From positions 4,380 to 68,379 of the forward strand of contig JAQWWZ010000072.1 of NCBI GenBank assembly GCA_029254745.1: DNA of 64,000 nt, in the 5' to 3' direction. A program made the translations under genes and the position numbers. Below are positions 1 through 64,000 of this stretch, piece after piece. The notes below the pieces were generated by a model. The model was not told the origin of the DNA. It saw only the letters and a list, made by a program, of their open reading frames with translations, and did not search any database. Each line of letters opens with the position of its first letter. Within the stretch, counting starts at the first letter, position 1. This DNA is from Opitutales bacterium. Its GTDB lineage: Bacteria > Verrucomicrobiota > Verrucomicrobiia > Opitutales > Seribacteraceae.

Positions 1-1329
<1,329 letters not shown>

Positions 1330-1362
1330 TTACTTTTTTGGTACTCCTATTAATTTAGCTAA

Positions 1363-1393
1363 TTGACACCGCTTATACTAGTAACTTAACCAT
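1363..1393 (+). promoter_or_regulatory. Possible sigma70 promoter for sdhCAB
   Basis: TTGACA at 1363-1368 and TATACT at 1374-1379 in the AT-rich pyrG/sdhC divergent region. The two hexamers are not at canonical spacing, so the true -10 is uncertain. Confidence 0.3.
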
Positions 1394-1455
1394 GATTTGT
1401 CCTCGTGTTTTATTTGGGCAAGTTAAAGAATTCGATACAATAAATTTTTACAATT

Positions 1456-2187
1456 ATGTTTAGCAGCTCCTTAGGAAAAAAATACCTCATGGCCCTCACA
1501 GGCATCGTACTAATTGGCTTCGTATTTGTGCACATGGCCGGAAATCTGCAAGTTTTGCTTGGCCAAGACAAAATTAATGCATACGCCCATGCCCTGCAGT
1601 CGCTCCCCATGCCTATCCTTTGGGGGTCCCGTTTGTTTTTACTTGTCTGTGTGGTGATTCACGCTTGGACCGCGATTGTGTTAATTCGGGAGAATCGGGC
1701 CGCACGCCCCCAGGGTAATGAGGTGGAAGTAACCAAGCGGGCTGGTTTGTCTTCTCTTAAGATGGGCCTGTCGGGAACTATTCTTTTGTTTTTCATTATT
1801 TTTCATCTCCTTCATTTTACCATTCGGACTGTTTATCCAGAGTATAATGATATGATGACCACTGTTGGGGCACCAGAGGGAGAGGAAGTTCACGATGTTT
1901 ACACCATGGTGCTTGCTGGTTTTCAACATATTTGGGTTTCTGTTTTTTACATTGTCGCGATGTTTTTACTGTGCGGGCACCTAAGTCATGGATTTAGCAG
2001 TGTGTTCCAGTCTTTGGGTATTCGTTCTGATTCTTGGCGCGTTAAAATTGAACTTGTTGCCAAAGCTTACGCCTGGGTGATTTTCTTGGGCTTTTCAATC
2101 ATCCCGATATTAGTGTTAGGTCAGATGCTCGATTTTATTTCTTTTTTTGAACCATCCTTATTCTCCAATTCCTTGGCGGTGCGTTAA
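1456..2187 (+). CDS. sdhC: Succinate dehydrogenase/fumarate reductase cytochrome b subunit
   Basis: SSLGKKYLMALTG, HMxGNL, multiple TM helices, heme-ligand His residues (IHA, HLLHF, HLSHG); directly upstream of sdhAB. Confidence 0.95.
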   Translation: MFSSSLGKKYLMALTGIVLIGFVFVHMAGNLQVLLGQDKINAYAHALQSLPMPILWGSRLFLLVCVVIHAWTAIVLIRENRAARPQGNEVEVTKRAGLSSLKMGLSGTILLFFIIFHLLHFTIRTVYPEYNDMMTTVGAPEGEEVHDVYTMVLAGFQHIWVSVFYIVAMFLLCGHLSHGFSSVFQSLGIRSDSWRVKIELVAKAYAWVIFLGFSIIPILVLGQMLDFISFFEPSLFSNSLAVR

Positions 2188-2211
2188 AGATCCATTCACA
2201 AAACCATCATT

Positions 2212-4128
2212 ATGAACCTCGATTCCAAAATCCCCGAAGGTCCACTTTCAGATAAGTGGGATAACCATCGTTTCTCTTCTAAATTGGTCAACCCGGCGAA
2301 CAAGCGAAAATATCGAGTGATCGTTGTGGGCTCTGGGCTAGCAGGAGGCTCGGCAGCTGCCACTCTTGCTGAACTTGGTTACAATGTAGACTGTTTTTGC
2401 TACCAAGACTCACCCCGTCGTGCCCACTCAATCGCAGCACAGGGTGGGATCAATGGAGCCAAAAATTACCAAAATGATGGAGATAGTATTCATCGTCTTT
2501 TTTACGATACCGTAAAAGGCGGGGATTTTCGCTCCCGTGAAGCCAATGTTTACCGCTTAGCTCAGGTAAGCACTAACATTATTGATCAGTGCGTTGCTCA
2601 AGGTGTTCCCTTTGCGAGGGAATATGGTGGCTTGCTTGCCAATCGTTCCTTTGGTGGTGCTCAAGTAAGTCGAACTTTTTACGCCCGGGGTCAAACTGGT
2701 CAGCAATTATTATTGGGAGCTTACAGTGCTTTAAGTCGCCAAATTTCCACCGGTCAGGTCAAGATGCACACCCGACATGAAATGCTCGACCTTGTCGTTG
2801 TAGATGGTCACGCTAAGGGTATAATAACTCGAAATTTAGCGTCGGGTGAAACCAAGGCATGGACGGCAGATGCGGTGATTTTGTGCACCGGTGGGTATGG
2901 GAATGTCTACTATCTCTCAACCAATGCAATTGGTTGCAATGTAACTGCAACCTATCGTGCATATCGTAGAGGTGCTGGTTTTGCCAATCCATGTTTCACT
3001 CAAATTCACCCAACATGCATCCCTGTTGCAGGTGACCACCAGTCCAAGCTCACATTAATGTCGGAGTCATTGCGCAACGATGGAAGGGTCTGGGTACCAA
3101 AAAAAGCTGAAGATTGTGGAAAGAATCCCAACGATATAGCCGAAGCAGACCGCGATTATTATTTGGAAAGAAAATATCCAAGTTTCGGAAACCTTGCCCC
3201 GCGTGACATTTCTAGTCGATCCGCCAAAGAAGCCTGCGATGAAGGTCGTGGTGTAGGCCCAGGTGGTCGAGGTGTATACCTTGACTTTGCTGATGCAATT
3301 TCTCGGCTTGGTGAAAGTGTCATTCGCGAACGCTATGGTAATCTCTTTCAAATGTATGAGAGAATTACGGGAGAAAATGCTTACCAGCGCCCGATGAGGA
3401 TATACCCAGCGATCCATTACACAATGGGCGGTCTCTGGGTTGATTACAACCTTATGACAACCATCCCGGGTTGCTTTGCCCTGGGTGAAGCAAACTTCTC
3501 CGATCATGGTGCTAATCGTCTTGGTGCGAGTGCTTTGATGCAAGGCTTGAGCGATGGTTACTTCGTGGTTCCCTACACCATTGGTAATTATTTGGCGAAT
3601 TCTGGAGCAGGCACGATTAGCCCAGACTCACCAGAAGTAAAAGAAGTCATGGAATCGGTTCGTGAACGCGTTGATCAACTCACTTCATCCAATGGTAATC
3701 GTTCCGCTCGTTCTTATCACAAACAACTTGGTCAAATCATGTGGGAATACGCAGGTATGGCCCGCAACGCTACTGGTTTAGAAAAAGCAATTGGGGAAAT
3801 CCAAGACCTACGCGATGACTTTACCAAAAATCTTTTAGTTCCCGGATCAGGAAATAATTTAAATGCCGAGCTCGAACGGGCTGGTCGTGTTCGTGATTTT
3901 ATTGATTTTGGAGAATTGCTCTGTCGAGATGCATTGGAGAGGAATGAATCTTGCGGTGGACACTTTCGGGAGGAATATCAAACAGAAGATGGAGAAGCCA
4001 CTCGCGATGATGAAAACTTTGCCCATGCTGCGGTGTGGGAATACAAAGGTGAAGGAAAAACTCCTGCTCGCCATAAGGAAGAATTAAAGTACGATAATGT
4101 AAAACTTGCAGTTCGTAGTTACAAATAA
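2212..4128 (+). CDS. sdhA: Succinate dehydrogenase/fumarate reductase flavoprotein subunit
   Basis: GSGLAGG FAD motif, [12 protein letters not shown] covalent-FAD motif, [22 protein letters not shown]. Confidence 0.98.
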
Positions 4129-4137
4129 GGAAATTTT

Positions 4138-4890
4138 ATGAAGTTAATTCTAAGGGTTTGGAGACAAGATGGTGCAAAAGACGAAGGTCGTTTTGAGACC
4201 CACCAATTAGACGGAGTATCAGAAGATTCATCGTTTTTGGAGATGCTTGATCAGTTGAATGAGCAGTTGTTGGAAGAGGGCACTGAACCAGTACTTTTTG
4301 ATCATGATTGCCGAGAGGGCATATGCGGGAGTTGTTCCCTTACCATTAATGGTTTGGCTCATGGGCCAGAGGACTCCACGACAACATGCCAGCTACACAT
4401 GAGGAAATTCACTGATGGGGAAACTGTCACTATTGAACCTTTTCGTGCCCGTGCCTTTCCTGTGGTTCGAGACTTGGTAGTTGATCGTTCGGCTTTTGAC
4501 CGTATTACACAAGCAGGTGGATATATCACAGTTCGTACCGGTAGTGCACCCGATGGTAATGCAATACCTGTACCCAAAGATGATTCAGACAAAGCCATGG
4601 ATGCCGCCGCCTGCATTGGCTGTGGCGCCTGTGTGGCATCTTGCAAAAATGCATCGGCTATGCTCTTCACATCTGCGAAAGCCGGTCACCTAAACCTTCT
4701 TCCTCAAGGAAAAGCAGAAAAAGATAAAAGAGTTTTGGCTATGGTCGAAGAAATGGACAACTCTGGCTTTGGTAATTGCCGAAATTATGGAGAGTGTTCC
4801 GCTGCTTGCCCTAAGGATATTTCCCTGGATTATATCTCTAAACTTAATCGGGATCACGCGGCAGCCAAGGTTCGTAAGATTTTTTCGTAA
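4138..4890 (+). CDS. sdhB: Succinate dehydrogenase/fumarate reductase iron-sulfur subunit
   Basis: [21 protein letters not shown] and [12 protein letters not shown] cluster motifs. Confidence 0.97.
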
Positions 4891-4956
4891 GCACTTCTGT
4901 GCAGGCAACCTTAAATATGGTTGCGGGAATTCTTTTCCTTTGGATGATGTTTTTTT

Positions 4957-6363
4957 ATGTCCAAGGAAAAAAAACAAGTAACTTGGGGTGGTAGGTTTTC
5001 AGAACAGCCTGACGCCCTGATGCAAGTATTTGGTGAATCCGTATCCTTTGATATGCGTCTCGCTCCCTATGATCTAAAAGGCAGTTTAGGCCATGCTTCA
5101 ATGCTCGCTCATGTCGGATTGCTCACCCAAGAAGAGTACAATGCTATCGAGAAGGGAATTTACGAATTATTTGAGGAGATCAAAGAGGATTCTTTTGCGT
5201 GGAAGCTGGAACTCGAAGATGTTCACATGAATCTCGAGCAGGCATTACGAGCTAAGACCGAGGCAGCTGATAAGCTTCATACCGGTAGAAGTCGAAACGA
5301 TCAGGTAGCCACAGATATGCGTTTATTTTTTAAAGATGCCTGCTCGCAGGTAAAGACCGGGCTCGAGGGCGTGATGCTATCCATGCTCGGCCAGGCTAAA
5401 CGCTATGCTGCGTTACCCATTCCAGGATACACCCACTTGCAGCGGGCTCAACCCGTTACGGTGGGTCACCATTTACTTGCTTACATCGAATCATTTGGAA
5501 GAGACCATGAACGCTTTTCTCATGTCGCTGAACATGCAAATGTTTGCCCTCTTGGTTCGGGTGCCATCGCTGGCTCAACTTTACCTTTAGACCGGGAATT
5601 TGCCGCCAAGGCACTGGGTTTTGTGGATGAGGATGGTAGTCCAAGAATTACTGCCAATGGAATGGATGCAGTTGCTGATCGTGATCTTTTTATTGAGTTT
5701 GCCAGTGCTTGTTCCACCTCTGCCCTTCATTTGTCCCGTTTAGCTGAAGATCTAATTCTCTGGAATTCAACCGAATTTGGCTTTGTGGGATTACCGGATG
5801 CCTTTACTACAGGCTCTTCTTTAATGCCCCAAAAGAAAAACCCAGATTCCTTTGAGCTGATACGCGGGAAAACCGGTAGGATTATTGGAAATCTTACCAA
5901 CCTTATCGTTACCATAAAAGGCCTGCCTTTGACTTACAACCGAGACCTGCAGGAGGATAAACCTCCGGTTTTTGATTCCCTTGATCAGTTAAGTCAGTGT
6001 CTGGCTGTTGCTTCTGGTTGTATTGCATCCGCAAATTTCAAGGAAGATAATTGCCGGGCTGCTGCTTCGGACCCGCTATTGTTGGCCACCGATTTAGCAG
6101 ATTATCTCGTCGAAGCAGGGGTCGCTTTTCGCCAGGCCCATCATGTGGTCGGCTCTTTGGTCGCCCTGAGTGAAGAAAAGAAAGTATCCCTACCTGAATT
6201 ATCGGATGATGACGCATTTGGTATTTGTGATAAACTCAAAGATGATTGGCGTGAGGTGTTTAATTTAGAGCGGGCATTTGCAAAGCGCGAAAAGCCAGGC
6301 ATGCCTGGGCCCAACCAAATTGCATCAAGGATTCAGTTTTGGGAAAACATTCTGCAAGCATAG
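4957..6363 (+). CDS. argH: Argininosuccinate lyase
   Basis: [50 protein letters not shown]. Confidence 0.98.
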
Positions 6364-7412
6364 GCATTTTTTTTCAATCCTACCTTTGGGTTACCTTGGT
6401 ATGCCTAGCAATAATTCCACGGTTGCACAGCAGAATTTTTACGAGTTCCAATGGTACCGAGGTTGATGGTGAAGTCTTTGAAGTCGATGGTCATCGGGTT
6501 GGGCTTCGAGTAAATGAGCGAGATTATTATTTCTCGATATCACGCTTTGTTCGTGAGGATCAGGCATATATGCAAAAGTGGTCTGCCGTAGAAAGGTGTT
6601 CGTCATGTAAAGGAAAAGTCGGTACTGGGTTTCGCGAGGCTGGGGACGACAAGTATCACACCCGATGCTTTCGTTGTCTCGCCTGCCGGAAATCTTTTGT
6701 GGGTGGTGATGGTCTTGGGAAAGGGCCTTGGGGTGGTTTGGTACACCTGGAGCATACCTCTCTGGCTTTATCCTGTGATAGTTGTTCCCGTTTTTTTCGT
6801 CGTGAGGATGCCCTCCCAAAACAGTCCTTTGGTGACGGGCGGGTACATTGCCGGGTTTGCTTGGAAGATGGCGTATTTGAGGGCACCAAGGTTAGCCAAG
6901 TGCAGGCAAGAATTCTGCCTGTTCTGAAGCGGGTGGGTATGGATTTACCAACCAAGCCCATTCACATCGAGCTTGTAGGTCGGTCCTTCTTGGATCGTGA
7001 AGCCAAGAGAATCAAAGCAGAGGGTAAGCTTCGCGGTCTGACCTTGACCAAGTTCAAGCTCACCCGTGGTACCCCTTCCAGTGCTTCCTTTGAACACCGG
7101 ATTTATGTTCTATCAGGGCTTCCCTATGTTGAATGCATTGCTGTACTGGCACATGAGTATGCTCATGTTTGGTTAAATGAACGCTTTATTGATTCAACTC
7201 CTCCTGAGATTGAAGGCTTTTGTAACCTTATTTCTGAAATTTGTCTAGGTCAGGACAAGAGTAAGGTATCGCTTTTGCTTCGTGAAAATATGATGAAAAG
7301 TGAAAATCCTGTTTATGGTGCTGGTTTTCGGAGAATGAGGTCGAGACTTAAGTCTTTGGGTTGGGATGGATTATTTGCAGAGATGCTATCGAAATCATCT
7401 CCTCCTCACTGA
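6339..7412 (+). CDS. Secreted SHD1-like + LIM zinc finger + DA1-family metallopeptidase (start codon uncertain)
   Basis: Hydrophobic N-terminus; [11 protein letters not shown]...SREDQAY-type SHD1 module; C87-C90-H107-C110-C113-C116-H136-H139 LIM spacing; second CxxC...CxxC; VLSGLP...[17 protein letters not shown] and YGAGFR match DA1 peptidase motifs. Confidence 0.8.
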
Positions 7413-7451
7413 ATTGCACCGATTATTTCCGGGTAACTCAGTATAAAAGTT

Positions 7452-8858
7452 TTAGGAGAGTAAAGCTTTCTGGATGACCGAGAAAATATCGGTTGGTTCG
7501 AGTACTGAGTCAGCATTCTGATTGGCTGCACCACAGAGGATTGGCCAATCTGCTTTGTCTTTTGGAACCACTCCATGACTGCCTCTCACCAGAGTTGCAT
7601 CTAGTGGGATCAGATCCATGTGTACCCGGAATCCTAGCTTTTTAGCTATTAGTTTTCGGGCAGCACGTAATTTGGGCGAGGTAAGCTTGGGGTCAAAAAA
7701 TAGTTCAGCCGGATCATATCCGTATTTGCGGTGTATATCAATACAGCGGGCAAATTCTGGTGCTTTGGTATCATCATCCCAATGATAGTAAGCAAACCAT
7801 GCATCCTCTTCCGATAGGGCAATTAGATCACCGGCACGGTCATGGTCAAGCCCTGCCTCCTTTCGGGTTCTACCTTCCAAAACCTGAGAAACTCCATCCA
7901 TCGCTTCCAAAGATGCCCGTATTTCCTTCCTGATTTCAGGGCACTCATTTTTTATATAAATGTGGGCTACTTGATGGTCGGTAAGGGCAAAGGCATCCGA
8001 TCCACCACAATCTAATGTCTCTTTCCCGAATTCTTCCTTGATTGATAACCATCCTTGATGGCGGAATTCTCTGTTTGGATAGATTACTTTATTTACTTCA
8101 GTAATGCCATATTCAGACAGGATAATAGGTGTGACCCCTTTGTTTTCAAAATAGTCAATGAGGTCACCCGCAACCTCATCAATTTCATGGAGGGCTTTTT
8201 TAATTTTCGGATCTTTGGGTCCATGTCGTTGGAGGTCGTAGTCTAAGTGGGGCAGGTAGACCAAAGATAAGTCAGGGGAGTGTTTTTCTTCTATCCAGCG
8301 GGCAGAATCCGCAATCCATTGAGAAGAGGCAATACCTGCCATTGGCCCCCAAAATGAAGGAAAGGGAAAGGCCCCAAGTTCTTTTTTTATATCATCCCTG
8401 ATCTCCATGGGATGGGTGTGGATATCAAATTGCTTATCCCCGTCCGAGCCATAAAGCGGACGGGGAGTAATTGAGTAGTCAGCGGACGAGTACATATTGT
8501 ACCACCAAAAAAGTTTGGCACAGGTAAATCCTGGTCTCTTTTCTTTGATCACATCCCAAACCTTATCGCCTTTGACGAGGGCATTTGACTGTTTCCAAAA
8601 TTGGTGTTCGTTAAGGTTTCGGTCATACCATCCATTCCCGACAATCCCGTGCTCTGATGGTAGTGTACCAGTTAGATAAGTAGCTTGAGCGGAGCAGGTA
8701 AGGGCAGGGAATGCTGGTCGAATCAACTGTTCTTGGGTGTCATTTTTCTGGGAAAATTTGGTGATGCGGGGCATGTCTTTCCCCAGGTGCCTGCGGCATA
8801 GTCCGACCAGATTGATTACCGCGACCCGGGGAAAAGAACCACCTTCGTTAGCGGTCAT
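7452..8858 (-). CDS. eboF: Alkaline phosphatase-superfamily nucleotide pyrophosphatase/phosphodiesterase (EboF-like)
   Basis: FPALTCSAQATYLTG, HGIVGNGWY, VYLPHLDY, LSEYG, DHQVAH, GSHG. ATG at 8858 is 4 nt after the eboD stop and is preferred over the track start 8882. Confidence 0.85.
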   Translation of the reverse strand: MTANEGGSFPRVAVINLVGLCRRHLGKDMPRITKFSQKNDTQEQLIRPAFPALTCSAQATYLTGTLPSEHGIVGNGWYDRNLNEHQFWKQSNALVKGDKVWDVIKEKRPGFTCAKLFWWYNMYSSADYSITPRPLYGSDGDKQFDIHTHPMEIRDDIKKELGAFPFPSFWGPMAGIASSQWIADSARWIEEKHSPDLSLVYLPHLDYDLQRHGPKDPKIKKALHEIDEVAGDLIDYFENKGVTPIILSEYGITEVNKVIYPNREFRHQGWLSIKEEFGKETLDCGGSDAFALTDHQVAHIYIKNECPEIRKEIRASLEAMDGVSQVLEGRTRKEAGLDHDRAGDLIALSEEDAWFAYYHWDDDTKAPEFARCIDIHRKYGYDPAELFFDPKLTSPKLRAARKLIAKKLGFRVHMDLIPLDATLVRGSHGVVPKDKADWPILCGAANQNADSVLEPTDIFSVIQKALLS

Positions 8859-8862
8859 CGGT

Positions 8863-10050
8863 TTACTTTCTTTGCCGAACAAGGTTTCGTGAGCATAAGT
8901 CTTCTACGGACTCTAGAATTTTTGCTCTATCCATAGCATGCACTTCTACTCCTTCACCAATACCCTGAAGTAAGGTGATGGTCAGCTCTCCTCCTAAATG
9001 TTCGCGAAATTCCTCCAGGCCTTCGAGGATGACATGTTTACCTTGCTTACTCTTAAATCCAAGTATTTCATCATACAGCTCAAAGCCCAAGCGATTGAGC
9101 AGGTGAAGGCATCGTTCGGCCGAAGATCTTTTGATTAATCCAATTTTAGAGGAATAGAGAAGATCTACACCCAAACCGATAGCAACGGCATCCCCATGCC
9201 CAATTCGAAAGTCTGAAAGTTGCTCAAGCTTGTGAGCTACCCAGTGACCAAAATCAAGAGGCCGTGCAGAACCAAGCTCAAAGGGATCACCAGACCCAGC
9301 AATGTGTTCCAGGTGAAGGGCGGCACTCTTCCGTATGATATAATGCATTGCGTCCTCATCAAACTTGGCTAGGTCATCCGCTCGGGCTTCTATCTGCTCA
9401 AAAAACGAGCGGTCTCGAATCAAAGCGACCTTCACAGCTTCCACAAAGCCTGCACGCTTTTGTCCCTTGGGTAGACCCCGCAAAAAAGAAAAATCATTCA
9501 GCACAGCATATGGAACCGCAAAGGTACCAACCCAGTTTTTCTTTCCAAAAAAATTGATGCCGTTTTTTACTCCAACTCCCCCATCTCCCTGGCTCAGGGT
9601 GGTCGTGGGCAGGCGAACTAATCGAATGCCCCGGTGTGCGGTGGATGCCGCAAAACCTACCAAGTCTAAGGCTGCTCCTCCCCCGATAACGATGACATAG
9701 GAATGCCTGCAAAGAGAAAAAGTGTTTAGGTCAGTCCAAATTTTTTCGACAAGTCCCCAATCATTTTTGGCTGCTTCACCGCCTCGGATAAAGACCGGAG
9801 AGCAGACCAAATGTAAGGCGTCTTTTCTTGCCTGGAAATAACTTTTAATTTGATCGGGTAAGTTGGGGTTTCCATCGAGCATGCCCTCATCCAAGTAGAT
9901 AATGATTTTGGATGGTTGGTTCTTCCGGTGAGGCTGAACAATATCAGACAGGGTATCATTTGTATGAGAAAAGCAGTCCTTAGTGAAGTATACCCGGTGG
10001 CTAAAATCCAGACGAATATTTTTGCGGATGGTAGAGTATGTAGAAGGCAT
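8863..10050 (-). CDS. eboD: 3-dehydroquinate-synthase-like sugar-phosphate cyclase (EboD-like)
   Basis: GGEAAKN, GGGAALDLVGFAASTAHRG, PTTTLSQGDGGVGVKNGIN, PLDFGHWVAHKLE, HGDAVAIG; ebo gene context. Confidence 0.85.
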   Translation of the reverse strand: MPSTYSTIRKNIRLDFSHRVYFTKDCFSHTNDTLSDIVQPHRKNQPSKIIIYLDEGMLDGNPNLPDQIKSYFQARKDALHLVCSPVFIRGGEAAKNDWGLVEKIWTDLNTFSLCRHSYVIVIGGGAALDLVGFAASTAHRGIRLVRLPTTTLSQGDGGVGVKNGINFFGKKNWVGTFAVPYAVLNDFSFLRGLPKGQKRAGFVEAVKVALIRDRSFFEQIEARADDLAKFDEDAMHYIIRKSAALHLEHIAGSGDPFELGSARPLDFGHWVAHKLEQLSDFRIGHGDAVAIGLGVDLLYSSKIGLIKRSSAERCLHLLNRLGFELYDEILGFKSKQGKHVILEGLEEFREHLGGELTITLLQGIGEGVEVHAMDRAKILESVEDLCSRNLVRQRK

Positions 10051-10072
10051 AAGGGGTCAGACTAATTCATGC

Positions 10073-11017
10073 CTAGGTCGCCGCAAACTTCTTTTGCAAC
10101 AAAAGGGCAAGTGCATACAGGGAAAGCAGGGGGGCAATCAGCACCGGCATACAGAAGGAAATGACCACCGTATCAGTTATGCAAATCCCTGCAAGTAAGC
10201 GGGATACTCCTTGACCGATGGCTCCTTTTTTACCCTCCCGTATTTGGGTGATCGCCTGAAAGGCAATCCACGCAATAAATAAGCCCACTGCATTGACCAA
10301 AAAGACCCGGATGGGGTCCAGGTTATTCCAATGGACTAACGCGGCAAGGGCGACAAGGGGAGAAGCGAAAAGAAAAAGTATAGAAATCCGGGGTGCATCT
10401 TCTCCCTCTTTGGCTTCCCCTCTGGCAAATAGACTAATCCCAATCACATAGAATGCGAGGGTGCCCCCCCAGATCCAAGAAAGTGGATAGATTACGGTAC
10501 TTTCTCCACAGGTCGCGGCGGAAGCCCAGAGAAGTAGACGGCAACCTCCCATTAAAAAGACACCGCCTGCCCACTTTTTATGAACGATGTCATAGGCAAT
10601 AATACAAAGGCCGAGAGCAAGAACCCAAGTTGTTTCACATTGAGCTGAGTGAAGCAATGCCCAGCCCCCTCCTAGCATTTCAGTAATTCCCAGAATCCAT
10701 ACAAATCGGGATGTGACAGCACCTGAGGGAATCGGTCGGTGAGGGTTATGCTTACGGTCAAACTTTTCATCCGCGGCATCATTAAGGGTACAGCCTCCCA
10801 TATAGAGCAAGCTGGCACCCAGGATGAGTGGTAGCAGAAGATCCAATTGAAGAATGCCGAGTTCATTCCATTCCGGCATACCTCGTACCCGCTCGTTTAC
10901 ACTTAAGTTTATCGCCCAGGCGGCTAGGCAATTAGTCCATACCGAGGGGAGGTTGGAAACTCGCCCAAGGGTAAGGGCTTGATGGAGCAAATCCGGCTTG
11001 CTGGGAAGAGAGTTCAT
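10073..11017 (-). CDS. eboC: UbiA-family prenyltransferase (EboC-like)
   Basis: RVSNLPSVW, Asp-rich NDAADEKFD, RPIPSG, YDIVHK, MGGCR; multiple TM segments. Confidence 0.85.
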   Translation of the reverse strand: MNSLPSKPDLLHQALTLGRVSNLPSVWTNCLAAWAINLSVNERVRGMPEWNELGILQLDLLLPLILGASLLYMGGCTLNDAADEKFDRKHNPHRPIPSGAVTSRFVWILGITEMLGGGWALLHSAQCETTWVLALGLCIIAYDIVHKKWAGGVFLMGGCRLLLWASAATCGESTVIYPLSWIWGGTLAFYVIGISLFARGEAKEGEDAPRISILFLFASPLVALAALVHWNNLDPIRVFLVNAVGLFIAWIAFQAITQIREGKKGAIGQGVSRLLAGICITDTVVISFCMPVLIAPLLSLYALALLLQKKFAAT

Positions 11018-12198
11018 GAGTCTGAAATTTTTTCAATTCCCCTCGCTCGGAGAGCATCGAGGGTCCATTCATATTCTTTGGCTACTTGATCCACAACTTT
11101 TTCCGCACGCATCTCTGGGGGTAAAACTTCCCAAGTGTAGGTTTCCATTTCCAAATGCCTACACTTTTGTGGAGCTTGGGCCAACCAGTTCAGCGTGTCC
11201 AAGACATGATTGCCTGTATGACCAAGCCCATTCCCAGGGGAAGCGTGCAAGGGAACATGAAAGTGAATCCTCCATTCATCTCCAAGTATCATGTCCTCTT
11301 CTTTAGCTTGTGCCAGGGCAAGATCGAGATCTTTTACTCTTCTCAACACCTTTCCGTTTTTACTCACTACTACTTGGTGAAGGTAAACCTCTTCCACAAA
11401 GCTTTCCAGGATCGAGAGATTGGATGGAGAGGGTTGGGCGGTGAGAGCGGAGCTTATATGGAGTTTGCTTAAACGAATATTGGCATCGTCTAGGGCTTGC
11501 AAGCCTGTGGCTGCATCTTCCCCTTCGACGGCTAGGTGGCAGCAGTCATAGTTCACCCCAATTTTGGCAAGTAAAGATTGCGGATCAGAACAGTGTTGTT
11601 GAAGTTGATAAAAAAAAGAAAGAGTTTCTGGGCAGGTTTCAAATAAGCCCAAAGGTTCCGGTTCCAGTCCGAGGTGGAGATCCAATTGCTTTGCTTTCTC
11701 CATTTTTTCAACTGCCCGGGAGCAAGCAACTAGGTTTTCGAAAAGTTGGTCTGGAATTTCTTGCGGGGAAATGAATTCTTTAAAAGATCCGGGTAATGTA
11801 CTTACGCTTCCCTCTTCCCCAGGCTGCAATAACTGTTCCAGGATTTCAAAGAGGACCAGAGTGTAATCAAGCCGGTTCTGTGAGGTCCAATCGGGACGAT
11901 AAACCTGTTCTTTTACCCGGGTTCCATGAAATTCTCCGTAGGGAAATCCGTTAATAGTGAAAATATAACAATGGTTAGTATCCAGCCATCTCTGAAAGGA
12001 AACTAGTTCTCTGGGATCTCGAAGAGTCCGGGCTGCTTCCGCCCCAAGGCGTAAACCAATGGCATAGGGTTGGTCTGGGCAGACCTGGTTCCGTACTGCA
12101 AGCACATCAGACTGAAGGGAGTGAAAAGTTTCTTCCCAGGTATTTCCACGGTGTACATTAGTACAGTAGGCGAGATGCATGTCATGGCTCAGCTTCAT
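11014..12198 (-). CDS. eboE: EboE-family xylose-isomerase-like TIM-barrel protein
   Basis: YCTNVH, TINGFPYGEFH...VKEQVYRPDW, LGLEPEP, DCCHLAV, YLHQV, WRIHFHVP, HLEMETYTW. Confidence 0.9.
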   Translation of the reverse strand: MKLSHDMHLAYCTNVHRGNTWEETFHSLQSDVLAVRNQVCPDQPYAIGLRLGAEAARTLRDPRELVSFQRWLDTNHCYIFTINGFPYGEFHGTRVKEQVYRPDWTSQNRLDYTLVLFEILEQLLQPGEEGSVSTLPGSFKEFISPQEIPDQLFENLVACSRAVEKMEKAKQLDLHLGLEPEPLGLFETCPETLSFFYQLQQHCSDPQSLLAKIGVNYDCCHLAVEGEDAATGLQALDDANIRLSKLHISSALTAQPSPSNLSILESFVEEVYLHQVVVSKNGKVLRRVKDLDLALAQAKEEDMILGDEWRIHFHVPLHASPGNGLGHTGNHVLDTLNWLAQAPQKCRHLEMETYTWEVLPPEMRAEKVVDQVAKEYEWTLDALRARGIEKISDS

Positions 12199-12296
12199 TT
12201 CTTCATTACAGTCGTAGATAGATCTTTCGATACTCTTAGATCAGGAACCTTTTTACTTCAAGAAAACACCGACAAGCATAAACCTTTCCCTGTGCC

Positions 12297-12331
12297 AAAA
12301 AAAATGCGCGACCCAGCCCAGGTCGCGCATT
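12297..12331 (-). terminator. Intrinsic terminator on the minus strand, ~100 nt upstream of eboE
   Basis: Perfect 11-bp inverted repeat AATGCGCGACC (12303-12313) / GGTCGCGCATT (12321-12331) with a 7-nt loop. The A8 run at 12297-12304 reads as a U-tract on the minus strand. Confidence 0.75.
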
Positions 12332-12374
12332 ACTATTTTGAAACCTATAGTGTGGTTTCTATTTTGCCCTTTGA
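12297..12374 (-). ncRNA. Candidate ~78-nt small RNA or attenuator leader
   Basis: Lies between a sigma54-type promoter and the intrinsic terminator. Contains a GAAACC/GGTTTC hairpin (12340-12359) flanked by two CAAAATAG copies. No usable ORF. Start inferred from the -12 element. Confidence 0.4.
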
Positions 12375-12384
12375 TTACCAGTCT

Positions 12385-12401
12385 TGCATATGCGATGCCA
12401 A
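12385..12401 (-). promoter_or_regulatory. Putative sigma54 (-24/-12) promoter facing eboE
   Basis: Minus strand reads TTGGCATCGCATATGCA: GG and GC exactly 10 nt apart, as in the YTGGCACG-N4-TTGCW consensus. Confidence 0.55.
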
Positions 12402-12445
12402 TTTCTCCCGTTTTTTTAATTTGCGTAAAAAAAACAAGCTTTGGT

Positions 12446-12472
12446 AAAAATTTGTACAACGGGCAAATTTTT
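12446..12472. promoter_or_regulatory. Inverted repeat, candidate activator (bEBP) or repressor site
   Basis: AAAAATTTG-N9-CAAATTTTT perfect 9-bp dyad, centred ~85 bp upstream of the predicted sigma54 start, with A/T tracts in between. AT-rich, so a chance match is possible. Confidence 0.35.
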
Positions 12473-12527
12473 TTAGGATTGTAAAACAAATAGATAAAAG
12501 GATCTCGCTCTATTAACGTACATATAA

Positions 12528-13058
12528 ATGAATACTGAACCCATATGGAAGTCATGGTTTGCCCGTCACGGTGCCAAACTTTTATTGTTTGCCCGACAGC
12601 AGGCACGCAATCCGCATGATGCTGAAGATCTTGTGCAGGAGGCGTTTGTCCGAATCTGGCGATTGTATGGGCATACGGGTGAAGTGGCACCCGGTCTAGT
12701 TTACCGAGCAGTCCGAAGGCTAGCAATAGATTGGGCACGAAGTTTGGATCGCCGGAAAATCCGGGAACAAAAAGTGATAGCCGATTCTCCCCTCCATGAA
12801 TCTTTCAAATTTACCATTGAGCAGGATGAGCGACAAAAATCAATCCTTGCTGTTGTGGAACGCTTGCCACCAGAGCAAAAAGAGGTCCTCACCCTTAAAA
12901 TATGGGGAGAACTTACATTCGATGAAATTGGGCGTACTCTCGACCTTTCACTTAACACTGTCGCCTCTCGTTATCGGTATGCCTTACAGAAGTTAAAAGA
13001 CTGGCTACCTGCAGAGCTGGAAGACTCCCCGAATATTGAAATGAAGGTGGCAAAATGA
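12528..13058 (+). CDS. ECF (sigma-70 group 4) RNA polymerase sigma factor
   Basis: DAEDLVQEAFVRIW (region 2); LPPEQKEVLTLKIWGELTFDEIG...NTVASRYRYA (region 4). Confidence 0.93.
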   Translation: MNTEPIWKSWFARHGAKLLLFARQQARNPHDAEDLVQEAFVRIWRLYGHTGEVAPGLVYRAVRRLAIDWARSLDRRKIREQKVIADSPLHESFKFTIEQDERQKSILAVVERLPPEQKEVLTLKIWGELTFDEIGRTLDLSLNTVASRYRYALQKLKDWLPAELEDSPNIEMKVAK

Positions 13059-13648
13059 GAGAATTTGAAGAGTTGGAGAAAGAACTCCAGGCATTTCAAC
13101 CAAAGCCCCCAACCGATGCTTTCACTGCTCGCGTGGCCGACGCCCTTGGGGATTCCGGTGACATTTCCTTTCGAAGGGTCACCAGCACACCAGCCGTAAA
13201 AAAGGCCAAGTCCAAAAAACTTTATCTCTTCATTCCTCCTGCACTTGCCATGGCAGCCTCCTTGGTCTGGATCTTTTATATTTTCCCCTCTCAATCCCTT
13301 GTCTTACCAAAGCTTCCTCATTCCATCATCCCCGATACCCAACCCCATTCCCCCCCTCTTGCCTCCGTTGATGAAGATGAAGCCAGCCCATTGCATGGCG
13401 TAAGCCTCCAAGAATTACAGGCTCACTCGGGAGTGCCGACCAATGGGTGGTTGGACCCGCAAGTTCAGGAACGCTTGATTGACCGGGTGGATGAAGGCCT
13501 TATCCGACGGCCTGGCTTTGCCCCTGGTAGGCAAGTTCGTTACCATTATATTGACGAAACACTTTGGAAGCATCCCACATCCAACACCCGCATTATTTCC
13601 ACCACCCCCCGACAGGAAGTTTTGATTTTGGAACTGGATCTTTACTGA
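13055..13648 (+). CDS. Putative single-pass membrane anti-sigma factor
   Basis: ATGA overlap with the ECF gene; short helical N-terminus, one TM helix (LFIPPALAMAASLVWIFYIF), Pro-rich linker, C-terminal extracytoplasmic domain. Confidence 0.65.
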   Translation: MREFEELEKELQAFQPKPPTDAFTARVADALGDSGDISFRRVTSTPAVKKAKSKKLYLFIPPALAMAASLVWIFYIFPSQSLVLPKLPHSIIPDTQPHSPPLASVDEDEASPLHGVSLQELQAHSGVPTNGWLDPQVQERLIDRVDEGLIRRPGFAPGRQVRYHYIDETLWKHPTSNTRIISTTPRQEVLILELDLY

Positions 13649-14409
13649 CTTGTGGTTCTCCTCCTTCATGGAGGATGTAAAAACCATGGGAAATCAGATT
13701 TAGCCTAGCCCAGGACATACCCTCTGCTTCCCTCTTATGCTGTCTTTCCAAGCCAATCCTTTGACCCTTGCTAAACTACGGCTTCACACAGAAAAAATTA
13801 TCCAAGAGGGCAAGCTTTCATCTTAATTTCTTTGGAGAAATATACCTAGAGGTATTCTATGTGAGGGAGGGGATTACGGGGAATAGCAGGCGTGCATATT
13901 TGTGCTGTCCTGCAAAAAATGTGGTGCCTCTAAATATTATCCGTCTAGAATCTCCACTGAAGCTATCTGTAACCCCGGGCAAGGCCGGGCATAAAAAACA
14001 GAAACGGGGAGTTTTGGGTACGGGTCTCTTTTTTCGAAGGTTTTCCCACCACTTGTTCCGCTCTCCTCCTCATGGTTTCCTACAGCCCGGTTCATCAACC
14101 GGATGCAGATGCACTGTATACTCCAGTGTAAACTAAAAGGTGGTTACTGGTGAATAGGATACCCTGCACTACACAAAAAAAGGGCAAAAATTTCTGAGGG
14201 TCACAGATCTCGTGGGAAAACTTTTGTTTAAGGGCTCCGTCAATATCTATCTGCGTCGATTGTAGGTATACCCCCCATGTTGCTCCCCAAACTTAAGGAA
14301 TGAGCAGGGGCATAGAAGGTCTCCCTGTGCCTTTTGTCGGCCTTACTTGTAGCTTGACCCAAGCATGTCATTTTGGCATAGAGATAAGAAACAAATCATC
14401 AAACCTATT

Positions 14410-15510
14410 ATGAAACTTATTACCTTGCTACTATCTGCCCTAGTTCTAGGAACTTCTGCTTTCGCACAAATTCCCGGAATGATGTCCACGCAAATTTCTT
14501 CCAACCCGGAAGGTACAGCCCTTGGTGCCAATGAGACCTTGACTGCATCCGGTATTGCCCTCGGCAACCGTGTTAAGATGCGTGGTTACATTGATTTTAC
14601 TCTTGGCTATGATGATGAGGATATTGCCGGTGGTGATCAAAATGAGCAGTTCACCACCCAAGGTGATGTTGATTTCTTATTTGATTTTTCTCCGATTACT
14701 TCTGAAGCTCACATTCGCTTCAATGCTAATGACGACCCTTCCGATACTAACGACTCAAATGGCGTTGATTTAGAGCAACTTTTTGCTCGATACAGCGTAA
14801 ATGATGTCTTCAACTTTTCCTTTGGCCGTCAACTAACATCGCTTGGGTATGAAGCTGACGAAGCTACTGGTCTTCACGCTGTATCTAATGCCTATGTTTT
14901 GGGAGATGGTACTTCTGATCTTAGCCTTTCACCTGCTCAATCGCGCCGAAATTATGTCGATGGCCTTCGTGCCAATTTCAACAACGGCCAATTTGGTATC
15001 ACTTTTGGAATTCACGATGGCTACTGGGTAAGCAATCATTTTGATGGTGACGATTTAGCGATCGATTTGGCTGCTTCTGTTATGATCATTCCTGGCTTAG
15101 AGGCTCGTCTGGGGTACGCCCACCAAGAAGTGGATGAAGACTCTCATACTGGGCTTGTAAATGACTCTGATATCTCTCAATTCAATATGTGGTTAGGTTA
15201 CAATCCCAATGATCTTACCTTAGCAATCGAGTATGATAACTTCGAGATTCTTGAAGACGATGAGTATTGGAGTCTGATGCTGCTTGCCAATTACCAATTC
15301 ACTGATTGGTTTGCCGCAACCTTACGCTACACTCATGAAGATTACGAAAAGGGCTTGGTAGATCATGAAGCAGATCGCTTTACTTTTGCCTTCCTCTTTT
15401 CAATTACCGATAATTTTGGTTTGAATGTTGAATACAGCACTACCGATGTAGACAGTACTACCCAAGGTGACTACAACGAATTCTACATTCAAGGCTTACT
15501 TTCTTACTAA
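14410..15510 (+). CDS. Outer-membrane beta-barrel (porin-like) protein
   Basis: Signal peptide MKLITLLLSALVLGTSAFA, LEQLFARY, GRQLTSLGYEA, alternating amphipathic strands, C-terminal aromatic residue (LLSY). ATG 14410 preferred over the track start 14365. Confidence 0.8.
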   Translation: MKLITLLLSALVLGTSAFAQIPGMMSTQISSNPEGTALGANETLTASGIALGNRVKMRGYIDFTLGYDDEDIAGGDQNEQFTTQGDVDFLFDFSPITSEAHIRFNANDDPSDTNDSNGVDLEQLFARYSVNDVFNFSFGRQLTSLGYEADEATGLHAVSNAYVLGDGTSDLSLSPAQSRRNYVDGLRANFNNGQFGITFGIHDGYWVSNHFDGDDLAIDLAASVMIIPGLEARLGYAHQEVDEDSHTGLVNDSDISQFNMWLGYNPNDLTLAIEYDNFEILEDDEYWSLMLLANYQFTDWFAATLRYTHEDYEKGLVDHEADRFTFAFLFSITDNFGLNVEYSTTDVDSTTQGDYNEFYIQGLLSY

Positions 15511-15536
15511 GCTGAATTAGAAATTCTCTTTCATAC

Positions 15537-15568
15537 AACCCTGTCGAGCTAATCGGCAGGGTTTTTTT
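15537..15568 (+). terminator. Intrinsic terminator after the porin gene
   Basis: AACCCTGTCGA-gctaa-TCGGCAGGGTT (one G-U pair) followed by a T run. Confidence 0.85.
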
Positions 15569-15675
15569 GTGCTCAGTTTGGACTCCATGCTTGCCAAAGC
15601 CGGCTGAGCAAGTCATCGGAGTAGGTAAACCAATTTTTATTTTATGGACGGGATGAATTTGCTGAAACTACAGCC

Positions 15676-17181
15676 ATGAGTATGGACGCCTTATCTTATG
15701 ACGAGCCAAGCAAGGCCAAGAAGGCCATGCTTCGAAAAATAGAAGAGAAGGGGGAGGAGCTTGCTTACCTTCAACGCGAGGCAAGAGAACTGGGTATTCC
15801 CATTCTTGTGGTCGTGGAAGGCCTGAGTGCGGCTGGCAAAGGCACTATCATTAATCAAATGATTCAACCCTTGGATCCTCGGGGATTTAAAGTTTCCTGT
15901 ATTGCTTCCCCTAACCGCGACGAGCAAATGCGTCCCTTTCTTTGGCGTTTTTGGCGCCGGACTCCATCGGCTGATCGGATGGCGATTTTTGACCGGAGTT
16001 GGTATCGGAGTTTATTGGATGCCAAGATCAATGGGGTGATTAGTGATGCTGACCTTGGTAAAGCTTATGCCGATGTTCGCAGCTTTGAGCGCCAGATGCG
16101 GGATGGGGGTACTTTGATTTTAAAATTCTTTCTTGAGGTTTCCAAAAAGGAACAGGCCACCCGCCTGGCAGCCTTGCAAAATAACCCCGCTACCGCCTGG
16201 CGGGTATCAGATGCGGTCATGGAACGTCATGCCCAATATAATGACTATCTCAAGGCGGTGGAGCAGATGTTTAAAGAAACGGATGGGGAGGGAGGCCCTC
16301 CCTGGTTGCGGGTATCATCAAAAAGCACCAAGCAGGCAACACTTAAAGTATTACATCATATGGTCGATACCATCCAAAAGCGGGTGGATGAAGTAAAAGC
16401 AGGAACCCCTGCCTTAACCGCCACCAATCGTCCACACCGTCCGTTGTTTCGCCATGCCCCTTCTTTAGCCACTTCTAATTTGTCCCAAAAGTTAAGCAAA
16501 GAGCAGTACAAGGAAATGCTTGGCTCAAGGCAGCGTAAAATCCAAGAATTACACCATGAGGTCTACCGGTTACGGATCCCGGTAGTGATTGTCTATGAAG
16601 GGTGGGACGCCGCTGGTAAGGGTGGTAATATCCGGCGCCTGACCGAACGGATGGATCCACGAGGATACGAAGTGATTCCGATATCCGCACCCAATGATGT
16701 CGAGAAAGCCCATCATTATCTTTGGCGTTTCTGGACCGAATTTCCCAAGGCGGGCCATGTGACTATATTTGATCGTTCATGGTATGGACGTGTACTGGTG
16801 GAGCGCGTGGAGGGTTTTTGTACGGAAACTGAGTGGAAGCAGGCATATCAGGAGATCAATGAAATGGAGGATAATTTCCGCCATTTTGGTACCGCTCTGG
16901 TAAAGTTTTGGGTACAGATTGATCAGGAAGAGCAATTAAGAAGATTTCAGGCCCGTGAGCAAAATGCCAGAAAACAGTGGAAGTTAAATGAGGAAGACTG
17001 GCGGAACCGGGATAAGTGGAAGCCTTACGAAGAGGCAGTAAATGAAATGTTTATCCGTACCCATGCCCCGCAAGCACCCTGGACAATTATCGAAGGTAAT
17101 TGTAAACGCTATGCCCGGATAAAAGCTCTCGATGTTGTAATTGATGCGATTGAAAAAAAGATCGCTGAAAAAACAAAGTAA
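15676..17181 (+). CDS. pap: Two-domain polyphosphate kinase 2 (polyphosphate:AMP phosphotransferase type)
   Basis: Two PPK2 domains with Walker A EGLSAAGKG and EGWDAAGKGG, FDRSWY twice, HYLWRFW. Confidence 0.9.
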   Translation: MSMDALSYDEPSKAKKAMLRKIEEKGEELAYLQREARELGIPILVVVEGLSAAGKGTIINQMIQPLDPRGFKVSCIASPNRDEQMRPFLWRFWRRTPSADRMAIFDRSWYRSLLDAKINGVISDADLGKAYADVRSFERQMRDGGTLILKFFLEVSKKEQATRLAALQNNPATAWRVSDAVMERHAQYNDYLKAVEQMFKETDGEGGPPWLRVSSKSTKQATLKVLHHMVDTIQKRVDEVKAGTPALTATNRPHRPLFRHAPSLATSNLSQKLSKEQYKEMLGSRQRKIQELHHEVYRLRIPVVIVYEGWDAAGKGGNIRRLTERMDPRGYEVIPISAPNDVEKAHHYLWRFWTEFPKAGHVTIFDRSWYGRVLVERVEGFCTETEWKQAYQEINEMEDNFRHFGTALVKFWVQIDQEEQLRRFQAREQNARKQWKLNEEDWRNRDKWKPYEEAVNEMFIRTHAPQAPWTIIEGNCKRYARIKALDVVIDAIEKKIAEKTK

Positions 17182-17217
17182 GCCTTTCTTTTTCTTCTTA
17201 TCTTTTCTGATGTGATT

Positions 17218-17301
17218 GCGAAGGATGAATACCTGAGACGATCCAAGGTTAATCATGAAGTACATGCCCTCAAAACCCAAAGGGAGTAAGGCATCCTTCG
17301 C
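17218..17301. repeat. Perfect 10-bp inverted repeat enclosing a 64-nt structured interior
   Basis: GCGAAGGATG (17218-17227) / CATCCTTCGC (17292-17301); internal mini-hairpins CATG-aagta-CATG and CCC-aaa-GGG. Confidence 0.45.
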
Positions 17302-17341
17302 TTTCGATCCTTGTGGGTAATGACTAGGCTGAGCATCTATC

Positions 17342-17389
17342 TTGACATCACTGTTGCCACTCTCTTTTTTGATACGATTCTGTTATATT
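17342..17389 (+). promoter_or_regulatory. Possible sigma70 promoter of the sugar locus
   Basis: TTGACA at 17342-17347 and an extended -10 TGtTATATT at 17381-17389. They are too far apart to be one canonical promoter. Confidence 0.3.
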
Positions 17390-17473
17390 TCGAGTCAGAC
17401 TCGTCATCTTTCAGTATTTGTAATCTCTGCTTCAACTGACTCCCATCCCTAACAAATTAAAAGTTTAATTCTT

Positions 17474-18799
17474 ATGGCTGCTTCGACCTCTATTTTACCC
17501 CAAAAACTTCACGAATATCCTCAGCAAGATGTGATCGACGGATCTAGCGGAGAATCCGCATCCATTCTTGAGGATTGCCTCAACCATACTGGTGGGGTGT
17601 TACAACTTTTACATCGATATGCTGGCAGAACTTTCTGTTCGCCCGGGAAACGATTACGTCTCGATGAGGGTTCATACTATCCGGATTACATGGACGGTAC
17701 CGGTCTCGATGAAGTCTGGATGGGTTGCACCGTACCCATCGTCACAGGGGTGATTGATTCACGTACAGGTAAAGCTCCTTTTCGTGAAGGTGAATCCCAT
17801 GTGCTCACTCCCAATGGGCAGGTCATCCTGCTGCAGGATTTGATCCTCGCCAACCCTGCAGCGGTCATGGGTGACAAAATTACTGCTTTATCAAAATCAA
17901 TGTATGGCGATCCAACCTGGCCGATTGTGTCCAAGAAATTCGACAATTTGAATCCGATCCCCCATCACCTGCACTGGTCCAAGTGGGAAGTGTACGACAT
18001 CAATTCTTTTGACAACCCAGGCGTTAGCCCGTCGCATTATCATACCACGGCAATGGGACTTTACCCATTTGTGTCCAAGGACGATTTCCTTGCTTGCATG
18101 AAGCGTTTTGGGCAGGGTGAATATAACGGAGTTCGGCACCTTTCCCCGCATGTAATGATGCAACTTGATAACGGCTTTGTTATGCCAAATGGTGTACTGC
18201 ACTCACCGACAGACCTTTGCACTCACGAAGTGCATGTGACCATGGATGAGCACTTTTTAGCAGAGGATCTTACCCTTGATGGCCGTATCGGAGCTGCAGA
18301 TGCATTCTACGCATGCCGGGAAGAGGATTACCCAAAGGATAAACATGAAAATTGGGAGTACTTGGTTGAAAAGTTTGACTTCGAAGCCAATCAGGACCCG
18401 GAATTTGTTTTGAAGAATTCACGCCCAGCAATAACGGCGGAAGAATTTTCAGCTGACGGTGTAGATGCAAAATGGATTGTATACGGTAATTTTCTTGGTG
18501 ACCAAAAGGTCTCAATTCTCCGGCTTACTTTGGAGCCCGGGGCTAAGACATCTTTTTGCCCGGAGTGCCCCGCACTTTTTCACACTAACGGTGGAAGCGG
18601 CCGTATCGGAAAGCTTGAAGTACGATATCATCAGAATATGGTATTGGGAGAGCTCTACCCTGAGGTCGGATTTATTACCCAATCTGCACTTGCCAATGGT
18701 GGTGTCGACATTGAAAACACTGGGTCAGATCCTTTAGTTCTGACCTTTGACTTCCCGCAAAACGGGCATTCTAAAACACCCGGTGTTACTATGGCATAG
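17474..18799 (+). CDS. Divergent class I mannose-6-phosphate-isomerase-like cupin (substrate unknown)
   Basis: WPIVSKKFDNLNPIPHHLH (cf. PMI LxKxLD...SxQxH), WEVY, PNGVLHSP and HEVH cupin metal motifs. Confidence 0.6.
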   Translation: MAASTSILPQKLHEYPQQDVIDGSSGESASILEDCLNHTGGVLQLLHRYAGRTFCSPGKRLRLDEGSYYPDYMDGTGLDEVWMGCTVPIVTGVIDSRTGKAPFREGESHVLTPNGQVILLQDLILANPAAVMGDKITALSKSMYGDPTWPIVSKKFDNLNPIPHHLHWSKWEVYDINSFDNPGVSPSHYHTTAMGLYPFVSKDDFLACMKRFGQGEYNGVRHLSPHVMMQLDNGFVMPNGVLHSPTDLCTHEVHVTMDEHFLAEDLTLDGRIGAADAFYACREEDYPKDKHENWEYLVEKFDFEANQDPEFVLKNSRPAITAEEFSADGVDAKWIVYGNFLGDQKVSILRLTLEPGAKTSFCPECPALFHTNGGSGRIGKLEVRYHQNMVLGELYPEVGFITQSALANGGVDIENTGSDPLVLTFDFPQNGHSKTPGVTMA

Positions 18800-19107
18800 T
18801 AGTCCTCTGATACCGCCCGTCTTACCACTTCGGATCAACTGTTTCCGCTTCTCGGGAGAGGACTGTGGATACGGTAGAATTAAGTGGCATCAGTTATGAA
18901 ACCTGTAAAAGCCATGGTGCCGCTCAAGCTATTGGATGCCCAAGTTCTACTATGCTGAAGCTGGGGTGCCTGTATAGCTGTCTTTTATTTTAATCGATTA
19001 GAATACCCCGTATTGATCTGTAAACACCAACGAAAAGCGTGTTTTCCTTGCCATGCAAAGAAAAAAGCCCTTCCTATCTACTTTCTCCTTTTAATTATAA
19101 ACTTTTT

Positions 19108-20148
19108 ATGAGCGAATTATCTCAGCCTGTAGAACGCTCCGGAATCCTTTCCGGAGGTAATTGGATTATAGACCAAGTCAAAATTATTGATGTCTACCCT
19201 AAGCACGAACAGCTGGCCAATATTCTTGGCCAGTCACAGGGAACCGGTGGGTCCCCTTACAATGTACTCCTGGACCTTGCTAAGATGGGGGCATCTTTTC
19301 CTCTGGAAGGTGCGGGGCTTGTTGGGCAGGATGCATTGGGCAAATTTATTCTTGAGGATTGCAAAAAGAACAGCATCGATTCTCAGTTCATGTCTGTATC
19401 TCCGGGGGCCAGTACATCTTACACCGATGTAATGACTGAAAAAGATGGCGGAAGGCGTACCTTTTTTCACAATAGTGGCGCCAACTCTACCTGGGACGGT
19501 TCAGATATTGATTTTTCAAAAAGTGCCGCCAAGATTTTTCATCTTGGATACTTGCTTTTGCTCGATGCTCTTGATCAGGACCATCCAGAACATGGCACCA
19601 AGGGTGCCGCCTTGCTCGCCAAGGCCAGAGCTGCTGGATTCAGGACCAGCATTGATGTGGTTAGTGAAGACAGTGACCGCTTTGCCCGGATTATTGGTCC
19701 TGCCTTGAAGCAGGTAGATTATTGCATTTTAAATGAAGTGGAAGGCAGCAAGGTAACGGGTGTAAAAGTTCGTGAAGATGGAAAACTGCTCAAGGAAGGC
19801 ATTGAAGAAACTGCTCGTAAACTCTTTGAGCTTGGGGTGGGGGAGTTAGTGGCCATTCATTTCCCTGAAGGCTCCTATGCTCAGTCCAAAGATGGAGAAA
19901 AGGTATGGCATGGTTCCTTGTCCTTACCCAAAGGGTATATTCAAGGTGCAGCTGGAGCAGGAGATGCCTTTTGTTCAGGCGTACTTTTTGGTGTGCATGA
20001 AAATTGGTCTTTAGAGAAATCTCTTCTCACCGGGACTTGTGCCGCAACTGCTTGTATGTCAGATCCTACCTGCACCGATGGCTTGCGTTCTTTAGACCAT
20101 TGCCTGGCTTTAGCTGAAAAATTCGGGGTAGGGGAAGACGAAAGCTAA
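19108..20148 (+). CDS. PfkB/ribokinase-family carbohydrate kinase
   Basis: GGSPYNV, G-x-VGQDALG, C-terminal GAAGAGDAFCSG signature. ATG 19108 preferred over GTG 19039. Confidence 0.92.
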   Translation: MSELSQPVERSGILSGGNWIIDQVKIIDVYPKHEQLANILGQSQGTGGSPYNVLLDLAKMGASFPLEGAGLVGQDALGKFILEDCKKNSIDSQFMSVSPGASTSYTDVMTEKDGGRRTFFHNSGANSTWDGSDIDFSKSAAKIFHLGYLLLLDALDQDHPEHGTKGAALLAKARAAGFRTSIDVVSEDSDRFARIIGPALKQVDYCILNEVEGSKVTGVKVREDGKLLKEGIEETARKLFELGVGELVAIHFPEGSYAQSKDGEKVWHGSLSLPKGYIQGAAGAGDAFCSGVLFGVHENWSLEKSLLTGTCAATACMSDPTCTDGLRSLDHCLALAEKFGVGEDES

Positions 20149-20191
20149 TCCTTCCCATCTATTAAAACAATAATTTCTTATCCATATATTT

Positions 20192-21514
20192 ATGTCAGAT
20201 TCCTCACTTAATGATTTTAGCTCTCAAATTCGTGAGCAAGCACTCCAACATGCAGCAGAAGCCGGGGGGTTTCCTGAGCCTACAAATTTACTCAATCTTC
20301 ACGCCCACACCTTTTATTCATTTAACTACAAGGATTATTCCCCGAGTATGTTTGCAGTGGAAGCGAAAAAAGCAGGGCTTGGGTCTGCGGGTATTGTCGA
20401 CTTTGATGTACTCGATGGTTTGGATGAGTTTTGGAATGCTTCCCGCAAGCTTGACCTGAAAGCATGTATTGGATTGGAGTCCCGGGTGTTTGTTCCTGAA
20501 TTTGCAGACCGTGTGATTAATTCCCCGGGAGAGCCTGGCATTTGTTATCATATGGGCACCGGTTTCACGACCACTGAAATTCCCCACGATGCCCAAGACT
20601 TTCTGGACGGGATGAGGACCACATCCGAGCAACGAAATCGTTCTTTGCTCGATCGGGTAAATGCATTTTTAACCCCTTTGACTCTAGATTATGAGCGAGA
20701 TGTTTTGCCGCTTACGCCGAATGGTAACGCTACGGAGCGTCATCTTTGTCTCGCTTATGCCCGCAAGGCGGCGGCTCAGTTTCCCGAGGAATCCGCCCTG
20801 CGTGCGTTTTGGTCCGAGAAGTTGGGGGTGCCTGCGGGAGATCTTAAAGATGTACCGGATGGCCGTGGAATGACTGATTTAATCCGGGCTAGGACCATGA
20901 AAAAGGGAGGTGTCGGCTATGTGCAACCTGATTCCGGTTCTTTTCCCAACATGGCAGAAATGAATCAATTTGTTTTGAAGTGTGGGGCTTTACCAACTTT
21001 AACTTGGCTGGATGGTTGTTCAGATGGAGAGCAAGCCATTCGAGAATTGGTAGAGGTTAGTCAATCCAGTGGTGTGGTTGCGTTTAATATTATTCCTGAC
21101 CGTAATTACACTCCCGGGGCCCCTGATCAAAAACTAAAAAATTTACAGGAAGTAATCAGGCTAACCCAGGAACTTGAACTCCCATTAATTGGAGGAACAG
21201 AAATGAACAGCCCTGGGCACAAATTGGTGGACAGTTTTGAAACCGATGAGTTATCTGCGGTCCATCCAGTATTTCTCCGTGGGGCCCATATTTTACATGC
21301 TCATTCTACCTTGCAGAAATTTGGTAATATGGGATACCTGAGCGAGTGGGCGAGTTCACATTTTGGTCAGGTTAAAGAAAAAAATGACTTTTATGACCAG
21401 TTTGGAGAAATCTTTTCTCCACGGGCCGATACTAGATTACAAGATTCTTTGAGTGCGGAAAAGGCACCGGCAGAAGTGCTCGCTTTGGCCAAGGAAGCCA
21501 TGACTGCAGCGTAA
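20192..21514 (+). CDS. PHP-domain protein (putative sugar-phosphate phosphoesterase, atypical ligands)
   Basis: NLHAHTFYS, AGIVDFD, IGLESRV; C-terminal GGTEMN in place of the usual GSDxH. Confidence 0.7.
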   Translation: MSDSSLNDFSSQIREQALQHAAEAGGFPEPTNLLNLHAHTFYSFNYKDYSPSMFAVEAKKAGLGSAGIVDFDVLDGLDEFWNASRKLDLKACIGLESRVFVPEFADRVINSPGEPGICYHMGTGFTTTEIPHDAQDFLDGMRTTSEQRNRSLLDRVNAFLTPLTLDYERDVLPLTPNGNATERHLCLAYARKAAAQFPEESALRAFWSEKLGVPAGDLKDVPDGRGMTDLIRARTMKKGGVGYVQPDSGSFPNMAEMNQFVLKCGALPTLTWLDGCSDGEQAIRELVEVSQSSGVVAFNIIPDRNYTPGAPDQKLKNLQEVIRLTQELELPLIGGTEMNSPGHKLVDSFETDELSAVHPVFLRGAHILHAHSTLQKFGNMGYLSEWASSHFGQVKEKNDFYDQFGEIFSPRADTRLQDSLSAEKAPAEVLALAKEAMTAA

Positions 21515-21518
21515 TGCA

Positions 21519-22715
21519 GTGAGGAGAACCTTTGTCGGCTTTGGCTTTGGTGCGATCCAAGCCGGCTTGTTTCTTCCTGAAGTTCAAAAGTCTGGAAATT
21601 TTGACCGGATTGTCGTTTCTGAAATCGATCCGGTATTAGTAGATGCAATTCGGAATTCCGGAGGGAAATATTTCTGTAACATTGCAGCGGGCAAACAGGT
21701 AAAGGCAGTTCAAGTTACTGGAGTTGAGATTTACAACCCTTTGCAAGATGTTGACCGGTCTTCTCTAGTTGAAGCGGTTGCAGAGGCGAGCGAGCTTTGT
21801 ACCGCATTGCCCAGTTTCCATATGTACGATACCGGTCCGGCATCGGTTGCCCAATTACTTACTGAAGGTCTGAGGCGGAAAAAGGAGCAACCAGAACTAC
21901 CTGCGGCCGTAGTTTATTCCGCAGAAAATGATACCCGGGCTGCGAAAAGATTAGAGGAAGCCTGTTTGAACTATGCGAATGATGGCTTTGCACATCAGGT
22001 AGTATTTTCAGAGACAGTCATTGGTAAAATGTGCTCAATTGTAACCGATTTATCAAGGATCCAAAGAGAAAGTCTTTGCCCAGTAACTAAAGCATGTCCG
22101 CGGGCGATTCTAGTGGAAGCTTTTAATCAGGTTTTTGTGGATCAAGAAACCCCAACTGGCTTTATACGTGGATTGAATCAATTCTCACCAAAATCGGATT
22201 TATACCCTTTTGCTCTAGCTAAGTTTCTTGGTCAGAATGCAACCCACGCAACTTTAGGTTACTTCGCCGAATCAGAAGGTTTGGAGTACATGAGTGAATT
22301 ATCAGCCCATCCCAAAATAATTGCCCGTGGCCTGCATGCCTACACCGAGGAAGTAGGACAGGGGCTAATTTATCAGTTTGGTAAATTGGGGGAGCATCTC
22401 TTCACCAGGCATGGCTTTGCTGAACATGCAAAAATGGCTGTAGAAAGAATGCTCAATCCATTGCTCGCGGATCCGGTAACGAGGGTTACTCGAGATCCGG
22501 TTAGAAAGCTTGGCTGGGATGATCGCCTTGTAGGAGCAATCCGAATCACTCGTCAAGCGGGCGTTGAACCCGTTGTACTGCTTGAGGCAGCCCGGCTTGC
22601 CCTGAATAAGGCCTGTATGGAAAAACTGTGGACTGACCGTGCCCATGGGTTGAGCCAGATATGGTCGGGGGTGAAAACTTGCGAGTTCAAAGCTATACAA
22701 GATTTGCTTCTGTAG
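21519..22715 (+). CDS. Mannitol-1-phosphate-dehydrogenase-like (long-chain polyol dehydrogenase)
   Basis: FGFGAIQAG Rossmann motif, KFLGQNATHA catalytic K/N segment, NPLLADPVTRVTRDPVRKLGWDDRL matches the MtlD C-terminus. GTG start. Confidence 0.75.
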   Translation: MRRTFVGFGFGAIQAGLFLPEVQKSGNFDRIVVSEIDPVLVDAIRNSGGKYFCNIAAGKQVKAVQVTGVEIYNPLQDVDRSSLVEAVAEASELCTALPSFHMYDTGPASVAQLLTEGLRRKKEQPELPAAVVYSAENDTRAAKRLEEACLNYANDGFAHQVVFSETVIGKMCSIVTDLSRIQRESLCPVTKACPRAILVEAFNQVFVDQETPTGFIRGLNQFSPKSDLYPFALAKFLGQNATHATLGYFAESEGLEYMSELSAHPKIIARGLHAYTEEVGQGLIYQFGKLGEHLFTRHGFAEHAKMAVERMLNPLLADPVTRVTRDPVRKLGWDDRLVGAIRITRQAGVEPVVLLEAARLALNKACMEKLWTDRAHGLSQIWSGVKTCEFKAIQDLLL

Positions 22716-22768
22716 CCTCCCTTTGTTTACTTATCTAATTTTCGAAACAAGGGTTGCATTTCCTTCAA

Positions 22769-22799
22769 AAACGATCAAAATCCATCTTAAACGATCAAA
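22769..22799 (+). promoter_or_regulatory. Direct repeats AAACGATCAAA x2, candidate DeoR operator
   Basis: Copies at 22769-22779 and 22789-22799, exactly 20 bp apart, between a TTGCAT -35-like hexamer (22754) and the probable ATG (22799). Confidence 0.5.
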
Positions 22800-23578
22800 T
22801 GATCCGTGAAGCACACCCAGCCCTTGCTCCTCAACGGAGAGATAAAATCCGCGCCATGATTCGTGACGGAGGGGTTGCCCGTGTCGAAGATTTACGGAAA
22901 AATCTAAAAGTTTCTGTGGCTACCATCCGGAGAGATCTTGAGATTCTAGAAGAAGAAGGAAAAGTACGCCGTGTTCATGGAGGAGCTGTCTCCACTGAAA
23001 GCCGATTGGAGGAAACAGTGTTTGAAAATAAAACCCATATTTCCGCCGCCGCCAAGCAAAGAATTGCGGAAGAAGCATACAAACTTATAGAACCTGAAGA
23101 AGCCATTTATTTGAATGGAGGGAGCACCACGCTATTTCTTGCCCGTTTATTACGTGAACGTTCCGATCTGACTTTAGTGACAAACTCTTTGCAGGCCGCC
23201 ATTGAACTGGCAGATTCAGGTCCCCGTGTCATTCTTACAGGAGGGGAGTTGCGCAGGATCAGTCAGACGATGGTGGGTCCACTTACATCAGCCGTGCTTG
23301 AACAGGTACGGGTAGACAAAGCTTTTATGGGAACGATGGGGATGTGCCTAACTCATGGCCTTACAACTACCGACCCCAATGAAGCCTATTCCAATGATGT
23401 GGTTGCCCGGCAAGCGGGTAAAGTTATTTTACTTGCTGATTCCCAAAAGGCGCAAAAGGTATGTTTTGCCCGTTTTGCTGACTGGAATGAAATCGATCTT
23501 TTATTATCGGACAAAAAACTCTCACCAGATTTCGCAAAGTCTTTGCGAAAGAGGGGGGTTAAAGTCCAACTAACCTGA
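22799..23578 (+). CDS. DeoR/GlpR-family sugar-responsive transcriptional regulator
   Basis: HTH VSVATIRRDLEILE...RRVHGGA, sensor domain LNGGSTT, TNSL, LTGG, DKAFMG. ATG 22799 preferred over TTG 22754. Confidence 0.95.
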   Translation: MIREAHPALAPQRRDKIRAMIRDGGVARVEDLRKNLKVSVATIRRDLEILEEEGKVRRVHGGAVSTESRLEETVFENKTHISAAAKQRIAEEAYKLIEPEEAIYLNGGSTTLFLARLLRERSDLTLVTNSLQAAIELADSGPRVILTGGELRRISQTMVGPLTSAVLEQVRVDKAFMGTMGMCLTHGLTTTDPNEAYSNDVVARQAGKVILLADSQKAQKVCFARFADWNEIDLLLSDKKLSPDFAKSLRKRGVKVQLT

Positions 23579-23608
23579 ATCAATCTCTAAAGAGGAGAAT
23601 AAATACTT

Positions 23609-24922
23609 ATGGCCACACCTATCATCATGCCTCGCCAAGGACAATCGGTTGAGAGCTGCATTCTTACCGAATGGAAAGTTAATGTTGGAGACGACGTCGC
23701 TGAAGGCGATGTACTCGCCGTTATCGAAACCGATAAGGCAAGCTTTGATCTGGAATCCACCGCAGCGGGTAAAATACTCGCTCTTTTTTGGGAAGCAGAC
23801 GACGATGTTCCCGTTCTCGCCAATGTCGCAGTAGTCGGAACCGATGGCGAAAATGTTGATGAGTTTCGTCCTGCAGGCCAGGCGGAAACTCCTGCCGCAG
23901 CCCCAAAATCTGCCGAGCCTGTTACTTCTGCTCCTGTCCAGGCTGCTCCGCAAGTTGCTGTCGTTGCCCAACCTGCTTCTACTTCTTTAGTCGCCAGTGC
24001 TGGTGTGAGCCCACGGGCGAGAAGGCTTGGAATTAAGTACGGACTGGATGCAGAAACCTTGAATGGTAGTGGTCCGGGTGGTCGAGTTATTGAGAGAGAT
24101 GTGCAGGCTGCCCTGGATGGAAAGCCCCGTTTGTCAGCCACCGCTCGTTCTCGTTCATTGTCCGAAGACCTTGAGTCCCCGGTTCGCGGAAGCGGACTAG
24201 CAGGAATGGTTCTCTCCAAAGACCTGAAGGTGCCCGGCTCTGTCGATGGTGCGGAGATGTCATCGGTTAAGGGAATCCGCAAGGTGATTGCCGAGCGTAT
24301 GATCCAATCCCTACAAACCACTGCCCAACTCACTTTACACGCATCTTTTGAGCTTACCCAAGCCCAGGCCTACCGAAAGCAGAGGCTGGAAGATGGGCAG
24401 TCCAAGGTTTCGTTAAATGATGTTATTGCCCATGGGATTGTGCAGTCCCTCAAGGCGCATCCAGAAATGAATGCCCATTTCCTCGGCAACCGTATTGCAA
24501 CCTTTGAAAAAGTTCACCTCGGTGTTGCGGTTGATACACCTCGTGGCTTGCTGGTGCCAGTGATAAAAAATGCGTCGGACTTATCAATTGAGCAAATTTC
24601 GGCTGAAGTCAAAAGCCTGGCTGGTGCCTGCCGGGAAGGAACTATTTCACCCGACAACTTATCTGGTGGATCCTTTACGCTTACAAATCTTGGAATGCTT
24701 GGCGTTGAAAACTTTACACCTGTGCTTAATGCCCCAGAAGTTGGCATCCTTGGGGTCGGTGGCATCGTTCTCAAACCTAAACGAACCGAGAGTGGAGAGG
24801 TTGTGTATGTCGATACTTTACCTCTTAGTTTGACCATTGATCACCAAGGTGTAGACGGTGCTCCCGCCGCCCGCTTTCTCCAAACCCTTGTCGAAAAGCT
24901 AGAAAATAATCCTGGAGCTTAA
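23609..24922 (+). CDS. Dihydrolipoamide acyltransferase (E2) of a 2-oxoacid/acetoin dehydrogenase-type complex
   Basis: Lipoyl motif IETDKA, Ala/Pro linker, E3-binding GSGPGGRV plus a second copy GSGLAGMV, FTLTNLG, catalytic DHQGVDG. Confidence 0.95.
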   Translation: MATPIIMPRQGQSVESCILTEWKVNVGDDVAEGDVLAVIETDKASFDLESTAAGKILALFWEADDDVPVLANVAVVGTDGENVDEFRPAGQAETPAAAPKSAEPVTSAPVQAAPQVAVVAQPASTSLVASAGVSPRARRLGIKYGLDAETLNGSGPGGRVIERDVQAALDGKPRLSATARSRSLSEDLESPVRGSGLAGMVLSKDLKVPGSVDGAEMSSVKGIRKVIAERMIQSLQTTAQLTLHASFELTQAQAYRKQRLEDGQSKVSLNDVIAHGIVQSLKAHPEMNAHFLGNRIATFEKVHLGVAVDTPRGLLVPVIKNASDLSIEQISAEVKSLAGACREGTISPDNLSGGSFTLTNLGMLGVENFTPVLNAPEVGILGVGGIVLKPKRTESGEVVYVDTLPLSLTIDHQGVDGAPAARFLQTLVEKLENNPGA

Positions 24923-24962
24923 ATTTAATTTAACCCTATAAGATAGAAATAAACTTACTGAA

Positions 24963-26306
24963 ATGAAATACGATTTTGCTGTTATTGGAGCCGGTCCTGC
25001 CGGATATGTCGCCGCTAAAAAAGCCGCCGGGGCTGGTCTTAAGACCTTACTTGTTGAAAAGAAAAAACTTGGAGGTGTATGCTTGAACGAAGGCTGTGTT
25101 CCATCCAAGACACTTTTACAAGCTGCTAAAACCTATCATCATGCCAAGCATGGTTCGGTCTTTGGGGTTTCCGTTGAAGGCCTGACCTTTGATTTTTCTA
25201 AAGCCCACTCTCATAAGAATGGAGTGATGAACAAAATGCGTGACGGGATTGCGGGCCTGATGAAAAAATACAAAATTGATGTAATCGACGGAGCAGCCGT
25301 GCTTAAACCAAACCGTAAAATTGAAGTGAACGGGGAAGAGCATGAAGCAGACAATATTTTAATTTGTACTGGTTCCTCTCCTGCGGTCCCTCCCATTCCT
25401 GGAATTGATCAGGAGCATGTGGTAGATTCTACCGGGATTTTAAATCGCGAAACCCTACCCAACCGCTTGATCGTTGTAGGTGGTGGAGTGATCGGTTGTG
25501 AGTTTGCCTGCATGTACGCATCCGTGGATGTACCGGTTACAGTGTTGGAGGCAATGCCCGAAATATGTCCAAATTTGGATGTAGAAGTAGCAGCTACTTT
25601 ACGAAAAGAATTGGCCAAAAAAGGTGTGGACTTTCAACTTGGTTGTAAGGTTGAGGAAATTGGGTCTTCTCAGGTTAAGTATCATGATGGTACAGAATCC
25701 AAAGAAATTGAAGGTGATTTGGTTCTTGTGGCAACTGGTCGCCGACCCAATGTTACCAATATTGGCCTTGAAGAACTTGGCTTAGAATTTTCTCCACGTG
25801 GAATCAAAGTAGATGAACGCGGTGCCACTAATCTTCCTGGAGTTTGGGCTGCAGGTGACGTGACGGGTCAAGCTTGGCTTGCTCATGCTGCAAGCAGAAT
25901 GGGAGAGGTTATTGTGAATAATATAACGGGACGAAGTGATCAGATGCGTTATGACGCCATGCCTGCCGTTGTATACACCAGCCCCGAAGTTGCGGTTGTT
26001 GGTTTGACCAAGGAAGAAGCCGAAGAACGTGGTATCAAAACACGATCTGGTAGAATTCCTATGGCAATCAACGCTCGCTACATTGCAGAGAATCCAGACG
26101 AGGCTGGCCTCTGTAAAGTGGTACTTGAGGATGGTACAAACCGTTTACTCGGAGTGCACATGGTAGGGGGAGCTTGTTCAGAAATGATATTCGGTGCCAC
26201 GGCCATGATTGAAGCTGAACTGCGAGAAGAGGAGATTGAAGAAATTGTATTTCCTCACCCAACCACCTCGGAAATTGTGAAGGATGTCTTTATGGCCGTT
26301 CGCTAA
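24963..26306 (+). CDS. lpdA: Dihydrolipoamide dehydrogenase (E3)
   Basis: GAGPAG, redox disulfide CLNEGCVP, GGGVIG, GDVTG..LAH, HPTTSE. Confidence 0.95.
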   Translation: MKYDFAVIGAGPAGYVAAKKAAGAGLKTLLVEKKKLGGVCLNEGCVPSKTLLQAAKTYHHAKHGSVFGVSVEGLTFDFSKAHSHKNGVMNKMRDGIAGLMKKYKIDVIDGAAVLKPNRKIEVNGEEHEADNILICTGSSPAVPPIPGIDQEHVVDSTGILNRETLPNRLIVVGGGVIGCEFACMYASVDVPVTVLEAMPEICPNLDVEVAATLRKELAKKGVDFQLGCKVEEIGSSQVKYHDGTESKEIEGDLVLVATGRRPNVTNIGLEELGLEFSPRGIKVDERGATNLPGVWAAGDVTGQAWLAHAASRMGEVIVNNITGRSDQMRYDAMPAVVYTSPEVAVVGLTKEEAEERGIKTRSGRIPMAINARYIAENPDEAGLCKVVLEDGTNRLLGVHMVGGACSEMIFGATAMIEAELREEEIEEIVFPHPTTSEIVKDVFMAVR

Positions 26307-26353
26307 GCGATTTACTCTTAACCTAATACACAACCATTTAATTTTTATTTGTC

Positions 26354-28807
26354 ATGCCGAAGTCACAAATTATTGAACCAGCCGTAGAACGTAAAGCCGG
26401 AACTATTCCTTTCAAGGAAGTCTCCCTCAACCAATACAAAGGTGATCTCAAAAATGAGGTTGAAACCTATGGAGCCGAAGCCCTTATCGGAATCTATGAA
26501 GATATGCTGCTCATCCGTGAGTTCGAAAGCATGCTCCAAAGTATAAAGACCCAAGGGTCCTATGAAGGTGTTGAGTATGATCATAAGGGTCCTGCCCACC
26601 TCTCCATCGGGCAGGAAGCTTCGGCAGTGGGGCAGGCCTTTCTCCTTGGCGTGGACGATCACATCCTTGGGTCCCACCGCTCCCATGGGGAAATTCTTGC
26701 TAAGGGAATGTCTTCCATACGAAAGCTTGACGATGATACATTGATGGAGATCATGAAAAACTTTTTGGGTGGAGATTGTTTTGGCGTGGTTGAAAAGGAA
26801 GGGGCTGATAATGTAAAGGCACTTGCCCGTAACTTCCTGCTCTATGGTGCCCTGGCCGAGGTCTTTGGAAGAGCCAATGGTTTCAATCGTGGTCTAGGTG
26901 GTTCTATGCATGCCTTTTTTACTCCCTTTGGTATCCTTCCAAATAATGCAATTGTCGGTGGTTCCGCTGATATTGCCATGGGTGCCTCTCTCTTTAAAAA
27001 GTGCAACCGCAAGCCCGGTATTGTAATCTCCAATGTGGGAGATGCATCTATGGGTTGTGGACCGACTTGGGAAGCGATGAACTTTGCCTCTATGCGCCAG
27101 TTCCATGAATTATGGGAAGATTCAATGAAGGGTGGATTGCCCATCATTTTCAATTTTATGAATAATTTTTATGGAATGGGTGGACAGACTGCTGGTGAGA
27201 CCATGGCTTTTGATTTCTTAGCCCGGGTAGGAGCTGGGGTTAATCCTGACTCTATGCATGCTGAGCGGGTGGATGGATACAATCCTCTGGCAGTGGCTGA
27301 TGCCATTCGCCGTAAGAAAACATTACTCGAACAGGGAGATGGTCCGGTACTCTTGGAAACCATTACTTATCGTTACTCCGGACACTCTCCATCGGATGCA
27401 TCCTCTTACCGCTTAAAAGAAGAGATTGAAGCCTGGCAGGCGATTGATCCTTTGGAAGCATATGCAAAAGAAATTATTGAGGGTGGGTTGATAAACAAGG
27501 AGCAACTTGAGGAATGTAAGGCATCAACCACGAAGGCAATGACACAGGCTTGCAGGCTTGCATCCTGTCTGGAAACCTCCCCCCGTTTACCTTCCGAAAA
27601 GATTGCCGGCTTGATGTTTTCTAAGCGCAAAGTCGAAAACTATGATCCTTCCCGTAAGCCTGAACTTATTTTGCCAGCTGCTGAAAACCCCCGTGTTTTA
27701 GCATTGGCCAAAAAGTCTCGAGCTGGGATTATTGACGGTAAGCCCGTTTCCAAGAACAAGGTTTACCAATACCGCGATGCCATTTTTGAGGCTGTTTTCC
27801 ACCGTTTCCAGAACGATTCAACTTTGGTTGCTTACGGAGAGGAAAATCGGGACTGGGGAGGTGCTTTTGCCTGTTACCGGGGATTAACTGAGTCTTTGCC
27901 CTATCACCGATTGTTCAATTCTCCCATTTCTGAAGCTGCGATTGTAGGTTCAGCTGTTGGATATGCCCTTCAGGGAGGACGTGCTTTGGTTGAGTTAATG
28001 TATTGTGATTTTATGGGTCGTGCAGGAGATGAGATCTTTAATCAGTTGGCTAAGTGGCAGAGTATGTCTGCCTGTGTGCTGGAAATGCCCGTGGTTTTAC
28101 GGGTATCTGTGGGGTCAAAATACGGCGCTCAACACTCTCAGGACTGGTGTGCGATCTGTAACCATATTCCTGGCTTACAGGTTGTCTTTCCTTCTACTCC
28201 TTACGATGCCAAGGGTATGCTTAATACTGCACTAGCTGGCAGTGACCCTGTGGTTTTCTTTGAAAGCCAACGTCTCTATGATATTGGGGAGCTTTTTGAA
28301 AAGGAAGTGCCCGAAGGATATTATGAAATTCCTTTTGGACTGCCAGCTCAACGCAGAGTGGGAAATGATGTGACCATTATCACTGTGGGCGCAACCATGT
28401 ACCGGGCTTTGGAAGCTGCAGATATTCTTGAACAAAAATATGGAGTGACATCAGATGTTTTTGATTGCCGTTCGATCACGCCATTGGATTACGAACCACT
28501 TGTTGAATCGGTTCGTAAAACCGGAAAGGTATTGCTTTCTTCAGATGCTTGTGAGCGCGGATCCGTTATGCAAGATATAGCTTCAAAATTAGGCCAATTG
28601 GCCTTTGACGAATTAGATGCACCCCCTGTAGTTGTTGGATCTCGGAACTGGATAACCCCCTGTGCTGAGGTGGAAGAGGATTTCTTTCCTCAACCGTCCT
28701 GGATGATTGATGCGATTCATCAAAACATCTTACCTTTGCCTGGTCATGTAATGACAACCAACCCGACGACTGGGGAAATGATTAAGCGTTACCGAGAAGG
28801 GGTATAA
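26354..28807 (+). CDS. Fused alpha/beta E1 ThDP-dependent dehydrogenase component
   Basis: [20 protein letters not shown], ThDP motif GDA...[11 protein letters not shown]; beta part [21 protein letters not shown]. Confidence 0.93.
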
Positions 28808-28929
28808 TTGCCTGAGGAAATCGTAAAGCAGGGCCTAAGAAGCGTTTATATTTTTCAACTAATATTGATTTTAAATGTCAGGATTTCACTTCTGATCGAG
28901 TGTGACTTCCGTAATTACTCAAAAAACTT

Positions 28930-29679
28930 ATGGATTATTTAGAAAAATATTCTGATAAAGTCGATACCTTCATCGGGGTATGTCATCACTTGTCTGCCCA
29001 CCAGTATGTGACTGGGCATGGTGGGAATCTTGCCTGGAAATTGGAGGACGATGTCATTTTAATCACTCCAACCAAGCACAACAAAGGGGATGTGAATCGT
29101 GAAAATGTTGTCTTTATCAACCTTGCTGGGGAAACGATCGAAGGCACGGTGAAGCCTACGGGTGAAACACCGATGTATGTGAATTTTTTCAGGGAACGCC
29201 CCGATGTGCAAGCGGTGCTTCATTGTCACCCGCCCCATCTCAATGCCTTTGCCATTTCGGACTCTAAAAACTACCATATGTGTCCTCTCTTTCCTGAGAC
29301 TATTACCGAAGTGGGACCGGTTCCGGTTGTTCCATATGGGGAACCATTAACTCAAAAGCTTGCAGATAATTTTTTACCATTTTTGCAAAAGTATAATGGT
29401 TTTCTCATGGAAAATCATGGCTATGTGTTCATCACGCCGTGGGATATAAAATGGGCTCAGATGTGTACCGACTTGCTCGAGATGACCGCGTTGCACATCA
29501 TTCACGCCCGTAGCTTGGGTGGAAATATTAAAGAAATTGGATATGAAGACCTTCAAAACATGGGGAATATTATGAAAACTCGTGGATTACCCTTACCGGG
29601 TGCCCCTGGTGAATGGTCAAGTCTGGAGGATATGTATTTCCCGGACGGTCCTCCAAAAAGTTTAACCAACTTATCTTAA
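28930..29679 (+). CDS. Class II aldolase/adducin family protein (FucA/AraD-like)
   Basis: GGNL, ITPT, ETPM, Zn motif HCH, LMENHG. Confidence 0.9.
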   Translation: MDYLEKYSDKVDTFIGVCHHLSAHQYVTGHGGNLAWKLEDDVILITPTKHNKGDVNRENVVFINLAGETIEGTVKPTGETPMYVNFFRERPDVQAVLHCHPPHLNAFAISDSKNYHMCPLFPETITEVGPVPVVPYGEPLTQKLADNFLPFLQKYNGFLMENHGYVFITPWDIKWAQMCTDLLEMTALHIIHARSLGGNIKEIGYEDLQNMGNIMKTRGLPLPGAPGEWSSLEDMYFPDGPPKSLTNLS

Positions 29680-29682
29680 TTT

Positions 29683-31497
29683 ATGCCAACTACCAAAATT
29701 GACAGAGCTCAGGAGCTAGCAAAAAAAGCTCGTTCATCACATCACGGGGTTTACCTTACCGGCCCGAACGAAGTAAAAGTACTGGAAGACGACCTACCAG
29801 TTGCTTCTTTGAACGGAGAAAATTATCTTCTGGCTAGTTTTGGTAATTGCAGGTGTGCGTCAGATGCTAAAGCAATTCGTCAATTTGATACCCATGCAAG
29901 GGTACCATCTGGAGTGGACCGTATTGCGTTGGGTCATGAAACCCTACAGCTTGTATTGGAAGCGCCTACAGATTCAAATGTTGTGCCTGGGGATGTGGTT
30001 GTCGTTACCCCAGGGCACGCTACAAAACCAATTGATCCGCTGACCTTTAAGCCTAGCAAGGATGGGGTTCTTTCATCGCTTGGCTATTCTTACCGGTACC
30101 TTGGCGGACTTCGGCAATTCAGTATTGTTCCGGGTACTGCACCTGCTTTTGTTAAGGCTCAGGGCTTTGGGAACTTTTTCAACCCTGTCTCGCCAAGCGA
30201 GAAAACAAGCCTTGTTACGCTGGCTCACGCTGAACCTTTTGCCTGCAATTATGGCACCAATAAACACATCTTCACGATCGATCAAAATAGAGAATTTTTA
30301 TACGGCGTGCCCTCTCGTTCCATTGTAGCTTACCTTTCCGGGACGGCTCGGATGGCAATGATCAACCTGACGATTGTAGCGAGTGTACCAGATGAAGACT
30401 TACCTCCCGTCGTTTACATAACAGGTTCTCAGTCCAAACTGGATGAAATGGAAGAATATGCTCTCATCAAGGATTTACGAAAGCGGGGAACTCGAGTTGT
30501 TTTAATAGATCGTAATGATCCCAGCATCATTACAAAACTTACAGAGTTCGGTAAACCTCATGTGGTTTGGACGAATTATGCATCAGTTGCCACCTATGAG
30601 CAGGCAAGTGCAATTATGGCCAAAGGAGGAAATTTAAATAGTTATGCGGGTGCTGTTGATCCCGAACTTACCTTTGAAATGCCTATCTGCGAAGCTCCTC
30701 ATTTTTCTACTTTTGAGGAAGAGGCTATAAGCCAAATAGGAGAGATGCATCACAATCTTTCTCCAAATGACCCCAAACGATATCGTGGCTTGGCCAAGGA
30801 TCCCAAAATTGCCTTGATTGGTTTCGAAGAAGGGTCCGATCGGGAAGCTGCCTACCTAAACCAATTTCCCAAAGGAACCTCGGTGTTGTTTTCCTTGATG
30901 GGTAATGCCCGCGATGGGTTTGAACCCTGCTCACTTAAGGACGGTGGTTTTACAGATGTCTTTATTGCTGGTCGTGGAAATTATGCCGCTTCTGCTTATG
31001 CTGATATTGAAACACAACTCGCTCGTTCAGCTGCGGTTAATTTTATTGATGGGGATGTTGAGCTCAAGATTCGCTCTAAGAACGCTCACTATGTAACGCG
31101 TCATCAAATCTGTGGCGTTAATGTGCCTTGGCATATGACTAACACCTCAGAACCTCATGCCGATGACATGCTTGTTCAAGCGAGTAACCCTGTATCTTTT
31201 GATTGGATGGTAAAAGGAGTTTGTGGCTTAAAAAATGTGCCAAACATGATGGACGAAGTTGAATCGGCTCAGCCATTTGGTTCTTTTTTTGCTTTTGCCG
31301 AACTTGTAGATTTGCCATATGTCGAAACTACGGCCTCTGCATTTCGAGCTGCGGCGGAAAGTTCCCCTAACCCCGTTAAAGAATCCTTACTTGCCGGGGC
31401 GGACGCCTTAGATATTACAGGTGATGTATGGAGTAGAAAAGTCGAGGAAGCAATTTATGAAGGGTATGAATTTCCATATCCTCTTAATCTGACATAG
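29683..31497 (+). CDS. Extended SorE-like (L-sorbose-1-phosphate reductase family) Zn medium-chain dehydrogenase
   Basis: C58, GHE (H85/E86), GYSYRYLGG, EPFAC, later AHY..HQICG, TSEPHADDM and VWSRKVE align with my recollection of SorE; about 200 aa longer than SorE. Confidence 0.65.
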   Translation: MPTTKIDRAQELAKKARSSHHGVYLTGPNEVKVLEDDLPVASLNGENYLLASFGNCRCASDAKAIRQFDTHARVPSGVDRIALGHETLQLVLEAPTDSNVVPGDVVVVTPGHATKPIDPLTFKPSKDGVLSSLGYSYRYLGGLRQFSIVPGTAPAFVKAQGFGNFFNPVSPSEKTSLVTLAHAEPFACNYGTNKHIFTIDQNREFLYGVPSRSIVAYLSGTARMAMINLTIVASVPDEDLPPVVYITGSQSKLDEMEEYALIKDLRKRGTRVVLIDRNDPSIITKLTEFGKPHVVWTNYASVATYEQASAIMAKGGNLNSYAGAVDPELTFEMPICEAPHFSTFEEEAISQIGEMHHNLSPNDPKRYRGLAKDPKIALIGFEEGSDREAAYLNQFPKGTSVLFSLMGNARDGFEPCSLKDGGFTDVFIAGRGNYAASAYADIETQLARSAAVNFIDGDVELKIRSKNAHYVTRHQICGVNVPWHMTNTSEPHADDMLVQASNPVSFDWMVKGVCGLKNVPNMMDEVESAQPFGSFFAFAELVDLPYVETTASAFRAAAESSPNPVKESLLAGADALDITGDVWSRKVEEAIYEGYEFPYPLNLT

Positions 31498-31545
31498 AAG
31501 AATTTAGTATCTAAATTCTAAATACACTAACAAAAAATTGAAGAC

Positions 31546-32367
31546 ATGAGCTGGACAAATTTAGAAGGAAAAGTAGTTATTATAACCGGCGGAGCGGCTG
31601 GAATTGGGTTGGCTGTTGCAAAAGGCTTTATCGAAGTGGGTGCAAAAGTAATGATTGCAGATTTTGCAGAAGAAATCGGGCAGAAAGCAGCCACAGAAGC
31701 AACGAAGTTTGGAATTGGAGAGGCTGCTTTTGCGAGGTGTGATGTTTCAAGTAAGGCGGATGTAGATTCTGTGATTGCTCAAACTGTTGAGAAATGGGGT
31801 GCTGTTGATGTTTTGGTTAACAATGCGGGTATAAATATCCCTCGTTTGCTAGTGGACCCAGCAGGTAAGGAAGAATTAACAGAAGATGTCTGGGACAAAG
31901 TTTTTGCGGTGAATGTGAAAGGACAGTTTTTATTTGCCCAAGCAGCGGCCCGTCAAATGCTTGCAGGGGGAAATGGGGGAGTCCTTATTAATATGTCATC
32001 TGAGTCAGGCATGGAGGGAAGTGAAGGACAAAGTGTTTATGCGGCTACCAAAGCTGCAAATCATAATTTAACCAGATCGTGGGCCAAAGAACTTGGGAAG
32101 TCAGGTGTCCGGGTAATCGGAGTTGCTCCTGGAATTATGGAAACGACTGGAATGCGCAGTTTAGCCTATGAAGAATCCTTAGCTTATACCCGCGGAGTAA
32201 GTGTGGATGAGTTACGAAGCAAGTACGGATCGGTTTCTTCCATTCCTTTGGCTCGCAGTGGAAAACTTACTGAAGTATCAGATTTAGTGGTTTACCTAGC
32301 TTCCGAGCGTGCATCCTATTTGCATGGTACAACGGTTAATATTTCAGGGGGCAAATCTCGGGGATAA
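31546..32367 (+). CDS. sorD: Sorbitol-6-phosphate 2-dehydrogenase-like SDR (SorD type)
   Basis: TGGAAGIG, NNAGINIPRLLVD, SSESGMEGSEGQSVYAATKAA, WAKELGK, ISGGKSRG closely match SorD motifs. Confidence 0.8.
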   Translation: MSWTNLEGKVVIITGGAAGIGLAVAKGFIEVGAKVMIADFAEEIGQKAATEATKFGIGEAAFARCDVSSKADVDSVIAQTVEKWGAVDVLVNNAGINIPRLLVDPAGKEELTEDVWDKVFAVNVKGQFLFAQAAARQMLAGGNGGVLINMSSESGMEGSEGQSVYAATKAANHNLTRSWAKELGKSGVRVIGVAPGIMETTGMRSLAYEESLAYTRGVSVDELRSKYGSVSSIPLARSGKLTEVSDLVVYLASERASYLHGTTVNISGGKSRG

Positions 32368-32384
32368 TCTTACCAGTTTGCTTC

Positions 32385-32843
32385 CTACTCTTTCCAGGTA
32401 GTCACTCCTTTTACCAAAAGTAAATTGGCGTAGACTCGCACATCTCCTGTCATCACGACTGCGAAGGCATTAGACGCCCGATCATAAAAATCAAACTTAT
32501 CCATTTTTTCAATAGATGGAGTTTCCGGATAGTGTTCATGGATGGTCGTGGTGTAGTCATCACAAACTTCATGGTATTTGCTTAGAAGAGTTTTTGATTG
32601 TCGATCTTCGAGTATCGGTTCCATCATCACTACCGGATGTTTGACGGCATGATCCAGAACAAACAAAGGAAGAATGGCATGAACCAAATCTTTTATTAAA
32701 AGCCCGTCCGCGCGAATAATATTTTGGTTTTTGCTTTCTCCGGGAAAGTGAGCATCACCAAACACAATTTCATCGTGGTGACCCATCCGGTAAAGAGTTT
32801 CTAATAGTCTTGGACTAATCAGGGGGGAAATACCTTTAAGCAT
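32385..32843 (-). CDS. fucU: RbsD/FucU-family sugar mutarotase
   Basis: MLKGISPLISP.LL..L..MGHHDEIVFGDAHFP, FYDRA..AFAVV.TGD.R.YANLLL.KGV. Confidence 0.9.
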   Translation of the reverse strand: MLKGISPLISPRLLETLYRMGHHDEIVFGDAHFPGESKNQNIIRADGLLIKDLVHAILPLFVLDHAVKHPVVMMEPILEDRQSKTLLSKYHEVCDDYTTTIHEHYPETPSIEKMDKFDFYDRASNAFAVVMTGDVRVYANLLLVKGVTTWKE

Positions 32844-32889
32844 ATCAAAACTATTTCATTTCCATCCTCAAAGAGTCAAAGAAATAACC

Positions 32890-32920
32890 AAAAAAAAACA
32901 CCGCAAAAAAGCGGTGTTTT
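32890..32920 (-). terminator. Intrinsic terminator between the HDAC pseudogene and fucU
   Basis: AAAACACCGC-aaaaaa-GCGGTGTTTT 10-bp stem; the A9 run at 32890-32898 is the U-tract on the minus strand. Confidence 0.75.
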
Positions 32921-33022
32921 AAAAAGATTTTACGACGGTTAAGTCTGCATTCCTTCCCTTTACGGGTAATTGTATTATATTTTGACGAAGGCGCAGTTCA
33001 TATTCGATTTATCTTTCTAAAA

Positions 33023-34017
33023 TTACCCTAGCTCTACTTTTAGAATTTGTCCAAAAATTTTAGATAAATTTTCATAAGCCACAAAGAGCTTAAAATGAGA
33101 GTTTGCTGCTTTCGTAAGTCCGTCCAAATTATATCCACCTTCAAGAAAGGAAATGATTCTTTCATCGCAGTACTCTTCAACAAGATCCCGGATGATGAAA
33201 CTGAGGCCGGCAAAGTCTTGATCGTCCAATGCAAATTGGCCATGGGGATCTCCCATCCTAGAATCAAAACCTGCCGAAATCATAAGTAATTCAGGTTTGT
33301 ATTTGTTTATTTTCTTTTTTAGTTCGATACCAAAGCCATCTTCAACGATCTCTTTTCTTGCACTCCCTGCAGGTAGAGGGAAATTGAGAGTGGTACCTAA
33401 GCCTTTTCCCTTACCGGTTTGGTCTTTAGTTCCAGTACCTGGATGCCAAGGATGTTGATGAACGCTCATAAAAAACAGATTCATCCTCATAAAAATATCT
33501 TAGGTTCCATTTCCGTGGTGAACATTCCAGTCCACAATTAAAACTTTACCAACACTATATTTTTTGAGCATAACGAGCAGCAATTGCAATATGGCTGAAA
33601 AGACAAAACCCCATTCCTTTATTAGGTGTAGCATGATGCCCTGGAGGGCGGACTATACAAAATACACGTTTTTAATTTACCTGAAAATAGATGGTTGACT
33701 GCAAGAGTGCCTGCACCAGTCGCTGTTCGAGCAACCAACCATGATTCTCGGCTTACATGGGTGTCACCAATTTATAAACTAAGCTTGCCGGATGATATAT
33801 CTTTCTTGGTAAGAGAAAGATAGAGAAGGTCGTGAACAAGGCTGAGGGTACTCTCAGTGCATGCTGTAGGAAGGAGAATGGACACATCTTTTAAAAGGTC
33901 TGCCTGCAGTAAACTTTGGTAGACACGGGTCGCTCGGATCGACTGTTCTGGATGTCCTATCCCCGTGGTATGATTTTCGAAATATTTATCGTAAACCACT
34001 CCAGATGTGGTAACCAC
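33023..34017 (-). pseudogene. Histone deacetylase/AcuC-family pseudogene
   Basis: HPE, GDT, RPPGHHA, GMGFC, DWNVHHGNGT, ISAGFD and LEGGY are spread over several frames. In-frame TAA at 33772-33774 and 33500-33502; homopolymer frameshifts near 33669-33673, 33560-33565 and 33470-33495. Confidence 0.9.
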
Positions 34018-34029
34018 CTTCTCTGAAGC

Positions 34030-35214
34030 CTAAGCTGATTTTTTTTTCTTTTTTTCTTTGGTAACCAGTTTATGGAAGGTAGCGAAGAGATGGGTTGCAT
34101 CATTGGGCCCAGGAGCAGCTTCCGGATGGTATTGAACAGAAAAAACAGGAAGCTCTCTAAGTCGCATGCCAGAAACCGTTTGATCATTTAAATTATATTC
34201 CGTGATGATCGCACCCATTTCTTCTAGCTTTTCTTTATTTGATGCAAAGCCATGATTTTGTGAGGTGATTGCAACCCGTTCAGTTTCAATGTTTTTTACG
34301 GGTTGATTTCCTCCGCGATGCCCAAATTTGAGCTTGTATGTGTCTGCACCAATGGCATGTGTAAGAACCTGATGACCAAGGCAAATGCCAAAGATTGGAA
34401 AATCTGACAGCAAAGACTGTACTGTTTCATGAGTGTAGGTAAGGGCGGAGGGATCACCAGGTCCATTGGAAAGAAAAATGGCATCCGGTTGGTGTGACCT
34501 CGCCTCTTCAGCGGTCGCATTCGCGGGTAAGACGATGACTTCAAAGCCATGTCTTTTAAGGTTTTTATAAATGGCTCGTTTGGCACCTAGGTCAAATGCT
34601 ACGAGCTTATGAATTTCAGTTGGTTTGTAATCTTCTTTGTTAAGATCTGTCCCTTCAACGGTAAAAACTTTACTTTTTTCACCCGTGGGATCCCAAGTAT
34701 AGGACTGAGAGCAGGTAACTTCTTTAACAAAGTCTTTTCCTACAATCCCATCCCAATCCTTTGCTCTTTCAAGTGCTTCTTTATCACTAATTCCTTCTGT
34801 TGAAAGACAGGCTTTTAAAGCACCATGCACCCGGATTATTTTCGTGATTGCACGGGTATCCACTCCCTGAATCCCAGGGATTGAGTGTTTTGTGAGATAT
34901 TCATTCACGGATTGGGTGGCTCGCCAATTACTCACCACTGGACTAAGTTCACGAACGACAAAGCCAGAAACTTTTGGACCGTCAGACTCTTCATCTTCTT
35001 TGTTGATACCATAATTCCCAATTTGGGGAGCAGTCATGGTAACGATCTGACCAAAGTAGGAAGGATCGGTGAGGGTTTCCTGGTATCCAGTCATCCCTGT
35101 ATTGAAAACCGCTTCACCCATAATGGTGGCGGTTGCTCCAAAGGAAAAACCGCGAAAAACACTTCCGTCTTCCAGGGCTAAAACTGCGTCCCGTATTTTA
35201 TTTGGATTACTCAT
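34030..35214 (-). CDS. carA: Carbamoyl-phosphate synthase small subunit
   Basis: GEAVFNTGMTGYQE.LTDPSY, LSNGPGDP, GICLGHQ, KFGHRGGNQP, VQYHPEA. Confidence 0.98.
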   Translation of the reverse strand: MSNPNKIRDAVLALEDGSVFRGFSFGATATIMGEAVFNTGMTGYQETLTDPSYFGQIVTMTAPQIGNYGINKEDEESDGPKVSGFVVRELSPVVSNWRATQSVNEYLTKHSIPGIQGVDTRAITKIIRVHGALKACLSTEGISDKEALERAKDWDGIVGKDFVKEVTCSQSYTWDPTGEKSKVFTVEGTDLNKEDYKPTEIHKLVAFDLGAKRAIYKNLKRHGFEVIVLPANATAEEARSHQPDAIFLSNGPGDPSALTYTHETVQSLLSDFPIFGICLGHQVLTHAIGADTYKLKFGHRGGNQPVKNIETERVAITSQNHGFASNKEKLEEMGAIITEYNLNDQTVSGMRLRELPVFSVQYHPEAAPGPNDATHLFATFHKLVTKEKKKKKSA

Positions 35215-35359
35215 AAATTGAATTTCTGTCCTATGAGGTAATGCTTGGTGGGAAAATTAGCAAACTTGATTTCAGGTATCCAACAATAATTCGCTGAAAT
35301 GATTGAAAAATAGAGGAAAGTTTGACTATCTTTCATTGGATCATTACCGAGGTAAACCT

Positions 35360-37174
35360 ATGAATAAATCAATCGCAGGCTTTGATCGAAGTAAGACCAA
35401 AAATGTCGCCTTATTAAAGTGGTTGGACAAAATGGTGGAAATGTGTGCACCCGACGATGTTCACTGGTGTGATGGTTCTGATGAAGAATGGAGCATGCTC
35501 TGTCAACGGATGATCAATCAGGGTTCAATGATTGCATTAAATGAGGAGAAGAGACCAAATAGTTATTTGGTACGATCCGACCCTCGTGATGTTGCCCGTG
35601 TGGAAAGTCGGACTTTTATATGTAGTTACGGGAAAGATGACGCAGGTCCCACGAATAATTGGGAAGAGCCACGAAAAATGAGGGCACGGCTTAAAAAACT
35701 TTTTCGTGGAAGTATGGAGGGGCGTACTCTTTACATTATTCCTTTCTGTATGGGCCCATTAGGGTCAAAAATTTCCCAGTTTGGAGTACAAGTTACGGAT
35801 TCTCCATATGCTGTATTAAATATGCGGATTATGACTCGTATGGGTCAACAAGTGTTGGATCAATTAGGAGAGCGTGACTTTTTTGTCCCTTGTCTTCATT
35901 CTGTTGGTTTCCCACTCAAAGAGGGAAGGGAAGATGTGCCATGGCCTTGTGATCCAGATAATACATATATTGTTCATTTTCCGGAGCAAAGAACGATTGT
36001 ATCATACGGGAGTGGTTATGGTGGTAATGCTCTGCTTGGTAAAAAGTGTTTAGCTCTTCGTATAGCTTCATGTATGGCACGGGATAATGAATGGATGGCC
36101 GAGCATATGTTAATCCTCGGAGTAGAAAACCCTGAGGGCCAAAAAACTTATGTGGCAGGTGCTTTTCCAAGTGCTTGCGGAAAAACTAATATGGCCATGC
36201 TTATCCCTCCAAAATCAATGAAGGACTGGAAGGTTTCAACCGTGGGTGATGATATTGCTTGGCTCAAGCCTGACGAAAATGGAATGCTTCGTGCCATTAA
36301 TCCCGAGGCTGGTTTTTTTGGTGTGGCACCAGGCACATCGTGGGAGACAAATCCCAACGCGATGGAATCGATGCAGGAAAACAGTCTATTTACAAATGTA
36401 GCCCTTACCGAAGATGGTGATGTTTGGTGGGAAGGCTTAACAAAAGAGCCACCTGCAAAATTAACAGATTGGCGAGGGGAAGATTGGACACCGGAGAGCG
36501 ATCGGCCTGCTGCTCACCCTAATGCAAGGTTTACTTCCCCTGCCTCTCAATGCCCCACCATTGACCCCGAATGGGAAAACCCTGCAGGCGTACCCATTTC
36601 AGCATTTATTTTTGGAGGACGAAGAATGTCTGATATTCCTTTGGTTTATCAATCTTTCAATTGGAATCATGGAGTATATCTAGGGGCAACCCTTTCTTCA
36701 GAAACAACCGCAGCTGCAGAAGGAGCTTTGGGTAATTTAAGAAGAGACCCGATGGCGATGATTCCATTCTGTGGGTATAATATGGGAGATTATTTCCGGC
36801 ATTGGATGAAGATGGGGAAAGCTTTAAAAGAAAAGCCTAGGATTTTTCATGTGAATTGGTTTCGAAAAGATAAAGATGGAAACTTTCTTTGGCCTGGATT
36901 CCAGGATAATATGCGGGTTCTTCGATGGATCGTTGAAAGATCTACCGGTAAAGGCCGTGCCCATGAGGGGCCCCTTGGATGGTACCCAGAAAAAAGAGAT
37001 CTTGATTGGTCGGGTTTGGACTTTGATAATGGCCAATGGAACGAGCTAATGGCAATAGATTCTGAGAGCTTGAGAATGCAAACACTTCGACATGAAGAAT
37101 TATTTCTCCAACTATCTGAGTTTTTACCTAAAGAAATGCTTTTTGAACGAGAGTTATTAGTCTCCCGATTATAA
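35360..37174 (+). CDS. pckG: GTP-dependent phosphoenolpyruvate carboxykinase
   Basis: [54 protein letters not shown] 35360 preferred. Confidence 0.97.
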
Positions 37175-37192
37175 ATATAAGTTGAGGAAGAT

Positions 37193-37984
37193 TTATACGA
37201 CTTGCTTTTTTGACCATCTGTAAAAGATGGAGGAGAGAACACTAACCGATACAATCATGTTAGCTAATTTCATCAGGACACCTCCGGTCTTTTGATCTTC
37301 TAAAGGGCTAATGTTTATGATTCTCTCTGCGTAAAAGTAAGTATCATATAAGACATCCTTGGAGAAGGTAAGAATTGCAAATATAGGCGTTTGCCCAAGC
37401 ATCAGGGCGAGTACATAAAGCATTTGAGGACCAAAAGATAATGCGGGAATATATTTCGACTTACTACACAACGGCCACCACATAAGAATCGAGGTAAAAA
37501 ACATCGATAAGTGTTCTGCCATGTGCAAGGTTTTGTCCCGAATTGCAGCTTCATAAAATACGCCAATGTGCCAAAATGAAAAAACCATCGTAAAAAGTAA
37601 TCCAGCAATGATGGGGTGTAAAAGAAAGTGCAGAATTTTCCTTGTTATCAGATTGCGTCGGAGAAATTCATCAAAGATTTGTGGAGGAATACCGAGGAGA
37701 ATAAACAAGGGGCTCACATACATGAGGATGTTGTGTTGGATCATGTGAGCGAAAAATAAATAGTTTTCTCCCAATGGATCCAAGGGAGAGCCCACAGCCA
37801 GGTAAAAGCTCAGAATCCCGGCACCAAACCAATATGCGTGTTTTTTTCTAAACGAGAAGGAACGATTCCGGTCTGAATGTAGGGGGCCGACTAACACAAA
37901 GTACGCCCAACATACAAAGAGTATACCACCGACGAGGGCAGGCTCTGTGTGCCAATGGCTAAGTGTAATTGGTGAGTTGGACAT
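37193..37984 (-). CDS. ctaG: caa3-type oxidase assembly factor CtaG
   Basis: SPLD...HMIQH, FWH, HMAEH, DQKTGGVLM; multi-TM; last gene of the cox operon. Confidence 0.85.
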   Translation of the reverse strand: MSNSPITLSHWHTEPALVGGILFVCWAYFVLVGPLHSDRNRSFSFRKKHAYWFGAGILSFYLAVGSPLDPLGENYLFFAHMIQHNILMYVSPLFILLGIPPQIFDEFLRRNLITRKILHFLLHPIIAGLLFTMVFSFWHIGVFYEAAIRDKTLHMAEHLSMFFTSILMWWPLCSKSKYIPALSFGPQMLYVLALMLGQTPIFAILTFSKDVLYDTYFYAERIINISPLEDQKTGGVLMKLANMIVSVSVLSSIFYRWSKKQVV

Positions 37985-38033
37985 TATAAAAGTCCAATCA
38001 TTATATTAGAAAATGAGAAAACTAAAAGGCAGA

Positions 38034-38720
38034 CTACTGATTTTCAGTCCAATAAGATTCTGACCGAACTTTAATCCGAAAGTCATCGGTAGTGGCAGAT
38101 TGAGCAAGCAAACAGATTTGAGAACCATCAACTCTTTCATTGTTCTTGGGAAAGAATTGAAGGAAGAATGGATTTCCTGGTTTTTCGGAGTGGATTTCAA
38201 CTGTGTCAGCATGGGAAATTTTCCAAGTGAATTGATGAGGAATACCGTCTATTTTTGACCATAGTTTTTTGTTTCGATCAAATTTTGCAGCTGAGGTGTG
38301 GTTCTTGTCGGACTGGAAATACACATCACCAATCTTAACATAAACACCTTTCGTGTAATCTTGCTTGGCCTTCCAATCGTTAGTGAGTGTGGTTACTTCG
38401 AATTGATCAATGATGGGATGGGTGTCACCCATATAAATAACCGCAAAAAAGGTGAATACGGAAATGACTAATCCCATAAGAAACAGAATAGTATTCAATA
38501 TCTTGTCCCATCGTAAGTGCATAAACCACCAAATGACCCCAATAAATTTCAGGACAGATGTAGTGAAAAGAATGCCTATGATGTAACTGCCATCAAAAGT
38601 TTGAACATAAATGATCACAATCTCTAGGCCTGTAATTGCCACAAGAAACATGGAAAGATTAAAGAAAGTAAAAAACCGTTTACTTTCCTCGGCGACTGTG
38701 TCTTCAGAATGTCCGCTCAT
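38034..38720 (-). CDS. ctaF: Cytochrome c oxidase subunit IV with a C-terminal soluble extension
   Basis: IT.LEI, LK...VIWWFMHLRWD and three TMs in the first ~97 aa, then a ~130-aa hydrophilic tail containing a CBM5/12-like motif. Confidence 0.8.
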   Translation of the reverse strand: MSGHSEDTVAEESKRFFTFFNLSMFLVAITGLEIVIIYVQTFDGSYIIGILFTTSVLKFIGVIWWFMHLRWDKILNTILFLMGLVISVFTFFAVIYMGDTHPIIDQFEVTTLTNDWKAKQDYTKGVYVKIGDVYFQSDKNHTSAAKFDRNKKLWSKIDGIPHQFTWKISHADTVEIHSEKPGNPFFLQFFPKNNERVDGSQICLLAQSATTDDFRIKVRSESYWTENQ

Positions 38721-38762
38721 AATGATCTAAAAAAAGAATAATAATGTGAAAATTGACAAAGA

Positions 38763-39410
38763 TTAGAATGCGTATTCCATTAAATACACAACTGGGAAAA
38801 TGATGATCCAAACAATGTCAACGAAGTGCCAATAAAGTCCACAACATTCAACATCGATCGCGTCAGACACACTCATTCTCCCGGTAAAGGAATAAATTAA
38901 CCACCCCACTAACCAGAGTACTCCGATCGCAACATGGGTTCCATGCGTGCCTGTTAAAAGATAAAAGGTAGAACCAAACACATGCGGGTCGCCACGATAA
39001 GAAGACAAGGTAAGCTCATTCCCTGGGGCATGCACAAAGTGAGTGAACTCATAAACCTGACAAGCTAAGAAAATACCACCGAAGATAATGGTGCCAAACA
39101 ACATCCAACGTGTGCTGGTAAGATTTCCCTTATGGATCGCGGATACCGCGAGTGCCATGAATAGTGAACTCGCTAAAAGTACGAAGGTACTAAAGGAGGT
39201 GAGTTCAATATCGAAAAGATCTCGTATGTCTAAGTAATTACTACCTACGGTTGCTGAAATTTTCCTGTAAATTAGGTGCGTAGATATAAGAGTTCCAAAG
39301 AACATACAATCGGACCCAAGAAAAGCCCACATCAGGACTTTTTTATTTGGAATACCGGTACTTGTTTCTGGTTCGTGGTGTTCGATGCTGTGGGCGGTTG
39401 CTTCACTCAT
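38763..39410 (-). CDS. ctaE: Cytochrome c oxidase subunit III
   Basis: MWAFLGSDCMFFG, FYLLTGTHGTHV, GLYWHFVDIVW. Confidence 0.95.
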   Translation of the reverse strand: MSEATAHSIEHHEPETSTGIPNKKVLMWAFLGSDCMFFGTLISTHLIYRKISATVGSNYLDIRDLFDIELTSFSTFVLLASSLFMALAVSAIHKGNLTSTRWMLFGTIIFGGIFLACQVYEFTHFVHAPGNELTLSSYRGDPHVFGSTFYLLTGTHGTHVAIGVLWLVGWLIYSFTGRMSVSDAIDVECCGLYWHFVDIVWIIIFPVVYLMEYAF

Positions 39411-39440
39411 TGGTTAAGGCTTCTATGGTTGTTGGTAGAG

Positions 39441-41387
39441 TTATTCTTCAGTCTCTTTGGGGAATAAATGATATCCACCTGGACCCTCCAGGGCCCACAT
39501 GACAATACCGAGAACAAATAGGGATCCACCTGCAATCGCAATTTCATAAGGAGTGGCTATGAATAACTCAGCAAATTCTATCGTTTGTCTAAAGAGCAGC
39601 CCAATAACCATGACAAACAAACCAAGTGCAGTAACAAGAGGGCACCATGAATGGTCTGGCATGTGAACCCCATGATCTCCAAGTGCTTCTTGTTGTGCAT
39701 GCTTTTCTTTAGGACCATAATTATTCTCCCACGCTTGATCGCGGGATTTAATGATCGGAGTGCGAGCAAAATTATACTCTTTCACAGGAGACGATAATGT
39801 CCATTCTATCGTGCGGGCATCCCATGGGTTCTTACCTGCTGGTTTAAGTTTCTTGTTAAAAAAGGAAGAAACAAACTGGTAAATGCCAATGGCAATGCCA
39901 ATACCGAGAACAAAAGCTCCAATTGTTGCAATCTGATTCCAAGCTTCAAAACCGTGCCCTTCATTGTAGCTGTGTGTGCGACGAGGTTGGCCAATCATGC
40001 CCAAATAATGCATGGGGAAGAAAGTAACATTGAAGCCAATAAACATCAAAGTAAACACAAGCTTCCCGAGCTTTTCGTTCATAAGTCGACCACTCATTTT
40101 AGGTAGCCAAAAGTAGAAGCCTGCAAAAAGACCAAAAAGGGCACCTCCGATAAGAACATAATGAAAGTGAGCAACTACGAAATAGGAATCTTGATGTTGT
40201 GCATCAATGGGTACCGATGAATGCATAATTCCAGTGAAGCCTCCGATCATGAACATAGTGATGAATCCAAGGGCAAAAAGCATAGGAGTATCAAATCGAA
40301 TGCGACCTCCCCACATTGTCCCAATCCAATTAAAGATTTTGATCCCTGTTGGGATCGCAATAAGCATTGTAAGAATAGAAAAGGCAGAAGTGGCAACCAC
40401 ACCCATACCTGTTGTGAACATGTGGTGACTCCATACCGCGAAGCCCATAAATCCAATAATTGCTCCAGAGAAAATAATTAGTCCATAGCCAAAAAGTGGC
40501 TTTCTTGAAAACACAGGGATGATTTCGGACACGATGCCCATAGCAGGAAGGATCAGAATGTAAACTTCTGGGTGGCCAAATATCCAGAATAAGTGCTGCC
40601 AAAGGTGAGGTTTCCCACCTTCCAAAAAGTCAAAAAAGTTTGTGCCATAGGTTCGGTCAAACATTAATTCTGCCAGAGCAATGGTAATTGCTGGAAAAGC
40701 GAGAATAATAAGGAAGCTTACAATTAAGGTCATCCAGGTAAAGACAGGGAGTCTCATCATCGTCATACCTGGAGCCCGCATGTTGATGATAGTGGTGATA
40801 AAATTAAAAGAGGCTAACAGTGATGCAATGCCAAGAATTTGAAGGGAAAACACCCAGAAATCCGGTCCCATATCTCCCATAACCTCTGCAAATCTAGTGT
40901 CGGTAAGAGGAGCATAACCGAACCATCCAATAGCAGGGGCACCACCAGTGAAAAACCAACTTAGATTGAGGGTAATTCCGCCGGCAAAGAAGCACCATAA
41001 ACTTAGAGTATTCATTCGAGGGAATGCGACATCCCGGGCCCCAATTTGGAGGGGCATGATAAAATTGAAAAAAGCAGCACTTAAAGGCATGATTACCAGA
41101 AAAACCATGGTAGTTCCGTGCATAGTAAACATTTGGTTGTACTGTCTATTGGTTAAAATCTCCATGTTGTGACTCCACAATTGGGATCGGATCAATAATG
41201 CCTCGATTCCTCCGAGAAGAAGAAAGAAAAGAGCAGTAAGTCCGTATAACAGCCCGATTTTTTTGTGGTCAATGGTGGTAAGCCAATCAACGATGCCAGT
41301 GACATGTTGTCCCGGGCGGGGGAAAACTTTTGTTTCCACCTTGGATTTGGTTTCGGGTGAAGCGTAATCGATCGATTCTGTAGCCAT
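39441..41387 (-). CDS. ctaD: Cytochrome c oxidase subunit I (A1 type)
   Basis: TIDHKKIG, TMHGTTM, FGHPEVYI, WSHHM, VVAHFHY. Confidence 0.98.
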   Translation of the reverse strand: MATESIDYASPETKSKVETKVFPRPGQHVTGIVDWLTTIDHKKIGLLYGLTALFFLLLGGIEALLIRSQLWSHNMEILTNRQYNQMFTMHGTTMVFLVIMPLSAAFFNFIMPLQIGARDVAFPRMNTLSLWCFFAGGITLNLSWFFTGGAPAIGWFGYAPLTDTRFAEVMGDMGPDFWVFSLQILGIASLLASFNFITTIINMRAPGMTMMRLPVFTWMTLIVSFLIILAFPAITIALAELMFDRTYGTNFFDFLEGGKPHLWQHLFWIFGHPEVYILILPAMGIVSEIIPVFSRKPLFGYGLIIFSGAIIGFMGFAVWSHHMFTTGMGVVATSAFSILTMLIAIPTGIKIFNWIGTMWGGRIRFDTPMLFALGFITMFMIGGFTGIMHSSVPIDAQHQDSYFVVAHFHYVLIGGALFGLFAGFYFWLPKMSGRLMNEKLGKLVFTLMFIGFNVTFFPMHYLGMIGQPRRTHSYNEGHGFEAWNQIATIGAFVLGIGIAIGIYQFVSSFFNKKLKPAGKNPWDARTIEWTLSSPVKEYNFARTPIIKSRDQAWENNYGPKEKHAQQEALGDHGVHMPDHSWCPLVTALGLFVMVIGLLFRQTIEFAELFIATPYEIAIAGGSLFVLGIVMWALEGPGGYHLFPKETEE

Positions 41388-41407
41388 GGTATTGTGTGTT
41401 TGCGGTT

Positions 41408-42793
41408 TTAAATTTGTCCGAGGAGATAAGCAATAAGTTGGTTTACTTTCTCGTCATCATTTTCAAGCTGACGAAGAGGGTGGGTGTCATCGACACCTTC
41501 ACCGTTCCACATCAAGTTTCCAAATTTTACTTCATTTGAATTTCTAAGCCAAGTAGACAAGCTTTTTTCATCATTTCTCATCCAGCCTGCTGCCAATGAA
41601 GTGCGAAGTCCATAGAGTGTGAGATTGGGACCTTTGGCTCCAATGCCCGTGCGGTTGACCGCGTGACATTGTACGCATTGAAGGGATGAGAAAAGTTGTT
41701 TCCCCAATTCGTAATCATCTGAATGTGCTTTGATCCAGGATTTCTCGCTTAAATTCGGTGCTTCCGCCTTCGCTATCTTTTTCGTGGAACGATATTCGCG
41801 TTGGGCTTGCTCGCCCAAAGATTTATCTGCAAAGGTCACAATAGCACCTTGGTTATACATTTCTTCTGGATTGTAAGCTGAGGGTTGAAGGTTTGGGTTC
41901 TGAGAATTTTGGAACCGTTTAACCCAAGAGTCGAAATCTTGATCGGTTTGAGCTAAAGCTCGAAACGACATGTAAGCATGAGAATTTCCACAGAACTCAG
42001 CACACTGGCCATAAAATAATCCACCAACGGGTTCAAATTCATCTGAGAATTTTTGCTTGGCAAATACCGTCTGTCTCATTTTGCCATCAAAAACAGAGGG
42101 CATGGCTTCAGTGGTTGGTTTACCGGAAAGAATCTTTTCTTGATCTGCAATGAACCACATGAAATTTTCTTGGCCGGGCATTAAGTCCATTTTGCCGGCT
42201 AGCTTTGGAACCCAAAAACTATGGATGACATCTTCGGTACGGAGGTTAATCCGTACAGCCTTATTAGCGGGAAACACGAGTTCATTTGCGGTCACAATTC
42301 CAAACTGGGGATATTCAAATACCCAGAAAAATCTTTTTCCAGTTACATTTACGGTGATGGCACCCTCGATTTGACTGCGGTCAAGGTTAAGCTTTTTAAG
42401 CGTTTCTTCGTCATTGGCATCAGGTACGCGATTCATTAAAACCACACCTTGAAGCGTAGGAATTGCTAGAATAACTAGAATGAGTGCTGAAATCAAAATT
42501 AACGAAGCCTCTATCTTACTATTTCCGTGAGATTGTGGTGGAATCTCCATTGCTTCTTCTTTTGATTTTGCGCGATATTTCCAGAGAACATAAAGAAGGC
42601 AGCCTCCCACGGCACAAAATAGAAAAATAGTAATCCACACAGAAAGCATGAAAACATCATATTGATTTTGCGAAACAAGACCCTTTGGATCGAGGGCTGA
42701 TTGTTTATGGTCAACACGGGAACAACCAAATAAGGTGGTAAATAAAATAGTGGCTATTGTGGCGCGTGTAAAAAGTGCGAGGAGTCTTCTCAT
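41408..42793 (-). CDS. ctaC: Cytochrome c oxidase subunit II with fused cytochrome c (caa3 type), lipoprotein
   Basis: Lipobox LFGC, DVIHSFWVP, CuA CAEFCGNSHAYM, heme c CVQCH. Confidence 0.95.
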   Translation of the reverse strand: MRRLLALFTRATIATILFTTLFGCSRVDHKQSALDPKGLVSQNQYDVFMLSVWITIFLFCAVGGCLLYVLWKYRAKSKEEAMEIPPQSHGNSKIEASLILISALILVILAIPTLQGVVLMNRVPDANDEETLKKLNLDRSQIEGAITVNVTGKRFFWVFEYPQFGIVTANELVFPANKAVRINLRTEDVIHSFWVPKLAGKMDLMPGQENFMWFIADQEKILSGKPTTEAMPSVFDGKMRQTVFAKQKFSDEFEPVGGLFYGQCAEFCGNSHAYMSFRALAQTDQDFDSWVKRFQNSQNPNLQPSAYNPEEMYNQGAIVTFADKSLGEQAQREYRSTKKIAKAEAPNLSEKSWIKAHSDDYELGKQLFSSLQCVQCHAVNRTGIGAKGPNLTLYGLRTSLAAGWMRNDEKSLSTWLRNSNEVKFGNLMWNGEGVDDTHPLRQLENDDEKVNQLIAYLLGQI

Positions 42794-42816
42794 GGAATGG
42801 ATGGGATGGTTAGAAA

Positions 42817-43746
42817 TTAAAGATAGCGGTCAATAACAAGAGCTGAAAACAAAAGGGGAAGATATATAATTGTGACAAAAAACAGCTTCTTGGCATGAAG
42901 GTCACGATTTGAGGATAGAAAAAATCGAAAAGCAGGAAAGAATAAATAAATCGACAACGCGATGGATGAAAAGAAGTAGAAACTTCCCGGCTTTGCTTGA
43001 TTGATATCTATAAAATAGGGAGAGAAAACAAAAATGGTGAGTACGAAAGTGTAGAGAAGGCTTTTAAAAGAGAGAGCTCTTCCTTCCGCATCACCCATCA
43101 TGTGCAAACGGAAGCCCCCTTTACTGTAATCCGTACGATGGTTCCACGCAATTGCCATGAAGTGAGGGAGCTGCCAGGCAAAGAGAATCCCAAAGAGAAT
43201 CCATCCGTAGGCAGTCGGACTGTCAGCAGCTGCGACCCATCCCACTAGAGGTGGAAGTGCCCCTGAAACTGCTCCAATTTCAATCGCCCAGGAGGTTTTC
43301 TTTTTGAGTGGGGTGTAAAGAAATAAATATATTACAATAGTTGAGAGAGTTAACATCGCTGCCCATGGGTTGGTACCTGTCCAAAGGACAAAGATTCCCA
43401 AGACGCAAAGAGAAGATCCAAAGATAAATGCTGTACTTGGAGACACAATTTTCGCCGGGAGGGGACGATCCTTGGTTCGGGACATAAGGGCATCTTCTTT
43501 ACGCTCCATCCATTGATTAAGTACGGCTGAACCAGCAGCAGATAATGCTGTGCCAATGGTGAGGCACATGAAAACCGAGATATCACTGCGAAATGGATCG
43601 TAAACTAGATATCCTAGAGAAGCGGTAAACACAGAGAGAAGACTTAGTCTAGGCTTTGTAAGCTCGTACATACCAGACAGAGAAATACCCTTTTCCGCAG
43701 TAAAAGCGGAACTAGGTTTAGCAACGATTTCTTTTCCAATGTTCAC
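42817..43746 (-). CDS. cyoE: Protoheme IX farnesyltransferase (heme O synthase)
   Basis: LTKPRL, NQWMER..D..M.RTKDRP, YTPLK, GALPP, WQLPHF. Confidence 0.96.
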   Translation of the reverse strand: MNIGKEIVAKPSSAFTAEKGISLSGMYELTKPRLSLLSVFTASLGYLVYDPFRSDISVFMCLTIGTALSAAGSAVLNQWMERKEDALMSRTKDRPLPAKIVSPSTAFIFGSSLCVLGIFVLWTGTNPWAAMLTLSTIVIYLFLYTPLKKKTSWAIEIGAVSGALPPLVGWVAAADSPTAYGWILFGILFAWQLPHFMAIAWNHRTDYSKGGFRLHMMGDAEGRALSFKSLLYTFVLTIFVFSPYFIDINQAKPGSFYFFSSIALSIYLFFPAFRFFLSSNRDLHAKKLFFVTIIYLPLLFSALVIDRYL

Positions 43747-43949
43747 AAGTTAATGGTATTTATTAAAATGTATTTTGTGGGAGAGGCAAGCAAGGTGAAT
43801 TAAAACTAATAAGATATTGGAAGCTCAGCTTATAAGTAAAGGAAGACTCTTTAAAGCATTTTAGTGAATTACAATGATTTATTTCGGGGCTTAGAAACAA
43901 TCTATTGTTTATAATTGCCTGAAGAGCATCTGTGGATAAAAAGGAGGTT

Positions 43950-44876
43950 GTGATCAAATTAATCGAATTTCTGACACTCGTTACAATCGCTTCGCTTTCA
44001 TCTTCCTGTTCAAAAGAAGCAGGTTTTGGTGCCAAAAGTGTTTTGCCTGATGGTGAAATTCGCGGTGAATTCCTGAGTGCGGATGAAAATAAAAGTACCA
44101 TTAAAATTAAACCTTTGGCAATGGGTTCCGATCTTACTGACAAATTTCCTGGATCCTTGCATAAAGAATTGGAGTTGGTTGTACAGCCTGGAGATTTGAC
44201 CTTATTACAAAATAATAAAATTTTCAGGGGGAAGCTTCAGGAAACATTTTCCGGTTCTTTAGGGAAAAGTTATTTACTCCATTATATTTGGCCGGACGAT
44301 CGTGCCGATCGGATTAGACTTAACAACGTAAACAGACTGCTACGCCGAGACACATTGAGTTTGGGGCAGGATGTTATACGCACGGTAGGGGATCAAGTAC
44401 CTCCTTTTGCATTGTATGACCAAGACGGTCGGATTTTAACTACGGAATATTTTGACGGATCTGTTACTGTTCTAAATTTTATATTCACACGATGTTCGGT
44501 GTCGGACATGTGTCCGTTATCCACCCGCAAGATGAAAAAACTGCAGGAATTGTCTTCTCAAAAGAAAATTCCTTACATTAAGTTTCTTTCGGTTTCATTA
44601 GACTCGGAATTTGATTCTCCCGGTGTTTTGAAAACTTATGCCAGGGGGTATGGTCTAAGTGAAGAGAACTTTAAGCTAGGTACGGCTCGAAAGCCTGTGA
44701 TTGACGACATAGTAAGACAGCTTGGGATCTCCCGCAAAAAAGAAGACGGTCAACCTCTTGATCATACAATGAGGACCATGATTGTTAACTCAAAAAGGCA
44801 AATTGTTTACCAAGTTCCAGGGAAAAGTTGGAATGTGGAGGACTTTCTTTCCCGATTGCAACCTGATAACGGATAA
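43950..44876 (+). CDS. sco: SCO-family copper chaperone lipoprotein with an N-terminal OB-fold-like domain
   Basis: Lipobox LSSSC, FIFTRCSVSDMCP, SVSLD.EFDSP, DHTMRT. Start uncertain (43932 or 43950). Confidence 0.85.
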   Translation: MIKLIEFLTLVTIASLSSSCSKEAGFGAKSVLPDGEIRGEFLSADENKSTIKIKPLAMGSDLTDKFPGSLHKELELVVQPGDLTLLQNNKIFRGKLQETFSGSLGKSYLLHYIWPDDRADRIRLNNVNRLLRRDTLSLGQDVIRTVGDQVPPFALYDQDGRILTTEYFDGSVTVLNFIFTRCSVSDMCPLSTRKMKKLQELSSQKKIPYIKFLSVSLDSEFDSPGVLKTYARGYGLSEENFKLGTARKPVIDDIVRQLGISRKKEDGQPLDHTMRTMIVNSKRQIVYQVPGKSWNVEDFLSRLQPDNG

Positions 44877-44881
44877 TTTTT

Positions 44882-45802
44882 ATGAGTAACCGTCGGGCAC
44901 AAACACCACTCAAGCGAGCCATCTTGTTGGCTTTGCCTTTTATAGTTGTTTATTTCGTGGTCAGATCGTTACCGGTTAAACCCTGTGATTTTTTACACGA
45001 GGAGTCTTACAATCTCGAAGGTGAACTTGATTATTGCGGTCCAGGTGACGCGGAGTTTGTCGATTTATCGGTTCGTAAATGGCCGATGAATATGGTCTTT
45101 AAGCCGATTGATAAACCTACTTTAGGAAAACCCTGTCGTTTTGAGATACATATAAAACAATTTGATGGCTCGCCCTTAGGGCCTGATGATATTGCTTTAA
45201 GTCACACCAAAAAGATTCATCTCATGGCGATCAACCAAGGCCTAGGAGACTACCAGCATCTGCACCCAGAGGCTGATCAAGTGTTTGACGGTACTTGGAG
45301 GTTTACTATGACTCCACAAAAAGAAGGTGAATACAAAGTCTTCCTTGATTTAATACCGCTACGAAGTCCTCGCAGGGTTCTCTTAGCTGCATCATTTCAA
45401 GTTTACGGGAAAAATACCGAATCTCCCAGTTTGGTCGAACAGTTAACCACGGAAATTGGATCCAAAACTTTTTCACTCAAGTCAGCTGACAACAAACGGG
45501 CAGGTGAAGAGATAAATTTAGAGCTAAAAGCTATTGATCGTTCAGGTAATTTTGTCCGCCTCACTCCCGTCATGGGAGCATTTGCTCATTTGGTCGCTTT
45601 TGACCGTAAACTTAATGGTTTTGCTCATTTACATCCAACCGAGGACACCCTTCCAAAAACTGACAAAGATATTTATTCAGGTTCCTTATCCTTCAGTTTT
45701 ATCCCTCCTGAGAATGGGGTGTATCGGCTGTGGGCACAAATACGGGTTGAAAATGAAGAAAAAGAGACTTTTATACCATTCGACATTGTGGTTGACTCAT
45801 GA
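44882..45802 (+). CDS. Membrane-anchored His-motif protein (putative metal-binding)
   Basis: One N-terminal TM; two repeats of HLM/HLV...HLHP (IHLMAI...YQHLHP; AHLVAF...FAHLHP); lies between sco and DUF420. Confidence 0.6.
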   Translation: MSNRRAQTPLKRAILLALPFIVVYFVVRSLPVKPCDFLHEESYNLEGELDYCGPGDAEFVDLSVRKWPMNMVFKPIDKPTLGKPCRFEIHIKQFDGSPLGPDDIALSHTKKIHLMAINQGLGDYQHLHPEADQVFDGTWRFTMTPQKEGEYKVFLDLIPLRSPRRVLLAASFQVYGKNTESPSLVEQLTTEIGSKTFSLKSADNKRAGEEINLELKAIDRSGNFVRLTPVMGAFAHLVAFDRKLNGFAHLHPTEDTLPKTDKDIYSGSLSFSFIPPENGVYRLWAQIRVENEEKETFIPFDIVVDS

Positions 45803-45814
45803 GATAGCTTGTTG

Positions 45815-46417
45815 ATGAGCGAAATTGCAAATTACTACAAGAAGGAAGTAAACCACACTTTGGCCAAGAAGTTGAATGTCTTAGTTTGGGTTTTATCGAT
45901 TACCGTGCTTGGGATCGTTGTTATGATGCGATCGGTTAAAATCCCAATTCCTGAGCATATTGACCTCAGCTTTTTGCCTGCCTTGCATGCATTTTTAAAC
46001 ACACTTGCTGCTTTTTTTCTCATTGGGGCCCTGTTGGCCATTCAAAAAGGTAAGGTTAATCTGCACCGGCAAATGATTCAATTTGCGATTGTTTGCTCAC
46101 TTATATTTTTACTTTCTTATGTCACCTATCATTTCACTACACCTGCCTCAATCTATGGTGATCTTGATGGGAATGGAGTTTTGAGCGATTCTGAGAAGCA
46201 AATTGCGGGTAATGGGCGACTAGTATATCTTTTCATTCTACTGACCCACATCATACTTGCAGCGGTAAGTTTCCCGTTTATCCTCATGGCTCTCATGTAC
46301 GCTCTTTCCAACCAATTTGCTAAGCATAAGAAGCTTACGCGTTGGGTTTTTCCTGTCTGGCTCTATGTGGCGATAACAGGTCCGTTAGTTTACCTACTGC
46401 TTAAACCTTACTATTAA
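45815..46417 (+). CDS. DUF420-family membrane protein (oxidase-assembly context)
   Basis: LPALHAFLN, HRQM, FLLSYVTYH, LLTHIILA, HKK..RW.FP.WLYVAITG. Confidence 0.9.
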   Translation: MSEIANYYKKEVNHTLAKKLNVLVWVLSITVLGIVVMMRSVKIPIPEHIDLSFLPALHAFLNTLAAFFLIGALLAIQKGKVNLHRQMIQFAIVCSLIFLLSYVTYHFTTPASIYGDLDGNGVLSDSEKQIAGNGRLVYLFILLTHIILAAVSFPFILMALMYALSNQFAKHKKLTRWVFPVWLYVAITGPLVYLLLKPYY

Positions 46418-46893
46418 GGCTTTCGTTGCCACCGACGTAAGATAAATTCCTCGTTCTCGTCGAGGGTTTCAATCGGCTGAAAGTTATGTTTGTAGTCCGG
46501 AAAAAAAGCATCACCATCTTGGATGGTTTGTAAGACTTCAGTGATGTATATCTCACTGCACTTTGAGAGACTTTGTTCGTATATTTCTCCCCCGCCAATC
46601 ACAAAGATTTGCTCATTTGCTTGAAGTTTCGGTATGATTTCATCCGTTGATCGTAAAACATCCATCCCTTCCTGCGAGGAAGCTGTCCTGCTAAGTACCC
46701 AATTTTTCCGACCTGGAAGAGGGAAGGGTAGGGATTCCCATGTTTTTCTTCCCATAAGTACAACATGGCCCATTGTGATCTTTTTAAACCACTTGAGGTC
46801 GCCGGGTAGTCTCCAAGGCAAGGACCCGTTCTTACCAATTACTCCATTTTGAGATACGGCCACAATGGCTTTGTAAGGAAAAGATATATTCAT
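46414..46893 (-). CDS. folA: Dihydrofolate reductase
   Basis: [39 protein letters not shown]. Confidence 0.97.
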
Positions 46894-47684
46894 ATTGAGA
46901 TAGGGGCTTTTATGCCCGGGTGCGGATCATAGTCAATCAATTCAAAATCTTCAAATCTGAAGTCAGTGATCACTTTATGATTTCCATGGATTTTCATGAT
47001 TGGGGCAGGGCGTGGTACTCGGGATAATTGGAGCTTGGTTTGCTCCAAGTGGTTGGAGTAGAGATGAAGATCACCGAAGGTATGAATAAATTCAAATGGT
47101 TGGAGGTTACAAATCTTCGCGATCATCATGGTAAGAATACCATAGGAAGCTATGTTGAATGGTACTCCCAGAAATAAATCAGCACTTCTCTGGTAGAGTT
47201 GGCAGCTTAATTTTCCATTCGCCACATAAAATTGAAATAAGGCGTGGCATGGGGGTAATGCCATCAAATCTAATTCTCCGGGATTCCAGGCACAGACAAT
47301 GTGTCTGCGACCGTCTGGGTTATTGGAAATAGATTCTATGACTTGGTTGATTTGATTAATGTGATCGCCGTTTGGTTTTCGCCAAGCTGTCCATTGTGCT
47401 CCGTAAACGCGACCAAGGTTCCCATCCTTATCAGCCCATTCGTCCCATATGCTTACTCCATTTTCCTGTAAGTAATTTACATTGGTATCTCCGTTGAGAA
47501 ACCAAAGGAGTTCATAAATAATCGATCGCAAATGTAGTTTTTTTGTGGTGAGCAGAGGGAAAGTCTCATCCAAACGAAACCTAGCTTGATGACCGAAAAC
47601 AGAGCGAGTACCTGTGCCTGTTCTGTCGTTCCGGGTTTCGCCGTGTTTCAATACGTGTTCAAGGAGGGAAAGGTATGTTTTCAT
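46890..47684 (-). CDS. thyA: Thymidylate synthase
   Basis: [36 protein letters not shown]. Confidence 0.99.
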
Positions 47685-47738
47685 AATGAATGTTTCATTC
47701 GCTTGCCAGTTGTGGTAAAAATCATACTTTTTTTATTC

Positions 47739-48545
47739 ATGCTGTTTTACAGATTGTCGAGGCTATCCTTGAACTTATTTATGTTAAGTTTATCTCCTAC
47801 TTTTATATCTGCACAACAAAAAGCCAACGACTTTACCCAAAGGTTGTTTTCCCTTGAGGGGAAACAAATTAGGTCACATGGGAAAACTTTTTCATCCCCA
47901 AGGCTCTCTGATGCTTTCTCGAAACGTATAAAAATTAAAGATTGGCCAAGCAAATTTTCACCATTTGGAGGAAAAAGGTTCACCACAAAAGATGTACAAG
48001 GTTTGATAAAAAAAAGAGTGGGTCATACACAAGTGGTTAATAAACCCGCAAATATTCTTGGTAAAGTTAGAGGTTCAGAGAATAGGGTAAGTGGTCTTGG
48101 CTATGAAAAACGATTTACTTCTACTTCAACTGTCGATTTTCGTGACGACTATTACGCCAAGCTCAACCAGCGTATGGATGAGTGGATGGAGAAAGTTAAC
48201 AACTTGTCCCTGCGAGATATCAACCGTTTCCAATTTCGAAAAGGCAGGCCATCTGAGCCTGGTTTTCCCGTTCAACGTGCAGGATCCAGTTCTAGTCAGG
48301 GACGAGACAAGTCATTGCCGACATCTGAGGGTGGCAGTTTGCCTGCAATACCTCCTACATACTGGGTTGGCCCACGAAAAGTTCCTATTACCTCTCCTCC
48401 TCCGTCCCTCCCTTCACGGCTACCTGTTCAAAAGACTCCGGTTGCCCCGGTTGCCCCTCGTGTTGTGCCAAAATCTAGGCAATCTTTGAATGTTCCTAAA
48501 TTAGGACCTAAAAAAATTCGTGTTGAAGTCAGAGCAATCGAATGA
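47739..48545 (+). CDS. Hypothetical basic protein with a probable signal peptide and Pro-rich C-terminus
   Basis: Open frame in the gap between thyA and tRNA-Val; hydrophobic N-terminus; no recognised motif; start uncertain (47739 or 47781). Confidence 0.6.
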   Translation: MLFYRLSRLSLNLFMLSLSPTFISAQQKANDFTQRLFSLEGKQIRSHGKTFSSPRLSDAFSKRIKIKDWPSKFSPFGGKRFTTKDVQGLIKKRVGHTQVVNKPANILGKVRGSENRVSGLGYEKRFTSTSTVDFRDDYYAKLNQRMDEWMEKVNNLSLRDINRFQFRKGRPSEPGFPVQRAGSSSSQGRDKSLPTSEGGSLPAIPPTYWVGPRKVPITSPPPSLPSRLPVQKTPVAPVAPRVVPKSRQSLNVPKLGPKKIRVEVRAIE

Positions 48546-48552
48546 TTCACGC

Positions 48553-48580
48553 TTGCCACAATCATTTAGGATATTATGGT
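48553..48580 (+). promoter_or_regulatory. Putative sigma70 promoter for tRNA-Val
   Basis: TTGCCA-N16-TATGGT ending 22 nt before the tRNA. Confidence 0.45.
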
Positions 48581-48602
48581 AGCGTGTTTAACTATTTTCC
48601 AC

Positions 48603-48679
48603 GGACGGCTAGCTCAGTTGGTTAGAGCGACTGGTTTACACCCAGTAGGTCACAGGTTCGAATCCTGTGCCGTCCACCA
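48603..48679 (+). tRNA. trnV: tRNA-Val (anticodon TAC)
   Basis: Acceptor stem GGACGGC/GCCGTCC, D arm AGCTCAGTTGGTTAGAGC, anticodon stem ACTGG/CCAGT with loop TTTACAC, T loop GGTTCGAATCC, encoded CCA. Confidence 0.98.
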
Positions 48680-48702
48680 TTCCTTACCCTCTCTATTTTC
48701 AA

Positions 48703-49188
48703 ATGCGCCACGTAATTTCTGTCCTTGTCGAAAACAAATTTGGTGTTTTAGCCAGGATAGCCGGTCTCTTTAGCGGACGAGGCTTTAATATAGACACCCT
48801 CAATGTTGGCCCAACCCATGAAAATGGTAGGTCAAGGATTACTGTTACATTGAACGGAGACGAAAAAGCTTTAGACCAATGCATCAAGCAATTGGATAAA
48901 TTAATCGATGTTATAAAAGTAGAAAACTTTGTTGGAGACGAAGGCGTTGGCCGTGAATTAGTCCTTGTAAAAGTCTGTGCTGATTCATCAACTCGTTCAG
49001 AAATTACCCAAATCTGTGATGTCTTTAGAGGGAAAATTATAGATGTTGCCAGGAAGAGCTTAATTATTGAGGCGACTGGTAATGAAAATAAAATTAAAGC
49101 ATTTTTACAGCTCCTTGAATCGTTCGGAGTCAAGGAACTTGCCCGTACTGGTACTGTTTCCTTACGTCGTGGTACTTACGAGGGCTGA
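48703..49188 (+). CDS. ilvN: Acetolactate synthase small (regulatory) subunit
   Basis: MRHVISVLVENKFGVLARIAGLFSGRGFNIDTL, KQLDKLIDV, ELARTG. ATG 48703. Confidence 0.96.
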   Translation: MRHVISVLVENKFGVLARIAGLFSGRGFNIDTLNVGPTHENGRSRITVTLNGDEKALDQCIKQLDKLIDVIKVENFVGDEGVGRELVLVKVCADSSTRSEITQICDVFRGKIIDVARKSLIIEATGNENKIKAFLQLLESFGVKELARTGTVSLRRGTYEG

Positions 49189-49241
49189 TTCGTTTCCTAT
49201 TAATTTCATTCAATAACTAACCCAAAATTACCCAACTGGCT

Positions 49242-50270
49242 ATGCCTGCAAAAGTATACACAAAAAAAGAGGCCAAGATCGGTCCAATAAAAAATAAAAC
49301 GCTTGCCGTTATTGGCTATGGATCACAGGGGCATGCCCATGCTCTTAATCTAAAAGATAGCGGTTGTAATGTCATTATCGGACTTTACAAAGGAAGTAAA
49401 TCTATCCGAGTGGCCAAAAGGCATGGTTTTGAAGTGTTCGAGGTTGCTGAAGCGGTACAGAAAGCTGATGTAATCATGATGGGTGTACCTGACATGAAGC
49501 AAGCTGAGGTATATGATTCAGAAATCAAACCGAATTTATCGAAAGGCAAGACCCTCCTTTTTACTCATGGCTTCGCGATTCATTTTGATCTGATCAAACC
49601 ACCCCGTGGTGTCAGTGTTATCATGGTGGCACCAAAGGGACCGGGTCATATTGTTCGTGCTCAGTTTAAAGAAGGCAAGGGCGTACCCGCCCTCATTGCT
49701 GTGTTGAAAGGTTCATCCAAGGATTCTAAAAGTATTGCCTTAGCATGGGCTGCTGGAGTGGGTGCTGCGAATGCAGGTATTTTAGAAACTACATTCAAAG
49801 AGGAAACTGAAACCGACCTGTTTGGCGAGCAAGCCGTACTTTGCGGTGGTGCATCTGCCTTGGTGCAAGCAGGTTTTGAAACCTTAGTTGAAGCTGGTTA
49901 TGCTCCCGAAATGGCTTATTTCGAATGCCTACACGAGCTTAAACTGATTGTTGATCTTATGATTGAGTCAGGGGTTGCCGGCATGCGTTTTTCAATCTCA
50001 GAAACCGCAAAGTTTGGTGATGTAACCCGAGGACCTCGTGTGATCAATGGTAATGTTAAAAAATCAATGCAAAGCATATTGAAGGAAATACAAAGCGGGA
50101 AATTTGCCAAAGAGTGGGTAAAGGAATACCAAGCTGGTTTGCCTAAATATAACAAACTTTTAGAGGACGGAGAAAAACATCCTATTGAAGTAACCGGTCA
50201 GCGCTTACGAGGTCTAATGCCTTGGATTCCCAAAAAGAATATCAAAGGGGCACAAGCTTCATATTCTTAA
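49242..50270 (+). CDS. ilvC: Ketol-acid reductoisomerase
   Basis: IGYGSQGHAHA, MVAPKGPGH, EETETDLFGEQAVLCGG, AYFECLHE. Confidence 0.98.
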   Translation: MPAKVYTKKEAKIGPIKNKTLAVIGYGSQGHAHALNLKDSGCNVIIGLYKGSKSIRVAKRHGFEVFEVAEAVQKADVIMMGVPDMKQAEVYDSEIKPNLSKGKTLLFTHGFAIHFDLIKPPRGVSVIMVAPKGPGHIVRAQFKEGKGVPALIAVLKGSSKDSKSIALAWAAGVGAANAGILETTFKEETETDLFGEQAVLCGGASALVQAGFETLVEAGYAPEMAYFECLHELKLIVDLMIESGVAGMRFSISETAKFGDVTRGPRVINGNVKKSMQSILKEIQSGKFAKEWVKEYQAGLPKYNKLLEDGEKHPIEVTGQRLRGLMPWIPKKNIKGAQASYS

Positions 50271-50288
50271 TTCTTTTCTTTTAATATT

Positions 50289-50323
50289 GGGCGTGAAGAG
50301 GTCAACTTCTTCACGCCCTTTTT
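50289..50323 (+). terminator. Intrinsic terminator after ilvC
   Basis: GGGCGTGAAGA / TCTTCACGCCC perfect 11-bp stem followed by TTTTT. Confidence 0.88.
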
Positions 50324-50343
50324 AGTTTTGTAAGATCCTATAG

Positions 50344-51192
50344 ATGAACATTAAAACTCCAGTAAGGCTCGCGACTCGGAAAAGTCCGCTTGCAATCTGT
50401 CAGTCTGAAATTGTGGCGAATCTAATTCGTTCAAAAATGGGTCTGGAGGTAGAATTGCTACTAATGTCAACCACAGGCGATCAACGCCTTGAGTGGTCTT
50501 TACAAAAAAAGGGTGGAAAAGGACTTTTTACCAAAGAATTAGAACAGGCTCTATTGGATGGTCGAGCAGATCTTGCTGTTCATAGCGCAAAAGATATGCC
50601 AACGGAAAATCCCGATGGATTAGTACTTTCTGCCTTTTTGAAGAGAGAAGATCCACGTGATGTCTTGGTTATCAGATCAGGATTGTGTACGATAGAAAAG
50701 ATAGCTTCAGGAAGCCCGAGAAGAACGAGTCAATTAAAAGCCCGGTTCCCTTCTGCCCAATGGATGGAATTGAGGGGGAATGTGGAATCAAGATTACGTA
50801 AAATTGCGGAGAATCATGAGGCAGATGGTACCATTCTCGCCGCAGCTGGTCTAAACCGTTTGCAAATTAAAGAATTTGAAGGAGTTGATTTCGAAGTGTT
50901 ACCTGTTGATCAAATGGTTCCAGCCCCCGGGCAAGGTGCGATTGCGATACAAACGAGGTTAGTGGATCGTGAAAAATTTTCTGTTCTTGGGGATCCCCCC
51001 ACAGAAGCCGCAGTTGGATTAGAAAGAAAAATTTTGGAGGGGTTGGGTGGAGGTTGTCAGGTTGCTATTGGAGCCCATGTCCAAGAAGGTATGGTCTACT
51101 TTTATCACCAAGCTACCGGAATCATAAAGATTGAAATGAATGGTAAAACCGATGAGGAGCTAGTAAGAGATCTAGTAGAAAGAACAAAATAA
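50344..51192 (+). CDS. hemC: Hydroxymethylbilane synthase
   Basis: ATRKSPLA..Q, GKGLFTKELE, VHSAKD, LRGNVESR, GGCQ. Confidence 0.96.
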   Translation: MNIKTPVRLATRKSPLAICQSEIVANLIRSKMGLEVELLLMSTTGDQRLEWSLQKKGGKGLFTKELEQALLDGRADLAVHSAKDMPTENPDGLVLSAFLKREDPRDVLVIRSGLCTIEKIASGSPRRTSQLKARFPSAQWMELRGNVESRLRKIAENHEADGTILAAAGLNRLQIKEFEGVDFEVLPVDQMVPAPGQGAIAIQTRLVDREKFSVLGDPPTEAAVGLERKILEGLGGGCQVAIGAHVQEGMVYFYHQATGIIKIEMNGKTDEELVRDLVERTK

Positions 51193-52721
51193 TGGGAGCT
51201 ATGGGTAAAATTTATTTAGTGGGGGCTGGTCCAGGAGATCCTAGTCTTTCAACCTTACGGACAAGAGAGATTATCCTTTGTTGCGATGTGCTTGTTTACG
51301 ATCATCTAGCCAATCCTGAATTTCAGAAATGGACGCGTTCAGACTGTGAATTGATTAATGTGGGTAAAAGTCCGGGTAGGCATACTGTCCCGCAGGAAGA
51401 AATTGGAAAAATACTTGTATCCAAGGCCTCCACTCACAAAACCATCGTTCGGCTTAAGGGAGGAGACCCCTTTGTTTTTGGAAGATGCGCTGAAGAGATG
51501 TCAGTGTTAGATGCCGCGGGGATTGATTATGAAATTGTGCCTGGGGTGACTGCGGCCTTGGCTTGTGCTGCATATGCTGGTATCCCGCTTTCGCACAGGG
51601 ATTATGGTTCTTCCATCTCTTTTCTTACCGGTCATGAAGATATTACCAAGGAGTCTTTACGGGTTGATTTTGCAAAATTTGCCGAAATCGGTGGAACCCT
51701 ATGTATTTACATGGGAATGAGTAAGATCGAAGAAATTGTCGATCGGCTGATAAAAGGAGGAATGCCAAAAGAAAAGCCTGCTGCTGTCGTAAGTAATGGT
51801 ACTCTACCAAGCCAAAAGCATGTTAGGTGCAACTTGGGAGATTTAGTTGAAAAGGCAAAAGGTAAATGCCTGCAGGCACCTGCTATTATATTCGTCGGTA
51901 ATGCGGTTGGGCTTTCTTTTCAACGAAGTTGGTTTGAGGGGCGCCCCCTTTTCTCAAAACGCATAGCAATTACGAGGTCCACTGCCCAAAGCGGCAAGAT
52001 GAAGCAGAGTCTAACAGATCTTGGCGCTGAGGTTTTAGAACTTCCTTTGATCGAGGTCATTCCTAGCCAAGATCGTAAATTAGTCGCAGAAGCTTTTAGT
52101 GGAATTGCCACATATGAGTGGATCATTTTCACCAGCGCGAATGGTGCTCGTGAATTCATGCGCCTTTTCTTTATGGCTTACAAAGATATCCGCAGTTTCG
52201 GCCCTATGCGGATAGCCTGTGTTGGAGAGGCGACAGCGTCTATTTTTAGGTCGTATAGTCTGGAAGTCGAATTAGTACCAGCAATTTCAACCGCAGAGAA
52301 CTTAGCCCAGGAGTTAGTCGCTACTGATTCATTAGATAGCGCTAATGTTTTGGTCATTACGGGAAATCGCAACCGGGATGTTTTGGTTACTATGCTGGAA
52401 ACTGTAGGGCATGCCATTGTGGATGTGCTTTCACTATATGAGACTGATTTTGCAGATATAACGAAGGCTAAAGATTTAGATAGTTTCAAGGAGTTCGGGG
52501 CTGATGCGATCATTTTTAGTAGTTCCTCTACCGCTTTGTCTTACATCGAACAAGAAGAGGATATGACTCTTTCCAAAGGTGCCCAGAAACCGATTTTATG
52601 CAGTTTTGGCCCCGAAACATCTAAGACATTACTCGAAAATGATCTTTCACCAGATTTGCAGGCAGATGAACCAAGTATGGATGCAATGATTACTGCCATA
52701 ACGGATAAATTAAGTTCATAA
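51192..52721 (+). CDS. cobA-hemD: Fused uroporphyrinogen-III C-methyltransferase / uroporphyrinogen-III synthase
   Basis: VGAGPGD, RLKGGDPFVFGR, VPGVTA; HemD part WIIFTSANG, IACVGEATA, FSSSSTA. Confidence 0.94.
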   Translation: MGAMGKIYLVGAGPGDPSLSTLRTREIILCCDVLVYDHLANPEFQKWTRSDCELINVGKSPGRHTVPQEEIGKILVSKASTHKTIVRLKGGDPFVFGRCAEEMSVLDAAGIDYEIVPGVTAALACAAYAGIPLSHRDYGSSISFLTGHEDITKESLRVDFAKFAEIGGTLCIYMGMSKIEEIVDRLIKGGMPKEKPAAVVSNGTLPSQKHVRCNLGDLVEKAKGKCLQAPAIIFVGNAVGLSFQRSWFEGRPLFSKRIAITRSTAQSGKMKQSLTDLGAEVLELPLIEVIPSQDRKLVAEAFSGIATYEWIIFTSANGAREFMRLFFMAYKDIRSFGPMRIACVGEATASIFRSYSLEVELVPAISTAENLAQELVATDSLDSANVLVITGNRNRDVLVTMLETVGHAIVDVLSLYETDFADITKAKDLDSFKEFGADAIIFSSSSTALSYIEQEEDMTLSKGAQKPILCSFGPETSKTLLENDLSPDLQADEPSMDAMITAITDKLSS

Positions 52722-52726
52722 TTGGT

Positions 52727-53374
52727 ATGAAATCATGCCCGGAAATCAAAATTTGCGGTATTACTAAAAGCAAAGATGCAGAAGCTGCCACTGATTTAGG
52801 AGCATCATACCTTGGATTTATTTTATATCCTAAATCCCCTAGGTTCTTGCCTGCCAAAGAGGCCAAAGGCATAGTATCATCATTATCTGCACCTCGACCG
52901 TATAGCGTCGCTGTCGATGTTAACCCAAATATCTCTGAGCTTGAAGCTGCTAAGGTGTTTTCTTTTGATTTTCACCAACTTCATTTTCCACTTTCGACCC
53001 CTGTCGATCTAATCAAGCAGTGGTCATCTCTTGTGGGTTGTTCGAAGTTGTGGCTTGCCCCCCAAATTGAGCCAGGCCGGACTTTTCCTGAAGATATTCT
53101 ACCTTTAGCTGACACCTTTTTGGTGGATGCTTATTCCGAGGATAAATTTGGGGGCACTGGGCACAAGGCAGACTGGGCATTATTTGAAAATTTAAAAAAT
53201 CAATATCCTCATAAAAAATGGGTTTTAGCTGGAGGGCTTGGCCCTCATAACCTGAATGAGGCTCTGTTGCAGGCAAACCCAGATGTGTTGGATATGAACA
53301 GTGCCCTGGAAATTGATCCGGGTGTGAAAGACCATAATAAATTACATTTAGCTTTTTCCCTCTTGCCAACGTAA
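52727..53374 (+). CDS. trpF: Phosphoribosylanthranilate isomerase
   Basis: IKICGIT, YPKSPR, HQLH, FGGTG, LAGGL, DMNSALE..PGVKD. Confidence 0.94.
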   Translation: MKSCPEIKICGITKSKDAEAATDLGASYLGFILYPKSPRFLPAKEAKGIVSSLSAPRPYSVAVDVNPNISELEAAKVFSFDFHQLHFPLSTPVDLIKQWSSLVGCSKLWLAPQIEPGRTFPEDILPLADTFLVDAYSEDKFGGTGHKADWALFENLKNQYPHKKWVLAGGLGPHNLNEALLQANPDVLDMNSALEIDPGVKDHNKLHLAFSLLPT

Positions 53375-53447
53375 ATCAATCAAGGTACCACGCAAGAAAG
53401 GTTAATCTTTGTTTGAGATAATTCGATAACCTCAATATTAATAAAAA

Positions 53448-54086
53448 ATGACTTCTGTAGGAAAAAAATTCCCAAATATCGCCGTTAACGCTATGAATGA
53501 AATGGGTGACACCATTTCTTTGAACCTTTTAGACAAAGCAATTTCAGAGAAAAAGAAAGTTCTTCTTTTTTGGTATCCTAAGGATTTTACTTTTGTTTGC
53601 CCTACTGAACTGCACGCTTTTCAAGAGGCACTTGGAGAATTCGAAAAACGAAATACTCTTGTCGTGGGTGCTTCCTGTGATACCGCAGAGGTTCATTTTG
53701 CATGGCTTAATACGCCCAAGGATAGCGGTGGGATTGAAGGTGTTACCTACGACCTTTTAGCCGATAGCAATCGCAACTTAGCTAACACTCTTGGCATCTT
53801 AGACGAAACCAATGAGCGTGTTGATGATGAAACCGGAGTCGTGCTCGTGGATGGTGACAGTGTTCCATATCGTGCCACTTACCTCATCGATGAGGATGGC
53901 CTTGTCTTTCATGAGGGAATCAATCACATGCCGATTGGGCGAAATGTTCAAGAATATGTTCGCTTGATTGACGCATACACCCATGTGCAATTAAAAGGTG
54001 AAGTCTGTCCCGCGAACTGGGAAGAGGGTAAGGATGCTATGGATGCAAATCGTGACGGGGTTGCTTCTTATTTAAGCTCTCACTAA
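53448..54086 (+). CDS. ahpC: 2-Cys peroxiredoxin (AhpC)
   Basis: FWYPKDFTFVCPTE, RAT, GRNV, GEVCPANW. Confidence 0.97.
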   Translation: MTSVGKKFPNIAVNAMNEMGDTISLNLLDKAISEKKKVLLFWYPKDFTFVCPTELHAFQEALGEFEKRNTLVVGASCDTAEVHFAWLNTPKDSGGIEGVTYDLLADSNRNLANTLGILDETNERVDDETGVVLVDGDSVPYRATYLIDEDGLVFHEGINHMPIGRNVQEYVRLIDAYTHVQLKGEVCPANWEEGKDAMDANRDGVASYLSSH

Positions 54087-54090
54087 ACCC

Positions 54091-54405
54091 ATGCTTACTG
54101 AGTTGGTTGAAGATAATTTGGAAGGGCTTCTCTCCGAGGAAGCTCTGTCCTTTGTGCAATTTTCTGCGGGATGGTGTGGCAATTGTCGTATTATGAAGCC
54201 AAAATTTAAAAAATCTTCAATTGAACATAAGAGTGTCTCTTTTTTTCTAGTGGATGCTGAAAAGTTTCCTTTATCCAGAAAACTTGCGTCTGTTGATAAT
54301 CTGCCCACTTTTGCTGCCTTCAAAAAAGGGGAATGTGTAGGTCAGACTCAAACAAACAAAGCTGACGTGCTTAAAACATTTATCGATGAGATTGCCTCTG
54401 ATTAA
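54091..54405 (+). CDS. Thioredoxin-family protein
   Basis: AGWCGNC active site, NLPTF cis-Pro loop. Confidence 0.92.
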   Translation: MLTELVEDNLEGLLSEEALSFVQFSAGWCGNCRIMKPKFKKSSIEHKSVSFFLVDAEKFPLSRKLASVDNLPTFAAFKKGECVGQTQTNKADVLKTFIDEIASD

Positions 54406-54643
54406 GCATATTTCCCAATTTATTGAGGAAAATGACGAGGACTTTATAACCGAAACAATTGAGGTTCTAGAGAACCTTACTGAGTTTGATGGTTTAAAGG
54501 ACGAAGAGCTTGATGTCCTAGGAGAAATTATTTCTAATCTTTACGGTGCGATCGAAGTTGAGAATTCCGTTCGTGAAGGGAACTCTCGAAAGGAATCCCT
54601 TAATATTTTCATGAAGAGGGTACAAGGTTCGATTGACCGGTAG
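54386..54643 (+). CDS. Small acidic hypothetical protein (DUF6952-like)
   Basis: MRLPLIKH...IEENDED, LKDEELDVLGEIISNLYGA, FMKRVQGSID; overlaps the thioredoxin gene. Confidence 0.75.
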   Translation: MRLPLIKHISQFIEENDEDFITETIEVLENLTEFDGLKDEELDVLGEIISNLYGAIEVENSVREGNSRKESLNIFMKRVQGSIDR

Positions 54644-54673
54644 CATCCTTTGAACCGAGTAGATATTCAGTAT

Positions 54674-56056
54674 TTATCTGAATTGCTTGGCAAGCTTTGC
54701 TAGTTCTTTAGGATCCATGTCACTCATGTCAGGCATTCCTGCTCCGCCACCAAATGAGTTCATTAGTTTTTGCATTTTCCCTCCTCTCATCTTTTTCATC
54801 ATTTTTTGCATTTGGGTAAACTGCTTAATCAGTTGATTGACATCTCTGATCTGAACGCCTGCCCCTACGGCAATTCTTTTTCTACGTGAACCTGCTAGAA
54901 TGCGAGGGAGTCGCCTTTCCTCTTTTGTCATGGAAAGAATTATAGCTTCATGCCTTCCCAACGCAGCTTCCTCTTTATCCCCGACCTGAACATTGCCCAT
55001 ACCGGGAAGCATTTTGGCTATCGACCCCATGGACCCCATTTTTTTCATCTGTTTCATCTGGCTGAGGAAATCTTCGAAGTCGAATTCTGACTTTAACATC
55101 TTTTCGGCCATGCGCATGGATTCTTCTTCATCCAAGTTTTCCTGCGCTTTTTCCACGAGGGATACGACATCCCCCATTCCAAGAATCCTAGAGGCTAGCC
55201 GATCGGGGTGGAAAACTTCGAATTCGTCGATTTTTTCTCCTACCCCCATAAATTTGATGGGAGCCCCTGTTACTTTTTTCATTGAAAGAGCGGCCCCACC
55301 TCGGGCATCTCCATCAACTTTTGTTAAAATAATACCCGTTAGGTTGAGTCGTTCGTGAAATGTTTTGGCAACATTGACCGCCTCTTGGCCAAGTGCTGCA
55401 TCAGCAACAAGAAGAATTTCATGAGGTTCGACTTCTTTTTTGAGTGCTTCCAATTCACCCACTAATTCGTCATCGATTTGAAGTCTGCCTGCTGTATCAA
55501 ATATAACGACATCCGACCCATTTGATTTGGAGTCTTCCCAGCCAGCACGGGCAATGGCTGGAACATCTTTATTTTCTCTGTCTAAGTAACAATTGAAATC
55601 TTCTTGCTTTGCAAGGAATTCTAGTTGGTCGATAGCTGCCGGGCGGTATACATCACAAGCAACTAGCATGGGCTTTCGGCCACCCTTAGCCATACGTTTA
55701 GCGAGTTTTGCTGAGGTTGTGGTCTTGCCTGCTCCATGAAGGCCGACCATTAAAACGCGTAGAGGACTGTCTTGCCTGAGCTCGGTGGTTCCTTCCCCGA
55801 GAAGTTTAACAAGTTCATCATTTATAATTTTAACAACTTGTTGGCCTGGAGATACACTTTTTAAAACCTCTTGGCCAAGGCAGGCTTGTTTTACTTCATC
55901 AACAAACTCACGGGCTGTTTTAAAGTGAACATCTGCAGACAGCAGAGCTTTCCTGACCTCCGCCAAGGCTTCACTTATATTGTCTTCGCTGAGCTTACCG
56001 ACCCCCCTGAGATTGCGAAGGGTCTTACTTAATTTTTCTGTTAGGGTTTCAAACAT
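54674..56056 (-). CDS. ffh: Signal recognition particle protein
   Basis: [26 protein letters not shown], Met-rich M domain, [11 protein letters not shown]. Confidence 0.98.
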
Positions 56057-56176
56057 AATTAAGTTTCCACCATGTCATGACCAAGGGAGATGGTGAAGCT
56101 AAAATTCAACATCCTCTTTACCGGTTGCCTTTCGAAGAAAATTAACCATGCTAAATTCCTTTTTTCCAATAAGATT

Positions 56177-57772
56177 ATGAAGATTTTAGTTGCGGACCGT
56201 ATATCCCCTTTAGGTGTAGAGTTTTTGCAAAAGCAAGATGGCTTTGAAGTTGTTGAAGCCTTTGGCTCCACTCCTGAGGAAATGCTTGAATTATCCAAGG
56301 ATGTATCTGCTATTATTGTGAGGAGTGATACGAGGGTGTCCAAGGAAGTAATAGCCGTTGCATCCAAATTGAAGGCCGTCGGCCGAGCTGGTGTTGGAGT
56401 TGATAATATTGATATTCCTGCTGCTACGGAAAAGGGTGTGATTGTTATGAACACTCCTGGCGGAAATACCATTGCCACTGCAGAACTTACTTTTACTCAT
56501 ATGCTATGCACCACCCGACCCATTGTAAGGGGTGCTTCTGGCATGCGTGATGGAAAGTGGGAGCGTAAACTTCTAAAAGGGTCAGAACTTCGAGGTAAAA
56601 CGCTTACCGTTTTGGGCTTGGGCCGTATCGGTGTTGAGGTTGCCAAGCGGGCTCTTGCTTTCGATATGAAGGTAATAGCTTATGATCCTTATCTGACCGA
56701 AGACAGGGCCAAAGAATTAGATTTAATAAAAGTTGATTTGGAGGAAGCTTTTGCTCAAGCAGACTATTTGACTGTGCATATGCCACTTACTGATGAAACC
56801 CGAAATATTGTAGATGAAGCGGCATTTTCTTCTATGAAAGATGGGGTTCGTGTTTTTAATTGTGCACGAGGTGGGATTATCAAAGAAAGTGCATTGGCTG
56901 AAGCGTTAAAAAGCGGGAAGGTTGCATCTGCCGGCTTAGATGTTTATGAGCAGGAACCCCTGCCCGAAGATCATGAGTTTCGTAGCTTAGAGAATTTGAA
57001 CCTAACACCTCACTTAGGTGCTTCTACAGCAGAAGCTCAAGAAAGTGTTGGGGTTGAGATTGCCGAAGCAATTGCAGAAGTTTTACAAGGTGGTCGTATT
57101 CGTAATGCGATCAATATGCCATCTATTGATCCCAAAGATCTAGAATCCCTTAGTCCCTACCTTGATCTTTGTCAGAGACTTGGTGCTTTTGCCCGACAGG
57201 CTGCGAAAGGGTCGGTGGAAGCCATACATATTTCTTATTTTGGTGGGATTGCTGATTTTGACTGCGTACCTCTTACCCGAGCTGTTCAAAAAGGGTGGCT
57301 TGCCGGTATTACTGGTGATGATGGGGTCAATGATGTAAATGCGCCTCACAAAATTAAGGATCTTGGTATAAGCTTGGAGAGCACAAAGTCTTCAACTGCG
57401 GTGGACTACAGTGAATTAATCGAGGTAAAAACTATTTCCCAAGATGGGTCAGAATGTTCTGTTCGTGGCACTTTGCTTGGAAAAGGAAATGATCCACGAA
57501 TCGTTGAGGTCAATGGCCAAGCAATTGAAGTACGTCCTGTAGATAAGCTCTTAGTTGTTCGAAATTTGGATAAGCCTGGCATTGTAGGCAAGCTTGGTAC
57601 AACCTTAGGGAATTGCGGTGTTAATATAGCCAACATGTCCCTAAGTCGTGCCCAAGATGGTGAATGGGCTTTGACGATTTGTGAACTGGATGAAGAACCG
57701 CCCGCATCTGCACTGCAGGCTTTAGTAGATGATCCGGATATCCAAGAAGCACGGGTTTCGAGCCAAGGTTGA
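56177..57772 (+). CDS. serA: D-3-phosphoglycerate dehydrogenase (long form with ACT domain)
   Basis: [37 protein letters not shown]-terminal DKPGIVG ACT. ATG 56177 preferred over GTG 56090. Confidence 0.97.
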
Positions 57773-57796
57773 ACCCAATTTTAATTTTCATATACT

Positions 57797-58429
57797 ATGT
57801 CAGTAGAAGCTATTGCAGTCACCCTAATTGGGTATCTTCTGGGTTCCATTCCATTTGGCGTTCTGGTTGCGAAGCGCTATGGCGTTAATATTTACCGAGT
57901 TGGAAGTGGTAATCCAGGAGCAACAAATGTGCTTCGTGAAATTGGGAAACCTGCTGGTTATTTAGTTTTCTTCTTTGATTTCCTTAAAGGTTTGGTAGCT
58001 ACGGTTTGGTTTCTATTTCCTCTTTTTTCTTTTTCCGGTGATGCCACACTTGGTCTGTGGGGTTTACCTGCCGCTGTGCTTGGTCATACTTTTCCTTTGT
58101 TTACTAAGTTTAAGGGCGGAAAAGGGGTTGCTACGGCTATGGGCGGATTATTGGGAGTTATGCCTCAGTGTTTATTGATAGGGCTTGTAAGTTGGGTGAT
58201 TATTTTCTACGCGACCAGATATGTGGCCGTTGCTTCAATCGGTTTTGGTGTAAGTTTACCCATTAGTGCATTGATCAGAGCTTGGGGTAATGATTCGGAT
58301 GTTGGGCAATGGGGTAATATTTTTTTGGCGTTTTTAGTAATGGGATGGATTGTCTGGAGGCACCGTGAAAATTTAGCTCGGTTAAAAGCTGGTACCGAAA
58401 ATCGTTTTGAAAAAAAGAAAAAGCCCTAA
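57797..58429 (+). CDS. plsY: Glycerol-3-phosphate acyltransferase
   Basis: YLLGSIP, GSGNPGATN, DFLKG, GHTFP...GGKGVAT, HRENL.RL..GTE. Confidence 0.96.
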   Translation: MSVEAIAVTLIGYLLGSIPFGVLVAKRYGVNIYRVGSGNPGATNVLREIGKPAGYLVFFFDFLKGLVATVWFLFPLFSFSGDATLGLWGLPAAVLGHTFPLFTKFKGGKGVATAMGGLLGVMPQCLLIGLVSWVIIFYATRYVAVASIGFGVSLPISALIRAWGNDSDVGQWGNIFLAFLVMGWIVWRHRENLARLKAGTENRFEKKKKP

Positions 58430-58452
58430 AGAATACCCAACCCCATAGTACC

Positions 58453-59775
58453 ATGAATGATATACCAACCATTCGAGTCGGAATCTTAGGATTTGGCACA
58501 GTCGGCCAAGGCACCTGGAAGCATTTACATGACAATACTGAATTTTGGGAGAAAATTCTTGGTGTTCGTCTAGTTGCTACGCGGGCATCTGTTAAAAATC
58601 TGACCAAGACCAGAAAGGTAAGCATTTCATCAGATGCTTTAACTGATGATTCCCTATCGATTGTAAATGACCCTGAGATTGATGTGATTTGCGAATTGAT
58701 TGGGGGAATCGAAGAGGCGAAAAAATTAACATTACAGGCATTTTCCCATGGAAAATCAGTCATAACCGCAAACAAAGCATTGATTTGTGAACACGGGGAG
58801 GAACTTTTCAACGCGGCTGAAGATGCAGGCGTGCACTATGCATTTGAAGCTAGTGTTGCCGGAGGAATCCCCATAATCAAAGTACTACGAGAAAGTCTAG
58901 TAGCCAACGAATTTCCCCTTATTTATGGAATTTTAAACGGCACATCCAACTATATTCTCACTCGTATGGAAACCGAGGGAGCCAGTTTTCAAGAAGTGCT
59001 TAAGGATGCCCGTGAATTAGGATATGTTGAAGCAGATGAATCTCTCGACTTGGACGGAGTGGATGCTGCCCATAAAGCAGTTATCTTAGCTTATTTAGCC
59101 CATGGATTATGGGTCGACTTAAAAGATATTACTGTCGAGGGAATCAGTAAGATTTCAAATGAAGACTTAGAGGCTGCCCAAAAGCTTGGCTGTAAGATAA
59201 AACTCATTGGCGTCATTCGGAGGAATTTTGATAATCATCATGTCTCAGTGGCTGTTTATCCTGCTCTTGTCCCCATGGCAGAAATTATTGCCCGAACAGA
59301 TGGTGTATTCAATGGTATTAGCCTAACAGGTTCCGTAGTTGGCACCGTAGTATTAACTGGGAGAGGTGCTGGGCAGGATCCAACTGCTGGCTCCGTAATT
59401 AGCGACTTGGTGGATGTGGTCAAGGGCATGAAAGGTATTCACTCTAAGGTCAAACTTCTCCATGTTTCACCTTCCCAGTGCAAACCCGCCCAGGCAATAG
59501 AGATTAAGGGCTGTTACTATTTGCGTTTATCTGTTGATGACCGTCCAGGGCAATTGGCGAAAGTAGCGGAATGTTTGTCTGACCATGAAATAAGTTTAGC
59601 AACCGTTTTGCAGACTCCTAAGGGAGATCATGCCCCTGCGAGTTTAATTTTAACTTCCCATGAAACTAATGAGCATTCGATCGCAGAGGCCATTGCTTCT
59701 TTGGAAAAACTTCCTGGCGTTAAAGAAACTCCTGTTCTTTTCCGCATGTTTGACCCAAATTCAAACGAAGAATGA
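58453..59775 (+). CDS. hom: Homoserine dehydrogenase with ACT domain
   Basis: [44 protein letters not shown]. Confidence 0.97.
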
Positions 59776-60986
59776 ATATAATTGTCAAAAAGTTTGGAGG
59801 CACTTCCGTTGGAGATGTCGACCGAATTAAAAAAGTTGCGAGACGGGTAAAAAAATCACAAGCAGAAGGCCATGCTGTGGTGGTCGTAGTTTCAGCCCGT
59901 GCGGGTGTTACCAATTCACTAATTGAGCGGGCTAAAGCAATTCAGAAAAATCCTGCGGATCGCGAGTTGGATGTCCTTATGACTTGCGGAGAGCAAGAAA
60001 CGATTGCTTTGCTGTGTATGGCCCTTGATGCCATTGGAGTGGAGGCAGTTTCCCGAACTGGTTGGCAAGCTGGAATTATTACTGAGGGGTTGCACGCCAA
60101 ATCCCGAATTCGTGAAGTATCCGGCGGTGACATTCGAAAACAATTGAAAGCCGGTAAAGTTGTAGTTGTTGCTGGCTTTCAAGGTGTCAATGATCATGGA
60201 GATTTAACCACATTTGGCCGGGGAGGTTCTGATTTGAGTGCAATCGCTTTGGCTGGTGCTTTGCGAGCCAAAGGCTGCCAGATTTTTACCGATGTGGAGG
60301 GAGTATTTACTGCGGATCCAAGAATTGTCCCCAAAGCTACCAAGATCGAAGCCATCAATTATGAGGAAATGCTTGAACTAGCAAGTAGTGGTTCAAAAGT
60401 CATGCAGACCCGAGCCGTTGAGTTCGCCCAGAAACACAATATCCCTTTCGAAGTCCGTTCAACCTTTTCAACCAAACCTGGAACCAGCGTGAAGAAAAAA
60501 GTAAAGTCCCTAGAAGATACCCTTGTAAGTGGTGTCGCCATTGATAAAAACCAAGTTCGTGTCAGTATAACTGAATTACCTGACCGTCCGGGTGCTGCCG
60601 CCGCCATTTTTAAGGTTATGGCCGAGTCAGGAGTGATCGTGGATATGATTGTACAAAATGTAGCTCGTAATGGAAAAGCTAACCTTACTTTTACAGTTCC
60701 CTCTGAAGATGCATTTCGGGCGGAAAAAGCTTTGAAGGAACACTTTGCTGATGGAGCAAGTGGAAAGCTAGGTAAAAGTACAAACATTGCTAAAGTTTCG
60801 GTAGTTGGAGTTGGTATGCGTTCACATTCCGGTGTAGCCTCTGCCTTTTTCGAGGCACTTGCTAATGCTGGGATAAATATGTTGATGATTAGCACATCTG
60901 AAATTAAAATTTCTGTAGCTGTTAGCCCAGACCAAGGAGATGAAGCAACCCGTGTAGCTCATGTCGCTTTTGGTTTGGGTAAGTAG
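59772..60986 (+). CDS. lysC: Aspartate kinase
   Basis: [25 protein letters not shown], two ACT domains, STSEIKIS. Confidence 0.97.
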
Positions 60987-61005
60987 TTGTTTTTAATTTT
61001 ATAGA

Positions 61006-62367
61006 ATGGAATTCATCAGCACTAGAGGCTTCTCGGATTCTGTAAGCTTTACGGAAGCAGTGTCGCAAGGATTGGCTCCAGATGGAGGATTATACCTACC
61101 GCGCGAGTTCCCTGATCTATCTGGCTCTTTTGATAGTTGGAAAACCCTAGCTTATGATGAACTTTGCTTTGAGTTCTTTAAACTGTTTGCCACAGACATG
61201 GACTCATCAGTTCTTCAAGATTGTATACAAAGGGCTTACCAAAATTTTTCGGTCGATGAAGTTGCTCCTCTTGTTCCGATCACGGACAAATGGCAGGTTT
61301 TAGAGCTTTTTCACGGTCCAACTCTTGCTTTTAAAGATTTTGCCCTTCAACTACTTGGAAATCTTTATGAAGCTCAAATTGCTCGAACTGGAAAAAGTCT
61401 CACAATTCTAGGTGCTACTTCGGGGGACACTGGGGCTGCTGCTATATCAGGGTTAGTCGGTAAAAAGGGAGTTGAAGTTTTTATCCTATACCCTGACGGT
61501 AAAGTTTCTCCTCTTCAAGAGAGGCAAATGACATGTACAGAATCCACCAATGTCTACCCATTGGCCATTGAGGGAACATTTGATGATGCTCAAAAAACAG
61601 TGAAGGAAATCTTTGCTGATCTATCTTTTCGCGAAGAAGTAGGTCTTTCTGCGGTCAACTCTATAAACCTAGCCCGTATCCTTGCCCAGAGCGTTTATTA
61701 CCTCTATGCTTGGCTTCGCTTAGATCCGGTCTTGAGGCAAACCACTTCATTCATTGTACCGACTGGAAATTTTGGAAATGTTTTTGCCGGCTGGTTGCTA
61801 ACGAAAATGAATGTACCGATCCACGAATTTCGAGTTGCAACTAATCAAAACGATGTGCTCCATAGATTGTTCGATACTGGAGAATATTCTTTGTCAAAAG
61901 TATGCCCCAGCCTTGCTCCGTCTATGGATATTCAAGTGGCTTCTAATTTTGAAAGATTACTCTATTTTATGATGGAGCAAGACACTGCCAAGGTACGAGA
62001 AGTGATGAATGCATTCGGGCATCAGGGAAGGTATAGTTTCAAAGATTTTACAGCAGGTGGTTTTTCTAGTTGCCGGGCATCCGATGACGAAATTCCATCG
62101 CTTATTTCTCAGGTTTGGGAAAATTACCATTACTTGGTGGATCCTCATACAGCTTGTGCATTTAAGGATTTGGACCCCCGTTTCCCAAGTGTTATTCTTG
62201 CGACAGCCCACCCTGCAAAGTTTCCATCTGTTTATGAAAAAGCTAAGATTGAAATCCCCACTTCTTCCATCTTAGAATCTTTACTTTCAATCAAGCCTAA
62301 CAAATATAAGGTAGGCGTAGACCCTGATTCTGTCCGTTCATTTATTCTTCAAAAATTAGCAAAGTAA
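61006..62367 (+). CDS. thrC: Threonine synthase
   Basis: GLAPDGGL, ELFHGPTLAFKD (PLP lysine), ATSGDTG, NSIN.ARI, PTGNFGN, SPSMDIQ-like segment, DPHTA. Confidence 0.97.
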   Translation: MEFISTRGFSDSVSFTEAVSQGLAPDGGLYLPREFPDLSGSFDSWKTLAYDELCFEFFKLFATDMDSSVLQDCIQRAYQNFSVDEVAPLVPITDKWQVLELFHGPTLAFKDFALQLLGNLYEAQIARTGKSLTILGATSGDTGAAAISGLVGKKGVEVFILYPDGKVSPLQERQMTCTESTNVYPLAIEGTFDDAQKTVKEIFADLSFREEVGLSAVNSINLARILAQSVYYLYAWLRLDPVLRQTTSFIVPTGNFGNVFAGWLLTKMNVPIHEFRVATNQNDVLHRLFDTGEYSLSKVCPSLAPSMDIQVASNFERLLYFMMEQDTAKVREVMNAFGHQGRYSFKDFTAGGFSSCRASDDEIPSLISQVWENYHYLVDPHTACAFKDLDPRFPSVILATAHPAKFPSVYEKAKIEIPTSSILESLLSIKPNKYKVGVDPDSVRSFILQKLAK

Positions 62368-62378
62368 CCGGAAACGGA

Positions 62379-63209
62379 GTGGTAACTGTTGATATGATTC
62401 AACCCTCCATTATTTCAGAAGTTGTAATCATTCGCGGGGGAGGCTTGGGTGATTTTTTGCTGACCATCCCGATTTTAAACAAAGCAATCACCCACTACGA
62501 TTGTGTCCATTTATTTACACGAGGTCAGTATTTTAAGTTGGTACCCCATCACCTTTACGAAAAAGTACAGTGTCATGATATTGATCTTAGCCCAGAATAT
62601 ATAAAGTCATTCAGTAAAGGGCGGGATGTTATCAGCTTCTGGAATGATGTCACATGGATCACGGAACTAAAAGAAGGAGGGGCTGGAAATGTTATAACCT
62701 TAGACCCAAGACCTGATTCTTCTGAGCATATAGTTTCCTTTTTTTTTACTGAATTAAAATGGAAAATGGAAGATCACTATTTGTTGAATGCTTGGCTAGG
62801 TGATGGCTGGAATCCATTGAGTAAGACTTTATGGATCCACCCGGGTAGTGGCAGTAAGAAAAAGAATGCTCCGCTCCATTACTTTACGGATCGTGCGTCC
62901 TCATGGTTAAAAAATAACGAGGCTAATCAAGTGGTTTTTTCTTTTGGCGAGGCGGATTTTTCCTTGTTCAGTCAAGTGAAGCAATTGGCAGTATCAGGAA
63001 ATTCACGATTTCATAGTTATGAAATTTCCTGCCTTAATTTATTGATGCAAAAAATCGGAACTGAAGCGGTATCCTTTCTTGGAAACGATACAGGTCCAAC
63101 CCACATGGCCGCTATGCTAGGGGTTCCTACAGAGGCCATTTTTATTTCAAGCAATCCCAAAATTTGGAAGCCCTTGGGCCCGCGAGTTAAACTACTCGGA
63201 GGCGAGTAG
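62379..63209 (+). CDS. Glycosyltransferase family 9 (heptosyltransferase-like)
   Basis: GLGDFLLTIP, IHPGSGS..KN, GNDTGPTHMAA.LG.PT. Confidence 0.85.
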   Translation: MVTVDMIQPSIISEVVIIRGGGLGDFLLTIPILNKAITHYDCVHLFTRGQYFKLVPHHLYEKVQCHDIDLSPEYIKSFSKGRDVISFWNDVTWITELKEGGAGNVITLDPRPDSSEHIVSFFFTELKWKMEDHYLLNAWLGDGWNPLSKTLWIHPGSGSKKKNAPLHYFTDRASSWLKNNEANQVVFSFGEADFSLFSQVKQLAVSGNSRFHSYEISCLNLLMQKIGTEAVSFLGNDTGPTHMAAMLGVPTEAIFISSNPKIWKPLGPRVKLLGGE

Positions 63210-64000
63210 AATTTTATAAGATACAGAGTCTACCAATGCTTCCCAACTTGCTGTGATTACATTGTCACTCACTCCAATTGTTCCCCATGTTTTTTCTCCA
63301 TCCGTCGACTCGATATGAACGCGGGTAATTGCATCTGTTCCAAGATTACTTTCTAAAATTCGAACTTTAAAGTCAATTAGCCTGACTTGAGATATGTATG
63401 GGAAATCTTTTTCTAAAGCCTTACGCAAAGCATGATCTAAAGCAGCAACTGGTCCATTGCCCTCGGCTACAGTATGTCGGACTTCATTTTGAATTTTGAG
63501 TTTAACTGTAGCTTCCGAAGAAGTCTCTCCGGTACCTTCACCGTTTCCTACCCCCACGTGGTAACGGAGGACATCAAATGCAAAATTTTCACCCCGGAGA
63601 AATCTTCGAAGAAGCAAATCAAACGAGGCATCAGCGGATTCATATTCATATCCCTTGAACTCCAATTGCTTCAATTCTTCTAGAAAGGATTTCATTTCTG
63701 GAGAACGCCCGTCGACATCCATACCCATTTCCTTTGCCTTCATCATGATACTACTTCTGCCTGACATGTCTGACACAAGTACCCGCGTACGATTCCCCAC
63801 GATGGCTGGGTTGATATGCTCATAGCTTCGCGTAGACTTGGCCGCGGCGTCTGCGTGAACACCTCCCTTGTGGGCGAAGGATGCAGCACCTACATAAGGG
63901 GCACGTATATCAGCACGAAGATTGGTGGCGTCGTCTACAAAGAGAGAGAGATCACGAAGCTTAGGCAGGTGATCTCTGGAGTTGGTTGTCTTCCCCATCT
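63192..64000 (-). CDS. cimA: Citramalate synthase (C-terminal part; gene starts beyond the window end)
   Basis: PYVGAASFAHKGGVH, SYEHI.P..VGN, SDMSGRS, FEYESADAS-like segment, EATVK, GNGPV.ALD.ALR, WGTIGVS.N.I.ASW.AL. Confidence 0.9.
   Translation of the reverse strand, partial: MGKTTNSRDHLPKLRDLSLFVDDATNLRADIRAPYVGAASFAHKGGVHADAAAKSTRSYEHINPAIVGNRTRVLVSDMSGRSSIMMKAKEMGMDVDGRSPEMKSFLEELKQLEFKGYEYESADASFDLLLRRFLRGENFAFDVLRYHVGVGNGEGTGETSSEATVKLKIQNEVRHTVAEGNGPVAALDHALRKALEKDFPYISQVRLIDFKVRILESNLGTDAITRVHIESTDGEKTWGTIGVSDNVITASWEALVDSVSYKILLASE

Follow-up and report, generated by a model that had tools for sequence, protein, structure and literature searches.

The window, a 64,000-nucleotide stretch of a contig from a marine Opitutales bacterium (Verrucomicrobiota), contains at positions 17474–32367 eleven co-oriented, tightly packed plus-strand open reading frames (ORFs), followed on their 3′ side by a convergent one (32385–32843), an arrangement that the first-pass annotation had described and the ORF list bears out. 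From the PfkB-family kinase gene onward the intergenic gaps are 3–122 bp, and a 240-bp gap separates that gene from the first ORF, which encodes a protein of 441 aa. This protein had been labelled a PMI-like cupin and included in the system; it has no match in Pfam, NCBIfam, or PDB, and the gene was rejected as a member and regarded as an unrelated, highly conserved orphan. None of the twelve locus genes encodes a transporter or PTS component. The remaining features are as follows:

19039–20148, plus strand: PfkB-family sugar kinase, 369 aa (PF00294, 88.8 bits)
20192–21514, plus strand: divergent PHP-fold protein, 440 aa (PF02811, a weak match of 31.9 bits to the N-terminus only)
21519–22715, plus strand: mannitol-dehydrogenase-family (long-chain polyol-phosphate dehydrogenase-like) oxidoreductase, 398 aa (PF08125 and PF01232)
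22754–23578, plus strand: DeoR-family regulator (PF00455 and PF08220)
23609–24922, plus strand: E2 dihydrolipoyl acyltransferase, 437 aa (lipoyl, E3-binding, and catalytic domains)
24963–26306, plus strand: E3 dihydrolipoyl dehydrogenase, 447 aa (TIGR01350, 497.6 bits, cut-off 408.8)
26354–28807, plus strand: fused E1 alpha-beta ThDP enzyme, 817 aa (E1_dh, Transket_pyr, and Transketolase_C)
28930–29679, plus strand: class II aldolase-fold protein, 249 aa (PF00596, 105 bits)
29683–31497, plus strand: putative SorE-like long Zn-dependent MDR dehydrogenase, 604 aa, carrying an additional Rossmann-like domain (profile search, AF2)
31546–32367, plus strand: SDR dehydrogenase of the sorbitol-6-phosphate dehydrogenase (SorD/SrlD-like) type, 273 aa (NF004817, 355.4 bits, subfamily cut-off 304)
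32385–32843, minus strand, convergent: L-fucose mutarotase FucU (NF011949, 141.8 bits, equivalog cut-off 141)

The E2 protein carries its lipoyl-lysine in the context ETDKAS and has the catalytic motif DHQGVDG; it scores below all equivalog cut-offs, its PDB matches reach 206 bits for PDH E2 versus ∼104 bits for BCKDH E2, and, judged from its sequence, it is of the acetyltransferase type. E3 has the redox motif CLNEGC and two GxGxxG motifs. The fused E1, with the ThDP motif GDA-x38-NN at residue 229, scores 193.6 bits against the PDH E1alpha equivalog (cut-off 393.85) and 221.9 bits against that of E1beta (cut-off 321); identity among its homologs is at least 60% across at least 10 phyla, and it is the signature gene of the module. 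The source annotation names it “2-oxoisovalerate dehydrogenase E1 component.” The components share their domain families and an acetyltransferase-like E2 with PDH complexes of the heterotetrameric E1 type, but their scores are only about half to two-thirds of the equivalog cut-offs, the E1 is fused, and a canonical PDH is encoded separately in the genome (G000), as is a canonical OGDH. The set is therefore a third complex, not the genome’s only PDH as the first-pass annotation had allowed it might be, and, given that a NifJ-type PFOR is present in G163, G317, G367, and G203, it is extra to normal pyruvate oxidation.

Among the accompanying proteins, the PfkB kinase has the IolC N-domain as its best NCBIfam match (76.7 bits, cut-off 300) and matches ribokinase and ketohexokinase weakly in PDB; its gene keeps its position in all loci examined from family f1, and it appears to be a lineage-specific entry kinase replacing the FGGY rhamnulokinase-like kinase of other lineages. 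The PHP protein, a core member of the module whose gene adjoins RhaA in G163 and G154, has an invariant HxH (H37, H39) plus further invariant His/Asp/Glu residues and is probably a metal-dependent phosphoesterase; its nearest solved structure is 3e0f (“putative metal-dependent phosphoesterase”), in a match spanning 70 residues. The MtlD-like protein gives mannitol-dehydrogenase-family domain scores of 47 and 29 bits and falls far below every MtlD equivalog (≤89.6 bits, cut-offs >269); its gene is a recurrent accessory, found beside the module also in L103, L104, L078, L133, L152, L167, and L169. In almost every PVC locus, stand-alone complexes included, the DeoR gene lies directly 5′ of E2; its product presumably senses a sugar phosphate. 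The class II aldolase-fold protein, 75% identical to the G722 copy, best matches 3-oxo-tetronate-4-P decarboxylase in NCBIfam (99.5 bits, cut-off 250) and has HCH (98–100) and H163, consistent with a Zn triad; it is an optional member, the gene being absent from most f1 clusters and reduced to a remnant in L067. Neither Pfam nor NCBIfam has a match for the 604-aa protein; a profile search relates it to the GroES-like domain found in sorbitol and secondary-alcohol dehydrogenases, C58, H85, E86, and E184 are invariant, and Foldseek aligns its AF2 model (pLDDT 89.3) with Zn-MDRs (TM ∼0.57 over ∼320 residues), so that the modelled structure is a Zn-MDR fold of the sorbitol/secondary-alcohol/butanediol dehydrogenase type plus an extra domain. 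Its first nucleotide motif is degenerate (SGTARMA), a second (GRGNYA) lies at residue 430, and this long-MDR family is tiny, with ∼5 full-length clusters among 1.84 billion representatives. The SDR shares 26–29% identity with the SDR domain of RhaEW-like fusions from other lineages. FucU is a single-copy gene, the sole RbsD/FucU gene of the genome, and keeps its position in f1; a fucK–fucI pair lies elsewhere in the genome.

Gene order is kept in three genera of f1, with protein identities down to 51–65%; the flanking housekeeping genes (PPK2, carA, PEPCK, and cox) are syntenic there too, so within-family conservation alone proves little. In at least eight families of the phylum, however, DeoR–E2–E3–fused E1 is again accompanied by PHP, an SDR resembling SrlD or RhaW, and a Zn-MDR resembling SorE, and f28, f43, f60, f47, f48, f23, f30, and f35 combine the module families in different arrangements. 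Clostridia, Bacteroidota, Spirochaetota, Planctomycetota, and further phyla have this set as well, frequently beside RhaA, FucI, class II aldolases, or rhamnulokinase-like kinases. The neighbors of fused E1 were counted at 56 loci, each ≥12 kb, from at least 10 phyla: E2 was present in 51/56, E3 in 44/56, an Ald-SDR or SDR in 41/56, MDR and PHP in 37/56 each, DeoR in 29/56, FGGY in 11/56, and FucI and FucU in 3/56 each; 34/56 loci carry a RhaEW-like aldolase/SDR fusion, and 9/56 a separately encoded class II aldolase. At L093, an FGGY kinase resembling rhamnulokinase and a RhaD-aldolase/ADH-like fusion are among the partners. The PHP family is carried by 81/92 fused-E1 genomes versus 56/309. 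DeoR–E2–E3–E1 stands alone in many PVC genomes, and genomes with such a stand-alone complex (for example, G128, G098, and G722) still encode PHP, MDR, and SDR elsewhere. The f1 MDR, SDR, and PHP proteins are only 22–29% identical to their counterparts in f28, f43, and f47, with which orthology of function is assumed. DeoR, E2, E3, fused E1, PHP, MDR, and SDR form the core, a conserved unit, and the association of the dehydrogenases with the lipoyl complex is not due to chance. The first-pass annotation had proposed that the lipoyl complex works as one system with sugar or polyol dehydrogenases and had suggested a gene-neighborhood search across phyla; the recurrence of the association in many gene orders, families, and phyla upholds that proposal. 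From its gene list, the seven-family core recurs, whereas PfkB, the MtlD-like gene, and FucU proved to be lineage-specific additions, and the window holds a lineage-specific, MB11C04-type variant with PfkB, the MtlD-like enzyme, and the 604-aa MDR, without a linked isomerase.

Several known systems share parts of this module. The acetoin dehydrogenase system (AcoA/AcoB/AcoC/AcoL) likewise combines a ThDP E1, lipoyl E2, and E3 with MDR- and SDR-type secondary-alcohol dehydrogenases, and the acetoin/2,3-butanediol system performs the same chemistry as is proposed below, from vicinal diol through methyl ketol to acetyl-CoA plus aldehyde; here, however, E1 alpha and beta are fused, the gene order is E2–E3–E1, the regulator is DeoR rather than the sigma-54 activator AcoR, and it is sugar-phosphate enzymes (kinase, PHP, aldolase, and mutarotase) that accompany the complex. 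SorE is an L-sorbose-1-P reductase of the Zn-MDR type, and SorD/SrlD is a glucitol-6-P dehydrogenase of the SDR type. As with that pair, the MDR and SDR genes are adjacent, the SDR passes the sorbitol-6-P dehydrogenase cut-off, and the MDR retains the Zn ligands; the pathway logic, in which the carbonyl is moved between the ends of a phosphorylated hexose chain, would also be shared, whereas the locus genes include no PTS, the MDR/SDR pair is tied to a lipoyl complex, and the window MDR (604 aa, with its extra domain and degenerate first nucleotide motif) shares only ∼27% identity with the SorE-like form of 423 aa. The phosphorylated L-fucose and L-rhamnose pathways comprise FucUIKA and RhaMABD, as well as RhaEW of Bacillus and Chloroflexus with a DeoR-type RhaR. 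Common to these pathways and the module are FucU in the cluster with fucK–fucI elsewhere, a DeoR-type regulator, and, in other lineages, class II aldolase and RhaEW-like fusions as partners; in contrast, the module can lack the aldolase, whose scores reach none of the FucA or RhaD cut-offs, and a ThDP/lipoamide complex takes the place of lactaldehyde dehydrogenase, lactaldehyde reductase, and a microcompartment, none of which was found here.

By gene content, the module also resembles the Caldicellulosiruptor rhamnose cluster (Athe_0696-0706; Csac_0865-0876), with an aldolase (RhaD1), SrlD-like SDR, SorE-like MDR, E2, E3, single E1, and DeoR; RhaA and LipA/LipB lie only in the Caldicellulosiruptor cluster, with rhamnulokinase encoded elsewhere, and PfkB, the MtlD-like enzyme, FucU, the PHP gene, and the 604-aa MDR only in the window. 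In C. bescii, Athe_0702-0706 (E2, E3, E1, RhaR2, and RhaA) make up what is predicted to be the regulon of RhaR2, a DeoR-family regulator, and are adjoined by SrlD- and SorE-like genes; the E components were given as closest relatives of AcoC, AcoL, and AcoB, and the complex was left without an assigned function (PMC8579813). Csac_0865-0876 is upregulated on rhamnose in C. saccharolyticus, which forms 1,2-propanediol, acetate, H2, and CO2 at 1:1:1:1 (PMC4187192), and the cluster is present in the rhamnose-growing species tested and missing from both non-growers (PMC4187192, PMC8579813). No biochemical characterization of the module was found in the literature, which offers only a “predicted dehydrogenase in rhamnose utilization” (PMC8579813), in keeping with the earlier statement that no characterized pathway uses these enzymes together.

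The recurring partners RhaA, FucI, rhamnulokinase-like kinases, RhaEW-like fusions, and FucU point to 6-deoxyhexoses, in place of the algal polyol or branched sugar suggested at first, and the module, widespread and conserved, probably serves the DeoR-controlled breakdown of a 6-deoxyhexose-type sugar, be it L-fucose, L-rhamnose, or something closely analogous. In the f1 genomes FucI is missing from 4/5, RhaA from 4/5, and both from 3/5, so fucose or rhamnose entry in f1 is unproven. As a tentative mechanism, to which we give slightly less than an even chance, E1 may cleave a methyl ketol to yield acetyl-CoA plus a C4 sugar phosphate, bypassing the usual aldolase route. FucU would anomerize the sugar, which would then be converted to a phosphorylated deoxy-ketose or deoxy-polyol by PfkB and the MtlD-like enzyme here, or by RhaA or FucI with an FGGY kinase elsewhere, the role of the MtlD-like enzyme being a guess. 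Acting like their counterparts in the L-sorbose pathway, the SorE-like MDR and SorD/SrlD-like SDR would shift the carbonyl to the methyl-adjacent carbon; the product, a 1-deoxy-ketose phosphate (CH3-CO-CHOH-R), would be an acetoin-like methyl ketol. The ThDP-dependent fused E1 would split this ketol as acetoin dehydrogenase splits acetoin, the acetyl group passing through lipoyl-E2 to CoA and the lipoamide being regenerated by E3 with NAD+. The leftover four-carbon aldose phosphate, predicted on stereochemical reasoning to be D-threose-4-P or L-erythrose-4-P, for either of which no consuming enzyme was identified, would be processed further by the PHP phosphoesterase, whose role is likewise a guess, and, where present, the class II aldolase-fold protein. 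Most f1 clusters have no aldolase, and the 96% complete genome G629 lacks class II aldolases altogether, which leaves E1 as the only C–C-cleaving enzyme of such a cluster. If true, sugar-phosphate dehydrogenases and a private thiamine/lipoate complex would turn fucose- or rhamnose-type sugars into acetyl-CoA.

The main rival to ketol cleavage, which we consider unlikely, is that a class II aldolase splits the deoxy-ketose-1-phosphate into DHAP and L-lactaldehyde, the RhaW-like SDR and the MDR turn lactaldehyde into lactate or 1,2-propanediol, and the acetoin-dehydrogenase-like complex acts on lactaldehyde or derived pyruvate to give an acyl-CoA. The RhaEW-like fusions at 34/56 loci suggest that aldolase cleavage and lactaldehyde oxidation are part of the system, and the separate class II aldolases at 9/56 loci and the intact HxH…H triad of the window’s own point the same way; on the other hand, the aldolase is lost from most f1 clusters and from the G629 genome, canonical PDH or PFOR already covers pyruvate oxidation in every genome checked, and PHP and the SorE-like enzyme are left without a role. 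We know of no E1 that uses lactaldehyde. Exactly this role was proposed for Caldicellulosiruptor by Rodionov et al. (PMC8579813), and the 1:1:1:1 products of C. saccharolyticus on rhamnose fit the aldolase route rather than conversion of the methyl end to acetyl-CoA, 1,2-propanediol being formed 1:1 from rhamnose, though no known lactaldehyde reductase is annotated there (PMC4187192).

Less probable still is a sugar-regulated second 2-oxoacid dehydrogenase, acting on pyruvate or another 2-oxo acid such as a 2-keto-3-deoxy sugar acid and merely co-regulated with sugar genes, with no direct part in sugar C–C cleavage. Its E2 and E1alpha half are indeed most like PDH components, yet all components fall far below PDH equivalog cut-offs that the genome’s own PDH passes or nearly passes; the stand-alone complexes of many PVC genomes would also suit such an enzyme, but such genomes, G128, G098, and G722 among them, keep PHP, MDR, and SDR elsewhere, and PHP co-occurs with fused E1 in the 81/92 genomes; and where it is the sole E2-containing complex (G163, G317, and G367), PFOR is present. 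That a branched-chain 2-oxoacid dehydrogenase operon (the JGI name) merely lies beside an unrelated sugar operon, as the source annotation of E1 and the equally syntenic f1 flanks might suggest, is very improbable and largely refuted by the rearranged recurrence in at least eight families and other phyla together with genome co-occurrence; E2 is also far closer to PDH-/Aco-type than to BCKDH E2, and no branched-chain amino-acid genes lie nearby.

The ORF listing of the window contained 11 plus-strand ORFs at 17474-32367 and a convergent ORF at 32385-32843, with intergenic gaps of 3-122 bp from the PfkB kinase gene to the end of the cluster. Family assignments for the cluster genes, obtained by Pfam and NCBIfam searches, were as follows:

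17474-18799, +, 441-aa protein
19039-20148, +, PfkB kinase (PF00294)
20192-21514, +, PHP protein, a weak match (PF02811, 31.9 bits)
21519-22715, +, mannitol-dehydrogenase-family (MtlD-like) enzyme, far under every MtlD cut-off
22754-23578, +, DeoR regulator (PF00455 and PF08220)
23609-24922, +, E2 with lipoyl, E3-binding and catalytic domains
24963-26306, +, E3, above the TIGR01350 cut-off
26354-28807, +, E1 alpha-beta fusion, 817 aa (E1_dh, Transket_pyr and Transketolase_C)
28930-29679, +, class II aldolase-fold protein, top match 3-oxo-tetronate-4-P decarboxylase (99.5 bits against a cut-off of 250)
29683-31497, +, 604-aa protein (MDR) without a Pfam or NCBIfam family match
31546-32367, +, SDR of the NF004817 sorbitol-6-P dehydrogenase subfamily (355.4 bits against a cut-off of 304)
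32385-32843, convergent, L-fucose mutarotase FucU, barely passing the NF011949 equivalog (141.8 bits against a cut-off of 141)

The motifs of the complex are intact, including the lipoyl-lysine context (ETDKAS) and catalytic motif (DHQGVDG) of E2, the ThDP motif of E1 (GDA-x38-NN), and the redox motif of E3 (CLNEGC). A scan for sigma-70 promoters and terminators returned fewer sites than shuffled controls and was thus uninformative on operon structure; a search upstream of PfkB for a conserved k-mer that might be a DeoR operator gave a sole conserved block, which falls inside the predicted N-terminus of PfkB and whose copies elsewhere do not exceed chance. Downstream of FucU, a histone-deacetylase/AcuC-like gene (33023-34000, minus strand) is broken across at least three reading frames, with only a 155-aa ORF matching the family, over its C-terminal half, while the orthologue in a Seribacter locus (L003) is intact at 324 aa; the split marks either a pseudogene or a mistake in the assembly.

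The first ORF had been labeled a PMI-like cupin and counted as part of the system in the first-pass annotation, and neither assignment was borne out. The 441-aa protein had no match in Pfam, NCBIfam or the PDB (phmmer against the PDB gave nothing usable), leaving the label unconfirmed. Hypothetical proteins of Planctomycetota (Blastopirellula, Bremerella, Schlesneria) share 80-87% identity with it and are encoded by stand-alone genes in unrelated contexts, and most related clusters lack it; it was therefore left out of the system, and the same identity to stand-alone genes led to its rejection as the isomerase of the pathway. Cross-phylum conservation of this family is unusually strong for one without a name.

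Within the window's own family, whose GC content agrees with the MB11C04 group of PMC8857213, the order PfkB-PHP-MtlD-like-DeoR-E2-E3-E1-(aldolase)-MDR-SDR with a convergent FucU is kept in three genera at 51-90% identity; however, the housekeeping genes flanking the cluster are also syntenic, so that conserved order within the family is by itself little proof. The decisive evidence that the association of these genes is real comes from outside the family. Orthologues of the fused E1 (≥53% identity) were found in ∼74 of the 401 genomes sampled from the phylum, and in seven other families (f28, f43, f60, f47, f48, f23, and f30) the fused E1 occurs in several different orders with PHP, MDR, and SDR or an aldolase-SDR fusion, and in some loci also with a gene for an MtlD-like enzyme or for an FGGY kinase. 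In a further family (f35) and in GCA_016745075.1, DeoR-E2-E3-E1 and PHP-MDR-SDR occupy separate loci, each with its own DeoR gene. The PHP family is present in 81/92 genomes with the fused E1 versus 56/309 without it, a comparison in which the ratio and not a p-value matters, the genomes being related and not independent. These rearranged loci bear out the earlier proposal that PHP, MDR, fused E1, and SDR associate across genomes.

The association also extends across phyla, the question posed by the neighborhood check suggested at first pass. A search across species, with one genome each, recovered >596 E1 loci at ≥60% identity from at least 10 phyla (Verrucomicrobiota, Lentisphaerae, Planctomycetota, Bacillota, Spirochaetota, Bacteroidota, Actinomycetota, Armatimonadota, Fibrobacterota, Atribacterota, and others), in both MAGs and isolates from varied sources. 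Among 56 fused-E1 loci of ≥12 kb, the neighbors were E2 (51/56), E3 (44/56), MDR (37/56), PHP (37/56), aldolase-SDR fusion (34/56), DeoR (29/56), FGGY kinase (11/56), class II aldolase (9/56), SDR (7/56), FucI (3/56), and FucU (3/56).

The complex was also compared with known dehydrogenase complexes. The 2.45-Mb genome encodes three E2 proteins, and a canonical PDH is present on contig C54 (E1alpha 425, E1beta 439, and E2 421 bits on PDH models), with canonical SucA, SucB, and Lpd on contig C70. On the same PDH models, the window complex scored 193.6 for E1alpha against a cut-off of 393.85, 221.9 for E1beta against 321, and 257 for E2 against 445, or about one half to two thirds of the NCBIfam cut-offs. 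The window complex was thus rejected as the sole PDH of the genome, a circumstance that the first-pass annotation had named as grounds for abandoning its proposal. Four other carriers have a NifJ-type PFOR (>1700 bits) for pyruvate oxidation, three of them without another E2, and the module is therefore additional to PDH or PFOR. The source annotation calls the complex a branched-chain 2-oxoacid dehydrogenase; however, in the PDB ranking E2 is PDH-like (206 bits for PDH E2 versus ∼104 for BCKDH E2), as is the E1alpha half, which is nearest human PDH E1alpha. Acetoin dehydrogenase, which converts acetoin, a methyl ketol, to acetyl-CoA and an aldehyde without decarboxylation, likewise has a ThDP E1 with alpha and beta parts, a lipoyl E2, and an E3 encoded together, but the window E1 is one fused chain, and the acetoin/butanediol gene context and AcoR-type regulator are replaced by DeoR and sugar-phosphate enzymes. 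The sole, indirect pointer to such methyl-ketol cleavage is that AcoC, AcoL, and AcoB are listed as the closest characterized relatives of the Caldicellulosiruptor bescii homologs (PMC8579813 supplement).

The module is tied to deoxy-sugar genes, and several lines point to 6-deoxyhexoses as its substrate, as far as gene content can indicate. At one locus (L093) it is accompanied by a kinase of the rhamnulokinase-like kind (357 bits) and by a protein that resembles bifunctional rhamnulose-1-P aldolase/dehydrogenase (319 bits), and in two genomes (G163 and G154) the PHP gene adjoins RhaA (∼630 bits). The published C. bescii cluster Athe_0696-0706, comprising RhaD1, an SrlD-like SDR, a SorE-like MDR, LipB, LipA, E2, E3, E1, the DeoR-family RhaR2, and RhaA, agrees with this link by its gene content; its E components are named "predicted dehydrogenase in rhamnose utilization", and the authors suggested that the complex handles lactaldehyde (PMC8579813). 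The complex is not mentioned by Rodionova (2013), and literature searches for a described pathway (PHP/DeoR module; acetoin dehydrogenase with deoxy-sugar phosphate; fucoidan or fucose with a PDH-type complex) found nothing relevant.

The window itself also points to 6-deoxyhexoses: its FucU is the genome's sole mutarotase of that family, and it lies at least 30 contigs from a fucK (FGGY)-fucI pair (C9:57182-60472; L077 5183-8473), beside which there is no aldolase, regulator or transporter. FucI is missing from four related genomes with the cluster and RhaA from three of these four; both are thus missing from three of five family genomes, and microcompartment shell genes from all five (0/5), so that entry is probably lineage-specific and supplied by the PfkB and MtlD-like genes. 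The mutarotase recalls the FucUIKA pathway, but the class II aldolase scored only 45.9-80.8 bits against FucA cut-offs of 250-400. Its gene is absent from most clusters of the family, in one genus it persists only as a 258-bp remnant between E1 and MDR (L067 5829-6086, genome G554), and G629, a 96% complete genome, has no class II aldolase of any kind. This pattern points to repeated loss, and the aldolase is, judging from these genomes, dispensable in the window's family, which would leave E1 as the sole C-C-cleaving enzyme of the cluster.

The 604-aa protein had no usable match by phmmer against the PDB; however, a profile built from 33 homologs matched the GroES-like domain of sorbitol and secondary-alcohol dehydrogenases, and C58, H85, E86, and E184 are invariant. 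A single-sequence AlphaFold model reached a pLDDT of only 35, and an alignment-based model (pLDDT 89.3, pTM 0.86) was used instead. Foldseek with this model retrieved Zn-MDR enzymes covering ∼320/604 residues, namely secondary-alcohol dehydrogenases, sorbitol dehydrogenase, L-idonate 5-dehydrogenase, and butanediol dehydrogenase. The protein is 27% identical to the 423-aa SorE-like form, its first Rossmann motif is degenerate (SGTARMA versus GVGPMG in 423-aa relatives), and a second Gly-rich motif sits in an extra domain; a 561-aa MDR of another family has the same architecture. The 604-aa family is tiny, with ∼5 full-length clusters among 1.84 billion representatives, and occurs in 29/33 genomes of the window's own family versus 0/367 others in the order, with one further genome in the phylum sample. 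Compared with the L-sorbose SorE/SorD system, the SDR is of the same sorbitol-6-phosphate dehydrogenase type and the MDR has an MDR fold with invariant Zn ligands, but SorE is a ∼410-430-aa Zn-MDR with an intact GxGxxG nucleotide motif, and the L-sorbose module is fed by a sorbose PTS, whereas Pfam and NCBIfam found PTS components in 0/12 cluster genes, which include a PfkB kinase instead.

The SorE/SorD pair moves the carbonyl along a phosphorylated hexose chain. By resemblance, MDR and SDR would convert a 6-deoxy-ketose-1-phosphate into a 1-deoxy-ketose phosphate, an acetoin-like methyl ketol, which the acetoin-dehydrogenase-like E1 could cleave to give acetyl-lipoamide and a tetrose phosphate. 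PfkB and the MtlD-like enzyme may form a kinase/polyol-dehydrogenase entry that replaces the isomerase; this entry step is a guess, and so are the function of PHP and what becomes of the C4 product. Ketol cleavage is put at somewhat under an even chance, because Caldicellulosiruptor saccharolyticus converts rhamnose to 1,2-propanediol 1:1, as an aldolase route predicts (PMC4187192), and because RhaEW-like aldolase-SDR fusions are common in the module (34/56 loci). An aldolase route with the complex handling the C3 product is nonetheless unlikely, the aldolase gene being dispensable in the window's family. A second 2-oxoacid dehydrogenase that is only co-regulated with the sugar genes would suit the PDH-like E2 and E1alpha half, has the weak scores on PDH models against it, and is more doubtful still. 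Chance adjacency is very improbable given the rearranged loci in other families. The fuller proposal, in which 6-deoxyhexoses are broken down without an aldolase by a shift of the carbonyl to the position beside the methyl group and direct splitting to acetyl-CoA and tetrose phosphate by a dedicated ThDP/lipoamide complex, with the MB11C04-type kinase/polyol-dehydrogenase entry, is likewise given somewhat less than an even chance.

The MB11C04-type variant is new here in that PfkB replaces an FGGY kinase, an MtlD-like enzyme and the 604-aa long MDR are present, the aldolase and SDR genes are separate, and FucU is attached. Sulfated algal polysaccharides rich in fucose and rhamnose are a large, slowly degraded pool of marine carbon. 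Verrucomicrobiota of the window's type reportedly specialize in consuming them (PMC8857213), and few canonical fucose and rhamnose genes were noted in the MB11C04 family, with no shells in the five genomes checked; the alternative route, if true, would account for use of these sugars in the family, while avoiding toxic lactaldehyde and making a microcompartment unneeded. It would also be a reaction type new to the 2-oxoacid/acetoin dehydrogenase family and, with the fused E1 spread over so many phyla, lipoamide-dependent sugar cleavage would supply a step missing from many metabolic reconstructions. The question is directly testable, since the fused E1 is carried by the cultured Thermophagus xiamenensis and Treponema primitia, and a matching cluster by cultured C. 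bescii.

A second fused E1 alpha-beta family of ∼770 aa, ∼40% identical, was found in 18/401 genomes (e.g., G254:C68:11025-13244 and G007:C2:318576-320789), all 18 of which also have the PHP family, and may represent a distantly related form of this system. Two matches lie in long frames, an E1 match within a 1921-aa open frame (G004:C42:11281-13740) and a PHP match in a ∼1590-aa frame (G062:C3:30880-32130), which may be larger fusions or high-GC artifacts. In another family, a 430-aa protein carrying a tandem pair of class II aldolase domains (L082 4214-5506, minus strand) is encoded divergently from a DeoR-E2-E3-E1-PHP-SDR-MDR operon.

Follow-up and report, generated by a model that had tools for sequence, protein, structure and literature searches.

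What does a ThDP/lipoamide multienzyme complex act on when its genes lie in a sugar operon? We analyzed a 64,000-nt stretch of DNA from a marine Opitutales bacterium (the window), in which genes for E2, E3 and a fused E1 occupy positions 23609 to 28807. The original prediction, made from the sequence of this DNA, was that the block is intact and that the complex has been repurposed to cleave a sugar ketol, with transketolase-type transfer of a C2 unit as one form of the reaction. The block and its neighbors are as follows.

17474 to 18799, plus strand: 441-aa protein without an assigned family, which starts the plus-strand run in the window lineage.
19039 to 20148, plus strand: PfkB-family sugar kinase, 369 aa (Pfam PfkB, 88.8 bits).
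20192 to 21514, plus strand: PHP-fold phosphoesterase-like protein, 440 aa (Pfam PHP, 31.9 bits), a core module member.
21519 to 22715, plus strand: mannitol-dehydrogenase-family (MtlD-like) oxidoreductase, 398 aa (Pfam Mannitol_dh and Mannitol_dh_C).
22754 to 23578, plus strand: DeoR-family regulator, 274 aa (Pfam HTH_DeoR and DeoRC).
23609 to 24922, plus strand: E2 dihydrolipoyl acyltransferase, 437 aa, with lipoyl, E3-binding and catalytic domains.
24963 to 26306, plus strand: E3 dihydrolipoyl dehydrogenase, 447 aa (TIGR01350; CLNEGC).
26354 to 28807, plus strand: fused E1 alpha/beta ThDP component, 817 aa, in a clade of its own (support 99), catalytic residues retained.
28930 to 29679, plus strand: class II aldolase-family protein, 249 aa (Pfam Aldolase_II, 105 bits), lineage specific.
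29683 to 31497, plus strand: long polyol-dehydrogenase-type MDR zinc oxidoreductase, 604 aa (family alignment and profile).
31546 to 32367, plus strand: SDR of the "sorbitol-6-phosphate dehydrogenase subunit" type, 273 aa (NF004817, 355 bits; cut-off, 304).
32385 to 32843, minus strand: L-fucose mutarotase FucU, 152 aa, a convergent neighbor (NF011949, 141.8 bits; cut-off, 141).

The three open reading frames of the complex were found on the plus strand with every predicted motif in place. E2 matched the Pfam families Biotin_lipoyl, E3_binding and 2-oxoacid_dh, with the lipoyl lysine in ETDKA at residue 40 and the catalytic motif, which is DHQ or DHR in members of this E2 family, present as DHQGVDG at residue 411. 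E3 scored 497.6 bits on the NCBIfam model TIGR01350 (lipoamide_DH; cut-off, 408.8), and its redox-active CxxxxC is CLNEGC at residue 40. E1 carries Pfam E1_dh, Transket_pyr and Transketolase_C on a single chain, with SHRSHG at residue 107, GDA at 229, NN at 270, GHS at 343 and GAQHSQ at 591; its beta half has the PISE glutamate and the GAQHSQ histidine, and a further histidine is His343 of GHS. By domains and motifs, E1, E2 and E3 alike show the defining features of the 2-oxoacid/acetoin dehydrogenase E1 alpha-beta class and, as judged from sequence, constitute a complete, catalytically intact ThDP/lipoamide/FAD multienzyme complex. The E1 fusion is not a frameshift artifact, because 817-aa orthologues were found in hundreds of assemblies. 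As predicted, E1 also has insertions: in an alignment with human PDH E1 alpha, 43 residues (query 123 to 165) are inserted after the SHRSHG...KG segment, near a conserved ThDP-site motif, followed by 12 residues within the GDA..NN motif and 6 residues beyond it. The measured gap between the DeoR gene and the E2 gene was 30 nt, exactly as first noted. The aldolase gene described as following E1 does so here, 122 nt downstream, but this arrangement is confined to the window lineage (L006 and L007, the two nearest relatives reaching past E1), and in other Opitutia loci an MDR gene directly follows E1.

A search for the genome's housekeeping complexes, which the original prediction had proposed, located PdhA, PdhB and E2 (C54:156512-159839) and SucA, SucB and Lpd (C70:9043-13914) on separate contigs. 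The window complex is therefore the third ThDP/lipoamide complex of this 2.45-Mb genome; its E2 shares 30% identity with the housekeeping E2 on C54, and its E3 shares 38% with the Lpd beside SucAB on C70. These results support its assignment as an accessory complex that is embedded in a sugar operon and is not the housekeeping PDH, OGDH or BCKDH.

The E1 family is very strongly conserved: members 60 to 96% identical occur in Verrucomicrobiota, Lentisphaerota, Kiritimatiellota, Spirochaetota, Bacillota, Bacteroidota, Planctomycetota and other groups. Of the genome stretches matched, at least 580 among the first 600 listed encode relatives. JGI annotates family members as "2-oxoisovalerate dehydrogenase E1 component." The E1 phylogeny had been set beforehand as a test of the predicted repurposing. 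In a tree rooted on a single BCKDH reference, the 817-aa E1 clade (support 99) lay inside a long-branch superclade (support 100). The PDH references fell outside this superclade, in a separate group (support 96) that included the genome's own PdhAB, and the acetoin references (Burkholderia, Mycetohabitans and Acinetobacter) formed a clade of their own (support 100) on the same side of the tree as the window E1. The window E1 was thus nested in neither group and did not join the BCKDH reference at the root; because it stands outside all three, the phylogeny does not refute the prediction. E1 also stayed below equivalog level for PDH, with 193.6 bits on TIGR03182 (cut-off, 393.85) and 221.9 bits on a second PDH equivalog model (cut-off, 321). 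A sister-clade E1 is encoded on the Rhizobium plasmid pRL8, where its neighbors are a lone lipoyl protein, an AcoC-like alpha/beta hydrolase and kinases, together with a sugar-phosphate isomerase, sugar ABC transporters and RbsD/FucU.

For neighborhood comparison we kept 80 loci from more than 10 phyla, with E1 proteins 61 to 96% identical. A recurrent module emerged that comprises a DeoR or GntR regulator, E2, E3, E1, a PHP phosphoesterase, a polyol-type MDR and an SDR (E1 in 77 loci, E2 in 61, E3 in 54, SDR in 46, DeoR in 39, PHP in 38 and MDR in 35); in Bacteroidota loci, a GntR/UTRA regulator replaces DeoR. The window locus has the characteristic fused E1 of 817 to 825 aa together with E2, E3 and such a regulator, and its E1, E2, E3 and PHP proteins are clear orthologues of those of the module. 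Invariant residues of the PHP family alignment include H37, H39, E96, H184, E280 and H371, which the window protein has in common with Lentisphaerota and Victivallales members (48 to 58% identity); its AF2 model (pLDDT 92.7) was closest in fold to Cv1693 (2yb1), BAD_1165 and RNase AM. In the MDR alignment, C58, H85, E86 and E184 are invariant, and a profile built on the family has sorbitol dehydrogenase and ketose reductase among its matches. The SDR of the module is paralogous to RhaW. Module carriers include strict anaerobes, and three Clostridia-type loci have their own LipA/LipB; occurrence in anaerobes fits acetoin-type cleavage systems better than an NAD-linked PDH. Cultured carriers are Carboxylicivirga mesophila, Saccharicrinis sp. 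FJH54 and Anaerohalosphaeraceae bacterium U12dextr. Full-text literature searches returned no paper on the module or its combination of genes.

The neighbors of the module pointed to a particular class of sugar. The module repeatedly adjoins genes for FucI, FucU, rhamnulokinase, RhaA, RhaT and GH78, GH29 or GH95 enzymes, and 26 of the 44 loci of at least 15 kb contain a deoxyhexose marker gene. GH78, RhaT and RhaA genes lie beside the module in L085, and phmmer/tblastn matches to the same three were obtained in L080; L076 has GH29 and GH95, L027 has FucI and FucU, and L033 has FucI, while the rhamnulokinase of related loci scores above its NCBIfam cut-off. In L016, L019 and L025, which are Lentisphaerota and Victivallales loci, the module is faced divergently by DeoR and a kinase gene, joined by FucI in L016, so that the module occupies what we take to be the place of fucAO in the E. 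coli fuc regulon. The one Lentisphaerales genome examined likewise has the module divergent from genes for DeoR, FucI and a kinase; its sole class II aldolase-family gene is araD, beside ribulokinase. FucI or RhaA was found in 25 of 26 Verrucomicrobiota genomes with this E1 and in 81 of 124 without it (n = 150), a modest association given the 65% background and raw genome counts that ignore kinship. The module is horizontally spread and accompanies L-fucose and L-rhamnose utilization genes in many phyla. This comparative context points to L-fucose/L-rhamnose (6-deoxyhexose) catabolism specifically, and the predicted action on a sugar ketol accordingly kept its sugar-operon setting while its scope narrowed from ketoses in general to 6-deoxyhexoses. 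Since the module lies beside fucose and rhamnose genes in more than 10 phyla, the complex probably marks an undescribed step of deoxy-sugar breakdown.

The reading we favor, to which we give about an even chance, is that the complex would oxidatively cleave a fucose- or rhamnose-derived methyl ketol, in the manner of acetoin dehydrogenase, to yield acetyl-CoA; the substrate is suggested by genomic context and analogy. A methyl alpha-ketol (CH3-CO-CHOH-R) would first arise when the polyol-type dehydrogenases of the module oxidize the CH3-CHOH end of a compound formed from these sugars, either the 6-deoxyketose 1-phosphate made by isomerase and kinase or the C3 product lactaldehyde/propanediol. 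Like the E1 of acetoin dehydrogenase, E1 would then place ThDP on the keto carbon and split the neighboring C-C bond, releasing an aldehyde and leaving hydroxyethyl-ThDP. The acetyl group would pass to the lipoyl-lysine of E2 and on to CoA, and E3 would reoxidize dihydrolipoamide with NAD+, so that acetyl-CoA would come directly from the deoxy end of the sugar; cleavage at the C6 level would avoid free lactaldehyde. We counted in favor of this scheme that the accessory dehydrogenases are of the sorbitol-DH, MtlD and SrlD types, which act beside the chain end of polyols or polyol phosphates. Counted against it were the PHP phosphoesterase, which has a role in none of the schemes considered, the position of E1 outside the acetoin reference clade, and the presence of some class II aldolase-family gene in all five module genomes tested. 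At the C3 level the methyl ketol (acetol) would give formaldehyde, and no formaldehyde-handling genes were seen in the module.

A fuller version of this route, which we put forward tentatively and hold to be possible though doubtful as a whole, would be an undescribed way to degrade L-fucose and L-rhamnose free of aldolase cleavage and microcompartments. The module dehydrogenases would convert the 6-deoxyketose 1-phosphate to a methyl-ketol (1-deoxyketose-type) sugar phosphate, from which the complex would form acetyl-CoA and a C4 aldehyde phosphate; the latter would be oxidized to 3-oxo-tetronate 4-phosphate, which the OtnC-like class II aldolase-family protein would decarboxylate to DHAP, and toxic free lactaldehyde would never be formed.

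We also considered that the complex might be a pyruvate dehydrogenase dedicated to the pathway. Here an aldolase would yield DHAP and L-lactaldehyde, the RhaW-like SDR would make L-lactate, another dehydrogenase would make pyruvate, and the complex would release acetyl-CoA and CO2. In Bacteroidota the module SDR is fused to a RhaE-like aldolase within the module (RhaEW type), and RhaEW has been shown experimentally to be an aldolase plus lactaldehyde dehydrogenase (PMC3870299). RhaE-like aldolases are also encoded next to RhaA in L085 and G004, as well as on contig C61 of the Opitutales genome. Such aldolases and fusions agree with an ordinary aldolase route in which lactaldehyde is then oxidized, which would make pyruvate a candidate substrate, and among PDB and NCBIfam entries E1 matches PDH E1 alpha and beta best. 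However, the genome already encodes PdhAB-E2, E1 sits on a long branch outside the PDH clade with insertions at the ThDP site, and the module contains an MDR of polyol type and no enzyme of lactate dehydrogenase type. An NAD-linked PDH would moreover be atypical of the carriers that belong to Clostridia, Treponema and Sedimentisphaerales, and cross-phylum identity above 60% suggests a special substrate constraint. On this balance we judge a dedicated PDH unlikely.

The substrate of the Opitutales version might instead be another sugar or polyol, for example a tetrose derivative, a hexitol phosphate or a 2-keto sugar acid, in which case the fucose link would be incidental in this genome. The window MDR is 64 to 69% identical to close Opitutia relatives but 15 to 24% identical to other module MDRs, and the window SDR is 24 to 35% identical to the RhaW-like SDR of other phyla; as neither is a clear orthologue of the module's enzymes, this version may have drifted to another substrate. 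The lineage also adds four proteins: the MtlD-like dehydrogenase (about 90 bits on mannitol-1-phosphate 5-dehydrogenase models, under their cut-offs); the PfkB kinase, kept in the Opitutia loci L006, L011 and L013 (top NCBIfam match IolC-like, 76.7 bits, under cut-off); the orphan 441-aa protein, which had no sequence match in Pfam, NCBIfam or PDB and has an 88% identical copy at the equivalent position in L006; and the 249-aa aldolase-family protein, whose top NCBIfam match was OtnC decarboxylase (99.5 bits; cut-off, 250) and whose best PDB match was 6voq (E = 1.5e-21; E. coli FucA, 1.5e-9). Neither a GH29 fucosidase nor RhaA was found in the Opitutales genome. Against this stand the FucI and FGGY kinase genes on its contig C9, the clear orthology of E1, E2, E3 and PHP, and the adjacency of FucU, which passes the L-fucose mutarotase model, scores just 33 bits on the D-ribose pyranase model and keeps its position in five Opitutia loci in all, including L008, L011, L013 and L014. 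A change of substrate in this lineage consequently appears quite improbable.

Specific support was lacking for the transketolase-type reaction of the original prediction, in which C2 glycolaldehyde would be oxidatively transferred from a ketose phosphate to give glycolyl-CoA. Such chemistry is feasible in principle for ThDP enzymes, and the sugar-phosphate context and DeoR regulator agree with it. However, E1 scored 68 bits on the NCBIfam Transketolase model (cut-off, 488) and 57.5 on Dxs (cut-off, 466), its likeness to these enzymes is limited to the common Pyr and C-terminal domains, and the tree groups it with E1 alpha/beta enzymes; in score and architecture, E1 does not qualify as a transketolase or Dxs proper. 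Genes for handling glycolyl-CoA or glycolate were not seen in the module, and the C1 phosphate of 6-deoxyketose 1-phosphates would yield a phosphoglycolyl unit, so we think glycolyl transfer very unlikely. Finally, we considered an ordinary complex for branched-chain 2-oxoacids, or a classical one for acetoin/2,3-butanediol, whose place in a sugar operon is incidental. The JGI label and the potential of MDR and SDR to be butanediol dehydrogenases might suggest such a complex, but it is highly improbable, given that E1 groups with neither the BCKDH reference at the root nor the acetoin references, that the AcoR, AcoX and acyl-CoA dehydrogenase of reference loci were not recognized in the module, and that kinases, a phosphoesterase and fucose/rhamnose genes consistently accompany the module.

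Algal fucoidans, ulvans, plant pectins and mucins owe their hard-to-digest deoxy sugars to fucose and rhamnose, whose breakdown by Verrucomicrobiota, Planctomycetota, Bacteroidota and relatives affects marine carbon turnover and gut ecology. To our knowledge, the aldolase/lactaldehyde route, with microcompartments or without them, and the nonphosphorylated route are the only ones represented in present models and in the pathway rules by which genomes are classified. A conserved, mobile module that places a ThDP/lipoamide complex into fucose/rhamnose operons of many phyla would imply that sugar-derived ketols undergo a new C-C cleavage reaction or that lactaldehyde is disposed of in a new way; either would alter the carbon and redox balances of its carriers and offer enzymologists a new substrate class for E1 enzymes.

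Among known systems, acetoin dehydrogenase cleaves an alpha-ketol and not a 2-oxoacid, and it occurs in anaerobes. The window complex resembles AcoA/AcoB/AcoC/AcoL in its E1 alpha/beta-type ThDP component, lipoyl E2 and E3, in the side of the tree on which E1 lies and in the AcoC-like hydrolase of the pRL8 sister system. It differs in the fused E1 of 817 aa with its separate long branch and insertions of 43, 12 and 6 residues, in the classical catalytic domain of its E2, in having a DeoR or GntR regulator where reference loci have sigma-54 AcoR and AcoX, neither of which was recognized in the module, and in its neighbors, which are sugar kinases, the PHP phosphoesterase and fucose/rhamnose genes. 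With the PDH complex (PdhABCD, heterotetrameric E1) it shares catalytic residues, domain set and best sequence matches, whereas gene order (E2-E3-E1), E1 fusion and equivalog scores far under the cut-offs set it apart, and the genome's own PdhAB joins the PDH reference away from the window E1. The phosphorylated L-fucose/L-rhamnose pathways (fucPIKUR/fucAO, rhaBAD and RhaEW) are represented by the isomerase, kinase, mutarotase, transporter and glycosidase genes that flank the module and by the RhaW paralogue within it; these known pathways end in lactaldehyde that goes to lactate, propanediol or a microcompartment, and, as far as we know, ThDP/lipoamide complexes, PHP proteins and polyol-type MDRs have no part in them. 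SorE (a ketose-1-phosphate reductase of the MDR class) and SorD/SrlD (a hexitol-6-phosphate dehydrogenase of the SDR class) move the carbonyl between the chain ends of ketose and hexitol phosphates. Compared with this L-sorbose pair, the module has the same two classes, MDR and SDR, but sequence similarity is low, with all scores under family cut-offs, the module has no PTS, and its products would be 1-deoxyketose phosphates.

The stretch from 23609 to 28807 encodes a complete E1-E2-E3 machine, a lipoamide complex of the E1-alpha/beta class, carried on three plus-strand open reading frames that are separated in the window's ORF calls by 40 and 47 nt. Using Pfam and NCBIfam models, we identified lipoyl, E3-binding and acyltransferase domains in E2 (437 aa) and an E1-alpha ThDP domain joined to E1-beta pyrimidine-binding and C-terminal domains in E1 (817 aa), while E3 (447 aa) scored above the cut-off of the NCBIfam dihydrolipoyl dehydrogenase equivalog model. 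When motifs were located in the translated ORFs, every catalytic motif listed in the original prediction, which had proposed a complex that cleaves a sugar ketol, was found in its expected place. The catalytic His of the E1 GHS motif, the activator Glu of the beta half and the GAQHSQ His are retained and are invariant or nearly so among 72 family members. The insertions relative to PDH E1 that had also been noted could be placed by alignment with human PDH E1-alpha: 43 residues directly behind the SHRSHG...KG segment, 12 within the GDA..NN ThDP motif, and 6 more beyond.

The complex lies within a tight plus-strand gene run, in which the gaps measure 3 to 48 nt except for two wider ones, 239 nt ahead of the PfkB gene and 122 nt between E1 and the next gene. 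The run and the convergent gene behind it comprise the following features.

17474-18799, +, orphan 441-aa protein, first gene of the sugar run
second in the run, +, PfkB kinase (Pfam/NCBIfam)
third in the run, +, PHP-domain protein (Pfam)
fourth in the run, +, MtlD-like dehydrogenase (Pfam/NCBIfam)
fifth in the run, +, DeoR regulator (Pfam), followed by E2, E3 and E1
23609-24922, +, E2
24963-26306, +, E3
26354-28807, +, fused E1
after E1, +, class II aldolase-family protein, 249 aa (Pfam/NCBIfam)
29683-31497, +, zinc MDR, 604 aa, after the aldolase-family gene
last in the run, +, SDR (NCBIfam)
behind the SDR gene, convergent, -, FucU, passing the L-fucose mutarotase model

The aldolase that had been reported after the complex is thus the class II aldolase-family gene 122 nt past E1. 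The 441-aa orphan had no match whatever in Pfam, NCBIfam or a PDB sequence search, and its sole counterpart in the fetched loci is a copy of 88% identity in a sister Opitutales MAG (L006). In promoter and terminator scans, sites were scarcer than in shuffled sequence, and the scans did not resolve the operon boundaries. Two ordinary-looking genes border the sugar island: a two-domain PPK2 passing the polyphosphate:AMP phosphotransferase model (15676-17181, +) and a GTP-type PEP carboxykinase (35303-37174, +). A 155-aa ORF (33023-33490, -) aligns only to the C-terminal part of the histone-deacetylase family (profile positions 166-296 of 298); the gene either is truncated or has been given a wrong start.

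The source genome (2.45 Mb, 96.5% complete), whose closest named relative is Candidatus Chordibacter forsetii (Opitutales), carries genes for PdhA, PdhB and an E2 on contig C54 and for SucA, SucB and Lpd on contig C70; the check for separate housekeeping pdh and sucAB genes that the original prediction had asked for was thus positive. Because of these separate loci, the complex is not the housekeeping PDH or OGDH; it is distinct from both, and its proteins are only 30 to 38% identical to those encoded on C54 and C70.

We then placed the E1 in a 61-row tree of fused proteins, concatenated alpha/beta references and the source genome's own PdhAB. Since an alpha-half-only search for named unfused relatives returned just fragments of the fused E1's own family, references were taken from PDH, BCKDH and acetoin loci annotated on plasmids, and their labels rest on annotation and operon context. 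The 817-aa E1 family formed a single clade (SH-aLRT 99), nested in a superclade of long fused E1s that is itself set off by a branch of 0.75 with support of 100. The PDH references grouped apart (support 96), and a separate clade of acetoin references (support 100) fell on the side of the tree that contains the fused groups. The analyst chose the single BCKDH reference as the root, so the position of BCKDH is not a result. On these groupings, the E1 lies outside canonical PDH and AcoAB and away from the BCKDH root row, rather than nesting among them, as the phylogenetic half of the outcome that the original prediction had named as fatal to it would require.

One sister clade includes the fused E1 of plasmid pRL8 of Rhizobium johnstonii 3841 (L088, 10830-17649), which is 53.6% identical. 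In that system, a 78-aa stand-alone lipoyl protein and an AcoC-like alpha/beta-fold hydrolase replace the normal E2, no E3 gene is present within 10830-17649, and the neighbors are a carbohydrate kinase, a sugar-phosphate isomerase, two sugar ABC systems and an RbsD/FucU protein. The remoter fused-E1 subfamily P0128 is surrounded by AMP-binding (adenylation) and carrier-protein genes and has no sugar genes; the sugar link is therefore limited to the 817-aa and pRL8 clades. At L095 (3144-10454), a remoter 817-aa fused E1 (44% identical) follows genes for an adenylating enzyme, a carrier protein and M28-type peptidases, and one for an E2 with just the E3_binding and catalytic domains on record. 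This context is non-sugar and possibly one of natural-product synthesis.

To define the genes that accompany E1, we clustered every ORF of 80 fetched loci. The complex is a member of a conserved module, whose recurrent components are E2 (61/80 loci), E3 (54/80), an SDR (46/80), DeoR (39/80), a PHP protein of about 420 aa (38/80) and a zinc MDR of 420 to 600 aa (35/80). Bacteroidota loci carry a GntR/UTRA regulator where others have DeoR, and LipB and LipA genes lie within the module in three Clostridia-type loci. Among the matches listed, E1 identity was 96% in the sister MAG, 68 to 72% in Lentisphaerota, Kiritimatiellota and Victivallales, and 61 to 65% in Spirochaetota, Bacillota, Bacteroidota, Planctomycetota, Armatimonadota, Sumerlaeota, Acidobacteriota and Chloroflexota. 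Many of the lineages carrying this E1 are obligate anaerobes. Of 150 evenly sampled Verrucomicrobiota genomes, 26 had the E1 family, and the module was scattered even inside the order, which fits horizontal spread.

The module is associated with deoxyhexose genes. At least one deoxyhexose marker occurred in 26 of the 44 loci of at least 15 kb, and a rhamnulokinase scoring above its NCBIfam equivalog cut-off adjoins the module in related loci. In a planctomycete (L085), the module is flanked by RhaA, RhaT, a GH78 rhamnosidase, an AraC regulator and a RhaE-like aldolase, and L080 gave sequence matches to the same set. GH29 and GH95 fucosidases were found in L076, FucI beside the module in L027 and L033 (with FucU too in L027), a FucI match in L016, and a lactaldehyde-reductase-like Fe-ADH with FSA/TAL in L057, with sequence matches to both in L051. 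FucI or RhaA was present in 25 of the 26 E1-bearing Verrucomicrobiota and 81 of the 124 E1-free ones (naive Fisher p 8e-4, which ignores relatedness). The source genome itself encodes FucI together with a rhamnulokinase-like FGGY kinase on contig C9 and, on contig C61 (L087, 7529-8590, -), a 353-aa stand-alone RhaE-like aldolase sharing 48% identity with the RhaA-adjacent copy of L085. The latter protein comprises the aldolase domain and linker region of aldolase-SDR fusions and has a sulfatase gene adjacent. Searches of this 96.5% complete MAG for microcompartment shell genes, RhaA and GH29 were negative, and MAG incompleteness affects such absence calls. Complementarity between module and microcompartments was not significant: among 106 FucI- or RhaA-positive Verrucomicrobiota genomes, 25 had the module, 17 a BMC shell and 2 both. 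The notion that module genomes are without any aldolase was not upheld, as class II aldolase-family genes occurred in all five module genomes tested; only the Lentisphaerales genome, whose assembly may be incomplete, has AraD as its single copy.

The structural model of the PHP protein (pLDDT 92.7) resembled the phosphoesterases Cv1693, BAD_1165 and RNase AM in a fold search, while PDB sequence searches with this protein and the 604-aa MDR gave nothing useful. A profile of the MDR family matched those of sorbitol dehydrogenases and ketose reductases, with the catalytic zinc ligands kept; the window's copy is hardly recognized by Pfam, and its ligands C58, H85, E86 and E184 are invariant. By sequence, the window's E1, E2, E3 and PHP proteins are clear module orthologues. 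Its MDR, which exceeds the 420-aa form of Clostridia and Bacteroidota by about 180 residues, and its SDR are 15 to 24% and 24 to 35% identical, respectively, to their module counterparts in other phyla, and orthology is not clear. Given also the lineage-specific additions (the MtlD-like enzyme, the PfkB kinase, the orphan and the 249-aa aldolase-family gene), the module of Opitutales may deviate from the others in detail. Adjacency to FucU is kept in five Opitutia loci.

We infer that the substrate is a methyl ketol derived from a deoxy sugar. An acetoin-like cleavage is the most economical reading, because it is the 6-deoxy sugars that end in CH3-CHOH, because the accessory dehydrogenases belong to types that oxidize the carbon beside the chain end, and because the E1 is found in anaerobes and falls on the acetoin side of the tree. 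The terminus would be oxidized to the methyl ketol, which E1-ThDP would cleave; the acetyl group would pass via lipoyl-E2 to CoA, and E3 would reduce NAD+. Cleavage is possible at either of two levels. At the six-carbon level, a ketose 1-phosphate would be oxidized at C5, possibly once C2 has been reduced, as in the SorE/SrlD sorbose scheme. This would leave a C4 aldehyde phosphate as co-product, to be oxidized to 3-oxo-tetronate 4-phosphate, which the window's aldolase-family protein might decarboxylate to DHAP, since NCBIfam and PDB sequence searches place it nearer the OtnC/6voq group than E. coli FucA. At the three-carbon level, lactaldehyde would be converted via propanediol to hydroxyacetone, with formaldehyde as co-product unless an FSA-type aldolase first coupled hydroxyacetone to glyceraldehyde 3-phosphate. 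Neither scheme assigns a role to the PHP phosphoesterase.

The main rival is the usual aldolase route, followed by oxidation of lactaldehyde, lactate and pyruvate. RhaE-like aldolases and the Bacteroidota aldolase-SDR fusions argue for it, and RhaEW is proven to form lactate (PMC3870299). In these fusions an SDR is joined to a class II aldolase domain; the architecture is that of RhaEW, but the score lies far below the RhaEW cut-off. However, the source genome already has a PDH, the E1 is strongly divergent, the MDR is of the polyol type, and many of the carriers are anaerobes. When NAD+ was omitted from RhaEW reactions with rhamnulose-1-P, neither DHAP nor lactate was seen (PMC3870299); the "aldolase" step is therefore dehydrogenase-dependent, which leaves room in this family for a sequence of steps that differs from plain aldol cleavage.

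Our literature search returned no account of the module or of operons for fucose or rhamnose that include a ThDP/lipoamide complex, and recent genome-classification schemes for fucose rely on two MetaCyc routes only (PMC13668718). There is a real chance that the module, read here as an acetoin-like cleavage system, carries out a new sugar-cleaving reaction. In clade and operon context, the complex departs from the tested features of both PDH and the acetoin system, and its E1 belongs to neither transketolase nor Dxs.
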